Counted from the stretch's first letter, positions 1 through 64,000 are shown. The stretch is DNA of 64,000 nucleotides from an uncultured Gemmatimonadaceae bacterium (GCA_963829055.1 CAWHHI010000003.1:256001-320000); one strand, 5' to 3'. Notes: generated from the letters alone by a model not told the origin. Program-made: numbers and translations.

Positions 1-239
1 CAGCGCCGCGCTCGTCGACGCGAACTCGTCGGTGACGAGGCCGGCCATGTACGCGAAGTTGCCGTACGACTTCGCGAACCGACCCTGCAGCCCGGTCGCC
101 AGCGCGATGACGCCGTCGACGCTCGTCGTGACCTGCTCTTCCGTCGGCGAGTTCGGGTTCTGCAGGTCGAGGCTGCACGCCCCGAGACCGCCAGTGACGC
201 AGTGGCGACGGCCACCGCGCACTGTCTGATCATGCGCAT
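1..239 (-). CDS. RagB/SusD-family outer-membrane lipoprotein, N-terminal part (runs off window)
   Basis: Manual translation across one indel: MRMIRQCAVAVATASLAV..ACSLDLQNPNSPTEEQV..GLVTDEF; lipobox-like Cys; directly downstream of SusC-like gene. Confidence 0.75.
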   Translation of the reverse strand, partial: MRMIRQCAVAVATASLAVSGRAASTCRTRTRRRKSRSRRASTASSRWRPGCRVGSRSRTATSRTWPASSPTSSRRRARR

Positions 240-255
240 GCGTGGTCTCCGCCTG

Positions 256-3200
256 TCAGTAGGTGAAGCGCGCGCTGATCGACCACACGCGCGGAATCGG
301 GTAGCCGCCGAAGTCGAAGCCGCGATCGGCCGCCGTCGTCTGCACCGAGCCGATGCCACCGGCGTTCGTGCCGAACAGGTTGATCTCCGGATCGTAGCCG
401 CTGTAGTCGGTCCACACGACCAGGTTGCGGCCCGACACGCGTGAGGTCGACGCCGTCGTGGAAGACGCGACGCACGGCCGGCATGCTCGAGCGTGTAGCT
501 CGCCGAGAGCTCGCGGAGCTTCACGAACGTGCCGTCCTCGATCCAGTACTCGAAGATGCCCTGCGTGCGCGCATTGAAGCCCGGCGGCAGCTTGCGCGGA
601 TCGCCGTACGGCAGCAGCTCGCGCTCGTACGCCTTCGAGTTGCTCGCGATGCCGGCGTTCTGCGCGCGCGTGGAGAGGTTCATGATCTCGTTGCCGAACA
701 CGCCGTCGAGCAGCGCGCGGACGCGGAGCTTCTCGCATGATCGTGAACTCGTTGAGGAACGAGCCCATCCAGTTCGGATTCGGATCGCCGATGATCGCGT
801 TGAGCGAGTCGTTGCACGTGCCGCCGCTAGATCGCCTGTCGCTGCGCGAGCGTCGCGCCCATGTCCACCGTCTGGTTGCTGCGGCGATAGCGGCCGAGCG
901 AGTCGAGCAGCAGCGCGCCGGTCGACGCAGTTGCGCGCCGCGTACGAGCCGTAGAACACACCGGCCGGCTGCCCCGGCGCGAATGCGGTTCGGGTACCCG
1001 CCCGCCGACTGGAAGTCCTGGATGTCCAGGCTCTCGACGAGGTTCTTGTTGTGCGTGTACGTGATCGTCGACGACCACTGGAAGTTGCGGCATGTCGACG
1101 TTCGTGCGTGCGCAGCAGCAGCTCGATGCCCTTGTTCGACATCGAGCCGATCGGCGCGAACTGCCGCGAGAAGCCGGTGCTCGTCGGCGAGCGGGCGGAA
1201 GAACAGCAGGTCCGACACGAGGCGGTCGTAGTACGTCGCCTCGAGGCCCGACGCGTCCGCTCGAGGAAGCCGAGCTCCGTGCCGACCTCCCACTCGCGCG
1301 CGCGCTCGTTATGCAGGTCCGGGTTGCCGTACGTGACGTCGTTGACGAAGCCCGGGACGGCCCGGCGAACGGCAGCTGCGCGTAGCTGATGAACTGCGAG
1401 TACGCGTTCACGATGCCCGGCTGGCTGCCCGCCCATCCGAGCGCGCTGCGCAGCGCGGAGGTTGTTCACGCAGCCCGGGCTGGTTCTCCGTCACGACGTA
1501 CGACGCCGAGAACTTCGGGAACGCCTGCCAGCGCTCGCGACGGCGCGAACGTCGACGACGCATCGTAGCGAACGGCCGCGGTCAGGAACAGCCGGTCGTT
1601 GCCAACGCGACTTCCTGCTGGCCGTAGAAGCCGAGCGTCCGGAGCTCGACGTCGGTCTGCGCCGGCGGAGAAGACCGAGCCCGCGCTCACGAGATCGCCC
1701 ACCGGCGCGAGACCGTTCGCCGTCGCGCTCGTCGTGCGCACGCGCTGCGACGTGAAGTTGAACCCGCCGGTCGTGCGCAGCTCGAACGTCCCCATCGGTT
1801 TCCAGGTGTAGCTGCCGACGCCGTCCTGATTGACGACGCGCGTGTTCTGGAACACCGACTGCGATCGTCCGGTCGCGATCGGCGCGGTGCCGAGCACCGC
1901 GTTGCGCGGCACGAACTGGCGCTGCTCGAAGCCCGACGTTGTCGATGCCGATCGTGTAGTCGAGCAGCAGGTTGCGTGATCGGCGTGTACGTCAGCTTCG
2001 CCGAGCCGATGAACCGCTCGATCGTCTGCGGATTGCGAATGCGATCGATCGCCAGCAGCGGGTTCGTACCGAGCGACGGCGGCAGCGGATACACGCCGTT
2101 CACCGGCCGGAAGTCGACGTTCGTCGGCGCGAAGAACAGCGACCCCATGATGCCGTAGTCGTTCTGCTCGCCGAACGCCTGCATCTGGTTCTCGGTCGTG
2201 ATGTAGTTCGCCGTGACGTTGCCGATGAGCTTCGACGCCAGCTGCTGCTGCAGGTTCACGCGCGCACCCGCTCCGCTGCGACGACGTCGACTTCATGATG
2301 CCGTCTTCGTCCGAGTAAGTTGCCGCTGATGTAGTAGCGCGTCTGATCGTTGCCGCCCTCGACGGTGAGGTTGTGCTCGCTGGCCGCGCGCGCGGTGGAA
2401 GATGTCGTGCTGATAGTTGAAGCGCGCGATCGGCAGCCCGTTCTCGTTGTACGGATAGAGATTGAACGGCTGCTGCTCGCGGAGCTCGCTCTGCGCGAAC
2501 GCGCGACGTCAACGTGAACCGCGGCTTGCCGAGCGTGCCGCGCTTCGTGAAGATCTGCACGACGCCGTTGTTCGCGCGCGACCCGTACAGCGCCGCCGCG
2601 GCCGCGCCGCGAATCACCTCGATGCGCTCGATGTCCGACGGGATTGATGTCGGCGAGACGATTCTGCGGATTCGACCGAATGCCGAGGTCGGCGAGCTGC
2701 GCCGAGCCGTTGTCGACGATCACGCCGTCGACGATGTAGAGCGGATCGGATCCGGAGATGAACGAGTTCGTGCCGCGCAGACGCACCGAGATGCCGCCGC
2801 CGCCCGGGCCGCCGGAGTTCTGCGTGATCTGCGCGCCGGGCACCTTGCCCTGCAGCGCCTGATCGACGGTCACGGCCTGCGCCCGGCTGATCATCGTGGA
2901 GTCGATCGACGCGATGCTCGTTCCGAGCTTGCGTCTTCTCGGTCGGCGCCGCCGAGCCGGTGACGACGACTTCGGTCAGGTTGAGCGCGCTCGCCGGTGA
3001 GCGCGATGTCGCCGGTGCTGGCGCCATCGGTCGTGACAGTCGACGGTCTTCGACACCGGCGAATAGCCAATGCGCCGCACGACGAGTCGTGCGTGTCCGG
3101 TCGGGACCGCAGACGATGGTGAAGTCACCGTTCGCGCCGGTGACCGCGCCGAGTCGCGTGCCTTCGACCGAGACCTGCGCGTCGGGCAGGCCTCGTCCGC

Positions 3201-3328
3201 CGGCGGCATCGGTCGACACGCCCGCGGACAGTGCCGGTCGTGGCTTGGGCGATGAGGAGAGAGGGTGATGCAACGAGTGCGAGCGCCAGCGCCGCGAGGG
3301 CGCTGCGCCGAGCGGTAATGACGGCCAT
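256..3328 (-). CDS. SusC/RagA-family TonB-dependent receptor (frameshifted read)
   Basis: Fragments: signal peptide, TGTVRGRV, plug ALQGKVPG..ISVRLRG..DPLYIVDGV, GAAAAALYGSRANNGVVQIFTKRG, C-terminal YSGYDPE..YPIPRVWSISARFTY. Confidence 0.9.
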
Positions 3329-3429
3329 CAGAGATCTCCGAGTCCGAGTGCTCCCCGCCCGCAGCCGAGCTCCTGGGGTGAGCGCTGCGTGGATCGAGAC
3401 GCTACAGGGCTACAGGATAGTGCGCTGCG

Positions 3430-4122
3430 TCACACCGGGCCAGCCGTTGAAGCGATGAACACGACGGACGCCGGCTTGCCGGTCGCCGGATGGATCGGCT
3501 CGCGCATCTCGACGAGCGTGAGACCACTCGCCGACGATGCAGCTCGACCCAGCTCTGCGAGCGTGCGGAAGTACCACGGCGCGGGATCGGAGAAGTCGTC
3601 GCTGAAGCCAGCCCATGACCCGCTGCGCCACCCGTCTATATAAGGTTGGTCGCCACAAGCAATCACCGGATGAAGCGTCTGAACGATGAGCGCGCCACCG
3701 GGCCGAAGCAGTGTTGGCACGGTCGACGATCAGTGCGTCGACGGCCTCCTTCCCGATGAGCGCGAAGTTCGCGACGGCGACGTCGACGGTGAGATCGAGC
3801 TCACCGCGGGCGATCCCTCGTACGACGCGACGCGGAACTCGCCTCCGCCGGCCGCGCGCGCGCGGTCGATGAGCGCGGGCACGACGTCGACGCCGACGAC
3901 CCGTTGGACGCCGCGCGCCGCGAGCGCGCGCACGAGCCACCCTTCGCCGCACCCGATATCGAGCACGGACTCGGGCTGTCGGCTCATGACGGCGTCGACG
4001 ATGGCGCGGTCGGTGACGAGCTTCCGACTCTCGATGCGCTGCTCGCGCACGGCGACGGTCCACGGCGTGGCGTTGGTGTGCCACGACTCGATGATCTTTG
4101 CGTCGGATAGCGGATCAATCAT
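3430..4122 (-). CDS. Class I SAM-dependent methyltransferase (frameshifted)
   Basis: VLDIGCGEG motif; LRPGGALIV; ORFs 3730-4122 and 3430-3720. Confidence 0.85.
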
Positions 4123-4257
4123 GGGGACTGAGGGACTGCGGGACTGGGCAACCGGCGACTGCGGGGCATTCGGTGACTCGCGCAGGGATGCTCTGACCCG
4201 CGAGCAGGCTAGCAGTCAGCTGACAGCTCCCAGCCGAGTCCCCAGCCACCAGTCCCG
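4123..4257. repeat. 7-bp-periodic inverted array (GGGACTG / CAGTCCC)
   Basis: ggggactgagggactgcgggactggg ... cccagccgagtccccagccaccagtccc. Confidence 0.65.
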
Positions 4258-4270
4258 TGTTCAACGTAGT

Positions 4271-4994
4271 TCAACGCTTCAGCTGACCAGCGTACCGCCG
4301 ACTCATGGCCACCGGCTCGGCTGCACCCGCGAAGATACAGCCGATAGCTGAAGTGCGACCACTCCTCCACCCGCTCGACGTACTCGAGGTTCACGATCGT
4401 CGAGCGATGCACGCGCGCGAACGCCGTTCTCCGGCAGCCGCGCCAGCCAGTCGCGCAGCGATTTGCGCGCGCGGTGCGTGCGACCCGTCGCCGAGTCGCA
4501 CCACCGAGTAGTCCCCGTCCGACGCTGATCGACACGATGTCCGCGACCTTCACGAACCCCATCCGGTCGTCGAGCCGCAGAAACAGTCGGTCCTGGTAGT
4601 CGAGCCGAGTCGGCGCCGGTGCGTCGCCGAGTCGATCGTTAGGCGTGCCCAGCCGCTCCACGGCGCGCGCCAGGCGGGCCGGCGCCACCGGCTTGAGCAG
4701 GTAGTCGAGCGCGTTCACCTCGAACGCGCGCACGGCGTACTGATCGAACGCCGTCACGAACACCACCGCCACGGACGGATCGATGAGCGTCAGCAGCTCG
4801 AGCCCCGACTCGCCCGCGAGCTGCACGTCGAGGAACACGACGTCCGCGTCACACGTCCGCACCAGCTCGGCCGCCGCACGCACGCTCTCCGCCTCCGCCA
4901 CCACGCGCACCGCCGACGCGTGCGCCTCCTCGAGCATCGCGCGGAGCTCGCGGCGCGCGAGACGCTCGTCGTCGACGATGATCGCGTTGCGCAC
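4271..4994 (-). CDS. LytR/AlgR-family response regulator (REC + LytTR)
   Basis: IIVDDERLAR, VFLDVQL, FVTAFDQYAVRAFEVNALDYLLKP, FARVHRSTIVNL. Confidence 0.92.
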
Positions 4995-5009
4995 GACGGG
5001 CAGTCGACG

Positions 5010-6149
5010 TTAGGCCTGAGACGTACGCGCAGGCGATGCTCGCCCGACGCGCGCCGGCAGCTCCACCACGCGCGCGCACCCAGCCCTGCTCGTCCGTCAG
5101 CTCGAACCGGTGCCGGCCCGGGAACAGCCGCACCAGCCGCTCCCGCACGTTCCGCACGCCGATCCCGGTCCGCCCGCGTTAGGCGCGCCTCGCCCGACTC
5201 GGCGCCACGCGACCGATGGCGCGGACGCGAGCGACCCCGTGTTCCACACCTCGACCCGCAGCACGCCGTCCGTCACGGCCGCGCGTCGAGACGCACGCGC
5301 AGCGGGCCGTCCCGGCATCTCGCGCGCCGTGCTTGATCGCGTTCTCCAGCAGCGGATGAATCAGAAATGCCGGGATCGCGCACGACTCCGCCGCCGGATC
5401 CACGTGCGTCTCGATCGCGAGCCGCTCCTCGAACCGGATCTGCTCGATCGCGAGATACCCGCGCAGCGCGTCGAGCTCGGCCGCGAGCGTCGTCGTCTCG
5501 AGCGCGCGCTCGACGAGCGCGTGCCGGAGAAACGCCGCGAGCTGCGTGACCATCTGCCGCGCGCGCGCGCGATCCTCGTCGATCATCGCGCGGATGGACG
5601 TCAGCGCGTTGAACAGGAAGTGCGGGTTGAGCTGGTACGCGAGCATCTGCAGCTGCGCTTCCTGCGCGAGTCGCCGAGCCTCCGTCGCCTCGCGCTCGCG
5701 CTCCTGCGACCGTCGCCAGACGAGCACGCCGAAGTACGCCGCGCTCCACACGAGAAACGCGAACACGAACTCCAGGATCGAGCGCGGCATCGATCGTCGG
5801 CTCGAGGAAGATCGCGAACGACGGCTGGAGCCCGACGCCGACCATGATCGCCGCGTGCAGCGAAGTAGCCGACGAACCCCGCCGCGACCGACGCGACCAG
5901 CGCGATCGCCGCGACGCGCCCGCTCACCTCGGGCTCCGTCACGACGCGCCGATACAGCCAGAGGAGCCCGAGGCTCACCACGATGCCGACGAGCGCGCGG
6001 AGCTCCTTGTTCACGAACACCGCGAGCCGGCGACCCGGCTCCATCGATGGCAGGAACGTCAGGAACAGGCTCGACGCGTAGGCCGTCCACCCGCCGATCT
6101 GCGCGAGCCAGAACCCGGCACGAGACGAGAGTGCCCGCACGGCGCCCAA
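5010..6149 (-). CDS. LytS/YehU-family sensor histidine kinase (frameshifted)
   Basis: N-terminal TM helices; QLNPHFLFNALTSI, YLAIEQIRFEERL, LLENAIKHG. Confidence 0.9.
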
Positions 6150-6150
6150 C

Positions 6151-6626
6151 TTACTTCTTCTTCAGCTCGACGTATGAAGATCTTGTTGATGATCTTCCAC
6201 TCGCCGTTCGTCTTGAGCAGCGACATGTAGTCGACGATGTGCGCGTCCGGATAGTCGAGCACGATCTTTCCGATCGCCGCGTTGCCGGTGACGTCGACGA
6301 TCTCGATGCTGCGCTTCCGGACCCCGGTCGCCTCGTCGGCCGCTGGCTTGCCCGGCATCCGCGCGATGTATTCGTCGACGGTTCGCGTCGCGAGCGTGTC
6401 CGCGCTCGACCAGAAGAGCCGCGCCGGCGGGGTTGAAGGCGAGACGCATGTGCGCGCCGTCGCCCGTCGCGTGCCCCTGGATGTAGTGCTCGAGCGCGGC
6501 GCGAACAGCGACTTCGTCGGGTGTCGGCGCGGACATCCAGGCACCGCCAGCGAACAGCGCGGCCGCAACGGCGGCGCAGAGAACGCGTCGCGACGAAAGA
6601 CCCTTTCCGGTCAGGACAGACGACAT
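6151..6626 (-). CDS. Secreted NTF2-fold (Lumazine_bd_2-type) protein
   Basis: AVRAALEHYIQGHATGDG..AFNP, IEIVDVTGNAAIGKIVLDY..DYMSLLKTNGEWKIINK. Confidence 0.8.
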
Positions 6627-6740
6627 GGACCAGCCTCCGATCGAGTTCGGACCATGCCCGGCGGCCGAGCGTCCGGCGCGTTATGGGCGATGGTGGAGGC
6701 GAACGATCGGGGTCGCGTCGGCTCTGACGAAATAGATTCT

Positions 6741-6794
6741 CGCCCGAGCGGTGGCATCGTCGCGCCGAGCGGTTGGCACGAGCGCCGAGTGGTT
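6741..6794 (-). promoter_or_regulatory. Candidate LytTR-type direct repeats
   Basis: CCGAG(C/T)GGT at 6744, 6765 and 6785 (21/20-bp period) upstream of the NTF2-kinase-regulator operon. Confidence 0.55.
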
Positions 6795-6984
6795 TACGCC
6801 TATACGGCTGGACGAGTGTCCGGTTTGATGCTCGGCGAGCCGTTTCTGGGTAGGGCACGACCCTTCGGTCGTGCAACGCTCGCGTGATCGACGCCAACAT
6901 CCGCGGCTTCCGGGTTCCAGTCTGGTGTCCGATATTCGTGCGCCGCCGCGGCTGACCCAAACGAAATCGAGTAAGGAGAGGACA

Positions 6985-8359
6985 ATGACAACTAATGCGC
7001 ACTGCAGGTCTCTCGGGCCCGTCATTCGGCAGCGGGACTCAGCGGGACCGTCATCCGTCGCGGCGACGCCGACTACGATCAGGCACGCCGCGTGTGGAAC
7101 GGGATGATCGATCGTTCGCCGGCGATGATCGTGCGCTGCAGCGTCCACCGCCGATGTCGTGGCGGCCGTCAACTTCGCGCGCGAGGCAGGGCCTCGTGCT
7201 CTCCGTCCGCGGCGGCGGTCATAACGCGGCGGGCTTCGCGCGTCGTGCGACGACGGTCTCGTCATCGACCTGTCGTCCATGCGCGCGTGACGGTCGACCC
7301 CGGCGAGCGAATCGCGTCCGCGCAGGGCGGCGCGCTGTGGCGCGACCTCGACGCGGCGACGCACGCGCACGGCCTCGCGACGACGGGCGGCGTCATCTCG
7401 AGCACCGGCGTCGGCGGCCTAACGCTTAGGCGGCGGTCTCGGCTGGCTCATGCGCAGCACGGCCTGGCATGCGACAACGCTCGTCGCCGTGGAGATCGTG
7501 ACGGCCGACGGCACCGTCCGGCGCGCCAGCGCGACCGAGAACGCGGATCTGTTCTGGGCGGTTCGCGGCGGCGGCGGCAACTTCGGCGTCGTCACGACGT
7601 TCGAGTTCCGGCTGCACCCCATGAGCACGCTGTACGGCGGCATGCTCGTGTATCCCGGTCGCGCGAGCGCCGCGAGGTGCTTCGCCGTACCGCGACCTGG
7701 CGGCGAAGGCGCCCGACGAGCTGACGATGTTCGCCGGCCTCATGACGTCACCCGATGGCACGCCCATCATGGCGGTCCTCGTCGCGCTACAACGGCCCAG
7801 CCAGCGCCGGCGAGGCGGCGATCAAGCCGCTGCGCGACCTCGGTCCGGTGGCCGATCAGGTGTCGGACGATCCCGTACCCGGCGCTGAAGTCGATGCTCG
7901 ACGACGGGTTCCCGTCACGGATTGCACGTCTACTGGCGCTCCGACTTCCTGAAAGGCGCTGCCTGACGAGGCGATCGACACGCTGGTGCGAGCGGTTCTC
8001 GTCGATCACGTCACCGCTCTCGGCTCTGTTGATCGAGCAGTTCGGCGGCGCGGTCGCCCGCGTGCCGGCCGACGAGACGGCGTTCGCGCAGCGCGATGCG
8101 ATGTTCAACCTCGCGGTCATTGCGCGCTGGACTGATCCCGCGACGGCCGGTTCGCACGTGGACTGGGCGCGCCGGAGCGAGCGAGGCGATGCGTCCCTTC
8201 GCGTCGGGCGGGGTGTACGTGAACTACCTCGGCGACGAGGGCGAGGAGCGTATCCGGGCTGCGTACGGCGCCGAGAAGTACGCGAAGCTCGTGGCGATCA
8301 AGAAGCAGTACGATCCGACGAACCTGTTCCGGCTCAATCAGAACATCAAGCCGTCGTGA
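6985..8359 (+). CDS. FAD-binding oxidoreductase, berberine-bridge (BBE) type (frameshifted)
   Basis: AAGGAGAGG RBS; WNGMIDRSPA, SVRGGGHN, DLFWAVRGGGGNFGVVT, YVNYLGDEG..KKQYDPTNLFRLNQNI. Confidence 0.9.
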
Positions 8360-8388
8360 TGGGAGGCGCGGGAGCGCGTTAGGTACAC

Positions 8389-8515
8389 GTCATCCCGAGC
8401 GTCAGCTGTGGTCATCCCGAGCGTCAGCGAGGGACCTTGTGTGATGTCATCGTAGCAAGTCTGGCCACGAGTACGTCACAGAAGGTCCCTCGTCGCTGGC
8501 GCTCCTCGGGATGAC
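8389..8515. repeat. REP/MITE-like palindromic element, GTCATCCCGAGC family
   Basis: gtcatcccgagcgtcagc (twice) ... ctcgggatgac with inner gagggacct/aggtccctc stem. Confidence 0.8.
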
Positions 8516-8707
8516 AGTGGGCCGACGTTAGGCACCGGGGGAAACGGCTAGAAGTCAGGATGCTGTTCGCATATCAGCGGGGAGGCCCTCTACGGGGTCT
8601 CCCCGCTGGCCGTTCGTCCGCGCGAACCCTACGTTCTTGAGGGACCAAGAGAGCGCCATGGTCGGCGCAACGAGCCCGCCCCGCACCAGTATTCTCCCAG
8701 AGACTTC

Positions 8708-11700
8708 ATGATCAGAGGTCGTGCCATGCTGAACCGGCGCATCCGCCTCGCGCTCCGTTCGATCGTTCCCCTGGCCCTCGGCGCCGCTACGGCGCTCCCG
8801 GCCCAACAGCCCGCCGCACGACCAGTCGCGACGCGAACGGCTGCGGCCGCCAACAGCGCCACTCGCGCGGCCCCGTTCACGGCGCCGATCGACCTCGCAA
8901 TGCTGTCCGGGCTTCGCTACCGAAGCATCGGGCCGGCCCGCGGCGGACGCGTCACGACCGTCACCGGCGTGCCGTCGCAGCCTTACACGTTCTACATGGG
9001 CTCGACCGGCGGCGGCGTGTGGAAGACGATCGACGCCGGCCAGACGCTGGGTCGAACGTCACCGACGGGCAGATCGGCGTCGGGTCGATGGGCGCGATCG
9101 ACGTGTCGCAGTCCGACCCCAACACGATCTACATCGGCACCGGCTCCGATGGCCTCCGCTCGAACGTCTCGATCGGCGACGGCGTCTACAAGTCCAGCGA
9201 CGCCGGAAAGACCTGGACGCACATCGGACTCACGCGACGTCGGGCAACATCGGCGGCGTTCGCGTGCATCCGTCGAACCCGGACATCGCGTTCGTCGCGG
9301 CCATCGGCAACCCGTTCAAGCCTAACGCCGACCGCGGCGTCTTCCGCACGAAGGACGGCGGCAAGACGTGGCAGAAGGTGCTGTTCGTGTCGGACAGCAC
9401 CGGCGCGGTGGACGTCGAGTTCCAGCCCGGCAACCCGAACGTCATGTTCGCCGCCATGTGGCGCGGCGAGCGCAAGCCGTGGACGATCATCTCCGGCGCG
9501 CGCGAGGGCGGCATCTACCGCAGCACCGATGGCGGCGACACCTGGACGAAGGTCACGAACGGTCTACCTAACGAGCTCGTCGGCAAGGCGAACATCGCCG
9601 TCTCGAACGCGAACCCGAACCGCGTCTATGTCCTGATCGAGGCGAAGCCCGGCAGCGGGCTCTATCGCTCCGACGACGGCGGCCAGTCGTTCCAGGTCGC
9701 CAGCACGTTCGCGCAGATCATCACGCGGCCCTTCTACTACACGACGATCACCGCCGATCCGAAGAATGCCGACGTCGTGTACGCCGGCTCCGAGGGATAC
9801 TTCCGCTCGAGCGGATGCCGGAAAGACGTGGCAGCCCATGCGCGTCCCGCACGGCGACAATCACGACATGTGGATCAATCCGAACAACTCGGACATCATG
9901 ATCCAGTCGAACGACGGCGGCGCGAACGTGTCGATCAACGGCGGCCGCACGTGGAGCACGCAGTACAATCAGCCGACGGCCGAGATCTATCAGGTGTACG
10001 TGGACAACCAGTTCCCGTATCGGCTGTACGGCGCGCAGCAGGACAACTCCACGCTCATCGTGCCGAGCCTGCCGACGTCCGGCGGACGCCCGGATGACCC
10101 GATCCAGTCGTGGCGCACCGGCCCGGGCTGCGAGACCGGTCCCATCACGCCGCACAACGACGAATCCCGGACACGGTCTACGGCTCGTGCAAGGGACAGT
10201 TCTCGCGCATGGCCTGCGCACCGGGCAGGAGAAGCAGTACTGGGTCGGCGCGCAGTCGCTGTACGGCAACCCGGGCAAGGACCTCATCTACCGCTTCCAG
10301 CGCGTGTCGCCGATGGAGCTGTCGCCGAACGATCCGCGCACGATCTACTACGGCTCGCAGTACGTCCACCGCACGCGCGACGAAGGCGTGACGTGGGAGA
10401 AGATCTCACCGGACCTCACGGCGAACGACCCGAAGTATCAGGACAAGCCCTCGGGCGAGCCGATCACGATCGACGTCACCGGCGAGGAGTACTACAGCGT
10501 CATCTACGCGATCGAGGAGTCGCCGCTCGAGCCGGGCGTGATCTGGACCGGCTCGAACGACGGGCCGTTCTACGTCACGCGCGACAACGGCAAGTCGTGG
10601 ACGAACGTCACGCCGAAGAATCAGCCGCCTGGCTGCCGCGTGCAGAGCATCGACCCGTCGCCGCATCGCCGAGGCTCGGCGTACTACTCGGTGCTGTGCT
10701 ACCAGCTCGGCGACTTCCAGCCGTACATCTGGCGCACGGATGACTACGGCAAGACGTGGACGCGCCTGACGGACGGCACGAACGGCATCCCGAACAACCA
10801 GCCGACGCGCGTGGCGCGCGAGGATCCCGACCGCGAGGGGTTGCTCTACGCGGGGACGGAGTTCGGGATGTTCGTGTCGTTCGACAACGGCAAGAAGTGG
10901 CAGTCGCTGCAGCTCAACCTGCCGGCGACGCCGATCACGGATCTCAAGATCCACAAGAAGGACCTCGTCCTGTCCACGCAGGGCCGGTCGTTCTGGATCC
11001 TGGACAACCTGACGCCGCTGCATCAGATGTCCGACGCGATCGCCGTCCGTCGGCGACGCTGTTCAAGCCACGCGACGCGTACCGGTTCCGCTACACCGCG
11101 GGCTTCGGCGGCGTCGAGTCGACGAGATCGAATCCGGCCGATCCGCAGTATCCGCCGGCCGGCGCGATGATCGACTACTGGCTGCCTAACGGCGCGACGG
11201 GGCCGGTGACGCTCGAGGTGCTCGACGGCAGCGGCACGGTGATTCGCCGGTTCTCGAGCGACGGCGCGGGCGAGCGGGAGCAGACGCCCGACCAGCCGGG
11301 CATGCGTGCGCCCGGAGATGGTCACGGTGGGCACGCCGCGTCTCCGGAACGTGCCGGGCCTCAACCGCTTCACGTGGGACCTGACGCTGGCGCCGCCGGT
11401 CGACCCGAGCCGTCAGGGCGGCGGTGGTGGCGGCTTTGGTCGCAGCCAGCGGCCCGGTCATCGTGCCGGGCAACTATACGGTGCGGCTCGCCGCCGGCGG
11501 CAAGACGATGACGCAGCCGCTCACGGTGCTCATCGATCCGCGTGAGGCGAAGGATGGCGTCACGATCGCCGACCTGCGCGAGCAGTTCCAGCACAACATG
11601 CAGCGTCCGCGACATGGTGACCGAGGTGAACCAGCTCGTGGCGACCGTCGAGAGCGCGCGCCAGCGCCTCAAGAACGCGACGGGCGCGCGGCGGACACGC

Positions 11701-11921
11701 TGCGCAAGCTCGACGAGCTGCACGCGAAGGTGGTGACGGCGGCGATCCGCTACAGCAAGCCGGAGTTGCAGGCACACATCCAGTACCTGTACTCCCTAAC
11801 GACGCAGGCGGATCAGAAGATCGGCCGCGACGCGGTGGAACGTCTGCGTGTGCTGCGCACCGAGCTGGACCAGCGCCAGTCGGATGTGCGGGCGTTGTTA
11901 GGCGCGAAGGTGGTGCAGTAG
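8708..11921 (+). CDS. Large secreted BNR/Asp-box (VPS10/sialidase-like) beta-propeller protein, putative glycosyl hydrolase (frameshifted)
   Basis: [12 protein letters not shown], repeated SxDGGxTW boxes, [44 protein letters not shown]. Confidence 0.85.
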
Positions 11922-11922
11922 G

Positions 11923-12132
11923 CGGGGACTGGGGACTGGGGACTGGAACTGCGGCTGGTTGCTGGGTGGTCGTGCTGGTTGCTGGGTGACGCTGGGTGCG
12001 GCTGCATGCAGCGAGCAGCGCGTGGCGTACCGGGCGGTAATAGCAGCAGCGGGCAGCGTGCGGCCGCAGCATGCAGCCGTCGGCAGATGTGCCCAGCGTG
12101 CAGCCGCTCCAGTCCCCAGTCCCCAGTCCCCG
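11923..12132. repeat. 7-bp-periodic inverted array (GGGGACT / AGTCCCC) between convergent genes
   Basis: ggggactggggactggggactgg ... ccagtccccagtccccagtcccc with internal gctgcatgcagc repeats. Confidence 0.8.
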
Positions 12133-12140
12133 TCCAACAG

Positions 12141-15100
12141 TCACCGATCGCCAACAACCCGATAGAACCGGACCGCCGACCGTCGATTCTCAGCGTAGCT
12201 GAGCGTCATCGACCACCCCGGTCCCGCCCGCACTTCCGACGCGAACTGACCGTTAGGCGGTAGCGCGATCCTCGTCAGGCGTCGCGTCGTCAGGTCAACG
12301 AGAACGACATCGCGCTTGTACGTCATCGACGTCGCGCGGAGTCCCGGCCCCAGCGCCACCACACCGAGGTCGCGTGACGAGAGCCTTGCGATCTCCGTCG
12401 CCACCCCCGCCGCGCTCACGGAGTAGAGCGCAGTCCCGCTCCGCCGCTGCACCGAACACGCCGCCGCCCCGCCACTCGGCTGGCCACACTGCGTGGCACC
12501 CTGGAGTGTCGCCACGTGACGCACCGTGTCGCCGTGCACCCTGAACAGATCGGTGTGGAATGCGTCTATCCCGCTGACCATCGCCCATAACGAGATCGGA
12601 GTCGCACGCAGCCGGTTCGCGATACGTCGGCACGATCACCGCCGACGCCGAGCCGAAGACGATCGGCTCACCCACCATCGAGATCGTGTCCGGTATCCCC
12701 GCGCGCCGCGTGGCGCCGTGCTCGCCGATCTTCCCCATCACGACAGCCGTCCGGTCGTTGTCGAGGTCTTCGCCGATGACGCTCCACGTCCCCGTGTCCC
12801 GCTCGAGTGTGAGACGCGGAGCCAACAGCTCGAGATCGGCGATCGTGTCGGTCCAGATGGGCGGACCGCCTCCGTCCACGCGTTCGAGTCGCAGCGCCAC
12901 GCCGCGCTCGAGGACATCGAGGAGCAACATCCGCTCGTCGTCCACGAAGTCACCGGCGACCGCCGCGAGCTCGCGTAATCCCCCTCCCCACCGACGCGGC
13001 CCGCGAGAAGCACCTGCGCGGGACGGGCGGCCGCGCGCCGCACTGACGGGGCTCTGAGCACGAGGAAGTGCTTCCCATCCGGCGACACGCGAAGCCCCTG
13101 CCCCGCACCACCGAGATCCGTCTCCGACACGAGCGCCGCCCGCGCCGTGCCCTCAGCGAGCGCCTCGCGGTGCGTCCACACCGAGCGATCCACGCCCACC
13201 GTCGCGGCAGCTGAGGCGGCGACGATGGCGGCGAAGGCTGCCTGACGACTCCGGGGTGTTTGCAGCCGTGAAGAGCGCCGCCGCAAGGCCCGCCAGCGCC
13301 GTCCCTAACGTGCCGAAGATCGGCGCGCCGACGATGGACGCCTCCGGCATCTGCACGATCTCCCACGCCGTGATGAGCGCGACGGCCGCGGCCAACGCCC
13401 CGAGCACGCGCAATGTCAGACCCAGATGATCCCGGCCGCGCCCCGCCTTCACGAGGCGACTTGCGAGGTAGATCGCGACCACGCCGAGCACCGCCATGGC
13501 CACGAGCCCGAGGCGGGCGATGTCCTCGTCGAACCCGCCGCTGCCTTCCAGCCAGCCGAGGATCGCTCGCGCGATGCTCATGGCTCCGAGCGCCGCGAAC
13601 GCGGCCGGAGCGGGTTTCCACAGCACGATGAAGAGGGGAACCAGCACGATCCCCGTCTGCCCGGCGAGCACGCTGACGAGGAACGCGATGATCGCGACGG
13701 GCTTCGGCGCGACCCTCGTCGGCGCGGGAAGGACCTTGCCCAGCTTCAGGTCGACGATATCGAGCGTGCGCTGAACGCGCGCGACGTCCTCCGCGGCGAG
13801 CGGCACGGTCCACGCGTCGCCACTCCGCGTGCGCGCGGCAATCGCCCTCGCGTCCCCCGCGGCGGTCACGCGCAACTCGGCGAGGTCGGCGTAGTTCACC
13901 GCCCGGTAGCTCGACGCGGCCTCGCGCAGCGTCGCCAGATCGGCGGCGGTTCCCTCCGGCACGCCGTCGAGCCAGTACGAGCGCGCGTGGTCCAGCACGA
14001 CCCAGCTGCCGGGTCGCGTCGAGCGGATCGCCGTCGCCGCGTCGAGTTGTTCGGTGGCGCTGGGAGCGCCCGCGCGAATGGCCTGAATGCGCCGGACCAG
14101 GCTCGGGTGCGTCGACGCCCGCTCCATGTCCACCGCATAACGACGCGGGATGCGGGCGTGCAGATGCAGTTTCACGAGGGCGCGCACCAGCGCTTCCGGA
14201 TCGCCGGACAGCGCGGCCGCACGCAGGTCGCTCTCCGTCTCGTGCTGCTGGCTCTTCGCCGCGCGACGAACGAGCGCCGTGAGCACGAGCAGAGGCCACA
14301 GCCACCCGATCCACCCCTCGGCCGATCCGACCTGCGCCGCCGGCATAACGAGTGGCAGCACGAGCGGCAGCGACACCCCGATGCCGATGAGGGCCCGGTT
14401 GATGAGTTGCGAGCGCCTGACGCGGCGGGGCGTCAAATGGTCGAAGTGCGCGATCTCGTGCGCGAAGATCGCCGTCGCCTCGTCGGCGTCCAGAAGCTCG
14501 AGCAGTGCCGTGCCCAGGGCGACGGACGGCTGACGGACCGACGGCAGCGCCACCGCGTTCACGAACCGCGATCCTTTGGGTCCCACGCGATACACTCGGG
14601 GAGTGACTGTGCCCGCTCGCCGGACGATCTCCTCGAACCTCGGCGTGAGCTCGGGGCTCACGAGCGGCTCGCCCGCGTGCGCCCAGAGCCAGATGCGCGG
14701 ATACCACATCTCCCACGCGATCAACAGCGCGGCGAGCGCCGTCGCCAGCACCACGGCGAGCCAACGCCGCTCCCCGCCCATGCCTTCCATAACGCGGCGC
14801 ACGAGACTCGGCGCGTACGCGAGCGCGATCCAGAAGCCGAAACCGCCCGCCACGGAGATCGCCGTGTGCCAGAGGTAGGCGCCAAACCCCCACGTTTCGC
14901 CGAGCAGACGCGTACGCAGCGGATACGCGACCGCGATCATCGAGACGATGAGCAGGGGAATCCCCCACGCCGAGCTCGCGCCGCCGAACATGATCATGAC
15001 GACGATGGCGAACGCGATGGTCGCACGTTCGCGCGACGGCGGCTGGCCAGCAGCTCGGGCAGTGCCGGGTCGTCGCGCTGCTGCAGGGCGCGCCGGTCGC

Positions 15101-15194
15101 TCCACCAGGCGAGCAGCGCCGGCATGAGCGCCGCGAACGCCGTCAGCGTCGGGCGGACCGGGAATGCGCCGTCCAGGAAGGGTATTGGGATCAT
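12141..15194 (-). CDS. M48-family membrane zinc metalloprotease with long C-terminal extension (about 1000 aa if frames are joined)
   Basis: VNAVAL, AIFAHEIAH, ETESDLRA, STHPSLVRRI; overlapping fragments 14994-15194, 13153-15105, 12738-13286, 12295-12945, 12141-12581. Confidence 0.75.
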
Positions 15195-15430
15195 TTAACG
15201 CCTGTGACGCGAGGCATCGGCTTGCTGGCGCATAACGACAGCGAAGGACCGTTGCTGACGAATGATGCCACGGAACGTTGCGTCCGAACGTTTCTGAACG
15301 TTGCGGATGGCTCCCGCGTTATGACAAGGACCGCCTTGTCGTCGCGACCCGAGTCGATGGCTTTCTAAACGTCAGGTTAACGACGAACGGTCAGGAATCG
15401 TCTGGTGCCCGTTAGGCTGTTAGGCAGATG

Positions 15431-15459
15431 TTGGACATAACGCCAAACCACACTATCTT
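15431..15459 (+). promoter_or_regulatory. Sigma70-type promoter, probably leaderless transcript
   Basis: TTGGAC-17 bp-TATCTT, ATG 7 nt after the -10 box, no SD. Confidence 0.55.
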
Positions 15460-15466
15460 AGAGCCC

Positions 15467-15769
15467 ATGGCTACCACAACTGCTCGCAAGCGTGCCGCGT
15501 CAGGCGGCGCCAAGCGTCCCGGCATCAGCCGGATCGACCAGGAGTCCACTCGCACCCACGGCTTCTTCGCGCGCTTCGGCTATGCGCGTGACAAGAGCGG
15601 CACGTGGCGTCCAAAGCACCGCGCGTTCTTCGGCGATGCGAGCCACGGCAGCAAGCGCAAAGCGCTCGAGGCCGCGGAAGCCTGGCTCGGGAAGATCGAG
15701 CGTGCTGAGAAGCGCGCGGGCGGCGCAGCAAAGCCGGCCGCGAAGAAAGCAGCAGCGAAGAAGAAGTAG
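15467..15769 (+). CDS. Small basic protein with AP2-like DNA-binding domain and Lys/Ala-rich tail
   Basis: GISRIDQESTRTHGFFARF..RAFFGDASHGSKRKALEAAEAW resembles bacterial AP2 domains; tail AAKPAAKKAAAKKK. Confidence 0.65.
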   Translation: MATTTARKRAASGGAKRPGISRIDQESTRTHGFFARFGYARDKSGTWRPKHRAFFGDASHGSKRKALEAAEAWLGKIERAEKRAGGAAKPAAKKAAAKKK

Positions 15770-15922
15770 CACTTTCCTCGCTGACCGGCCGCCCGCGCTA
15801 CGACTGCCAGTAGCGCGGGGGAACGAGTGCCCCCTGCGAGTTGCGAGAACGGCCTCGAGACGCATCGTGTCCCGAGGCCGTGTTGGCAACGCGTCGCCCG
15901 AGCGACGCCGCTAGCGCCTGCG

Positions 15923-16538
15923 TCATCCCTGCTTCGACCGCAGATCCTCCGCCGCCTTGCGCCCGGTGTCGAGGCTCACGCGCACGTCGCTCAGGAACTT
16001 CCGCACCGGCTCCTGACGCACGCCGCCGTTCTCGAGCGCGTCGTCGATCTCGTCCATGAGGTCCTTCCGGACCTTGATCACGCGGTCCAGATACGCACGA
16101 TTGAAATCGGCCCCGCTGCGTCGACTGCAGGTCCCGCATTGCCTCCGCCTGGTCACCGATGACGTCGCGGTCGGGAAGCACCGGCGCGATATTCAGGCGG
16201 TCGGCCGTCGACTTGATGCCGCTGCGCGTCACCGCGTTCTCACTCACCGCCTTCGTCGCGAAGTCGTTCACCGCACCCGTGCGTCTTGCTCTGCGCCAGT
16301 CGATCGGTCGCGATCATCGCCGAGTACGCGGTATCGAGCAACGCGAAGACGTTCTCGTCGGTGAGCATCGCGGCGACCGTCGTCGCAACGGACGCCGGCG
16401 CCGAGTCGATCACGCCGACACGACCCGCCGACGTGTCGACCTGCGGCGTACGACGATCGCCACCGTACGCCAGTGGCATGCGACCGCGGCCGACACGGCA
16501 ACGACGCCGAAAACTCGAACATTTACCGAACGTGTCAT
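15923..16538 (-). CDS. DUF4142-like exported/lipoprotein (frameshifted)
   Basis: Signal ending AAVAC; LTDENVFALLDTAYSAMIATDRLAQSK..DFATKAV; GADFNRAYLDRVIK. Confidence 0.6.
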
Positions 16539-16622
16539 GATGCACCCCGCTTGGCTGAGCGTGACCCCTGAACGGTGACAGCTGACGACAGCACCGAGCG
16601 CGCAAAGCATACCGCGAGCCAG

Positions 16623-17818
16623 ATGACCTCCCGACTCTACTATACGGACGCCTACCTCACCGCCTTCGACGGACGCATCACCGAGATCTCCGCCGACGGG
16701 CAGCCGCGTGTATCTCGACCGAGACCGCCTTCTACCCCGCGTCAGGCGGCCAGCCGTTCGACCTCGGCTCACTGGGCGGCGCGCCGGTCGCCGACGTCGT
16801 CGACGAGGACGAGCGCGTCGCACACGTGCTCGCCGCACCGCTGTCCGGCCGCGCGGTCGGTGACACGGTGCACGGCGAGATCGACTGGCGGCGGCGCTTC
16901 GATCACATGCAGCAGCACACGGGGCAGCATCTCCTGTCGGCAGTGTTCGCTGACCTCTTCGGCTACGAGACGGTGAGCGTGCACTTCGGCGCCGACCGCT
17001 CGTCGCTCGATCTCGACGTCGGCGCGATCGACGCCCAGCGCGTTAGGCGAGGCCGAACGTCGCGCGAACGAGATCGTGTGGGAGAATCGACCGGTGAGCG
17101 TGAGCGTTCGAGGAGTCCGCCACGGCCACGGGTCTCCGGAAGCCGCCGCCGCGCGAAGGGACGCTCCGCGTCGTGACCATCGAGGCGCTCGACCGCAGCG
17201 CGTGCGGCGGCACGCACGTGCGCGCCACGGGCGAGATCGGCGCCATCATGCTGCGCGGGACGGAGCGCATGCGGAAACAGACGCGGGTCGAGTTCCTCTG
17301 CGGCGGCCGCGTGATTCGTCAGGCACGCGCCGACTTCGAAACGCTGTCCGCGATCGCGCTCTCGCTCAAGGCGTCGGCGCCGAAGCACCTGCACTCGTGG
17401 TGGCGCAGAGCGAGCAGCTTGCGCGACGCGCTGGCGGCGCGCAAGCGCCTCGAAGGCGAGCTCGCCGTGCACAAGGCTCGGGCCCTGTACGACATGCCAC
17501 GCGCCGACGCCGGCAGGCGTGCGCGTCGCTGTAGTGCGACGCGACGCCGGCTCGCTCGAGGAGATGCGCCCGTTCGCGCAGGCGTTCGCTGCGTTGCCGC
17601 AAGGCGGCGTTCGATCGCGGCGATCGCATCGCCCGCCGACGGTGCTCGTCGCCGCATCGGAAGACTCGGGCGTCGATGCCGGCGCCGTACTCAAGGCTGG
17701 CACTGACAGCGGCCGGCGGTCGCGGCGGCGGCTCGCCGCGGCTCGCGCAGGGCACCGTTCCTAACGCGGACGCGCTCGAGCGCGGTGGTGCGCGTCCGTG
17801 CAGGCAGCGTTCGCGTGA
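16623..17818 (+). CDS. AlaX-like alanyl-tRNA editing protein with DHHA1-type C-terminus (frameshifted)
   Basis: MTSRLYYTDAYL, TAFYPASGGQPFDLG, RRFDHMQQHTGQHLLSA, CGGTHV, GGRGGG. Confidence 0.88.
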
Positions 17819-17848
17819 GGTACCGCGCGATCGCGACGCGCACTCGTT

Positions 17849-19356
17849 ATGACGCCCGCCGTGCTGGTCGGTCAGCGTGACGCCGCCAACCGACTCGCTT
17901 GCGGTCGCCCGCTGGACACGACCGATCATCGCATCGATGTCGACGCTGCCGGCCGGGTCGCGTCGTACGCGCATGGTCGTCCCGCGCGGACACGTCGCAG
18001 CGTTATGCACTCTACCTGCCGTCCGCGTTCACGCGCGACCGGCAGTGGCCCGTGCTCTTCCTGCTCGACCCGCGCGGGCGGGCGCTCGTGCCCATGCAGC
18101 GCTTCCAGCCGGTCGCTGAGCGACTCGGGTACATCGTCGATCAGCTCGTACAACACGCTGAGCGACGGCCCCGCCGAGCCTAACTACACGGCCATGAACG
18201 GCCATGCTGGACGACGTGCAGCGATCGTTGCCGGTGAACTCACGGCGCTTCTACCTCGTCGGCTTCTCCGGGACGGCGCGGTTTGCGTGGGAGATGACCA
18301 CGCAACTTCACGGGTAGCGTCGCCGGCATCATCGGCGCGGGCGCGTCGGTGCCCGGCGGTACATCGTGGATCCGCGCGAACATCGGGAAGTCGTCGCCGG
18401 TGTTGTTCGGCACGATCGGCATGCTCGACATGAACTACGAGGAGGTGCGCATCGTTCGACGCCGAGCTCGATGCCATTGGCGCGATGCATCACGTCGAGC
18501 GGTTCGACGGCGGGCACCAGTGGCCACCGACGGAGTTGGCGGCACGCTCGGTCGAATGGCTCGACGCTGCAGGCGATGCGGCGGGGACTCGAGGCCACGC
18601 AACCAGCCGTGGATCGATTCACTCTACGGCGCGTGGCTCGCGCGTGCGGCTCGGGTCGACTCAGCTCGGCGACGCCCCCGCCGCGGCGCGGCAGTATCGG
18701 CTCGTCCGCGCCGACTTCGACGGTCTCACGGACGTCGGTGCCGCGGCTGCGCGCCTGGGCGCGCTCGAGCGGGATCGATCGCGTCCGCCGCAGCGTCGCC
18801 GCAGAGAACGCGATCGCCGAGCGCGACTGCGCGATGGAGCTCAGGCAGCTCATGTCGTTCGTGGCCGAGATGAGGCGCGCGCCGTCGCCGCCGTCGATCG
18901 ACCAGGCGCGGAAGCGGCTCGAGCTCGATCGCGCTGCGTCGCGATGCCGCGCGCACGGACGATTCGACGTCCGCGATCGCGGCGCGGCGCGCGCTCGAAC
19001 GGATCTTCGCGCACATGTCGTTCTACGCGCCGCGGGAGTTCCTCGATACCCAGCGTTATGCATACGCGGCGTCCGCCCTTCAGGTCGCGCGACTCATCAA
19101 ACCGAATGACGGTGGCGTGTGCTTCTGGCAAGCACGGGCGCTCGCGCAGATGGGCGACAAACCGAGCGCGCTCCAGGCGCTGGAGTGCGCGGTCGCAAGC
19201 AAACAGGTGACGGCGGCGGCGATCGAGGCGGACACGCTGCTCACACCGCTCCGTGGCGAGGCGAAATACCGCGAGATCCTCTCGCGACCGTGGGTCATTC
19301 CGAGCGAGCGCAGCCGAGTGCCGGGCGCAGTCGAGGAATCGCGAGCTTCCAGGTAG
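17849..19356 (+). CDS. Putative alpha/beta-hydrolase-like protein with C-terminal TPR-like region (frameshifted)
   Basis: YALYLPSAFTRDRQWPVLFLLDPRGR, VGFSGTAR, FDGGHQWPP, FWQARALAQMGDKPSALQALE. Confidence 0.65.
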
Positions 19357-19424
19357 AGAGGCCCTCTACAGCGCAGGGCCTCGATTCCTCGACTCCGCGC
19401 CTGCGGCGCTCCGCTCGGAATGAC
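19294..19424. repeat. REP/MITE-like element, GTCATTCCGAGC family
   Basis: gtcattccgagc ... gctcggaatgac with inner agtcgaggaatc/gattcctcgact stem; overlaps 3' end of upstream CDS. Confidence 0.85.
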
Positions 19425-19455
19425 AAGCGGCTCGTTTGTTGTATACAGACTCTAC

Positions 19456-19979
19456 ATGGCCAGCCGCTCGCGCTTCCCGCGCTACCCGGAACAGGTGACC
19501 CCGCCCGCGAAGATCTCCACGCGCGGCGGCGGTGTCGCGCGTGCGCGTGGGCTCGCGCGGCTGCTCGACGACCTCATTCGTGTTCCCGGCACCAACATCG
19601 GGATCGGACTCGACCCCATCATCGGGCTCATCCCCGGAGTCGGCGACGTGACTCGGCGGGCGTGATGTCGAGCTACATCCTGCTCGTCGCCGCCCAGGAA
19701 GGCGCTCCGACATCCGTGCTCGTGCGCATGCTCGGCAACATCGCGCTCGACAGCCTCGTCGGCATCGTGCCCGTGTTCGGCGACCTGTTCGACGTCGGCG
19801 TGAAGTCCAACCGCCGCAACGTCGACCTGCTCGAGCGCTATCTCGGCGCGCCGAGGGAAACGAAGGCGGCGAGCCGAGGCGTCGTCGCCCTCATTGTCCT
19901 TGCGCTGGTACTGCTGATCGCCGGCGTCGTCGCGGCCGGGGTTCTGGTCGTGAAGCTGCTCGGTCGCCTGCTGGGCTGA
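19456..19979 (+). CDS. DUF4112-family membrane protein
   Basis: LARLLDDLIRVPGTNIGIGLDPIIGLIPGVGD, RMLGNIALDSLVGIVPVFGDLFDVGVKSNRRN. Confidence 0.88.
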
Positions 19980-19997
19980 CCGCTCTGCACGCGGACG

Positions 19998-22689
19998 CTA
20001 CTCGCTCCGCAGTGCCTCCAGCGGATCTACGCGAACCGCCCGCCACGCCGGCACGAGGCACGCCGCGAGCGTGACCGCGAGCAACACCGCGGCGACACCG
20101 ATGAACGTCAGCGCATCGGTCGGCCTCACACCGTAGAGCAGCTTCGTCAGCACCCGCCCTAACGCGGCAGCGCCCAGCAGCCCGATCGTGAGCCCGGCGA
20201 CCGCCGAGCCGAGTGCCCTGACGCACGATCATGCCGAAGACGTTGCTCGGTTGCGCGCCGAGGGCCACGCGGACGCCGATCTCGCGCGTCCGCGCCGCAA
20301 CCGAGTACGCCATGACGCCGTACACGCCGACCGCCGCGAGCACGAGCGCGAGCAGCGCAAACGCCGCCATGAGCTGCATCGGCAGGCGCCGGTCGGTGAG
20401 CCCCATCGACTGCACGTCTCGCAGCGTGCGGGGCTCGACTACCGGGAGCGTGGGGTCGATGGCTTTGCACCTCGCGACGCACGGCCGGCAGCAGCGCCAT
20501 CGGGTCCCCGGTCGTGCGGATCGACGATCGGCCTGCCCCGCCCCAGTGGTCCTGCCGCGACGAGACGTAGACCGTCGGACGCGGCTCGCCAGCGACACCC
20601 ATGCGCACATCGCCCACGACGCCGACGACCGTCGATCCACGGATCGTTAGGGTTCGGGCCGAGCCGGATGCGCGCGCCGATCGGGTCGGCGTTAGGCCAG
20701 AACTGCCTGCGCGACCAGCGACTCGCTCAGGATCACGACACGCGGCGTCTGCTTCGTGTCCCCGGGCCGAAGACCCGACCGCGCTTGAGCGGGATGCCCG
20801 ATGGTCTTGAACAGGTCGTCGGAGACAGGTTGATAGCCTACCTCCGGCAGCTTCCCTTCGGGCACGCGGACGACCCGTCGATCGCCAGCGACGCCGAAGC
20901 CCCGCCGCGCAGCGGCAGGTTGCCGAAACCGCCAGCCGAGACCACGCCGGGCAACGCGGCGAGCCGAGCGTACAGCTGGTTGAAGAACGTGTCCTCGGCG
21001 TCGGGACTCTCGTAGCGCTTCCCGCGAGAGTCCGATCTCGAACGTGAGCACCGAATCGATCGAGTACCCGAGGCTCGATCGTCTGTAGCCGCAGGAGACT
21101 GCGGACGAGCAGATCCGGCGCCGACGAGCAGCACGACGGCAAGCGCGAGCTGTCCTGTCACGAGCGCGGTTCGCAACCGGTGACGGGAGACGCCGCCGCT
21201 GGAACCGCGCCCAGCATCCTTGAGGGCGAGGTGAACGCCGCGAGACGCGCTGAGCGCCGGCACGAGCCCGAACAGCACGCCACAGACGACCGTCACAGCG
21301 AACGCCACCGCGAGCACCGTCCGGTCGACGCCGATCCCGCCCGTAGCTCGGCAGCATTGTGCCGGCGGACGCGACCAGCGCGTGCGCTCCCCAGACCGCG
21401 AGCGCCACCCCGACCACGCCGCCGCAGACCGCGAGGACGAGGCTCTCGGTCATCATCTGTCGGACGAGTCGCGCCCGGCCGGCACCTAACGCCACGCGGA
21501 CCGCGAGCTCCTGGCGGCGCGACACGGCGCGCGACAGCAACATGCCGGCTACGTTCGCGCAGGCAATGAGCAGGACGAGCGCGGACGCTCCGAACAGCAC
21601 CAGCAGTGCCGGCCGAGTGTCGCCGACGACCGCGTCTCGCACGCCGAGCATGCTCGACGTAATGTTGGTGTTCGCTTCCGGGTAGTCCCGTTCGAGCTGC
21701 CTGGCATGATGGCGATCGAGGTCCGCGCTGGCGGCGGCCTCGGTCACGTTAGGCCGCAAGTCGGCCGATCGCACCCAGGAAGTGGAACTTGCGCGCGCGA
21801 TTCACGTCCCGGAGCATGGGGCGTCAGGTCGAGCGGTGTGTAGATCTCGACCTCAGCTCACGGTCGGAAAGAAGAACGCGGGCGGGAGCACGCCGATCAC
21901 GGTGCGCGAGCGCCCGCTCAGGTTGATGCTCTTACCGATGATGCCGCTGTCCGCGCCGAAGACGCGGCGCCAGACGTCGAAGCCGAGCACGATCGTGGGC
22001 GCCGCGCCGGCGGAATCCTCGCCAATGGCGAACGTGCGCCCGAGGAGTGGGCGCACGCCCAGCACGTTGAAGACGTTCGCGTCCACGCGGAGCCCGGACA
22101 GCGGCACCGGATCGTCGGTGCCGATGTACGTCCCGCCGCCGTAGGCGAACGCTCCTATCGTCGCTGAACGAGCGCTGGCGGGCGCGCAGATCGATGAAAT
22201 CGGCCGGCGGAGAGTTGGCCCGCGGTCGGTCGGCGGAGTTCGCGTGGGCGCCCCATACGCGCACGACCCGGTCGGCATCGCGGAATGGGAGGTCGCGCAG
22301 CAACAGCGCGTTGACGACGCTGAAGATGGCCGTGTTGGCGCCGATACCTAACGCGAGCGTGATGAGCGCGACGACGGCGAACCCGGGCGATCGGCGGAGC
22401 GTTCGCCAGCTGTGCGCGACATCCTGCCGCAGCTCGGCCATGAGATCGGTACGACGTTCCTCGCGTGTGCTCATGGCGTCCTCCGCCAGGCAATATCGTT
22501 TTGTGTAATCCAGGTCGCCGAACTCGCGCACGTGCCTCGCGCCTCGCCGTCGTCCTCGGGCAGGCCCTGCTCGACCAGCTCGCGCGTCCGCATGTCGAAG
22601 TAGAAGCGCAGCTCGTCGTCGAGGTCCGCGCGCCGGCGTGCCGACGACCGCTGAGGAAGACGCAGGAACTTCCGCAAACGGCCGCTCAC
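19998..22689 (-). CDS. ADOP-type duplicated ABC permease (MacB/FtsX-like; frameshifted)
   Basis: [75 protein letters not shown]. Confidence 0.9.
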
Positions 22690-23018
22690 ACCGGCTCCAG
22701 CACCTTGAACACGGCTTCGACGTACGTGCGCCACGTGGCTGCCTCTGCCCGTAGCTGTTTCCGCCCTTCAGCCGTCAGCGCGTAGTACTTCGCGCGCCGG
22801 TTGTTCTCGGACACGCCCCATTCGGCGCGAATCCACTTCTTGCGCTCGAGTCGGTGCAGCGCCTGATAGAGCGCCGCGCTCTCGATCGTCAGCACACCCT
22901 CGGTGCGCTCGCGGATGAAGCGCGAGACGCCGTAGCCGTGCATGGGCTCCCAGGCGAGCGTGCGGAGAATGAGGACGTCGACGGTACCCTGCAGGAGATC
23001 GATCGGCGGCTTCGTCAT
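22686..23018 (-). CDS. PadR-family regulator (ADOP-associated type)
   Basis: LLQGTVDVLILRTL, HGYG, LYQALHRLE, WGVSENNRRAKYY. Confidence 0.93.
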   Translation of the reverse strand: MTKPPIDLLQGTVDVLILRTLAWEPMHGYGVSRFIRERTEGVLTIESAALYQALHRLERKKWIRAEWGVSENNRRAKYYALTAEGRKQLRAEAATWRTYVEAVFKVLEPV

Positions 23019-23022
23019 CGGC

Positions 23023-23045
23023 TTCCAGTAAGCATGTGACTGGAA
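23023..23045. promoter_or_regulatory. Candidate PadR operator, 23-bp palindrome
   Basis: TTCCAGT-aagcatgtg-ACTGGAA 4 bp upstream of padR start. Confidence 0.55.
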
Positions 23046-23169
23046 CGATGCGGAGACGGCCCAATGTGGTCAAGAGCTCAGGGACCGACGGTCGGTCACT
23101 CACGTCGCCACGCTGGCTGCGCCACGGGCTTATAGGGAGTGGCTGGCATCGTGGTCGGTATCGCGAGTA

Positions 23170-23300
23170 CCACGTCGTCAGTCGTGAGTCGCCTGTCATC
23201 AGTTTTCAGTCTCGCCTGGCGAATGGCTACGAGCCGCCAATGGTCGTCACTGACGACTCGACTGATGACTGATGACCCACGACTGCACGACTGAGAACTC
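23170..23300. repeat. Degenerate 7-bp-periodic inverted array
   Basis: gtcgtcagtcgtgagtcg..gtcatcag ... tgacgactcgactgatgactgatgac. Confidence 0.55.
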
Positions 23301-23390
23301 ACGACAGGCACGAACGTCCGCGATGCCGGTGCGCGCTGGACGCGGCGGCACGACGGCTGACAACATCAGGCGACCATTTCAAGTGAGCGC

Positions 23391-25106
23391 TTGGTGATCT
23401 ACCGATCGGTTGGGCGGTTCGCGTCATTGTGTGTTCTCTCGTCGTTCGTCCTCGCGCTACTCGTTCGCGACGCACACGCCCAGGCCACGTCGCGTGACGA
23501 GACCCTGCGCCTCGTCGGCGCGCTTGCCGGTGACACGCCGCTGCTGCGCGACCTGCAGTCGTTGGCAGATGGTATCGGTGGCCGCGCCACCGGATCGACC
23601 GCAAACACGCGCGCCGTGGCCTGGGCGCTCGCGCGTTTTCGCGAGGCCGGAGTCGATGCGAGGGCCGAACCGTTCACCATGCCCGTGCGCTGGCTCGAGC
23701 GGTCTGCCGCTGCCACCGTGCGTGGTGAAGGCGTCGAGTTCCACCCGGCTGTCGCGGCCATGCCATTCTCCGCGCCGACGCCCGCCGGCGGAACGACGGC
23801 GCCGTTGCTCGATGTCGGCTACGGCAAGAAGGAAGATTTCGAGCGACTCGGTGCGAGCGTACGCGGCGCATTCCTGCTCGTGCAGCAGGACGAGCTGAGA
23901 GATGTCGATGGACTGTTTCGCGAGTACGGCGAGTCCGCTGAAATCGAACAACGGGCCTTTGCCGCGGGCGTGGCAGGCGTGGCGTACATGGGGTCCCGCC
24001 CCTACAACACCCTCTACCGGCACAACGTGTCCATCGGCGCGGCCAACACGCGCCCGATGGTCGTCATGGAACACGACGCGGCCGAGAAGGCGTTGCGGCT
24101 GCTGCGGGGCGGAGCCCGCCTAACGTTGACCGAACGGATCGACATCGATGGCGGCGGCCCCTATCAGGCACAGAACGTGATCGGCGAGATCCGTGGCACC
24201 ACGAGGCCCGACGAGGTCGTCGTCATCGGCGCTCACCTCGACTCGTGGGACCTGGGTGACGGAGCGCTCGATAACGGCGCGAACGTCGCGCTCGTCATTG
24301 ACGTCGCTCGTCAGATGAAGCGGCTCGGCCTACGCCCCACGCGCACGATCCGCTTCGCGTTATGGAACGGCGAGGAGCAGGGAATGATCGGCTCGTTCGG
24401 GTACACGAAGACGCACGCGGCCGAGCTCGATCGGCACGTGATGGCGGGCTCGATCGATATCGGGTGCGGACGCATCAACGGGTTCTTCACCGGCGGCCGC
24501 CCGGAAATACTTCCCGCCGTCACCCGCTCGCTGGAAGCCGTCAGCGGCTTGGGTCCGTTCACGCAGGTCGACGCGCCGATCGTTGGCACCGACAACTTCG
24601 ACTTCATGCTGCATGGCGTCGCGAACCTCGTCGCGAACCAGGAGCCGGCGCTGTACGGCCAGAACTACCACGCGCACTCGGACGTGTTCGTGAAGTGCGA
24701 CCCGCAGCAGCTTCGCCTGAACGCGATGATCACCGCCGCGGTGGTCTATGGATTCGCCACCATGGACGTCACGTGGAATCGCCAGACGCGAGCGGACGTC
24801 GAAGGTTTGATGAAGCGCACCGATCTCGAGCAACAGATGCGCATGTTCAACGTCTGGGACGAATGGGCCGCGGGAACGCGAGGACGTCAGTCGGGAATAG
24901 GGAATCGGGACTGGCGACTAGGGAATCGGGAACTGGGGACTCGAGCTGGTGACGCTGGTCGACCAGCAGTCGTTGGTCGACCAGCGACCAGCACGAGCGA
25001 CCAGCGACCAGCTCGCCAGTCCCGATTCCCGATTCCCGATTCCCGATTCCCGACGTTCACAGAGATTCCAGGAACTTCACGAGCGCCGATCTCTTCGCGG
25101 AGTTGA
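23391..25106 (+). CDS. M28-family (carboxypeptidase Q-like) secreted metallopeptidase; last ~70 codons are repeat-derived
   Basis: NVIGEIRG, IGAHLDSWD..GALDNG, WNGEEQG, GTDNF, YHAHSD. Confidence 0.9.
   Translation: MVIYRSVGRFASLCVLSSFVLALLVRDAHAQATSRDETLRLVGALAGDTPLLRDLQSLADGIGGRATGSTANTRAVAWALARFREAGVDARAEPFTMPVRWLERSAAATVRGEGVEFHPAVAAMPFSAPTPAGGTTAPLLDVGYGKKEDFERLGASVRGAFLLVQQDELRDVDGLFREYGESAEIEQRAFAAGVAGVAYMGSRPYNTLYRHNVSIGAANTRPMVVMEHDAAEKALRLLRGGARLTLTERIDIDGGGPYQAQNVIGEIRGTTRPDEVVVIGAHLDSWDLGDGALDNGANVALVIDVARQMKRLGLRPTRTIRFALWNGEEQGMIGSFGYTKTHAAELDRHVMAGSIDIGCGRINGFFTGGRPEILPAVTRSLEAVSGLGPFTQVDAPIVGTDNFDFMLHGVANLVANQEPALYGQNYHAHSDVFVKCDPQQLRLNAMITAAVVYGFATMDVTWNRQTRADVEGLMKRTDLEQQMRMFNVWDEWAAGTRGRQSGIGNRDWRLGNRELGTRAGDAGRPAVVGRPATSTSDQRPARQSRFPIPDSRFPTFTEIPGTSRAPISSRS
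24891..25052. repeat. 7-bp-periodic inverted array (GGGAATC / GATTCCC) with inner GACCAGC repeats
   Basis: tcgggaatagggaatcggga..gggaatcggg ... cccgattcccgattcccgattcccgattcccga. Confidence 0.8.
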
Positions 25107-26489
25107 GCCCGAGCACCGCATCGCGCGATGCTTTTGCTTCACCGCCATGCCAGAGCACGGCTTCCATGAGCGAGCGCGCGCGACCATCGTGAAGGAAGTT
25201 GGTGTGCCCGTTCACCGTCTGCACGAGACCGATCCCCCAGAGCGGCGGCGTGCGCCACTCTTTTCCGGACGCCTGGAAATCGGGACGATTGTCGGCCAGA
25301 TCCGGTCCCATGTCGTGGAGCAGCAGATCGGTGTACGGGTGGATCACCTGGTTCGACACCGATGGCACGCCGTCGAGCGAGCCTGTCCTGACCGTCGTGG
25401 TGTGACAGGTCGCGCATCCGACCTGATAGAAGATCGCCTCGCCCTGCGTCGCCTGCGCGTCGTCGATATTGCGGCGCGCCGGCACGCCTAACGTCTGCAT
25501 GTATCGCGCGACCGCGAGAACAGCCTGATCGCTGACCTCGGGCGCGTGCCGTGCGCACTCGTCACGGTCGCCCTCGCACGACTCGGCCGGGAACAGCGAG
25601 GAGGTCACGCCCATGTCCCCGTTGTAGGCCCCGGCCGTCTGCTGGATGAGGTTCGGCGCGCCGGCCTTCCATCCAAAGCGTCCGACGACCGTCTTCGCCG
25701 CCGCGGCGTCCCAGACGCGGTTCGCCACGCCGGAGATGCCGTCGCCGTTGGCGTCGTTAGGGTCCTCGTTGGCGAGCAGCGTCGCCGTCGGGAATCGCCT
25801 CGAGCAGTCCGAGCCCGAAGTTGACCGGCGCCACCCGGGGGCTGAACAACATCTTGTTCGCCAGCGGCTCGTAGCTGCTCGTAGAAGGAGTACGACGGGA
25901 CGCGAAGCGAGTACGCCGTGCCATCGCTGAAGCGCCCGGCCACCTCCGAGTACGTGATCGACACGCTCGCTTCCGGTGCGCTGCCCGGTATGGCGCGCAG
26001 TTGTAGCTGTCCACCGAACCCCGGGACCGGGTTCGGCGCTCCCGTCACCGGATCGCGATTCGGGAAGCTGATCCGAACCAGGAATGACTCCGCGATCTCC
26101 CCAGGGCCCGGGGGTCGGCCACGCCCGTCGCCAGCATGACAGCCCTCGCACGACACGTTGTCGAACACCGGTCCCAGCCCGGCGTGCTCGGACGTTGGAT
26201 CGGTCACGAACGCGTCTTCGAATTCCTCATCGCCCTCGTTATGGAGCTTGGTGTCAGGTCCTTTCGCGAGGTTGGCGGATGGAAGTGAGAATGCGGCGTC
26301 CGTGAGGTCGAACGTGGTGGTTGCCCCTCCTGAAAGCACCGTGTGAGCGGTGGGGTCGGGCGCCATCGCGAGCGACACGCCGAGCGGCGGTCCTGTCGTG
26401 GGCGCAGTGGGTGGCAGGACGCTGTCGTCAGAGCACGCAGCGAGTACCACCACCCACACGAGGCAGGTGGAGCGAGTGGCCAAGTGCAT
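25057..26489 (-). CDS. Di-heme oxidoreductase-family (DHOR/DUF1111) lipoprotein
   Basis: Lipobox LAAC; GLGPVFDNVSCEGCH, GRFGWKA, GCATCH, YTDLLLHDMG, WRTPPLWGIG, LHDGRARS. Confidence 0.9.
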
Positions 26490-26645
26490 AAGCCTCTCCT
26501 CGATTGTTGGGCGGCGTGGCTTCAGCGCACACGCCGCCGCTGCGGCGGACGCAGGAGCGGGAACTCCTGCGCGAGCCGCTGATGCAGGCGATCGCAAGGC
26601 AATCGCGGGGAGCGCGGAAGGTGCGCGCGCCAGAGAGCACGCGCG

Positions 26646-26659
26646 GTGATGTGCATCAC
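26646..26659. promoter_or_regulatory. Candidate CRP/FNR-family site
   Basis: GTGAT-gtgc-ATCAC upstream of the DHOR gene. Confidence 0.35.
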
Positions 26660-26778
26660 GAATTGCCCGCGCAGTCGATGAATGGGCTGCCTAACGAGCA
26701 ACTTTCACTGACGCACTGGTCAGTCCGCCGCCAGGTGCCTGACGCGGCGTGGTGAGGGTTGTTACCCGCGTCCCCTCA

Positions 26779-28209
26779 TCATCTCCGCTTGATGCTGGCG
26801 CGCCAGTAGATGACGGCGCCGAGCGCGACGAATGCTGCCGCACCACCGATGACCTTCACGCCGAACGCGAACCGATTCGGCGCGTCGCCCGGCGGAATCG
26901 ACGCAACGATCATCGCGAACACCGTGATCGCCAAGCCGCACACGCCCGCCAGCGTCGCACCCACCCGTCCGCCAGGCAGCTGACCCGTCCGCGCCGGACC
27001 CCGCGCCTGCCGCAGCAGACAGAGGAACAGGTAGATGTACGGGATGAAGTACACGAGCAGCTGCGTATCGAGCAGCACCAGATAGGCCTGCTCCACCGTC
27101 GATCCCTTGCCGAGCTGCGAGACGAGCAGGAACACCGTCGCCAGCACGGCCTGCACGAGGATCGCGACGTACGGCGTCCGAAAGCGCGGATGCACCTTCC
27201 CGAACGCCGGCGGGAAATAGCGGTCCAGCCCGATCACGAACGCCACCCGGGCCGGACCCGACAGCCACGCGCCCACACCCGCCACGTTGCTCAGCGTGTA
27301 GAGTGCCGCCGCGACTGGCGCGAGCCACATGAGTGCTGGTGACGCCGCCGCACTGCCGATGCTGATCGCCTGCAGGAACCCGGACACGATGTTGAGGTCA
27401 CCGGTCGGCACGAGCCACAACACGGACAGCGTGCCGAGGATGTAGGCGGCGGCGATCAGCGGCGCGGAGATGACGATCGCGCGCGGCAGATCGCGCCGCG
27501 GGTTCGCCGTCTCCTCTCCCATCGTCGACGAGAGCTCGAGCCCCGCGAACGCGAACGCGATCGACGCCCAGAGGTTGAGCGTCGAGAGGTCCGTCACGTT
27601 AGGCACGAGCCGCGCCGCCGTGAAGGCGTTCGCGCTCGGATGGGTGACGATCGCCACGACGCCCAGCGCGATCAGCATGACGCCGGGCAGGTAGGTGGCC
27701 ACCCCGCCAATGTTGTGCAGCCACTTCCCCGCACCGAGCCCGACGATGTTCAGCAGCGGCCGCCACCCACAGCGCGGTCAGCGCGACGCCACAGCACGTA
27801 CGGCCAGCTGTTGCCTAACGAGCGTGCCGCCCTTGCCGATCGCGTACGTCGCGATGACGGCGGTCGAGATGAGCAGGTTGGGGTAGTACAGGACGTTGTT
27901 GATCCAGTAGCACCACCCGCAGAGGAACCCGTTCCACTCGCCGTACGTCCGCCGCGTCCACGCGTAGACGCCCGCCTTCCTCCGGGAACCGCGACGCGAG
28001 CGTGATGACGGCAATGCCCTGCGGGATGAAGAAGAGCAGCGCCGCCAGCAGCCACAGCACGAGCGAGCTCGGTCCGGCCTTCGCCGACGTCGCCACCCAA
28101 CGGAGCCCGAGCACGGCGACGACGTTGAACAGCACCAGATCCCCGAGTCGGAGAACGCGCTTGAGGTCGTGGGTCCCGGGTTGGGCGGCTGTCTGGCGTC
28201 GAGCGTCAT
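26779..28209 (-). CDS. APC-family amino-acid permease (frameshifted)
   Basis: DLVLFNVVAVLGLRW, GVYAWTRR, FAFAGLEL, NPRRDLPRAI, many TM helices. Confidence 0.9.
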
Positions 28210-28365
28210 GAAGTGTCCGGTCTGAAAAGGTGCTGAGCGTTACGGCGGGTTAAGGCGGAGGCCGGCAACTTCCTTGCGTCGCAGACCCAACTCGCCACTT
28301 GTCGTGTATGACCCAAGGAGCGCTCGTGCGCTCTGGTTTCCACTTCAACGACTTCCTGGATGCTC

Positions 28366-30358
28366 ATGCAAGCTTTCTCCCGAGCCATTGGGCTCGTGCT
28401 CGCAGCCGCCGGCGTCGCGTTGCCGGCAGTCGCGCAAGGACCCGGCAGCCGCCATGCCGTTCGACACAACCGGCGTGGGCGACACGTCGATGTTCGCGCC
28501 GCTCACCCTTCCCGCACCGGCAACGTGTACCGCCTCGGCTCCGGCGCGCCCGGGCCGAAGTACTGGCAGAACCGCGCCGACTACGACCTCAAGGCGACGC
28601 TCGACACCGGCGACGAAGACGCTGCACGGCGAGCTGACGCTCACGCTACACGAACAACTCGCCCGACACGCTGCGCTTCATCTGGATGCAGATGGAGCAG
28701 AACGCGTTCAAGGACAAGTCGCTCAACTCGTTCATCTTCCCGCAGGACTCGCGCTTCGGCGCGCGCGGCTTCGAGGGCGGCGACGTCGTCGAGCACTTCG
28801 ACCAGGTCTGCACGCGCGCCGGCGCGCAGCGACGCGCGCTCAAGACGCGCGTCGAAGGGACGGTGATGAAGGTCGATCTCGCCGAGCCGCTCGCGCCAGG
28901 GCAAGACCGCGACGTTCGACGTCGCGTGGCACTTCCTCATCCCCGAGCACGGCGCCGACCGCATGGGCCGCGACGGCGCGCTCTACGAGCTCGCGCAGTG
29001 GTATCCGCGCGTCTCCGTGTACGACGACGTCCGCGGCTGGAACACCGAGCCCTACCTCGGACAGGGCGAGTTCTATCTCGAGTACGGCGACTACAATCTC
29101 GCCGTCACCGTTCCGGCCGGCTACATCGTCGCCGGCACCGGGCACGCTGACGAATCCGCGCGAGGTGCTGACGCCGACGCAGATCACGCGTCTCGCGCAG
29201 GCCGCGAAGTCGCGACACGCCGGTGCACATCGTGACGGCCGCCGAGCTGCAGAGCGGCGCGGCGCGCCCGAAGAAGACCGGCACGCTGACGTGGAAGTTC
29301 CGCGCGAAGAACGTGCGCGACGTCGCGTGGGCCGCGAGCCCGGACTTCATCTGGGACGCGTCGAGCTGGAAGGGGCACATGGCGTACGCCTACTACCGCC
29401 CGACGCGCCATCGAGACGTGGAAGGACGCGGCCGACATGTCGCGCATGTCGATCATGGAATACTCCGAGCGCTGGTTCAAGTATCCGTATCCGCAGATCA
29501 GCGCCGTCGAAGGCCCGATCAGCGGCATGGAATACCCGATGGTCGCGATGGAGAACAAGAGCGACGACAAGTACGACCTGTACAACGTCGTCACGCACGA
29601 GATCGGGCACATGTGGTTCCCGATGATCGTCGGCTCGAACGAGCGCATGCACATGTGGCAGGACGAAGGCTTCAACACCTTCATCAACACGTTCTCCGAG
29701 GCGCGTCGCTATCCGGAGAAGGGCGACCAGATGGCGCGCGCGCTAGGCGAGCGCGAGTACGTCGAGAGCGCGATGAAGCACGAACGTCGACGAGCCCGAT
29801 CGAGATGAACCCCGACCGCATCGACCCGCGCTGCTCGGCGCTCGACGCGTACGTGAAGCCGAGCGTCGGTCTGCAGCTGCTGCGCCAGGAGATCATCGGC
29901 CCGGCGGCGTTCGACGACGCGTTCCGCACGTACGCGCGAGCGCTGGGCGTTCAAGCATCCGACGCCGGCGGATTTCTTCCGCACGATGGAAGACGTCGGC
30001 GGCCGGCGCCTCGACTGGTTCTGGCGCGAGTGGTTCCTCGAGAACCCGCACTTCGACCAGGCGATCGACACGGTGGTCACGAAGGTCGACGGGCGACACG
30101 ACGGACGTGGCCGTGATGTACGGCAACCGCGCGCGCGGCGTGCTGCCGATTCACGCGCGCTTCACGTTCAGCGACGGCTCGGTCGAGAACTACGACTATC
30201 CGGCCGAGGTGTGGAGCACGAACACGACGCACTACGTGCGGCGGTATCGGTTCATGGGGAAGAAGCTGACGGGCATCGAGCTCGATCCGGAGAAGCGGCT
30301 CGTCGACCTGAACCGCGACAACAACAGGTGGGGCGTCGGTACGAAGCCGGTATCGTAG
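28366..30358 (+). CDS. M1-family metallo-aminopeptidase, secreted (frameshifted)
   Basis: [42 protein letters not shown]. Confidence 0.92.
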
Positions 30359-30395
30359 AGGTGGGCTGCTTCGGCAACCATCTCGGACGAATAAC

Positions 30396-30698
30396 GCGAG
30401 CGGATGCTGGGGATCCAACGGATTGATCCTCAGCACGCGACAGACGCTCTCGCGACGATCTTAGTGAAAGTGAACGGCCTCGGGACGCACTGGTGTCCCG
30501 AGGCCGGATGTCATCCCGAGCATCCGCGAGGGATCTTCTCGACCGTGATTGTGGCCAGAGCGGCCGCAACCAAGACAGAAGATCGCTGGCGCTCGGGATG
30601 ACATTGTGCCGCGGCCATTCCCATTTCAGATGGCTCGTTGCGGTGCGCCGACTCGCCTTCCATGGAGTCAATCCGGCTGATCCACCGCATCCGTTCGC
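30396..30698. repeat. Nested palindromes: outer ~31-bp inverted pair enclosing a GTCATCCCGAGC element (30510-30602)
   Basis: gcgagcggatgctggggatccaacggattga vs tcaatccggctgatccaccgcatccgttcgc; inner gtcatcccgagc..gctcgggatgac. Confidence 0.7.
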
Positions 30699-30958
30699 CC
30701 CCTTCGTCTGAGAAGTCTGCTGAAGCAGTCCTTGGCGTCCTCTGCGTCCGCTGCGGTGAATCGCCGTCCAGCAACCAGTAATCCGTTCTCACCGCTGCCA
30801 GCTCGACACCATCACGCGGTCTCTGCTGCTGCCTAACGAGCAACGCACGGGACAGTGACCAGGATCACGAGATGCGTCGCGATTCCGCATTCGGGGTCCC
30901 TATCTTGCGCAGGCGCCCCCTTCCCAACGGACGTTGTTATCAAATCAGGGAGGGACCC

Positions 30959-32122
30959 ATGGCGGATAGAGACAGAGACCTCGGCGGGATGTCGGACGAC
31001 CTGAGCCGCGTCGGCGACAGCACCATACGCTCGTCTGACAGAACCCGCGGAACAGGCGACGATCCGAACACCGGCGACGCCATCGTCGGCGAGACGGTCG
31101 GCGGTGTTTCCGGCATCGCCGCTGGCGCGGCGCTCGGCTCGCTCGCGGGGCCTGTCGGTACCGTCATTGGCGCGCTCGCGGGCGCGGTCGGCGGGTGGTG
31201 GGCCGGACGCGCAGTGTCCGAAGCCGCATCCACGTACTCTGAAGACGACGACGAGTACTATCGTCGCCACTTCGAGTCGAGCGGTACATTGGACTCTGGA
31301 TTTGGCGCCTCGAGCACGGCGTCGTCCGCGTCATCCACGTCCTCGATGGGATCCACGGGATCGACGGGATCAACGGGGATGGGATCGACGTCGTCCGCAA
31401 ACCGGGACTACGACGCCTACCGCCCAGCGTACCAGCTCGGCCATGTCGCGAGCCGCAACCCGGACTACGCCGACCGCGACTTCGACGCCGTCGAGGCCGA
31501 CCTACGTCGCGGATGGACGGACGATGTCAGCCAGCAGTACGGCAGTTGGGACCGCGTACGTGACCGCGCACGCCAGGGATTCGAGCGCGGCCGTGAGCAG
31601 CGCCTGACGCTGTCGGAGGAGCAGCTCGCCGTCGGCAAACGTCAGGTACAGGCGGGCGAAGCGGCAGTGCGCAAGACTGTCGAGACCGAGCACGTGCGGC
31701 AGTCGGTCCCGGTTCAGCGCGAGGAAGTCGTCGTCGAGCGGCGGCCGATCAGCGGCGACCGCGCCAGTGATGTCGACATCCGCGAGGACGAGGTCCGCAT
31801 CCCGCTCATGGCCGAGGAGGTCGTGGTCGAGAAGCGCGCTGTCCCGACCGAGGAGATCGTGATCCAGAAGCGCGTCGTCACGGAGGAGCGCGAGGTCGAG
31901 GCCGACCTGCGCAGGGAGCGCGTGGACGATTCCGAGCTCCGCAACACGACGTCGCGCACCGCGGACACGGTCGCCGGAGCGACAGAGTCGGCAGCCGACC
32001 GCGGCGGCAACGCGATCGAGCGCGGCGCTCGCAAAGTCGCGGACAAGCTCGACGACGTGAAGGACCGCGTCGATGGCAATCCGGCATCACGACCCGGCCC
32101 TGACGCGACCGACCGCCGCTGA
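30959..32122 (+). CDS. YsnF/AvaK (DUF2382)-domain stress protein with glycine-zipper region
   Basis: GGGAGGG RBS; GAALGSLAGPVGTVIGALAGAVGG; LSEEQLAVGKRQVQAGE..REEVVVERRP. Confidence 0.88.
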   Translation: MADRDRDLGGMSDDLSRVGDSTIRSSDRTRGTGDDPNTGDAIVGETVGGVSGIAAGAALGSLAGPVGTVIGALAGAVGGWWAGRAVSEAASTYSEDDDEYYRRHFESSGTLDSGFGASSTASSASSTSSMGSTGSTGSTGMGSTSSANRDYDAYRPAYQLGHVASRNPDYADRDFDAVEADLRRGWTDDVSQQYGSWDRVRDRARQGFERGREQRLTLSEEQLAVGKRQVQAGEAAVRKTVETEHVRQSVPVQREEVVVERRPISGDRASDVDIREDEVRIPLMAEEVVVEKRAVPTEEIVIQKRVVTEEREVEADLRRERVDDSELRNTTSRTADTVAGATESAADRGGNAIERGARKVADKLDDVKDRVDGNPASRPGPDATDRR

Positions 32123-32167
32123 TCGGCGCAGCGATCGGCGTTAGGCACGGAGGAAACGGCACCAAGC

Positions 32168-32202
32168 GCGACGGGAGCGAGGCTGAGCCTCGCTCCCGTC
32201 GC
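32168..32202. terminator. Hairpin between convergent genes
   Basis: gcgacgggagcgaggc-tga-gcctcgctcccgtcgc perfect stem. Confidence 0.7.
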
Positions 32203-32213
32203 CGCATCCCGAC

Positions 32214-33758
32214 CTAGTCACTGCCCGTAGCCGCTCTGAGTGCGAGCGTGAACTTCGCGCCTTGCGATTCCTCGCTTTCTACGGTCAGGTCTCCACCCAT
32301 GGCGCGCGCCAGCTCCCGACTGATGGCGAGCCCGAGTCCGATCCCCTGATCACCGTCCGGCGTTAGGTGGCGGTCCACCTGCACGAACGGCTCGAAGATC
32401 TCGCGCTGTCGCGACAGCGCGATGCCGCGCCCGGTGTCGGCGACCTGAATACACACCACGCTGTCGACCCGGCCGGATGTGAGCGTGACGCGCCCGCCGG
32501 ACGGCGTGAACTTGCACGCGTTGTTGAGCAGGTTCACGAGAATCTGCTGCACCTTGTCGCGGTCCGCCCGCGCGCGGAGCCCCGGGAGCGGACGCTCGAC
32601 GTCGAACCGCAGCCCGCGCGCACGCATCTGCGGCGCCACGAGCGACTCGGCCTCCGAGACCACGTCGTCGAGCGGCACGTCCTCCATGCGGATGTCTACG
32701 CGCCCAGCTTCCAGGCGCGCGAAGTTCAGGATGTCGTTCACGAGTGAGAGGAGGTGCCGCTGACTGCGCTTGATACGACGCAGGTCGTCGCGCTGATCCT
32801 GGCTGATGGCGCCACGGATCCCGAGCTCCATGAGGTCCGCATAGCCGCCGATCGCGTTGAGCGGAGTCCGGAGCTCGTGACTCATCGTCGCGAGGAACTC
32901 GCTCTTCGCGCGATTGGCCGTCTCCGCCGCTTCCGTTCTCAGCGCCAGCTCATCCGCCGTCGTTTGAATCTCCTCCTTCTGCATCTCGAGCTCGAGAGCC
33001 TGTGATTGCAATTGCTCCTGCTGCAGCTCGAGCTCCATCGCCTGGTCTTGAAGTTGTGCGTTCTGCTCGCCGAGCAACTGCGCGGCGGCCGCCTGCGCGT
33101 CGGCGTCTCGTGCGAACAGGCGGTTCGTGTAGTTGGCGATACCAGCCGACCCGACGGTGCCGATGACGACCGTTACGACCACGAGTGCGTACCACCACTG
33201 CGAGCGCGTGTCGCGCTCGTCGTACAGCCGGCGCTCCTCCGACACGATCCCCGATATCACGCGACGGATCGAATCCATCACCAATCGACCTGAGTCGGTC
33301 CGCACGATAGCCAAAGCCGCGTCCGCCTGACCAGCGCGCCGCAAGGCAATCGTTCTGTCGAGCTCGGCGAACTTGGCGACGAAGAGCGGCGACAATGCAT
33401 CGAGACGGCGCTGCTGCTCGGGATTGTCGCGCGTCAGCTGGCGGAGAAGCGTCGTGTCTGCCGCGACCGCGCCACGCCCCGCAAGATACGGCTCGAGATA
33501 TCGATCCTCGTTCGTGAGGAGGTATCCGCGCTGCCCGGTCTCCGTGTCCGCGAGATGACTCATCAGCGTTTCTACATGAGCGAGCACTGTGAGTGTGTGC
33601 CTGACGAGCGCGCGACTCTGCCGTAAGCGGTCGATGGTGACGAGCATCACGATCCCGATCACGATGACGATCGCGGTGGATGCAAGCGCCACGAGGCGGC
33701 GACGACTGGCTTCGCGAGGCAGAGAAGAATCGAGCAGAGAAGAGTTCGACACCGACAT
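32214..33758 (-). CDS. CHASE3-domain sensor histidine kinase
   Basis: ETGQRGYLLT..YLEPY, FLATMSHELRTPLNAI, NLLNNACKFT, DTGRGI, GLGLAIS. Confidence 0.95.
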   Translation of the reverse strand: MSVSNSSLLDSSLPREASRRRLVALASTAIVIVIGIVMLVTIDRLRQSRALVRHTLTVLAHVETLMSHLADTETGQRGYLLTNEDRYLEPYLAGRGAVAADTTLLRQLTRDNPEQQRRLDALSPLFVAKFAELDRTIALRRAGQADAALAIVRTDSGRLVMDSIRRVISGIVSEERRLYDERDTRSQWWYALVVVTVVIGTVGSAGIANYTNRLFARDADAQAAAAQLLGEQNAQLQDQAMELELQQEQLQSQALELEMQKEEIQTTADELALRTEAAETANRAKSEFLATMSHELRTPLNAIGGYADLMELGIRGAISQDQRDDLRRIKRSQRHLLSLVNDILNFARLEAGRVDIRMEDVPLDDVVSEAESLVAPQMRARGLRFDVERPLPGLRARADRDKVQQILVNLLNNACKFTPSGGRVTLTSGRVDSVVCIQVADTGRGIALSRQREIFEPFVQVDRHLTPDGDQGIGLGLAISRELARAMGGDLTVESEESQGAKFTLALRAATGSD

Positions 33759-34040
33759 GGAGTGAACGCTCGCGCCAATCCGAGCATATTGCTATAGTAG
33801 GACGCAGCAGAATACGCCGCCGAAAAATTGCGCGCCGCCGTTCTGTTTCGGCTTCGCACCGCTCTCGTCGAGCGGCGCGATCGCTTATATCCGCGCTCCA
33901 TTCGCGCTCGTGAGAACCGCTCTGGTTCTCGAGCGTCGTTGTCCATTCATAGTTGTGACGGCGCCATCTGCGCGTCGTCGTGTCGGGACAGGAGCTCACG
34001 CGACGGTCACGCGTGAGCATGTCTCCCGCCGGTCTCACGC

Positions 34041-35921
34041 ATGCTCCGTCGTCTCTCGATTCTTCTCGCCTCGGCTCGTCAGCGTCTCGGCAAACAGCCG
34101 CGCTGGGCCATAGCAATCGTCGCGGTCGCTTGTGTCGCTTTCGGCGTCGTGATCTTCAAGTCCGTCGATCATCGGCGCTCGAACCTTCCGATCCCCGGCG
34201 TACCGTACTCGGAGATCGCTGCTGCGCTCGACGCGCGTCAGGTTCGCGAACTGTCTGTCGAAGATGGGGGAACGCGACTCATCGCTCAGCTCAGCGTTGC
34301 GCGACGCGTTGGCTCCAGCAACGTCACGCGCGTATCCGCCGAAGTGCCGAAGGGCGCGGTCGGACTCACCGACCTCGAGCGCTGGTCGGCTCGCGGTGCG
34401 CGAGTGCAGGTCGAAGGCCCAGGGCGACTCCCCGAAGATCCGGTCTCGTTCGTCGTCTCCTTCGTGCTCATCGGCGTGACACTAATGCTCGTCGCGCGCC
34501 TGAGGGCTGGCGTGGTAAGCGGCGGCAAGAAGTTCGAGAAGGTCGCAGAGGATCGGCAGCTGACGCTCGCGGATGTCGGCGGGGCGAAGGAAGCTCGCGC
34601 GGACCTGCAGGACATCATCTGGTTCCTCAAGGATCCGTCGCGCTTCAAGAAGATGGGCGCGCGCTGCCCCGCCGGCGTCTTGCTCGTCGGCCCGCCGGGC
34701 ACCGGGAAGACGTTGCTCGCTCGCGCAGTGGCCGGCGAAGCGGGCGTTCCGGTATTAGTCGCATCAGGCTCCGAATTCGGTGAGATGTATGTCGGCGTTG
34801 GCGCTCGTCGCGTGCGCGATCTCGCGTCCAAGGCCCGCGCGCTCGGACGCTGCATCATCTTCATCGACGAGTTCGACTCCATCGGCGGCAAGCGTGGTCG
34901 TCCGAACCGCACGAGCGAAGAAGACCTGACGCTGAATCAGCTGCTCGTCGAAATGGACGGCATGGCAGGCGGCGAAGGCATCGTGTGGATGGCGGCGACC
35001 AACCGTGAAGACATGCTCGATCCGGCAGTGCGTCGCCCGGGTCGCTTCGATCGCGTGGTGGAAGTCGGCATGCCGACGGCCGCGGATCGTCTCGAGATCC
35101 TCAAGGTGCACGCGTCCAAGCGGCCGCTCGATACGGACGTCGATCTGCAGGAGCTCTCCACGCTCACCGTCGGCTACTCCGGCGCCGAGCTCGCGAATCT
35201 GCTGAACGAGGCCGCGATCCTCGCGGTGCACTCGGGCAGCGCAGTCATCAGCCGCGCGCATCTCGACCAGGCGCGTGACAAGATCCTGCTCGGCCGCGTG
35301 CGCGCGGGCGTGATCGTGTCCGACGAGGAGCGTCGCCTGATCGCGCTCCATGAGGCCGGGCACGCGGTCGTCGGCCTCCTCACCTGCCCCGAGGATCGTC
35401 TCCACAAAGTCACGATCGAGCCCCGCGGACGCTCCCTCGGCGCCGCGCACTTCGCGCCGGATACCGATCGCCACCTGCACTCGCGCCGCTACCTCGAGGG
35501 CGTGATCGCCAAGGCGTTAGGCGGCCGAGCGGCGGAGCTGGTGTTCCTCGGACCGGATGCGGTGACGTCGGGCGCCGGGAGCGACCTCGTACACGCGACG
35601 GGCGTGGCACGGCGGATGGTGGCGGAGTTCGGCATGAGCGAGGAAGTGGGCCTGGTGTCCGCGGATCCGTCCGCACACGGCGGCGCTCCGTCGGCGCAGC
35701 TGCAGAGCGAGATCGATTCGGCCGTTCGCACGCTGATCGGCCATCAAGCGGCACGCGCGGAGGCGATCGTACGTGACCACGCCAGTGCCCTGGACGCGAT
35801 CGCACGAGCGCTGGTGGAGCGAGGGATGCTCATGGCGGACGACGTGATCGCGATCGCTGAGGAGCATGGAGTGCCGCTCCAGCAGAAGGCCACCGAGAAG
35901 GTCGAGCTGCGCGTCGCCTAA
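34041..35921 (+). CDS. ftsH: FtsH-family ATP-dependent zinc metalloprotease
   Basis: Two TM helices; GPPGTGKT, MYVGVGA, FIDEFD, ATNR..RPGRFDR, HEAGH; intact ORF. Confidence 0.93.
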   Translation: MLRRLSILLASARQRLGKQPRWAIAIVAVACVAFGVVIFKSVDHRRSNLPIPGVPYSEIAAALDARQVRELSVEDGGTRLIAQLSVARRVGSSNVTRVSAEVPKGAVGLTDLERWSARGARVQVEGPGRLPEDPVSFVVSFVLIGVTLMLVARLRAGVVSGGKKFEKVAEDRQLTLADVGGAKEARADLQDIIWFLKDPSRFKKMGARCPAGVLLVGPPGTGKTLLARAVAGEAGVPVLVASGSEFGEMYVGVGARRVRDLASKARALGRCIIFIDEFDSIGGKRGRPNRTSEEDLTLNQLLVEMDGMAGGEGIVWMAATNREDMLDPAVRRPGRFDRVVEVGMPTAADRLEILKVHASKRPLDTDVDLQELSTLTVGYSGAELANLLNEAAILAVHSGSAVISRAHLDQARDKILLGRVRAGVIVSDEERRLIALHEAGHAVVGLLTCPEDRLHKVTIEPRGRSLGAAHFAPDTDRHLHSRRYLEGVIAKALGGRAAELVFLGPDAVTSGAGSDLVHATGVARRMVAEFGMSEEVGLVSADPSAHGGAPSAQLQSEIDSAVRTLIGHQAARAEAIVRDHASALDAIARALVERGMLMADDVIAIAEEHGVPLQQKATEKVELRVA

Positions 35922-35986
35922 CGTTTCAGCTTGGCAGGGCTGGCATCCGGCGGCGGCATGGTCAGCTCCAAGCCGTCAGCGACCGC

Positions 35987-36105
35987 TCAGTACGAGGTGT
36001 CAGGCATCAGGTCCGCGTCTACACGGTGGGGCGCGCTATCGGTGGAACGGCGGCGGTGACAACTGCCGCCGTTTGCTCATCCTGATGCCTGATGCCTCGT
36101 ACTGA
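35987..36105. repeat. 7-bp-periodic inverted array (TCAGGCA / TGCCTGA)
   Basis: tcagtacgaggtgtcaggcatcagg ... cctgatgcctgatgcctcgtactga. Confidence 0.65.
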
Positions 36106-36205
36106 CCCGGCTCACTGCTGAGTGACTGGCCAGGCCGCCGAGATGATGCCAGATACTCCCAGACCGTTCCCTCCATAATCGACCACGCGCACATAGAGCC
36201 CGCCA

Positions 36206-36517
36206 ATGATCAGCAGAGTGTGGCACGGCTGGACGAAACCCGAGCACGCTGACACCTACGAAGCGATGCTCCGCTCCGAGATCCTACCGGGCATCCACCG
36301 CGTTCCGGGATTTCGCGGCGCGACACTGCTCCGCCGTCGGGACGGCGCCGAGGTCGAGTTCGTGACCATCACGCGCTTCGATGACATGGCCGCCGTCCGC
36401 GCGTTCGCCGGCGACGACTACGAGTTGGCCGTGATCGCCCCCGACGCCCGGCCGATCCTCGCGCACTACGACGCCCGCTCCGTTCACTACGAGACGGTGT
36501 TCACGCTGGACGACTGA
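36206..36517 (+). CDS. ABM-like (dimeric alpha/beta barrel) protein
   Basis: MISRVWHGWT..PGFRG..EVEFVTITRFDDMAAVRAFAGDDYE. Confidence 0.85.
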   Translation: MISRVWHGWTKPEHADTYEAMLRSEILPGIHRVPGFRGATLLRRRDGAEVEFVTITRFDDMAAVRAFAGDDYELAVIAPDARPILAHYDARSVHYETVFTLDD

Positions 36518-36539
36518 CCAGGCGTTTCGTCCGGCGGTA

Positions 36540-36584
36540 TTGACGTCTCCTGATACGGCGCGTATACTCTCCTGTTCAGGAGAG
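36540..36584 (+). promoter_or_regulatory. Sigma70 promoter with overlapping operator for the TA operon
   Basis: TTGACG-17 bp-TATACT; palindrome CTCTCCTG-tt-CAGGAGAG at 36567-36584; extra TCTCCTGA half-site in the spacer. Confidence 0.75.
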
Positions 36585-36618
36585 CCTCGTTCCCGTTCCC
36601 TGGTCCCGGTTCCCTACC

Positions 36619-37059
36619 TTGGCCGCCAAACGTCTCGCCTACCCGACCAGTCGCTACGACCCGTCTCCGCTCGTCGACCTGACGGCGCGCGCTGCGCGCG
36701 AGCGGCTCAGCGCCTCGGCACTCAAGGCGTTCTTCAACATCGTGGCCCGCTGGCAGGTACGCGACGAGGACGCCCGCGGGTTGCTCGGCGGCGTCTCCAA
36801 CGGACCGTACTACAAGATGAAGAAGGATCCCGACCGCGTGCTCGACGCCGACACGCTGCTCCGCATCTCCTACCTCATCGGGATCTTCAAGGCGCTGCAC
36901 ATCCTGCACGGCGACGCGCTGGCCGACGAATGGGTTCGGCTCCCTAACGCGAACCGGATCTTCGGAGGCCAGACGCCGCTCGACTACATGCTCGCCGGCG
37001 GCGTGCCCGCGATGCAGACGGTGCGTCGCCTGCTCGACGCGCGGCGCGGCGGCGTGTGA
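36619..37059 (+). CDS. Xre/MbcA/ParS-type antitoxin
   Basis: AFFNIVARW..ARGLLGG, RISYLIGIFKALHIL, WVRLPNANRIFGGQTPLDYM..VRRLLDARRGG. Confidence 0.92.
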   Translation: MAAKRLAYPTSRYDPSPLVDLTARAARERLSASALKAFFNIVARWQVRDEDARGLLGGVSNGPYYKMKKDPDRVLDADTLLRISYLIGIFKALHILHGDALADEWVRLPNANRIFGGQTPLDYMLAGGVPAMQTVRRLLDARRGGV

Positions 37060-37781
37060 CGCCAGCGGCGACGTCCCGCCGGCGGCTGCCGCGCACCACA
37101 CTCGTTCGCGAACACGACACGCACCGCCTCATCCCGTCGCGCTACCGCCCGCGCAACGAGAGCGTCCTCGCGCTCATCGCCGACGACGACGCGCATCTCG
37201 CTGACCTGTTCGACCTCGACCACGCTACCAACGAGCGTCTGCTGGCCGAGCATGACCTGCTGCCCGGCATCGGCGTGCACGAGCTGGTGTTCGGCGTCCC
37301 GAACTCTCGCGTCGTCAACGCCGCATTCGCGCACCCTCACCCGCTCGGCAGCCGATTCAACGGGCCAGAACGCGGCGCGTGGTACGCCGCCCTCGAAGTC
37401 GAGACGTCGCAGGCGGAAGTCGCCTTCCACAAAACGGTCGACCTGGCGGAGATCGGTCGGTTCGAGGACAGCGTCACGTACGACGATTACCTCGCGGACA
37501 TCACCGCCGAGCTGCACGACCTGCGCGACGACCGGCAGTTCGCGAAGTGCCTGGCGCCCGACAGCTACGTCGCCTCGCAGGCGCTGGCCGAGATGCTGCT
37601 CGATGCGGGCGCGTTAGGCGTCGTCTACCCCAGCGTCCGGCGCGCCGGCGGGACCTGCATCGCATGCTTCCGGCCCGCGCTCGTCGCGAACGTGCGGTGG
37701 ACGACGACGTACCGGTTCACGTGGGATGGTACGCCGACGCCGGCCATTGAGGTGGTCACGCTCCCGCGGCGCCCGTCGTGA
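37056..37781 (+). CDS. RES-domain toxin (putative NAD+ phosphorylase)
   Basis: HRLIPSRY, GSRFN..GAWYAA..AEVAFH, YVASQALA, GVVYPSVR; GTGA overlap with antitoxin. Confidence 0.92.
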   Translation: MTPAATSRRRLPRTTLVREHDTHRLIPSRYRPRNESVLALIADDDAHLADLFDLDHATNERLLAEHDLLPGIGVHELVFGVPNSRVVNAAFAHPHPLGSRFNGPERGAWYAALEVETSQAEVAFHKTVDLAEIGRFEDSVTYDDYLADITAELHDLRDDRQFAKCLAPDSYVASQALAEMLLDAGALGVVYPSVRRAGGTCIACFRPALVANVRWTTTYRFTWDGTPTPAIEVVTLPRRPS

Positions 37782-38133
37782 CAGCGGTCTTCATGAGGCC
37801 TAACGAGAGCCCCTCCGTATCGAGCACGACCGCCATCTCGTCACCGCCGGGAAGTACCTGGGGCGGGATCACGACCTGGCCACCGAGCCGTTGGGCCTGA
37901 GCGACGCACGCTGCGACGTCGCTCACTTCCACGAACAGCTGCACGTGCGGGTGTCCGTCATTGCCGATCGGCCACACGCCGCCCTTGATCCCGCGCTCGG
38001 ATCCGGTGTCCACCATCCGGTAACCCATCGGGTTGTCCGCGTTCACGCGCCAGCCGAACAGCGTGCTGTAGAACGCCGTCACCGTGTCGGGATCGCGCGC
38101 GAGAATCTGCCACTGCATTACCGGCTGTCCCAT
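37756..38133 (-). CDS. VOC/glyoxalase-family protein
   Basis: PVMQWQI..FYSTLFGW, VEVSDV..LGGQVVIPP, DTEGLSLGL. Confidence 0.88.
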   Translation of the reverse strand: MGQPVMQWQILARDPDTVTAFYSTLFGWRVNADNPMGYRMVDTGSERGIKGGVWPIGNDGHPHVQLFVEVSDVAACVAQAQRLGGQVVIPPQVLPGGDEMAVVLDTEGLSLGLMKTAVTTGAAGA

Positions 38134-38136
38134 CGG

Positions 38137-38952
38137 TCACGATTCCATGGTTGCGAGATCTGCTACGGGAAAGAACGCCAACTCCAGGCAATACACCTGA
38201 TCGCGCTCGCCGCTTTCGCCCTCCAGCATCTCGGCGATCTCGCGACGAAACTGTTCCACGCGCTCGGCGATGCGCCGGCTCGTCGCCGTGGAGACGGCGA
38301 CGGTGGTCGTGCTGTAGTGCGCGGCGTGGTCGCTCGAACCGAGCAACGCTCGCGCGCGACTCGCCAGCGCGCTGATGGCGCTCACCGACAGTGAATCGAC
38401 GCGCGCCTCGGCGTTTCCCGCGGCATCGACCCACTCCGTGCGAGAACGCATGTCGAGCAAGCCGAGTCGCGCGAGCCGGGTGATCGCGACGTTCACGTCG
38501 TCTACGGGGACGTCGAGCACGCGTGAGATCCATCGAACGTCCGGCCTGAAGCTCGCGAGCCGCGTCAGCTCGAGAATGGCGTGGTGGTGCCACTCCGCGA
38601 GCGAGAGCGCGGCGTCTCGGGAGAGCTGCCGCAGCTCGCGCGATGTCCACGACTCCGCCGGTCCACGCTCGCGCTCCACGAATTGCGTGATCATGTCGGC
38701 CGGCAGGGAGAGTCGCTTGCCAATGCGCTCGATGGTGCGCGCCGTGAAGCGGCGGCGGCCGCGAAGCATTTGCGACAACGTGGAGTGATCGAGTGTGAGG
38801 TAGCGCGCGAACGCTCGGAGCGAGTAGCGCGGATTGCGTGCGCACCGCTGCGCGAGCTCCTCCTGGAGAAACACGCGGAAGCAATGCGTCGGCGGCGCGG
38901 CGTCGTTGAGCACATGAGCTTTCATGACGCGATCATATCGCCGGCGCGTCAT
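38137..38952 (-). CDS. HTH protein resembling TIGR02147/DUF4423 family
   Basis: RNPRYSLRAFARYL..STLSQMLRGRR, WHHHAILEL, VYCLELAFFPV. Confidence 0.75.
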   Translation of the reverse strand: MTRRRYDRVMKAHVLNDAAPPTHCFRVFLQEELAQRCARNPRYSLRAFARYLTLDHSTLSQMLRGRRRFTARTIERIGKRLSLPADMITQFVERERGPAESWTSRELRQLSRDAALSLAEWHHHAILELTRLASFRPDVRWISRVLDVPVDDVNVAITRLARLGLLDMRSRTEWVDAAGNAEARVDSLSVSAISALASRARALLGSSDHAAHYSTTTVAVSTATSRRIAERVEQFRREIAEMLEGESGERDQVYCLELAFFPVADLATMES

Positions 38953-39025
38953 GTTAGGAACGATGACGCGGAGTTACAATCGTCGCGGCGCTCAAAGTGG
39001 GGCGAGCGGTTTGCCCCGGATGGTT

Positions 39026-39182
39026 GTCATTCCGAGCGGGGTCGTCATTCCGAGCGAAGGGCCGGAGGCCCGCAGTCGAGGAATCGAGACCAGACGCGGT
39101 AGAGAGGCCTCGATCGGGACGATCGCGATTCCTCGACTCGCGTCGACCGCTTCGCTCGGAATGACAACCCGCTCGGAATGAC
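39026..39182. repeat. REP/MITE-like element, GTCATTCCGAGC family, doubled ends
   Basis: gtcattccgagc twice ... gctcggaatgac twice; inner agtcgaggaatc/gattcctcgact stem. Confidence 0.85.
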
Positions 39183-39277
39183 AATAGCTGAGATACGATC
39201 CTGTTCTTCCGCGTCATCCGCGTAATCGCCGTTCCCCTGTCGACCACAAGGCGGTGATGAAGCATCCGCGCCAATCG

Positions 39278-39685
39278 CTACTTCCAGAAGAGGTCCCACG
39301 CCTCCTGATCACTGAACTGCGCCCACACTTCGACGCAGCGGTTGTTCTCGAATCGCCACAGCTCCGCCAGCGTCTGATCGAGCCGCTTCCCGTTGCGCGT
39401 TGCCGTCACATGGTGGAGCAGCGCGACGAAGTCCCCGCTGCCCGACAGGGCGGTCGATACCGCCGTAAACGTCCCGCCTGACAACTCGGCCATCCGCTGC
39501 ATGCACGCGGCGACGTTCGCGCGTCCGCGGACGCAGCCGCCGAGGGGGCTCGTGCCAGGTGCGTGCAGCACAACGTCCTCGGCGTGTAGCTCGAACAGCG
39601 GGGCGGGGTCGTTCCGGTTCTGGTCGAAAACTTCCTTCGCTCGTCGCACGCGGGTCACGTAAGGGTGTTCCGGAGCGATTCTCAT
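39278..39685 (-). CDS. SnoaL-like/NTF2-family protein
   Basis: AEDVVLHAPGTSPLGGCVRGR, ATRNGKRLD, WRFENNRCVEVW..DQEAWDLFW. Confidence 0.8.
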   Translation of the reverse strand: MRIAPEHPYVTRVRRAKEVFDQNRNDPAPLFELHAEDVVLHAPGTSPLGGCVRGRANVAACMQRMAELSGGTFTAVSTALSGSGDFVALLHHVTATRNGKRLDQTLAELWRFENNRCVEVWAQFSDQEAWDLFWK

Positions 39686-40006
39686 TGGTCGAAGCTCCTG
39701 ATATATGCGTTCAGACGGCGCAGCACTGATGCGGTGCGCCGTTCGTGAGGAGCAACCTAGGGGAACGCGCGCGCGGCGGGCAGCGGCCACGCGTCGGATG
39801 CTTCGCCTAACGGTAGCTGGCCGCCACGTGGCCAATGGCTGGGGCCGATCCCTGACCTTCGGCGGGTCCGTCGCAGTGTACCGACCGGCCTGGATAGCCC
39901 GCGTCGGCGCGTACTACGCGGCCCACGCGGCGTTCGCGTTACGCACGTGCGATGTCCCGTTCGTGTTCGTGCTGATCGTGATGCCGTCGGCCTAACGGGA
40001 ACGCGC

Positions 40007-40981
40007 TCACCAGAACGCCACGCGGAACGTGACGCCGCCGCGGACGCGGTGGTATACCGAGACGAACGGGATCAACACTGACGTCACGACGACCTCCGCC
40101 ACGTGGTCCAGGCTTCGCCTGGTGGCACGCAATCGTCGGAAGGCGAGCGCTGCCGTCAAGCTGAGCCAGGTCGCAAGCCCCGCAGCCGTGACGGTGTCCG
40201 CGCCCTTCCAGACGCCGATCACCGCGATCACCAGCGCGATGAGAATGGCGTAGTACAGGTACGGGCGATCCGGGCGGATGAATTCCGCATAGAGGCGCGG
40301 ATGTTTCTTGTACAACAGCGCGTCGAACATGTGCTTGCTCTCGGCGCGCAGGCGGCCGCCCCACGGGACTGGACGCACTGGGTAGACGACGGTCGCGTTG
40401 GTCGCCTCGACCACGTCGAAGCCGGCCGAGATCAGCCTGAAGAACAGATCGCTCCCGTCGCGCCACGTCGAGCGGAAGCGTGGATCGAAACCACCGATGC
40501 ATTGGAGCACGGAGCGCCGACAGAAGCAGTTCGCGGTGACGAACCCCACGCTCGCGAGCCGAGCGGCGTCGAGCTCGTAGTCCGTCGGGTCGTCCGGTAG
40601 TGGAACCACGATGCGCCCGCTGGCGGCGTCCGCCGCATCATCGGCGAGTGCGCGAATGCCCTGCCGCAGCCAGTCCGGCTCCGGAATCGCGTCGTCGTCC
40701 GTGAACGCAATGACGTCTCCGCGCGCCGCACGCCACCCCGCATTGCGCATGGCCGCCGGCCCGCGATCGGGCGTCGGTACGCTCACGTACATAATGGCCA
40801 CCGGGTGGGTCTCGCGCCATCGCTCCACCTGAGCGCGAGTTTCCTCGCTCCCGGCGTCATCGCACACGATGATCTCGAACTCGTCAGGCGCGAGGTCCTG
40901 ATGCCCCAGCGCGTCGAGGAGACGCTCGAGGAGCTCTGGCTGGCGATGTGTGATGGGAATGACGACTGAGCCGCTGATCAT
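40007..40981 (-). CDS. Glycosyltransferase family 2
   Basis: SVVIP, EIIVCDD, GPAAMRNAG, IAFTDDD, GGFDPRF; C-terminal TM helices. Confidence 0.92.
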   Translation of the reverse strand: MISGSVVIPITHRQPELLERLLDALGHQDLAPDEFEIIVCDDAGSEETRAQVERWRETHPVAIMYVSVPTPDRGPAAMRNAGWRAARGDVIAFTDDDAIPEPDWLRQGIRALADDAADAASGRIVVPLPDDPTDYELDAARLASVGFVTANCFCRRSVLQCIGGFDPRFRSTWRDGSDLFFRLISAGFDVVEATNATVVYPVRPVPWGGRLRAESKHMFDALLYKKHPRLYAEFIRPDRPYLYYAILIALVIAVIGVWKGADTVTAAGLATWLSLTAALAFRRLRATRRSLDHVAEVVVTSVLIPFVSVYHRVRGGVTFRVAFW

Positions 40982-41169
40982 GCGTTAGGTCCGGCAGTGC
41001 TACGGGTTGGCTTCTCGAGCCTTCACACCTTCACACTGGGCAAGCGACGGACCGCGCCGTCTTTCGTCGCGGCGAATTCTCCCCGTCGTGCGATCGTAGG
41101 TTGGTTTCCAAACTGTTCTGCTCGTTGAGCAGCAGGGAGCGACGGTCGCGCGCGTCGCGCTCCCGGCGC

Positions 41170-41943
41170 CTACTTCGTCGCGACGGCGATCACGCTGCGC
41201 GACGTCAGCATCGCCGCGCTGTTCATGTCGCGGAGCACGCCCGCATTCTCGGCGACGACATCGGCCTTTTTCGTCTCGAGTCGACGCCGGAACAACGCGT
41301 GCGCGATGCCGATGAACGGCCCCCACAGGGCCAGCAGCGCCCGCGCCGACGTCTTGAAGCGATCGTAGTGCGCGGTGACGGACCGGAAGCCGGCGCGACG
41401 CAGCTGGTACGCGAGGTAGTAGTACGGCACCGGGTTGATGTGCCCGGCCGTGTGGCGTGGGTCGTCACTCGAGATGAGGAGCGGGTCGAACAGGACCGTG
41501 AACCCGGAGTGCAGATAGCGCACGCGCGAATTCAGGTTGAGCACGTTAGGCGTGCTCACGATCGCGACGCCGCCGGGCTTCGTCACGCGACACAGCTCGC
41601 GCGTGAACGCGAACTGGTCCTTGATGTGCTCGATGACCTCGAGACTGCAGACGACGTCGAACGACGCATCGGCATAGGGCAGCGAACCGTCGGCGTTGAT
41701 CGGGTCGCACGGCACGCCCGGGTACCGGAAGAACTGCGGGAAGAGATCGCACGCGGCGAGCACGCCGGACGGCGGCTGCCCGAGCTCCGCCTGCACGGCG
41801 TCGCCGACCATCTTCGAGAAGTACCCTTCCCCGGCGCCGACATCGAGCACCCGCGCGCCCCCACGCAGATACGGCCGCACGAGCGCGAAGACCTTGTCAT
41901 TCGTGCTCTGATGCGAGATGGGTCGAATCTCTTCGGGCGACAT
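41170..41943 (-). CDS. Class I SAM-dependent methyltransferase
   Basis: VLDVGAGEG, LPYADASFD..EVIEH, RVTKPGG..STPN. Confidence 0.9.
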   Translation of the reverse strand: MSPEEIRPISHQSTNDKVFALVRPYLRGGARVLDVGAGEGYFSKMVGDAVQAELGQPPSGVLAACDLFPQFFRYPGVPCDPINADGSLPYADASFDVVCSLEVIEHIKDQFAFTRELCRVTKPGGVAIVSTPNVLNLNSRVRYLHSGFTVLFDPLLISSDDPRHTAGHINPVPYYYLAYQLRRAGFRSVTAHYDRFKTSARALLALWGPFIGIAHALFRRRLETKKADVVAENAGVLRDMNSAAMLTSRSVIAVATK

Positions 41944-42063
41944 GGCGGAGAATCTAGCGATCAGGCCGGAGGAAGGAGGCCGGCGAGGCCAAAGGAAGGA
42001 GGCCTGAGGAAGGAGCTATGTCATCCCGAGCGCAGCGCTTGTCATTACCCAAAACTCTGCGCC

Positions 42064-42299
42064 TCAAGCAGGAGCGCCGCCCCTTCGGCCATCGCCTGCA
42101 GCCGAGGGCACCTTCCCTTCGGGCCAGTTGGCGGGATCCGACCACCGCTTGGCGTTAGGCGGGAGCGTTGTTTCCGCGACTGGGCCGCTGCTGCTGCTCG
42201 TGGGGAGCACTTCGTCGGCGCGCGAACACGCGGCGAGCGTGAGCGGCGAGAACGAGGCGTCGCACTCGCGGCATTCGCGCGAGTTGGGCGACATGACAT
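42064..42299 (-). pseudogene. Possible truncated remnant of a G8-domain lipoprotein
   Basis: LTLAACSRADEVLP..KRWSDPANWPEGKVPSAAGD then loses coding character next to a partial GTCATCCCGAGC repeat at 42020. Confidence 0.45.
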
Positions 42300-42657
42300 C
42301 CGAGGCTACTTCAGACACAAGCGACCTCGACAGTATCGGCACGCCAGCCGCGGTCTTTAGTGATTTGTTGGGATCCAATCGCCACAGGAGGGGTGGTCGG
42401 CGCGAAGTCGCGACTGGTCGGCGGCCCGATGTGATCCTCGTCGCGCGAAATACCGCTACGGCGTTCACAAACCATTACCTGACAATGGCTTACAGCCTTT
42501 CTTCCCCGATGACGAATCGGCCCGCATTTCGGAAACGGGTTGGCGCTGGCGACGCCGCGTCACGAGTATTGCAGCTCGACTTGCACGCAACGAGCGTCGG
42601 ACGTTGGCTGGAGCCGTATGCGTGCCCTGTAACCGGTCCGCTTGTCCCTCCGTACAG

Positions 42658-43390
42658 ATGGCCATGTCGCCTGCATTCCAAGAACAAGTCCCGACGCCGC
42701 CCATTCCGCCGACCCCTCCGGGGCGGCCTGACCGTCATCACCGGGCCCAATGGAGATGTTCAAGTCGTCTTTCAGGACGCGCCGCTCACCGCGCGCGACG
42801 TCCAGGCGCTTCGCCAGCGCGGCAGCGAGCTGTCGCGACAGCTGAACTCGGCCAATGGGCGCCGTGACGAGCTCTCGCGGCAGCTCGAAGACGCGGAGGG
42901 AGTGAATAAAGCCGGCATCGAACAGCGCATCGCGCAGCTCGACCAGCGCATCATGGGGATCGAGGCCGACATCGCGGCCAACGGCCGCCGACTGGCGAGT
43001 GCGCCGGCGAGGGCTCTCCCCGTCAGCAGCGAGTCGTCAGTGCCGGCGCCGTTCGGACTCAGCTCTGACCAGATCACCGGCATCTCGATCGTCGGCACGC
43101 TCTTCGTGCTCTTCCCGCTGTCCGTCGCGATGGCGCGCAACATCTGGCGGCGGGGCTCGCGTCACGCCGCTCCCGTGCAGTCGGCCGAGTCGACACAGCG
43201 CATGGAGCGACTCGAGCAGGCGGTCGACGCCATCGCGATCGAGATCGAACGCGTGTCCGAAGGGCAGCGCTTCGTGACGCGCCTGCTCACCGAGGGCAGC
43301 GCGCCCGCGCTCAGCGTCGGTCAGAAGGCGGCGGAGCCGGTGCGCGTTCCCGACCGCGAAGCGTTACGCGCGTCGCGCGAGATGGGCTGA
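42658..43390 (+). CDS. Coiled-coil single-TM hypothetical protein
   Basis: Pro-rich N-terminus, coiled coil, TM helix, RMERLEQAVDAIAIEIERVSEGQRFVTRLL. Confidence 0.7.
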
Positions 43391-43427
43391 TATCTTCGGT
43401 ACATCCACTAACGAAGGCTTGCCTAAC

Positions 43428-43455
43428 GTCGGGCACGGAATCACCCGTGCCCGAC
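43428..43455. terminator. Intergenic hairpin
   Basis: gtcgggcacgg-aatcac-ccgtgcccgac. Confidence 0.5.
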
Positions 43456-43486
43456 GCGTCGCGGAGATTGCGGTTCATGAGGAGCC

Positions 43487-43822
43487 ATGAGTAGCAGCTA
43501 TTCGGTCACGCGCCCGACGAAGTACTGCCACGCCTGCGGCACCGTGATCGACGCGTTGGCCGTCGTGTGCCCGCGGTGCGGTGTGGTACAGGGAGCGTTG
43601 ACGCTTCCGGGGTCGGAGAAGCGCATCCTTCCGGCGTTCCTGCTCTGCTTCACGCTCGGTCTCTTCGGCGCCCATCGCTTCTACGCCGGTAAGTTCGGCA
43701 CGGGCGTGCTTCAGCTCCTGACGCTCGGCGGCTTCGGCATCTGGACGCTCATCGACATGATCATGATCATCGTGGGCGCGTTCACGGACAGCGAAGGGGA
43801 GAAGATCGTCGATTGGACATGA
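43487..43822 (+). CDS. Zinc-ribbon + TM2 domain protein
   Basis: [48 protein letters not shown]. Confidence 0.9.
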
Positions 43823-44197
43823 CGGACTCACAGCCGCGGCCGAGGCAATGACGATGGCGATAGCATCTTCGCTGTCGTGGCGCAGCTCGCCCGTCGCGCG
43901 TCGGACGGCCAGCTCGTCCTCGCGGCCGCGGCCGGCATCGCCGCCGCGGCGATCGTGGGTCTCGTGCGCCCGGACTGGTGGTTCGTCGCGCTGCCGCTCC
44001 TCTGCGTCGGCTCGTTCGGCGTGTGGGGAATTGCCGAGCGTACGGCAGCGGAGCGACTGGCGCGCCTGGGCCCGGACTTCGGCGGCCGTCGTGCGCTCAC
44101 GAGCGTGCGCCTGACGGCGGCGGTGGTCGGCACGCTCTCGGGCACGCTCACGCTGCTCGTGATCGTGGCGCGGATGGTTGGGACGTGGAAGAGCTGA
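43819..44197 (+). CDS. Small membrane hypothetical protein
   Basis: ATGA overlap with TM2 gene; three hydrophobic segments. Confidence 0.7.
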
Positions 44198-44198
44198 A

Positions 44199-44310
44199 AT
44201 AGCTATCAGCTATCAGCTATCAGCTCAGCAATGCAGAACCCTCGGGACGTTTCTCGGCCGAGAAGCATCCTGAGGGTTCGCCGTTAGCTGATAGCTGATA
44301 GCTGATAGCC
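44199..44310. repeat. 7-bp-periodic inverted array (AGCTATC / GATAGCT) with inner hairpin, between convergent genes
   Basis: agctatcagctatcagctatcagct ... agctgatagctgatagctgatagc. Confidence 0.85.
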
Positions 44311-44317
44311 GACTAGC

Positions 44318-45893
44318 TCAGATCGCCCACCCAGACTCGGTATTCCCTCGTCAGGTACTGATTCGCATCCGCCGCGTTCGTGAACTGCATGTTCGCGCGC
44401 GTCGTAGAGCACCTTCTTGCCCTGACCCGCGCGCAGCGCGGCGATGCCTAACAACATCGTCTCCGTGAGCATCGACGAGTACTCGAACGGCGCGCTCGCC
44501 TTCGCCTCGCCCTTGCACGCCTGCGCGAAGTTCACCTCGTGCGGCACCTCGATGCGCGGGAACGTCTTCGGCACCCGCTCGGCCGCCTTCGCCACGCGAC
44601 TCGGGGTAGACCTTCGGGTTGTTGCCGTACGTCTCGTAGATGAGAATCCCCTTCGAGCCGACGAACACGCCACCGCCACCATCGCCGCGCGGGAGCGTGA
44701 TGTCGTCCGGGAGGAACGGCGGGCGCGGCGGCATGAGGCCGCCGTCGTACCAGTAGCAGCTTCACCGGCGGCTGCGCCGGCCGTGCCGCCGGCCGCGGGC
44801 CGCCCGGCGAACTCGTACTGCACCAGCGTCGCGAGCGGATACGACGCCGGGTTCGTCGCGCCCGCCACCCCACGGCGTCGACGACGACGAGATGCTCGTG
44901 GGATACGTCAGGCCTAAGCGCCCAGAACACCTGATCGATCAGGTGCGCGCCCATGTCACCGATCGCGCCGACGCCGAAGTCCACCCAGCCACGCCAGCTG
45001 AACGGATGATACGCCGGGTGATACGGGATCTCCTTCGCCGGACCGAGGAACAGGTCCCAGTCGAAGCCCGGCGGCGGCGTCTGCGGATTCTCGGCCATCG
45101 CCTTGAGCACCGCGTTGTCCACCGTTCGCATGTTCCATTGTGGCGGCGGCGGCGGACCGTCGGCGGCTGCGTTGCCGTCGTCGGCGCGGCGGCTGCGCGG
45201 CGGAGCGGCGTTAGGCGGGACGCGGACGCGGGATGCCCTGCGCCCAGTAGCGCACCGGGCGATCGGTCCACACGTGCGCCTCGCGCACCGGCCCGATGAT
45301 GCCCGACGCAATCAGCTCGTTGATGCGGCGCGTGCCTTCCATCGAGTGACCCTGATTGCCCATCTGCGTCACGACGCCGGTCGACTTCGCCGTCTTCGCG
45401 AGGAGACGCGCCTCGTACACCGAGTACGTGAGCGGCTTCTGCACGTAGACGTGCTTGCCCGCCTGCATCGCCGCCATCGCGATCACGGCGTGGAGATGAT
45501 CGGGCGTCGCGATGACGACGGCGTCGATGTCCTTCTGCTTGTCGAGCATCTGCCGGAAGTCATCGTACTTCGTCGCCTTCGTGTACGCGTCGCGCAGCTT
45601 CTCCGGCCTCCGGCGTCGGACCGGTCGCGTCCTTCGCGCGGGCGGAGCTCGCCGGCCAGCGAGCGCTCGACGTACGGGAAGTCCACGTCGCAGATCGCGA
45701 CGATGTTCTCGCCGAGGAAGCGCTTCATGTTCTGCATGCCCATGCCGCCAATGCCGACGCAGGCGACGTTCAGCGTCCGACTCGGCGGCTGATAGCCGCG
45801 CCGCCGAGGACGTGGCGTGGGACAATCATCGCGCCGAGCGGCGAGCTTGGCGGTGTCACCGACGAAGTCGCGGCGAGTGTAGCGATTGGACAT
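44318..45893 (-). CDS. Tat-exported Gfo/Idh/MocA-family oxidoreductase (frameshifted)
   Basis: TRRDFV twin-arginine; [48 protein letters not shown]. Confidence 0.9.
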
Positions 45894-46153
45894 GACGGAT
45901 CCCCGGATGGGAGTGGCTCGGCGATAGTTCCGGCGGACTATACGTCGTCGGTGCACACGCGGGACGACGGGAGACTGGCAGACGTGCCGGTGCAGACTGG
46001 GATGACTGGGAGACGTCGGCAGACGTGGAACCCTCGGGATGGCATCTCGCTCAGCGGGATCGAGCAGTCCCGGAGCTCGCACGTCTCCGCATCCTGTCGT
46101 AGTTGCCGTTCCCGTTGCCGTCATCCGCCAATCCTGTCCCGCTCGTCGGCAGT

Positions 46154-47344
46154 CTAGTCGCTCGTCATGATGAACAGCGGCGCTCCATCGAACTCGTAGA
46201 TCGGCCGCAGCCGCTCCGTGTTGTAGTACTTCGGCACGTCCACGACCTTCTTCTCCGACGTCACGCTCGTGATCGGCACGCTGTCGTAGAACCCTTTGTG
46301 GATGCTGACGAGTCGTCCGTACTGCTTCTTGAGGATCAGGTCGAGCGCGAGATTGCCGAACGCCATCGGCACGATCGAGTCGAGCGCGTCGGGGTCACCC
46401 GAGCGAACGAGGTAGCCGAGCCGCTGGTTCACGACGTCGATGCGACGGCCGTTGTTGTACTTCGGCGAGTACTCCTTGAGCGCCGCGGCGACCTTGTCGC
46501 CAATGCCCGCCGAGCTTGCGGTGGCCGAACATGTCCACGTCCTCGCCCTCGAAGCTCATCCCCTCCTGCGACGTTAGGCGCGCCCCTTCCGACACCAGCA
46601 CCACGGAGTAGCGGCTCGGGTTGCCGATTGCGGTCGTACGTCAGCAGCTCCGCCAGATGCTCGACGTCGACGGCATGCTCGGGGATGACGCAACGGTCGG
46701 CGGCGCCGGCCATCGTCGGGAGCAGCGCGGTGAAGCCCGCGTACCGGCCGAACACTTCGATCACGAGAAAGCGCTCGTGCGAGCCGGCCGACGTGCGCAG
46801 GCTGTGCGTGAGCTCGATCGTGCGCGTGACGCACGTGCTGAAGCCGATGCAGTAGTCGGTGCCGTAGACGTCGTTGTCCATCGTCTTCGGGATCGCCACG
46901 ACGTTCACGCCCTCGTCGTGCAGTCGCTTGCCGTAGCTCAGCGTGTCGTCGCCACCGATCGGGATCAGCGTGTCGACGCCGATGTGCTCGAGGTTCTTGA
47001 GAACGTCCTTCGTGATGTCGTTGACCGTGTCTGTCGTAGCCGGTCAGTGCTGCGGCACGCGCTCTCGCGGCAGATGGCTCGGCCGCGTGCGCGACGTGTG
47101 GAGGAACGTGCCGCCGGTGCGACCGGCGCGGTTCACGATCGCCTCCGACAGCTCCTGCACGTTGTCGGTGTTGTCGGCGCCTTTCTCGCGCTCGTAATCC
47201 ACGAGCCCGGCCCAGCCGCGCCGGATGCCGACGCACGCGGTAGCCCTCGCGCAGCGCGCGGATCGTGATGGCGCGGATCGCCGGGTTGAGACCTGGCACG
47301 TCGCCGCCACCGGTCAGTATCGCGATCGTCCCCTTATCTGACAT
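46154..47344 (-). CDS. pfkA: 6-phosphofructokinase, PfkA family (frameshifted)
   Basis: [51 protein letters not shown]. Confidence 0.92.
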
Positions 47345-47536
47345 GCACGCTTCTCGTTGACTTGTAATGCGGAGGCGATTCCGTGGGAGTGCTGTCGAAG
47401 CAGCTGAACGGAGTCGCCGGCACAGGCGTATCTACGGTGTGCGTCCGCGGTCTATGCGCCAGCATGGTCGTGCGCTCGCGGTGCAACTGCTGGCCGCTCC
47501 CCACCCATCACGTTCCCCGACCACGTGAGCTTGTTC

Positions 47537-49627
47537 ATGTCCAGCGCTTCCTTCCGTTCTCCGGTTCGTCTTGCCGCCATCGTCGCTGCGCTCTGCGTCG
47601 CGGCGGCGTCCTCGGCGGTCGCGCAACGCGCGTCAAAGGTTCTCGACCGCGCGAATCTCGACACCACCTGTGCGCCGTGCACGGACTTCTACCAGTTCGC
47701 GAACGGTGCGTGGCTTACGCAACCACACCATTCCTCCCGACAAGAGCGGACTCGGCAGCTTCGGAATGCTGAGCGACAAGAACCAGGAGGTCGTTCAGAA
47801 AATCGTCATCGACGACGCGAGCCTCGCACGCGACGGCGAGACCAAGCAGGGCACGAACGAGTGGAAGATCGGCACGTTCTACATGGCGTGCATGGACACC
47901 ACTTCCCTCGACGCCGCTGGCTTCAAACCCATCAAGCCGCTGCTCGATGCGATCGCGGCCGCGAAGACCACGGACGATGTGGTGAAGCTATTCGGCAATA
48001 GACGCGGTGGGGGAGGTGGCGGCGGCGGGCGCGGCGGTGGCGGCGGCTTCGCCCCCTTCGGTCTCGGCCCACAGACTGATCCGAGAAACAGCACGATGGT
48101 CATTCTGTCGGCGAATCAGGGCGGGCTCATCCTGAACCGCGAGGACTACCTCGATACGAACGACCGCGCGACGAAGCGGCGGCAGCAGTACACCGCGCAC
48201 GTTGCGCGATCGCTGCAGCTCATCGGCGAGTCGGAGGCGCAGGCCAAGGCCGATGCGCGACTCGATCCTCGCGCTCGAGACGAGGATCGCGAAGATCTCG
48301 ATCCCGCAGGCGGACCTGCGCGACCCGAACGCGACGTACCACAAGATGACGCTGGCCGAGTTCGGGGCGATGACGCCGCACTTGAACTGGACGCGGTACC
48401 TCGCAGCAGCAGGGCGCGAAGACGACGGCCGACGTGAACGTCCGCACACCGACGTTCTTCACCGCGCTCGATTCGCTCGTGCCCGCGGTGTCGGTGGATA
48501 CCTGGAAGGCGTACCTGCGCTGGCATGCGACGAGCGGCGCGATGGGCTCGCTCAGCTCGCCGTTCCGGAAGGAAGCGTTCCGCTGGCAGCAGGTGACCAC
48601 CGGCGTGCAGCAGCCCGAGCCGCGGCTCAAGCAGTGCGCTGCCGCGACGAACGCGGCGTTAGGCGAGGCCGTCGGCGAGGACTGGGTCAAGCGCAACTTC
48701 ACGCCCGCCGCCAAGGCGCGCGCGACGAAGATGGTGGACAACCTCGTGTCGGCGCTGCGCGATCGCATCCGCCAGCTCGACTGGATGAGCGAGCCGACGA
48801 AAGTCCAGGCGGTCGCGAAGCTGGACGCGTTCCTCCGCAAGGTCGCGTACCCGGACAAGTGGCGCGACTACTCGACGCTCGCGATCGTGCCCGGCTCGTA
48901 CTTCGAGAACCAGCGCGCCGTCGCCGAATGGAACTCGGCTCGCAGCTGGGCGCGGGTCGGCAAGGCGCCGGACCGCAGCGAGTGGAGCATGACGCCGCCG
49001 ACGGTGAACGCGTCGTACAGCTCGTCGCTCAACCAGATCCAGTTCCCAGCGGGCATCCTGCAGCCGCCGTTCTTCGATCCGAACGCCGACGACGCCGTCA
49101 ACTACGGCGCGATGGGCGCCGTCATCGGACACGAGATGACGCACGGCTTCGACGACTCCGGCCGGCAGTTCGACGCGAAGGGCAACCTGCGCGACTGGTG
49201 GACGCCGGAGGATGCCGCGAAGTACAAGTCAGCCGCACAGCTCGTCGTCGATCAGTTCAACGGCTTCACGGTCGTCGACGACCAGTCGCACGTGAACGGC
49301 CGCCTGACGTTAGGCGAGAACATCGCCGACCTGGGCGGTCTGACGGTCGCGTACTTCGCGCTGCACAAGGCGATCGGCGACAAACCGCAGCCGAAGATCG
49401 ACGGCTTCACGCCCGAGCAGCGGTTCTTCCTCGCGTGGGCGCAGATCTGGCGCGAGCTGCAGCGGCCGGAGGCGGTGCTCCAGAACCTGAAGACGAACCC
49501 GCACTCGCCGGGCAAGTGGCGCGTCAACGGACCGCTGGCGAACATGCCGGAGTTCAAGGCGGCCTGGGGATGCAAGGAGGGCGACGCAATGGTGCGCCCC
49601 GACAGCCTGCGGGCGAGAATCTGGTAA
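47537..49627 (+). CDS. M13-family (neprilysin/PepO-like) secreted metallo-endopeptidase (frameshifted)
   Basis: PCTDFYQFANG, VNASY, GAVIGHEMTHGFDD, GENIADLGG, PHSP..RVNG. Confidence 0.95.
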
Positions 49628-49640
49628 CGAGCGCGGAGCA

Positions 49641-49674
49641 GCGAAGGCCGGGTCCGAACGGACCCGGCCTTCGC
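49641..49674 (+). terminator. Hairpin downstream of M13 peptidase
   Basis: gcgaaggccgggtccg-aa-cggacccggccttcgc. Confidence 0.7.
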
Positions 49675-49725
49675 TTCACCCTGATATGCGCGATACCGCG
49701 CAACGACTCGCGCGGAGTCACTGGA

Positions 49726-49959
49726 ATGAACGAGGACGTCTTCAACCTCGACCTGCGAAAGTTCCTCAAGCGCTTCGGCGTGACCGCGCAGCGCGAGATC
49801 GAGCGCTCCGTCACGGAAGCGATCGAGAACGGGACGCTCACCGGTTCGGAGACGCTGTCCGTCCGCGCCACGCTCACGATCCCCGACGTGCTCGGCGAGC
49901 TGCGCATCGACGGTGAGATCGGGCTCGCGCGCACGTCCTCGCCCGAGCCCGGCGCCTAG
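49726..49959 (+). CDS. Small conserved protein (DUF6494-like)
   Basis: GGAG RBS; MNEDVFNLDLRKFLKRFGVTAQREIE..IDGEI. Confidence 0.75.
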   Translation: MNEDVFNLDLRKFLKRFGVTAQREIERSVTEAIENGTLTGSETLSVRATLTIPDVLGELRIDGEIGLARTSSPEPGA

Positions 49960-49960
49960 G

Positions 49961-50119
49961 GTCATTCCGAGCGGCGGGTTGTCATTCCGAGCGACGAGCC
50001 GAGTGCCACGAAGGGGCGCAGTCGAGGAATCGCGATCGGTGCCTGGATAGAGAGCTCTCTACCGTAGCACGCCAAGCGATTCCTCGACTGCGCGCCTTCG
50101 CGGCTTCGCTCGGAATGAC
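49961..50119. repeat. REP/MITE-like element, GTCATTCCGAGC family
   Basis: gtcattccgagc twice ... gctcggaatgac; inner gcagtcgaggaatcgc/gcgattcctcgactgc; fills gap between convergent stops. Confidence 0.88.
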
Positions 50120-50122
50120 AGC

Positions 50123-52833
50123 TCAGTCGCTCCGCAGCGCGACCATCGGGTCCACGCGCGCGGCGCGGCGCGCGGGAATGAGACACGCACCGATCGCCAC
50201 GAGCCCGAGCAGCGTCGGGACGGCAATGAACACCGCCGGATCGTTCGGCGTCACGCCGAAGAGGAATCCGGCCAGCACCCGGCTCGCGCCGAGCGCGCCG
50301 ATGATGCCTAACGCCACGCCGGCGGCCGCGAGCGTGCCGCCTTCGCGCAGCACCATCCCGAGCACGTCGCGTCGCGCGAGCGCCGAGCGCCATGCGGACG
50401 CCGATCTCGCGCGTGCGCCGCACGACGGCGTAGGCCACCACGCCGTAGATGCCCGACGGCGCCAAGGGTAAGCGCCACCGCCGCGAACGTCGCCAGCAGC
50501 AGCATCGTGAAGCGCGCTCGCGCGGCGGAGTTGGACACGAGGTCCTCGAGCGGCCGCACCGCGTTCACGGGAACGTGGGATCGACGGCGGCGACGGCGCC
50601 GCGAAGCCGCGACGTGAGCGTCGCGAGAGATCGCCCGTCGCCGCGCACCACGAGCGTCATCTGCGTCGGAGAAGCTGAACCCGGCGATGTCTCCCCATCG
50701 GGAGATACACGCTCACCTCCCCGGCGCTGCTCAGGCTGTCACGCTTCACCGTCCCGACGACACCCGACGACCGTCATCCACGACTTCACCCAGACCGGCC
50801 GGAATCGCTGGCCGATAGCGCTCGGCGTTAGGCCAGAGACGCCGGGCGGTGAGCTCGTCCACGAGCGCGACCGCCGGATGCACCCGATCGCGATCCGCCG
50901 CGCCGAAGCCTCGTCCGCGAAGGAGCGGAATGCCCGATCGTCTTGAAGTAGTCGTCGCTCACGACGGTGCGCACGAGCATCGGTGCCGAGCGCGCCCGGC
51001 GGCAGCGGGATTCGCCTCGATGCTCGGACGCGAACGAGCTCTGCATGCTGCCCGTCGCCACCGAATGGCAGCACGCTCGCGACGGCCGCGGACGTCACGC
51101 CCGGCATCGTGCGCGCCCGCTCGAGCACCGCCTCGTAGAACGCCGTGCGCGCGCACCGCGGTGTCCGACGGGAAGCTCGGAATCGGAATGTCCGCCGCGA
51201 TCACCTGCTCGGGACGAAAGCCCAGCTCGACCTGGTGCAGCCGCCAGAAGCTCTTGATGAGCAGCCCCGCACCAGCGACGAGCACGACGCCGAGCGCGAT
51301 CTGCGCGACGACGAGCCACTCCGAGAGTCGGCGCCGCGCGAGACGTGCCGCCCGCATTGCGCGTGGCACCGAGCACCGCCTGGAGCGTCGGCCGTGATGC
51401 GCGGAGTGCCGGCGCGAGCCCGAACGTCAGGCCCGTCGCGAGCGCGGTGACCATCGTGAACGCGAGCACGCGCAGTCGATCGCGACTTCGGTGACGCGCG
51501 GCATGCCGGCCGGCAGCAGCAGGAGGAGCGCGCGAACGCCAGCCGCCGCCGACCGCCGAGTCCGAGCGCGCCACCGACGCAGCGCCGAGCATGACGCTCT
51601 CGGTGAGCAGCTGCCTAACGATGCGACCTCGGCCGGCTCCGAGCGACGCGCGGATCGCGATCTCGCGCTCGCGCGCGGCCGCGCGACTCAGCAGCAGGTT
51701 CGCGACGTTGACGCAGGCGATGAGCAGCACGACCGCGACTGAGCCGAACAGCACGACGAGCATCGGCCCCACGTCACCCATCGACCTTGCGCTCGAGCGG
51801 CACGACCGTGACGCCCGTCCCCCACGCGTCCGGCATCCGCCACGGGAACGACGCTGCGGCTCCGGTCCACGAGCATGGCGATCTCCTGCTCGCGCCTGCG
51901 CTAACGCTCACGCCGCGCCGGAGCCGGCCGATGACGTTGAGGTGACTCGTGCCCCAGTACCGGACCGATGTTCGCCGGCGACGCGTCGAGCGACACCGGT
52001 ACCCAGAAGTCGACTGCCGGCGACGGAAAGCGGAAGCCGCCGGCATGACGCCGACGACGGTGCGCGCGATGCCATCGACGATCACTGATCGGCCAATGAC
52101 GCTCCGGTCGCCACCGAAGCGCTGCTGCCAGAGCGCGTGCCCGAGCACGGCGACGCGGTCGCGGCCCGGCAGGTCCTCGCCCTCGAGCAACGTGCGGCCG
52201 ACCTCCGCCGTCACGCCGAGCACGTCGAAGAAGCGGCTCGTGACCTCGGACTGCACGAGGCGCGCCGGCTCCGACTGCGCCGGTCATGCTCACGGCGACG
52301 TACCACCCGAATAGCCGGCGATCGGCATCGAGCGTCCGCGTCCCGTCGCGCACCTCGCACGAACACGCCCGGCATCATGGCGCCCTCGGGCCACACGCTG
52401 ACGAGCCGATCCGGGTCGGCGTACGGAAGCGACTTGAGCAGCGCCGCGTCGACGACCGAGAAGATCGCCGCGTTGGCACCGATGCCGAACGCCAGCGTGA
52501 GGACGGTGATGACGAGGAAGGACGGACGGCCGTGGCAGCGCGCGCGTGGCGAAACGCACGTCCTGCCGCAGCGCCTCCCACCAATCCGCGCGGCGCTCGC
52601 GCTCGACGCGACCGCGATCGATCGCCGCGATCTCGTCGCGCGCGGCGCGGAGGTCACCGAACTCCGTGCGCGCCTGCGCTTCGGCTGCCTCGACGCGTGA
52701 GGCCGCGCGACATGAGCACCTCGATGCGCGTCTCGACGTGGAACGCGAGCTCGTCGTCGACCTCGCGCTCCACGTCGCGCGACGCGCCGCCGGCTGGCGC
52801 AGCAATTTCCGAATACCGGATCCCAGATCTCAT
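50123..52833 (-). CDS. Second ADOP-type duplicated ABC permease (heavily frameshifted)
   Basis: [74 protein letters not shown]. Confidence 0.9.
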
Positions 52834-52852
52834 GCGTGTATCTCCCTCGGGC

Positions 52853-53192
52853 TCACGATGCCGCTCGCAGCACCTTGAACACCGCCTCGGCGTACGTGCG
52901 TCCAGCGCGTCGTCTCGGCGCGGAGCTGCGCGCGGCCTCGCGTGGTGAGCTGGTAGTACTTCGCCTTGCGGTTGTTCTCGGAGAGTCCCCACTCGGACTC
53001 CACCCAGCCCGCGGTCCTCGAGTCGGTGCAGCGCGACGTAGAGCGCGCGGTCCTCGACGTTCAGCGTCTCGTCCGACGTCTCGCGAATCCAGTCGCGACG
53101 GCGTAGCCGTGTCGTGGCCCGAAGACGAGCGCCTTGAGCACCAGCACGTCGAGCGTGCCCTGGAGGAGTGCGAGGTCACCGGCTGGCGGCAT
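52853..53192 (-). CDS. Second PadR-family regulator
   Basis: LLQGTLDVLVLKAL..PRHGY, WGLSENNRKAKYY. Confidence 0.88.
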
Positions 53193-53198
53193 TGGCGA

Positions 53199-53221
53199 TT
53201 CCCCGGAAATGTTCCGGGGAA
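53199..53221. promoter_or_regulatory. Candidate PadR operator, 23-bp palindrome
   Basis: TTCCCCGGAA-atg-TTCCGGGGAA 6 bp upstream of padR start. Confidence 0.6.
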
Positions 53222-53408
53222 GGGTGCGCAGAAATCCCCGGACGGTCAAGCTACGCGAGACATCAGACACTCGACATCCGCGGAGGGTTGGCTCGAGCGT
53301 GAACGCGCTCGAGGTGGACACGCTTCGTGCGGCATCACAGTAGCGTCCGAATCGGGACGCGAGATCGGATCCCGAGCCACCCGTCGTTCCGCTCACGGAG
53401 GGCCAGCC

Positions 53409-53939
53409 ATGACCGAGTACGCCCGTCGCTCCATCGTCGACCGGATGAGAGGGGCCGCGCTGCTCGACGTCGCTACCTATGAGGAAGTCGAGCACGACAA
53501 CGAGGCGACCGGTCAGGCGGCGGTGGTCGTGGTCATCGTCGCCGATCTGCACGGCGATCGGCGCGGTCTGGCGCGGTGGTCCGTCGATCATCATCGGCGC
53601 CGATCAGGCGCGGTGCTCGGCGTGGCTGTTCTGGTCGGCGATGACCTACGTGATCGGCGACAAGCTGCTGGGCGGCACGGCGACGTGGGGCGAGCTGCTC
53701 CGCACGATCGGGTTCGCGCAGGCACCGGGCGTGCTCATGATCTTCGGGATCATCCCGATCCTCGGCGGGCTGGTGCGCGCGGTGGTCGCGGTCTGGCTGC
53801 TGTTCACCGGCGATCGTCGCGATTCGTCAGGCGCTCGATTTCTCGACGGGGAAGGCGATTCTGACGGCGTTTCTCGGGTGGATCGCAATGGTCGCGCTGA
53901 CGTTTCTCACCGGCGGCGGGCGGCTGGTTCCGGATGTGA
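53409..53939 (+). CDS. YIP1-family membrane protein (frameshifted)
   Basis: GGAGG RBS; RMRGAALLDVATYEEVEHD..ATGQA, GELLRTIGFAQAPG, AIRQALDFST. Confidence 0.8.
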
Positions 53940-53942
53940 GCT

Positions 53943-54070
53943 GTCATTCCGAGCGGAGCGAGGTCCGCGATCGCGGTAGAGGGTCGCCTGACGCGGCAGA
54001 GGGATCGCTGCATCGTCCGGTAGCGAGCCCTCGATCGCGACGTCGGATTCCTCGGCTCGCTCGGAATGAC
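53943..54070. repeat. REP/MITE-like element, GTCATTCCGAGC family
   Basis: gtcattccgagcggagcgagg ... cctcggctcgctcggaatgac between convergent stops. Confidence 0.85.
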
Positions 54071-54075
54071 GTCCG

Positions 54076-55390
54076 TTAGGCGCCAGGCCCGAACGGATCC
54101 TCCAGCGACGGACTCTGCGGCGTCATGAGCTCCGCGCCGTCCGCCGTGATGATCATGTCATCCTCGAGCCGCACGCCGAACTCACCCGGGATGTAGATCC
54201 CCGGCTCATCGCTGAACGTCATGCCCGGCTCGAGCTTCTGCGTGTTGCCCTTCACGAGGTACGGCCACTCGTGGCCGTCCATGCCGATGCCGTGGCCGAC
54301 GCGATGCGTGAAGTACTTGTAGCCCGGGCCGAAACCGGCGTCGACGATGACCTTTCGCGCCGCGGCGTCCACCGCCTGACATTCGACGCCCGGGCGCGCG
54401 GCCTTGAGCGCCGCCGTCTGCGCCTGGTGCTCGATGTCGAACACCTTCTTCATCCGATCCGTCGCCTTGCCTAACACGAACGTGCGGCTGATAGTCGGAG
54501 TTGTAGCCCTCGACCTGGCAGCCGCCGTCGATGAGCAGGATCGTTCCCGGGCGGATCACCTGCGGCGTGACCGATCCGTGCGGGAGCGCGGAGTACTCGC
54601 CGACCTGCACGCCGGCATCACCGCGGTAGCCGAGTCGCTGGTGCGCGGCCGACGACGAAGCCGGCGAATTGATTCTGGGTCATGCCATCGGCGAGCGACT
54701 TCCACGCCGCCTCGTACGCCTTGAGCGTGACCGCGCTCGCGTGACGCATGAGCGCGAGCTCGGCGTCGGACTTCACGCCGCGACAACCGGCGGTGACGGG
54801 CGTGCCGCTCGTCAGGCGGAGCGTCGGGCAGCGCCTTCGCCACGTTGTCGGAGAAGACGAAGCGCACCGTCTCCTCGATGCCTAACGTGCCGGTCGCGAG
54901 CCCTCGCGACCGGAGGCCGTCGGCGATCAGCGCGGACGGGCTCTCGTCTTCCTCCCACGTGTGGACCTCGGTGCCCTTGTCGAGCGGACCCGTGCGCACC
55001 TGCTCCATCGCGCCGCTCTTCCTCGAACTTCGGGCAGACGATGAACGGCGTGCCTTTCACCGGAAGGATGAGCGCGAGCATGCGCTCGCTCAGGCCCCAG
55101 CGGATGTTCGTGAAGTACTCGCATCGACGTGCCGCCCGTGAGCATGAGCGCGTCGATCTCTGTTCTCCGCATGAGGCGCGTCGCCTTGTCGATGCGCGCG
55201 CGCCGCTCCTCGACCGTGATCGGCTTGACGCCCGCGGTCATCGGCTTGAGCGCGGCGATCGCCGGTGGCAGCGTGCCACCCTGATGCGGCCTCGTCCGTG
55301 AGCGACGGCGTCGGCGACGGTGGCGCGGGCGGCGGTGGCCGCACAGCGCGGCGGCGTGCTGGTGCCGAGGAAGGTGCGGCGGGTAGGCAT
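54076..55390 (-). CDS. M24-family Xaa-Pro peptidase with Tat-like signal (frameshifted)
   Basis: TRRTFL; LIDGGC..GYNSD, FTHRVGHGIGMDGHEWP, FSDEPGIY..GVRLED. Confidence 0.92.
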
Positions 55391-55498
55391 TCCGGCTCCG
55401 GAGGCAGGGTGCGTGTGAACGAACGACGTTGCCTCACCGCGCAGTCGGCGGGCAAGGGGCAGGCCGTGCGCTTCCCTTGCGCCGACCGTTGCCTCGGC

Positions 55499-55886
55499 CT
55501 ACTGCTTCGCGTAGCTCGAAGCTCCTGCGTGTAGCCGTCGATCTCGAGCGTGCCGGCGAGGTGCGTCGCGTCGGTCAGCGTGCCGGTGAACGACTCGCCC
55601 AGGCCGTAGTCACGCGTGATCGTCAGCGTCAGCGTCCTGCCCGACCGTCCCGTCGATCGTCGTCGGCCCTGCGCGTCCGGCTTCGATGCGCGTAGTGCCC
55701 CGTCCCGGTCACGTGCGAACCCGACCTGCTCAGCGTCATGGACTCGCGGTAGACCGGCCCGATGCCGGTCGTGCGCCCAGGTTCCGCGAGATGGCCTGGC
55801 TCGCCGGTGAGGCTGGGTCGTGAGTGTGTCGTCCTGGCGTCTGCGCACGAGGCAGCCATGATGGCGACGATCCGTGACGACCACAT
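55499..55886 (-). CDS. Small hypothetical lipoprotein
   Basis: MWSSRIVAIMAASC signal; beta-rich TLTLTITRDYGLGESFTGTLTD; frameshifted, end uncertain. Confidence 0.45.
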
Positions 55887-56037
55887 CTTCGAGCGTCTGC
55901 GCATTGATTCCGTCCGATGGAGCGTAGTCTCTTCGAGCTGTCGTACGCGAAGTCCTGACGCTCGCTGCTGCATCGGCCCAACCCGAACCCACTCGCGTCG
56001 TCACTGACTCACTGCAGACACTCACTCTCCTTCCGTC

Positions 56038-59000
56038 ATGCCCAACCCAGATCCGCTTTCCGTTCTCCGTCACGCTCGCGCTGCTCGTCCTCGGCTTCGG
56101 TCTCGCCGCATCGCCGCGCAGGGCTACGACCCATCGCTCTTCCAGGAGATGCGCTGGCGGATGATCGGACCGTTCCGCGCCAGTCGCACGAAGGCCGGCA
56201 CCGGCGTGCCGTCGCAGCCGAACGTGTTCTACATCGGCGTCGTGAACGGCGGCGTGTGGAAGACGACCGACTACGGCCGCACCTGGGACCCGATCTTCGA
56301 CGAGCAGGGCACCGGTTCGGTCGGCGCGATCGCCGTCGCACCGTCGGACCCGAACATCGTCTACGTCGGGAGCGGCGAGGGACTGCAGCGCCCCGACCTC
56401 TCCGTCGGCGACGGCATCTACAAGTCCACCGACGCCGGGAAGACGTGGACGCACCTCGGCCTTCGCGACGGACAGCAGATCCCGCAGATCATCATCGACC
56501 CGCGCGACCCCAACCGGCTGTTCGTCGCCGTGCTCGGCCATCCGTACGGGCCTAACGCGGAGCGCGGCATCTTCCGCTCGACCGACGGCGGCCGGACGTT
56601 CGAGAAGGTGCTGTACAAGGACGAGAACACCGGCGGCATCGACGTCGCGTTCGATCCGCAGAACGCGCAGACCATCTACGCCGTGCTGTGGGAAGCTCGT
56701 CAGGCGCCGTGGGAGAACGGCGCGTTCAGCGGGCCGGGCTCCGGAATGTTCAAGTCCACCGACGGCGGCACGACGTGGCGTCAGATCGGCCAGGGACTGC
56801 CGACGTTCGACCGGCGATGGACTCGGGCGCATCGGCATCGGCATTGCGCCGAGCCTGCCGAGTCGCGTGTTCGCGACGGTGGATGCGGCGCGGAACGGTG
56901 GGTTGTATCGGTCGGACGACGGCGGCGAGACGTTCACGCAGGCGACCGAGCGATGCGCGCGTCGTGTCGCGCGCGTCGGACTTCGCCGAAGTGAAGGTGA
57001 GTCCGAAGAATCCGGATATCGTGTTCACGGCGAGCGTCGTCGCGTGGAAGTCCACCGACGGCGGCAAGACCTTCTCGGCGCTACGCGGCGCGCCCGGCGG
57101 CGACGACTATCACCGATTCTGGATCAACCCCGACAACCCGGACATCATCCTGCTCGATCGCCGACCAGGGCGCGGTGATCACGCGTGAATGGCGGCAAGA
57201 CGTGGAGCAGCTGGTACAATCAGCCGACGGCGCAGATGTACCACGTGATCCACGGACAATGCGTTCCCGTACCGCGTCTGCAGCGGGCAGCAGGAGTCGG
57301 GCTCCGCGTGCGTGCTGAGTCGCAGCGACAACGGTCGCATCACGTTCATGGATTGGCATCCGGTGTCGGTGGAGGAGTACGGCTACGTCGCGCCGGACCC
57401 GCTCGACCCCGACATCGTGTACGGCGGCAAGGTGACGCGTTATGATCGCCGCACGGGTCAGGTGCAGAACGTGGCGCCGAAGCTGTCGCGGTCGCCCGAC
57501 TATCGCGCGCTGCGCACGGCGCCGCTGCTGTTCTCACCGGTGAATCCGCGGAAGCTGTACTTCGCGACGAACACCGTCTGGCAGACGACGAACGGCGGCC
57601 AGAGCTGGCAGGAGATCTCGCCGGACCTCACGCGCCGCGACTCCGTCGTGCCGCCTAACGTCGGCAAGTATTCCGGAGGAGCGCGGCGCGACAGCGCGGC
57701 ATCCGGGCGTGGTGTACACGCTCGCGCCGTCGTACGTGAAGGAGAACATCATGTGGGCCGGCAGCGACGACGGGTTGATCCACGTGACGTTCGACGGCGG
57801 CACGACGTGGAAGGACGTGACGCCACCGGCGCTCCGGACACGTCCGTGGAGCAAGATCTCGATCATGGACGCGTCGCACTTCGATACGCTCACGGCGTAC
57901 GCGGCGATCAACACGCTGCGTCTCGACGACATGCGTCCGCACCTCTACCGCACGCGCGATGGCGGAAAGACGTGGACGGAGATCGTCGCCGGCATCGACT
58001 CGGGCGCGATCACGAACGTCATCCGCGAGGACCCGAAGGCGCGCGGGCTGCTGTACGCCGGGAGCGACCGTCAGGTGTGGGTGTCGTTCGACGACGGCGA
58101 TCACTGGCAGTCGCTGCGGCTGAACATGCCGGCGCACGTCGATCCGCGATCTCGTGATCAAGGACGACGACGTGGTGATCGGCACGCATGGGCGGTCGTT
58201 CTGGATTCTGGATAACGTGACGCCGCTGCGACAACTCGGCAGCGGGACTGGGGACTGGGGACTAGCGGGAACTCGACGGGAAGCTGCCGGCGTCTAGCTT
58301 CCCGCAGTCCCGAGTCCCCAGTCCCCAGTCCCGCTTGTTCAGACCGCAAACAGCCACCCGAATCCGGTACAGCCAGTGGCCCGACACCCCACTCCCGCCG
58401 GACGAGCCCGCGGCGGAGAATCCGCCGGACGGCGCGATGATCGACTACGTCATCGGCACCGGCGGCGCCGGCGGGAAGCCGGTGACGCTCGAGATCCTCG
58501 ACGGCACGACGGCTCGTTAGGCGGTACGCGAGCACCGACACCGCCATGGCGCCCGCCGACATCGGCAACGTCCCGCGCTACTGGATCCGCCCCACGCAGG
58601 TGCTGTCGGCCGAGCCGGGCATGCACCGGTTCGTCTGGGACCTGCGCTACCCGGCGCCCGGCGTCCTCAACGTCCAGTACCCGATCTCGGCCACGCCTAA
58701 CAACACGCCGCGCGAGCCGCGTGGACCGTGGGTCGTGCCAGGCACGTACACGGTTCGCCTCACGGTGAATGGCCAGACATACACGCAGCCGCTCACCGTG
58801 CGCATGGACCCGCGCGTGAAGGCGTCCGCCGCGACGCTCGCGCGGCAGTTCGCACTGTCGAAGGGCGTCTACGACGACATCAACCGCACGCGAGGCGTGC
58901 TCGACGAGCTCCGCACGCTGCGCGCGAACCTCCGCGAGCTTCGAGGACGCGCGACCGGCGACTCACGGCCGCGCTCGATTCGATCGATCGTGCCGCCGCC

Positions 59001-59282
59001 GCGCTCGAGGGCGCTGGAGGTGGGTTCGGAGCGGAGGGGGAGGCGGTCGCGCGAGCAGGCTCACCGACGCTGACCGGAACCATCGGCGAGCTCGGCCAGC
59101 TGTACGACGCACTGCAGGAAGCCGACGTCGCAGCCGACGACGCAGCTCGTCGCGGCGGTCCAGGACGGCACAGCGCCAGGTGCCGCGCACTCTCGCTCGC
59201 TGGGACACCCTCCGGACCCGCGCGGTCCCGGCGCTCGGCACGCAGCTCCGGCCGCTCGGCCCGCCGAAGTGACCGGAGCTAG
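56038..59282 (+). CDS. Second large BNR/VPS10-repeat secreted protein, putative glycosyl hydrolase (frameshifted)
   Basis: WRMIGPFRASR, repeated STDGGxTW boxes, [36 protein letters not shown]. Confidence 0.85.
58242..58334. repeat. GGGGACT-type inverted array inside a CDS
   Basis: gcgggactggggactggggact..gcgggaa ... ttcccgcagtcccgagtccccagtccccagtcccgc. Confidence 0.8.
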
Positions 59283-59354
59283 GCGATGCGCAGGCGGTTC
59301 AGCGACGTCAGACCCGACGCACGCTCACTTCAACGATTCGCCGGAGCGACGACC

Positions 59355-59897
59355 ATGGCACGGAAGCCAATGGCAGCGGCGGTGGTCGGGACCCTTCTGA
59401 TGGTCGTGTGCGATGACGGCGCGGTCTACGAGCTCGACCCGAACGGCGCATGGGTCGAGCGCGCGCCGGTGCCCGGCACGCCCGCGGCACATGCGGACGA
59501 GATCCGGCGACCAGGAGCCGCGATTCGACTGAGCTCCGAGCGACCGGGGGAGGCATGGCCCAAGCTGGCCCGGCGACGTATAGTCATTCCACCTATGCCG
59601 TGCCTGCTCGTCGTCCTCGCGCTCGCTACGCCGCGTCTCGTGATCGCGGTGCTGTGCTTTTTCACGACGTGGTTCAAGGGCCTGTTCGACACGCCGCTCT
59701 GGCCCATCCTCGGCTTCGTTTTCCTGCCGACGAGCTTTCTCTGGTTCACCGCGGTGCAACACTGGTTCGGTGGGCAGTGGACGCTGTGGCCGATCGTCGG
59801 ACTCGTCGTCGCACTCATGATCGACATCTCGCCGGCGGGCGGGCGGCGAAAGAAGTCGTTGAAGATCCACCGCGTGACACGTCACGCCATTCTCTAG
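59355..59897 (+). CDS. Hypothetical; probably two small genes read as one frame (second, a membrane protein, starts at 59595)
   Basis: MARKPMAAAVVG..CDDGAVYEL..W..PVPG; MPCLLVVLALATPRL..WPILGFVFLP..GLVVALMID. Confidence 0.6.
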   Translation: MARKPMAAAVVGTLLMVVCDDGAVYELDPNGAWVERAPVPGTPAAHADEIRRPGAAIRLSSERPGEAWPKLARRRIVIPPMPCLLVVLALATPRLVIAVLCFFTTWFKGLFDTPLWPILGFVFLPTSFLWFTAVQHWFGGQWTLWPIVGLVVALMIDISPAGGRRKKSLKIHRVTRHAIL

Positions 59898-59911
59898 GAT
59901 GATGAACGACT

Positions 59912-60519
59912 ATGAAAATTCCGCTGATCGGTGCCTGCGCCGGTGCTGCGTGCGCTATCGCTTCCTTGGCGGCGCAGAAGTCCGGCGCAGGAGCAGATCC
60001 TGCCACCGGCGAAGCAGATCGCAGGCGGCGATCGCCGCGGCTCCGGCGGAGCTGCGCGATGGCGCGCGGCGTGTGGGGATACGACGCGAGCAAGAAGCTC
60101 GTGAAGCTGCGCGAGGGGACGAACGACATGATCTGCCTCGCGAGCAATCCGGACGGCGAGCAGTTCCACGTCGCGTGCTACCACAAGCTGCTCGAGCCCT
60201 TCATGGCGCGCGGTCGCGAGCTGCGCGCGCAGGGCGTGAAGGGACGATCAGGTGGACACGGTTCGCTTCAAGGAGATCAAGAGCGGCAAGCTCGCGATGC
60301 CGTCGGACGCCGTCAGCGCTGTACACGCTGACGGGTCCGCCGACCAGCTTCGATGCGGCACGGAAGGTGACGGGCGCGAAGTGGCTCTACGTCGTGTACA
60401 TCCCGGGCGCGACGATCGAGAAGTCGACGGGGATCACGGAGAAGCCGGCGGCGGGGGTGCCGTGGATCATGTACCCGGGGACGCCGAAGGCGCACATCAT
60501 GTTTTTCACCGGGATGTAG
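59912..60519 (+). CDS. Secreted hypothetical protein (frameshifted)
   Basis: Signal peptide; AAAPAELRDGA, LREGTNDMICLA, VACYHK.LEPFMARGRELR, PWIMYPGTPKAHIM. Confidence 0.7.
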
Positions 60520-60643
60520 GATTACCGTAACGCGTTACCCGCTCGCCTCACGTTTGCGCTGTGTCGAATCTGTGCCGGGTCCCGTTGGCTTCGGGCGCGA
60601 TCCGGGACGCTCAACCGCGGAACTATTTCATTTTCGCGCCACG

Positions 60644-60907
60644 ATGGCCATGCTCGTCAACCCAAGCGAAAGCGGGAGCGGTAACGTGGCGGAAACCGTT
60701 GCCGCGGGTATCGCGTGCGGCAGCTGCGGCACCATCCTCCCGGCGGAGTGGGCGAGTGAGCCGCGCGACCAGCGCTCTCCCTGCCCCAAGTGTCGTGGCA
60801 CCCAGCGTCGGACGGCGTTCGCAAAGAGCGCAACAAGCGCCGAGCCCCAGCGCCCGCCCGGCCTACTCGGGTGGATCGGGAAACTGATACGGCGGGGGCG
60901 GGGATGA
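60644..60907 (+). CDS. Small zinc-ribbon protein
   Basis: CGSCG..CPKC; amphipathic tail GLLGWIGKLIRRGRG. Confidence 0.6.
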   Translation: MAMLVNPSESGSGNVAETVAAGIACGSCGTILPAEWASEPRDQRSPCPKCRGTQRRTAFAKSATSAEPQRPPGLLGWIGKLIRRGRG

Positions 60908-61127
60908 CGCGCGCGCCAGCCGGACCCTAATAAAGCGCGACGCCATCGTGCTGGCCGTCTTCTTATTCGACGTATGGGCCGTCGATCTCGCGCTCAGTAA
61001 GCGGAACTGTCGCCGCGAGGGCGGCACGCCTGTCGTGAGCGATGCCGCGGTGGTTTGCCTCCGACCGGGTGGTGTGCCTAACGGGTTCGTGCCGGCGGTG
61101 CCTACCGCCAAGCGGGGGCGGGGATGA
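60904..61127 (+). CDS. Small hypothetical protein (needs one indel fix)
   Basis: ATGA-coupled at both ends; ..IVLAVFLFDVWAVDLAL..NCRREGG..VVCLRP..KRGRG*. Confidence 0.5.
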
Positions 61128-61651
61128 GAATTTGGGCCGTGCTCGGCGCGACATTGGCGATCGCCTGCGCGGATGGCGCAACGGCTCCGGGCGACGTACG
61201 CGGCACGTTTCGAGTTACCGTCAGCAACGCTATCGCGCGCGACGTCTCCGGAGTGGCGAGGTACTTCGTCTTCAGTGAAGGGGCGTCCTCGACGTATCGA
61301 ATCGAGTTGGCGGAGACGAGCGCCGTTAACGGGTTTTGGCTCACGATTGCGGGCGACGGCGCCCGCCCGCCCGTGGGCACGCACGCGATTATGCCCGGAC
61401 CAGGCGCGTCCCCGCAGGCGCCGACGGTGATCGCCGCGGCGTGTGCGGACCGCTCCCAGCGCTGCTTTCCCGCTTGGAGGGTAGCGTCGTCGAGCGGCGG
61501 CGCGGGCCGGCTGGAGATCGCCCGGTCGGCGGCGGGCGGTTTAGCCGGTAGCCTCGAGGTCGACCTGCTCGGCGAGGGAGATTTCTCCGGCGAGACGCTT
61601 CATGTATCGGCAAAGTTCAACGCGGCCTGCGAGCCGCCGGCGTCGTGCTGA
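61124..61651 (+). CDS. Hypothetical lipoprotein
   Basis: MRIWAVLGATLAIAC lipobox; beta-rich; intact ORF. Confidence 0.7.
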   Translation: MRIWAVLGATLAIACADGATAPGDVRGTFRVTVSNAIARDVSGVARYFVFSEGASSTYRIELAETSAVNGFWLTIAGDGARPPVGTHAIMPGPGASPQAPTVIAAACADRSQRCFPAWRVASSSGGAGRLEIARSAAGGLAGSLEVDLLGEGDFSGETLHVSAKFNAACEPPASC

Positions 61652-61732
61652 ACTTCTCGGAACCGAGCGCCGAACCCCAGCGCCCGCGCGGCTTATTGCG
61701 TGGATCGCGAGATTTATGCGGCGGGGGAGCGG

Positions 61733-61957
61733 ATGACACACCCGTTCACCGCGCCTAACGGCACCGTGTTCTACCATAACGCGGGCTACTCTGGCGACAT
61801 GCATATCGTGCCCGCGGTCGGTGAGCCGTCTGTCGAAGTGCCGATCGACGACCTAGTGGCCTTCGTCGCGCACCTCGTGACCGACCGGCGCATCGATGGG
61901 ATGCGCGCCGACATCGAGCTCGGCGAGCTGCTCGAGCGGAAGCGGGGGCGGGGATGA
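61733..61957 (+). CDS. Small hypothetical protein
   Basis: MTHPFTAPNGTVFYHNAGYSGD..ERKRGRG*. Confidence 0.6.
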   Translation: MTHPFTAPNGTVFYHNAGYSGDMHIVPAVGEPSVEVPIDDLVAFVAHLVTDRRIDGMRADIELGELLERKRGRG

Positions 61958-62616
61958 CCAGTTCGTGGCGCGTGCGCCGCGGCGCCTCACTGCTCGCCGT
62001 GCTCGCCGGGGTCGTCACGCTCGCGACGTTCGCATGGCAGCCGGCCGCGGCGACCCGCAGCACGGCCCGCACACATCGTCAATGGCACAACAAGCCGGGA
62101 TGGGCCCCGCCGCTGTTCCGGGAGCCGGTTCAGGGTGTGAAGGTCGCCGGGCAATGCACGTTTCCGACCTACGACGAGGTTGCCCGGAAGCACCCCGAGC
62201 TCGCGGCAACAATCGGCGAGGACGACACGGAGACGTGCGCGGGCGTCATGTACTTCGGCGACTGGGCCGGAGAGCTCGAGCGGCTCGAGAGAAGTGCGAT
62301 CGAGAACGGGGCGCGCACGGACACAGTTCGCGCCGCGAGGCTCGACAGGTAGCGCGCCAGCGTGCGGCTACTCGCAAGGCCGAGCGATTGAAGCAATACC
62401 GAGCGCTAAGCCGGTCAGAGGGCGACATCGCCACCATCATGGCCGGCAAGATTCGCCTCGGATTTACAGCTCGCCAAGTTCGTGAGTCAATTGGCCGGCC
62501 TGAGCGGATCAACACGACAATCACCGGAAGCGGCACGCACGAGCAGTGGGTTTACGGAGACAACTACGTCTATGGTCGACAACGGGATTGTCACCTCAAT
62601 TCAGACCAGCCGTTGA
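61954..62616 (+). CDS. Exported hypothetical protein with SmpA/OmlA-like C-terminal motif (frameshifted)
   Basis: N-terminal signal; IRLGFTARQVRESIGRPERINTT..HEQWVY..NGIVTSIQ. Confidence 0.55.
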
Positions 62617-62991
62617 GAGCGCGCGTCGGTACCAGAGGTTAAGGGATTCAGTCGACACACAGCTCGTTCTTTATCCGCAAGCCGACACCCCTGGTCCGCG
62701 GCCAGCCTAACGATGCGCGAACGTTCTCCACCGGCGGCGCGATCTTCTGCGGGTTCGCATGGCGGCCGAAGGCATGAGCGCGCACGAGATGCGACCTCCT
62801 CATGCGCGGCCGGCCGCGGGAGCGGAAGTAACAAGAGACGATCGCCCGTCTACGGTCCGGGTCCCGACATTCGATGGGTCACACCTGACGTTAGGCGTGG
62901 CGGTTCTGTAGCGGCGGCTGGTACCCGGCCGCGTCTTCCCGCAGCAGTTCGATTGCCTACGAGCGCCACTCGTCGCGCTCGCAGGCTCGGC

Positions 62992-64000
62992 CTATTCGCC
63001 TTCCACACGGATGCGCGCCAAACCCGACGCGCTGCCGCTCGTCGCCGTGACGGTCACGTTCCCCTGCCGCTCTCCACGCACTCGACCGTCACTGTCCACG
63101 GTCGCAACCCGCGTGTCGCTGCTCGTCCACGTCACCTCCGCCCCCGGGATGACGTTGCCGCGCGTGTCGTATACCGTCGCGGTCAGGCGGAACGAGCCGC
63201 CCACCGCGATGGTAGCGGCCGCCGGCGTGACATCCACGCGCTGGACTGTCGGAGGCGTCACGGTGACCTGCGCAGTACCGCTTCGCCCTTCGCTCGACGC
63301 CGTGATCGTGGCCGTGCCTGCACCCACAGCGATCACGAGCCCCGACGAGGAGACGGTCGCGACCTGCGGCGCATTCGATGACCACGCCACCACGCGGCCA
63401 GGGAGCGGCTGACCGGACGCGGTGCGCGGCTCCGCCTCGAATGCGATAGTCTGCCCAACGACCAGCGACGCCGAGGTCGGGGTCACGGCCACGGTCGCGA
63501 TGGGGGCGGGCGAGACCGTGACAGCCGCAACCCCGCTCTTCCCTTCGGCGGCCGCAGTGATGACCGCACTGCCGGGGGCGATCGCCGTGACCACACCGCT
63601 CGCGCTCACGGTCGCGACGGTAGGGCGGCTCGTCGTCCACGCGACCGGCCGACCGGTGAGCACGGCGCCTCGTCCGTCGAGCGTCTCCGCCGTGAGCGTC
63701 GTGCTTTCGCCGACCGTGAGATCGCGGCTCGCCGGTGACACGCGGACCGTGGCTACCGGGATCGGGATGACGATGACCTGGGCGGTCGCGGTCTTCCCCT
63801 CGATGCTCGCCGCAACGGGAACTGTCCCGACGTACCTGCCCGTCACGACGCCGGCGTCGGTTATGGTCGCGAAGTTGGAATCGGCGGTCGCCCAGCGCAC
63901 CTTCCGCCCCGTGACCACGTTCCCGGCGGCATCAAGCACGGTGGCGGTGAGCGACACAGTCGCCCCAATCGTAACAGTCACCGTCGGGGGAGCGACCTCG
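62992..64000 (-). CDS. Ig-like (Big_2) repeat surface protein, C-terminal part
   Basis: Four repeats of the type V.VTP..L.VG.T..L.A..D..G..L.GR.V.W.SS..VATVS..G.V; start lies beyond window. Confidence 0.9.
   Translation of the reverse strand, partial: EVAPPTVTVTIGATVSLTATVLDAAGNVVTGRKVRWATADSNFATITDAGVVTGRYVGTVPVAASIEGKTATAQVIVIPIPVATVRVSPASRDLTVGESTTLTAETLDGRGAVLTGRPVAWTTSRPTVATVSASGVVTAIAPGSAVITAAAEGKSGVAAVTVSPAPIATVAVTPTSASLVVGQTIAFEAEPRTASGQPLPGRVVAWSSNAPQVATVSSSGLVIAVGAGTATITASSEGRSGTAQVTVTPPTVQRVDVTPAAATIAVGGSFRLTATVYDTRGNVIPGAEVTWTSSDTRVATVDSDGRVRGERQGNVTVTATSGSASGLARIRVEGE

What the first reader, a model, noticed from the sequence alone, without database searches (positions are those of the whole stretch)
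5008..62896. Highly iterated non-palindromic motif (G)CCTAACG / CGTTAGG(C): candidate uptake or HIP-like genome signal
Seen: by eye about 56 exact copies of the 7-mer (about 29 CCTAACG and 27 CGTTAGG), e.g. 5008, 5177, 7417, 8526, 9320, 11184, 12251, 15410, 17041, 20690, 24118, 27813, 32139, 35515, 37612, 41544, 45209, 48657, 51613, 56550, 58515, 62889, i.e. about one per 1.1 kb. A base-composition estimate at about 69% GC predicts about 7. Many copies lie inside genes and use otherwise rare codons (TTA-GGC Leu-Gly, CCT-AAC Pro-Asn, CTA-ACG Leu-Thr) or supply TAA stops (kinase 5010, ftsH 35919, M24 54076). Established: comparable densities occur for Neisseria/Pasteurellaceae uptake sequences and cyanobacterial HIP1, whereas Chi and KOPS are strand-polarised. 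Inference: a selected or mechanistically generated protein-binding signal (DNA uptake, recombination, methylation or nucleoid binding); I do not know of a description for this lineage.
Basis: partly seen in the sequence, partly recalled or inferred. Interest (0 to 1): 0.85.

Follow-up and report, generated by a model that had tools for sequence, protein, structure and literature searches.

The report
Genome-wide DNA word matching integron core
A soil bacterium of the Gemmatimonadaceae has written the eight-letter DNA word GCCTAACG thousands of times through its genes, against its own codon habits; the pattern resembles the "self tags" that Neisseria and Haemophilus use when taking up DNA, and the word is spelled like the end box of this lineage's integron cassette sites.

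Summary
CCTAACG occurs 57 times in the window against about 3 expected. GCCTAACG occurs 5004 times in the 7.78-Mb genome, about 49 times an order-2 Markov expectation, and 22 times a synonymous-codon shuffle. It is not a basecalling artefact: short-read relatives and contigs of other public runs carry it.

It is a discrete 8-mer with flat flanks. It shows no replichore polarity, lies in all four stop-free reading frames and in spacers, and close pairs are depleted. Orthologues differ from it by synonymous codon swaps, and congeners keep it far more often than other 6-mers.

Of 301 family genomes, 85 are rich in the same word and 208 hold it at low counts, near chance in the five sampled.

The word equals the R''/R' boxes of integron attC sites, but integron integrase is found in rich and poor genomes alike.

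Best reading, at 0.45: a DUS/USS-like tag spread by transfer-biased drive, with an unknown reader. Earlier agents of this scan noted the same word in other Gemmatimonadaceae genomes. I found no paper on it.

The parts
4637..4643 (-). word copy (CCTAACG on - strand)
5008..5014 (-). word copy; its TAA closes a short frame just upstream of the response-regulator ORF
5177..5183 (-). word copy; supplies the TAA that ends the assembled His_kinase ORF 5179-6090(-)
7418..7424 (+). word copy; congeners have CTGAC here
8377..8383 (-). word copy
8526..8532 (-). word copy
9321..9327 (+). word copy
9567..9573 (+). word copy; G002 has ACCTGACG
11185..11191 (+). word copy
11795..11801 (+). word copy; forms an inverted pair with GTTAGG at 11897-11902, fold z only -2.0, not a clear attC
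12251..12257 (-). word copy
13304..13310 (+). word copy
15410..15416 (-). word copy
17041..17047 (-). word copy
17760..17766 (+). word copy
20158..20164 (+). word copy
20645..20651 (-). word copy
20690..20696 (-). word copy
21485..21491 (+). word copy
21747..21753 (-). word copy
22347..22353 (+). word copy
24119..24125 (+). word copy
25487..25493 (+). word copy
25755..25761 (-). word copy
26690..26696 (+). word copy
27597..27603 (-). word copy
27814..27820 (+). word copy
30832..30838 (+). word copy; covered with 0 differences by a contig of public run X1
32139..32145 (-). word copy
32361..32367 (-). word copy
35515..35521 (-). word copy inside ftsH; core kept at the same site in G001-G005 and in L001-L006
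35917..35923 (+). word copy; supplies the ftsH TAA stop; G005 and L001-L004 have GCCTGAC (TGA) here
36943..36949 (+). word copy; kept in G005
37612..37618 (-). word copy; kept in G005
37799..37805 (+). word copy; kept in G001, G002, G005
39806..39812 (+). word copy
39991..39997 (+). word copy
40983..40989 (-). word copy
41544..41550 (-). word copy; kept in G001, G003, G004, G005
42153..42159 (-). word copy
43422..43428 (+). word copy
45209..45215 (-). word copy; its TAA ends the N-terminal fragment ORF (45211-45825, -) of a frameshifted GFO/IDH/MocA oxidoreductase gene
46572..46578 (-). word copy
48657..48663 (-). word copy
49308..49314 (-). word copy
50307..50313 (+). word copy
50826..50832 (-). 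word copy
51614..51620 (+). word copy
54074..54080 (-). word copy; supplies the TAA stop of the peptidase M24 ORF 54076-54477(-)
54881..54887 (+). word copy
56551..56557 (+). word copy
57654..57660 (+). word copy
58515..58521 (-). word copy
61077..61083 (+). word copy
61754..61760 (+). word copy
62706..62712 (+). word copy
62889..62895 (-). word copy

Best explanation
GCCTAACG (core CCTAAC, with G or A preferred on each side) is a double-strand DNA tag of this Gemmatimonadaceae lineage.

Shown: it is real, about 50-fold over-represented, spread over all contigs, and present on both strands without polarity. It is written into genes through rare synonymous codons, kept across species, and confined to part of the family.

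Inferred: thousands of copies cannot each be held by selection on a local function. So the word most likely accumulated by a transfer-biased molecular drive of the DUS/USS type. In that model, DNA carrying the word is preferentially taken up (natural transformation) or otherwise passed between kin, and then recombined in. Word-creating synonymous changes therefore spread, and close second copies add little.

The reader protein is not identified. The word is spelled exactly like the R''/R' box of the lineage's integron attC sites. That link is inference only.
For: Excess: 57 copies against 2.96 in the window. Genome-wide there are 5004 copies against about 102 by order-2 Markov, and it is the top-ranked 7-mer and 8-mer. 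In 4915 genes, 2940 copies were observed against 132 after synonymous shuffling.

Discrete word, flat flanks.

Every contig holds 0.48-0.80 copies per kb. On contig C16 the forward share is 41% (111 of 269) where GC skew is positive and 53% (209 of 396) where it is negative.

Frames, of 5002 sites: 1326 xCG-TTA-GGC, 895 CCT-AAC, 608 CTA-ACG, 423 GTT-AGG, 121 in the two stop frames, and 1629 non-coding or ambiguous (32.6%, against 28.9% of random positions).

Close pairs are depleted in all four orientations. Gaps of 100 bp or less are 3.1% against 8.8% expected; gaps of 200 bp or less are 7.8% against 16.8%.

The core is kept in congeners at about 82% DNA identity in 33 of 44 site-by-genome comparisons, against 19050 of 55192 (34.5%) for other 6-mers.

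At the 6 gain/loss sites with a clear frame, all 6 differences are synonymous: TTA against CTC or CTG, GTT-AGG against GTG-CGG, CTA against CTG. The ftsH stop is TAA in the word and TGA in relatives.

Lineage restriction: 85 of 301 family genomes are rich. The five sampled poor genomes hold the word at about the count scaled up from their own 80-kb order-2 expectation, for example G059 17 observed and about 17 expected.

The largest word-free stretch (48 kb) is foreign DNA carrying a second trp operon. It has no match above about 72% identity in congeners.

ComEC scores over its cut-off and a PilQ-like secretin is present.

Published work (abstract of PMC12614218) shows that chromosomal integrons recruit cassettes from DNA taken up by transformation.
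Against: No competence phenotype is known for this phylum, and none can be tested here.

ComEC and the secretin occur equally in word-poor species of genus g49. A ComEA-type match was not found in G000, which is 85.9% complete.

No conserved receptor was found. The orphan pilin of G000 matches other genomes only over its N-terminal 79 residues.

Unlike Neisseria DUS, there are no terminator-like inverted pairs.

The same word is used in every rich genus sampled, and no alternative word exists in five poor genera. So the dialect pattern of DUS is nearly absent. The only variant is GCATAACG in g1 and g73.

The exact match to the attC R box points at least as naturally to a recombinase as to an uptake receptor.

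My gene map is home-made and the assembly carries frameshifts, so frame counts are approximate.
Confidence: 0.45

Rival explanations
1. The word is read by the integron integrase IntI, or by another tyrosine recombinase with the same R-box specificity. The chromosome carries thousands of R-box half-sites. These could serve as landing pads for cassettes, as a sink that titrates the enzyme, or as sites of some recombinase-dependent conversion that spreads the word.
For: GCCTAAC fits RYYYAAC and GTTAGGC fits GTTRRRY. GCCTAAC is the R'' of attC_aadB (passages of PMC12901181).

G000 has an intI that reaches the TIGR02249 cut-off at C20:208041-208958, with attC hairpins of the form GCCTAACG...CGTTAGGC beside it.

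Cassette arrays of word-poor genomes of a sister family use GCCTAAC...CGTTAGGC as well: 15 and 18 hairpins on the two strands of G015:C95, and 7 and 7 in G013:C3.

By my own arithmetic, a random hyper-abundant 7-mer would fit the R-box consensus in either orientation about 0.2% of the time.

IntI can insert cassettes into chromosomes (passages of bioRxiv 10.1101/2022.09.11.507474).
Against: IntI at E<=1e-40 is found in 66 of 85 rich genomes and in 123 of 208 poor ones, so it does not separate the two states.

Flanks of the word carry no L box.

attC-oriented pairs (77) are no more common, and fold no better, than the control orientation (63), out of 7102 cores.

The enriched variant GCATAACG breaks RYYYAAC, while the Y-preserving variants GTCTAACG and GCTTAACG are not enriched.

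attG insertion needs only GWT.

Words sit in frame in essential genes such as ftsH, with no indel, so they are not insertion scars.

No known IntI reaction converts neighbouring bases.
Confidence: 0.2
2. The word is the binding site of a lineage-specific chromosomal protein, such as a nucleoid-associated or condensin-loading factor. Such a protein would need a site roughly every kilobase, with each site kept by weak selection.
For: Spacing is orientation-independent and close pairs are depleted. The word lies on both strands. It is strongly retained between species.
Against: Holding more than 5000 exact sites by selection on each site is hard to reconcile with their free turnover: 26 cases where a relative has the word and the window does not, and 11 of the reverse.

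Beyond 500 bp the gap distribution is close to exponential, with CV 1.13.

Many closely related genera live with chance-level counts.

No candidate protein was found.
Confidence: 0.12
3. A HIP1-like origin: the word is the target of a DNA methyltransferase, and a linked short-patch repair bias converts near-matches into the word.
For: Hyper-abundance at about 1 per kb, as for HIP1 (recalled). The word contains two adenines and could be a non-palindromic methylation site. Nothing here excludes modification.
Against: No single one-mismatch neighbour is specifically emptied. Neighbours at positions 2-7 run at 0.2-0.8 of an expectation that the word itself inflates, and GCCTGACG is at 2.1.

Orthologous non-word alleles differ at two positions at once, which a single-mismatch repair bias does not explain.

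The word is not a palindrome.

No methylation data could be read, because all public runs found are held as contigs.
Confidence: 0.1
4. A polar chromosome signal of the Chi or KOPS kind, or a sequencing or assembly artefact.
For: It is an eight-base non-palindromic word, like KOPS and Chi. The G000 assembly has many frameshift-split genes, which suggests long-read indel errors.
Against: There is no strand polarity: 2457 forward and 2547 reverse overall, and a forward share of 41% against 53% across a GC-skew switch.

The word is present in MEGAHIT and SPAdes contigs of relatives at the same ftsH site, in all 7 g1 genomes searched (G000-G006), and in contigs of independent public runs.

The three-base periodicity runs through the word in phase.
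Confidence: 0.02

Closest known systems
DNA uptake sequences: DUS of Neisseriaceae (read by the minor pilin ComP) and USS of Pasteurellaceae
   Same: It is a short non-palindromic word at about one per 1-1.5 kb. It lies on both strands equally, inside genes in several frames and in spacers. It is confined to a lineage and more evenly spaced than chance. One minor variant is lineage-limited.
   Different: It has eight bases rather than 9-12. There are no terminator-like inverted pairs. The same spelling is used across every rich genus sampled, rather than clear dialects. The phylum has no known competence. No receptor was found. The spelling is identical to an integron recombination box.
Integron attC R''/R' boxes (RYYYAAC / GTTRRRY) and attG genome insertion sites
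   Same: GCCTAAC/GTTAGGC is exactly the R box of attC sites in this genome and in relatives, and fits the published consensus.
   Different: More than 98% of copies stand alone, with no partner box, L box or hairpin. They lie in frame in ordinary genes. IntI presence does not track richness. attG needs only GWT.
HIP1 (GCGATCGC) of cyanobacteria
   Same: A hyper-abundant octamer at about 1 per kb whose function is unsettled (recalled).
   Different: HIP1 is a palindrome tied to methyltransferases. This word is asymmetric, and no methyltransferase was examined.
Chi and KOPS/SRS polar octamers
   Same: Eight bases, non-palindromic, over-represented.
   Different: Those are strongly skewed to one strand per replichore and only a few-fold enriched (recalled). 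This word is unpolarised and about 50-fold enriched.

Membership tests
DNA uptake sequence (DUS/USS) | Short non-palindromic word, hundreds to thousands of copies, about 1 per kb, far above expectation | tested here: met
   5004 copies in 7.78 Mb against about 102 expected. 2940 against 132 under a synonymous shuffle.
DNA uptake sequence (DUS/USS) | Both strands equally, no replichore polarity | tested here: met
   2457 forward and 2547 reverse. All 20 contigs hold 0.48-0.80 per kb. The forward share is 41% against 53% across a skew switch on C16.
DNA uptake sequence (DUS/USS) | Occurs in genes in several frames and in spacers, so it is a DNA-level signal | tested here: met
   All four stop-free frames are used. 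32.6% of sites are non-coding or ambiguous, against 28.9% of random sites.
DNA uptake sequence (DUS/USS) | Lineage-specific, with related lineages lacking it or using dialects | tested here: inconclusive
   It is restricted to 85 of 301 family genomes. But the spelling is identical in the 5 rich or intermediate genera sampled, and there is no other word in 5 poor genera. The only variant is GCATAACG in g1 and g73.
DNA uptake sequence (DUS/USS) | Inverted pairs serving as transcription terminators (Neisseria; feature recalled) | tested here: not met
   Pairs at 100 bp or less are depleted in every orientation. 77 attC-oriented against 63 control-oriented pairs have similar fold energies.
DNA uptake sequence (DUS/USS) | Organism is naturally transformable and takes up word-bearing DNA preferentially | not testable with these tools
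   Only the machinery could be checked. ComEC scores over its cut-off, a PilQ-like secretin reaches 258 bits (cut-off 284), and no ComEA match was found in G000.
DNA uptake sequence (DUS/USS) | Cognate sequence-specific receptor (ComP in Neisseria) | tested here: inconclusive
   Six pilin-like ORFs were found in G000. The orphan 171-aa pilin matches other rich genomes only over residues 2-79.
Integron attC site | R'' = RYYYAAC and R' = GTTRRRY | tested here: met
   The word fits the consensus quoted in PMC12901181. attC hairpins of G000, G015 and G013 carry it.
Integron attC site | Two inverted boxes 50-150 nt apart that fold into an imperfect hairpin with L boxes | tested here: not met
   Flanks are flat. 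Only 77 attC-oriented pairs exist among 7102 cores, no more than the control orientation. The one pair in the window folds with z of -2.0.
Integron attC site | Lies in a cassette array beside intI, or depends on IntI | tested here: not met
   Hairpins cluster only at C20:163-205 kb, beside intI. IntI is found in 66 of 85 rich and 123 of 208 poor genomes.
Chi / KOPS | Strong strand bias that follows the replichores | tested here: not met
HIP1-type iterated palindrome | Palindromic octamer with a cognate methyltransferase | tested here: not met
   The word is not its own reverse complement (read from the sequence). Methyltransferases were not examined.
REP / MITE-type repeat | A longer conserved unit around the core | tested here: not met
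   Information content falls below 0.2 bit beyond the eight bases.

The most novel reading that the evidence does not exclude
Part of the Gemmatimonadaceae has evolved a DNA-uptake (or other kin-transfer) specificity for the conserved end box of integron attC sites. Cells would then preferentially import gene cassettes from the shared soil cassette pool, and the same bias has, by molecular drive, written the box thousands of times into their own chromosomes. This would be the first uptake-sequence system outside Proteobacteria, and the first mechanistic tie between uptake specificity and integrons.
Probability: 0.2. Interest if true: 0.9.

Novelty: new variant of a known kind. Interest (0 to 1): 0.8.

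Why it matters
Uptake-sequence-like words are established in only two proteobacterial families. A third case, in an abundant and barely cultivated soil phylum, would imply kin-biased DNA exchange there. It would also offer a handle for genetic tools.

The identity with the integron R box suggests an unexplored coupling between DNA import and cassette capture.

There is a practical use as well. Word density separates native from foreign or mis-binned DNA in these MAGs, as the 48-kb word-free stretch with a duplicate trp operon shows.

Tried and rejected
- Maximum-order Markov ranking did not flag the word, because its sub-words carry the signal. Order-2 ranking did.
- My first two gene callers dropped real genes. 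The third gives only 77% coding because the assembly is frameshifted. I therefore used local frame scoring.
- Basecalling artefact. I suspected that CCGAGC in the window, where relatives have CCTAAC, was a miscall at a modified site. But the differences are synonymous swaps in frame (CTC against TTA, and so on), and CCGAGCG is common in poor genomes too. Rejected.
- Dialects in poor genera: none in 80-kb samples of g51, g52, g32, g16 and g31.
- IntI as discriminator: rejected.
- The truncated IntI at C4 as a stand-alone DNA-binding reader: congeners have full-length orthologues of 354-367 aa. Rejected.
- The orphan pilin as a conserved receptor: only its N-terminus matches.
- ComEC, the secretin and ComEA do not separate rich from poor species of g49.
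- Scattered cassettes inserted at words: not supported.
- Literature: the two octamers appear only in primers and constructs among the 20 of 478 papers listed. No paper holds both 'Gemmatimonad' and 'uptake sequence', and none of the 12 listed concerns this phylum.
- Public runs hold the stretch only as contigs, so neither modification nor read-level polymorphism could be read. Of 256 differences only 40 were shown. None of those 40 lies in a word.
- The FtsH tree is the quick tree, because the careful search did not finish.

Full report
**The observation**

CCTAACG occurs 57 times in the window, 29 on + and 28 on -. The mean of 100 dinucleotide-preserving shuffles was 2.96 (largest 7). The window is G000:C3:256001-320000 of a 7.78-Mb, 20-contig, 66.7% GC genome.

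Genome-wide, CCTAACG and its complement occur 3154 + 3237 times, and GCCTAACG and its complement 2457 + 2547 times. Order-2 Markov expectations are about 123 + 126 and 50 + 52. These are the top-ranked 7-mers and 8-mers of the genome. A maximum-order Markov ranking misses the word, because its own sub-words carry the signal.

Of all CTAA in the genome, 82% lie in CCTAA, and 96% of CCTAA lie in CCTAAC.

The logo is a discrete G-CCTAAC-G: G at 79% before the core and 90% after it, with flanks below 0.2 bit. A three-base periodicity runs through the word in phase, so the word adds or removes no bases.

**Not an artefact**

The assembly does carry many frameshift-split genes: DHOR, peptidase M13, a GFO/IDH/MocA oxidoreductase, MacB/FtsX and M24. 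I therefore took the artefact idea seriously.

FtsH places the organism in the Gemmatimonadaceae. Its closest relatives (85-88% protein identity) are MEGAHIT or SPAdes contigs of other MAGs. They carry GCCTAACG 1-6 times per 4.6-7.9 kb, and four of the six (L001, L003-L005) carry it at the ftsH site that corresponds to window 35515.

All 7 genomes of genus g1 searched (G000-G006) hold 2501-5112 copies.

Near-identical DNA is held by 20 public runs from 16 studies of rhizosphere, soil and sediment. Laid contigs of four runs agree with the window at about 98-99%. One contig covers 30654-30916, including the word at 30832, with no difference. None of the 40 differences shown (of 256) lies in a word.

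I also suspected that CCGAGC in the window, where three congeners have CCTAAC, was a miscall at a modified site. In frame, however, these are synonymous swaps, and CCGAGCG is equally common in word-poor genomes.

**Anatomy**

- Density: it is even over all 20 contigs, at 0.48-0.80 per kb.
- Polarity: strand use does not follow the replichores. On C16 the forward share is 111 of 269 where GC skew is positive and 209 of 396 where it is negative.
- Frames: local frame scoring of 5002 sites gives 1326 xCG-TTA-GGC, 895 CCT-AAC, 608 CTA-ACG and 423 GTT-AGG. A further 121 sit in the two frames where the word contains a stop (gene ends). The remaining 1629 are non-coding or ambiguous, 32.6% against 28.9% of 5000 random positions.
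- Codon-aware null: in 4915 confidently called genes, 2940 copies are observed against 132 after synonymous-codon shuffling and 63 after codon-order shuffling. 1205 of 2567 TTA codons belong to the word.
- One-base variants: variants at the two end positions stay enriched (ACCTAACG 17-fold, GCCTAACA 15-fold). So does GCATAACG (7.7-fold), and GCCTGACG modestly (2.1-fold). The Y-preserving variants GTCTAACG and GCTTAACG are not enriched.
- Spacing: gaps between cores are depleted at short range in every orientation. Gaps of 100 bp or less are 3.1% against 8.8% expected; gaps of 200 bp or less are 7.8% against 16.8%. Beyond about 500 bp the distribution is close to exponential.

**Evolution**

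Against congeners G001, G002 and G005, at about 82% DNA identity, the core is kept in 33 of 44 site-by-genome comparisons. All other 6-mers in the same alignments are kept in 19050 of 55192 (34.5%). These comparisons are not independent, since three related genomes and about 17 sites are involved.

In 11 cases the window has the word and a relative does not. In 26 cases the reverse holds.

At the six gain/loss sites with a clear local frame, all six differences are synonymous: TTA against CTC or CTG, GTT-AGG against GTG-CGG, and CTA against CTG. The ftsH stop is TAA inside the word in the window, L005 and L006, but TGA (GCCTGAC) in G005 and L001-L004.

So the word arises in place by point changes that leave the protein alone. 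Once present it is kept.

**Distribution**

In 301 Gemmatimonadaceae genomes at 80% completeness or better (68 genera), counts span three orders of magnitude:
- 85 genomes hold 300 or more copies (up to 7821).
- 8 hold 120-299.
- 208 hold fewer than 120.

Five poor genomes hold about what I get by scaling up the order-2 expectation of their own 80-kb samples, my arithmetic. For example, G059 has 17 observed and about 17 expected.

Genus g49 contains both states: six species with 3244-4141 copies and four with 4-66.

In 80-kb samples, the same G-CCTAAC-G is the top or second 8-mer in genera g5, g40, g73, g70 and g62. No other hyper-abundant word exists in g51, g52, g32, g16 or g31.

A minor second spelling, G-CATAAC-G, has the same flank profile (956 cores in G000). 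It is seen in g1 and g73 but hardly at all in g40, g70 and g62.

A quick single-gene FtsH tree places a second rich lineage (L008) apart from the g1 clade, with poor lineages between them. This is weak evidence for more than one gain or several losses.

Six genomes of the survey are marked unpublished: G021, G043, G089, G236, G251 and G273. They enter only the tallies (five poor, one intermediate), and no conclusion depends on them.

**The integron link**

Earlier notes of this scan gave the lead that the word is the integron core. I tested it.

The published consensus is R'' = RYYYAAC and R' = GTTRRRY, and attC_aadB has R'' = GCCTAAC (passages of PMC12901181).

G000 has an intI that reaches the TIGR02249 cut-off at C20:208041-208958, and a truncated copy at C4. 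Hairpins of the form GCCTAACG...CGTTAGGC lie at C20:163-205 kb and at 119 kb.

In word-poor genomes of a sister family, the few strand-polarised clusters of the word are cassette arrays. Their attC sites are about 90-136 nt long, spaced roughly every 0.4-3 kb, and each is bounded by GCCTAAC...CGTTAGGC. My filter found 15 and 18 hairpins on the two strands of G015:C95, and 7 and 7 in G013:C3.

So the word is the R box of this order's cassettes whether or not the chromosome is rich in it. But IntI does not explain richness:
- IntI is found in 66 of 85 rich and 123 of 208 poor genomes.
- The chromosomal copies have no L box.
- attC-oriented pairs (77) are no more frequent, and fold no better, than the opposite orientation (63).
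- attG insertion needs only GWT (passages of bioRxiv 10.1101/2022.09.11.507474).

**Mechanism**

Thousands of exact copies are written with disfavoured codons. They are symmetric in strand and in orientation to transcription, thin out near one another, turn over between species yet are strongly retained, and are missing from foreign DNA. This is the signature known from DUS and USS. For those, the accepted explanation is biased transfer of word-bearing DNA followed by recombination (recalled).

The largest word-free stretch, C6:6854-55038, carries a second trp operon. It has no match above about 72% identity in congeners, while G000 has its own trpB on C16. It is therefore an import or a chimeric join.

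ComEC and a PilQ-like secretin are present, but equally so in poor species. No ComEA match was found in G000. No conserved pilin receptor emerged. The truncated IntI is merely a broken copy of the genus's normal gene.

The abstract of PMC12614218 reports that chromosomal integrons recruit cassettes from DNA taken up by transformation. On that basis I propose, as inference, that an uptake bias for the attC box would favour cassette import and drive the word into the chromosome.

I put this at 0.45 for the transfer-drive reading as a whole. The rivals are a recombinase-read word (0.2), a structural binding site (0.12), a methylation-and-repair drive (0.1), and a polar signal or artefact (0.02).

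**Novelty**

Four literature searches found no description. The scan itself has noted the same word in at least seven other Gemmatimonadaceae windows.

- the synonymous-swap evidence;
- the 301-genome cross-tabulation with IntI;
- the chance-level counts in poor genomes;
- the within-genus contrast in g49;
- the GCATAACG variant;
- the use of word deserts to flag foreign DNA.

Noticed in passing
window 25057-26597, 44532-45825, 47571-49627, 51095-52256, 54076-54477: Several genes are split between reading frames: DHOR di-haem oxidoreductase, a GFO/IDH/MocA oxidoreductase, peptidase M13, MacB/FtsX and peptidase M24. This pattern is typical of indel errors in a long-read assembly, and fits 85.9% completeness in only 20 contigs. 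Contigs of other runs show one-base indels at 30087/30090 and 36604.
   Followed up: partly
window 39037-39195: A roughly 160-bp element is absent from contigs of three public runs (joint 39036 to 39196, with GTG between). It has very high summed depth and many 77-83% copies on both strands in congeners G003 and G004. It looks like a MITE-like mobile repeat that is polymorphic between strains.
   Followed up: partly
G000:C6:6854-55038 and G000:C11:7377-44055: These are two word-free stretches of 48 kb and 37 kb. The first (70.1% GC) carries a second trp operon, chorismate mutase and peptidase M17. It has no close match in congeners, although G000 has another trpB on C16. It is either horizontally acquired DNA or a chimeric contig end. 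The second stretch was only scanned against Pfam.
   Followed up: partly
G000:C20:208041-208958 and C20:119-205 kb; G000:C4:2862-3170: A chromosomal integron: an intI just at the family cut-off, attC hairpins on its low-coordinate side, and a truncated second intI whose orthologues in congeners are full length.
   Followed up: partly
window-wide and genome-wide: A second spelling, G-CATAAC-G, has 17 CATAACG in the window against 1.9 expected and 956 cores in the genome. It shares the flank profile of the main word. It is seen in g1 and g73 but hardly at all in three other rich genera.
   Followed up: partly
window 36619-37781: An Xre-like antitoxin (Xre_MbcA_ParS_C) followed by a RES-domain protein: a RES-Xre toxin-antitoxin pair just downstream of ftsH.
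   Followed up: no
window 20692-23018 and 51095-52256: FtsX/MacB-type permease genes, one of them next to a PadR regulator, together with several BNR/Sortilin-repeat proteins.
   Followed up: no
L017 and L016 (other Gemmatimonadaceae MAG loci around ftsH): The octamers AGGTGCTC (14 copies in 7.7 kb) and ACCTCGAC (10 copies) are locally repeated. The cause is not known.
   Followed up: no
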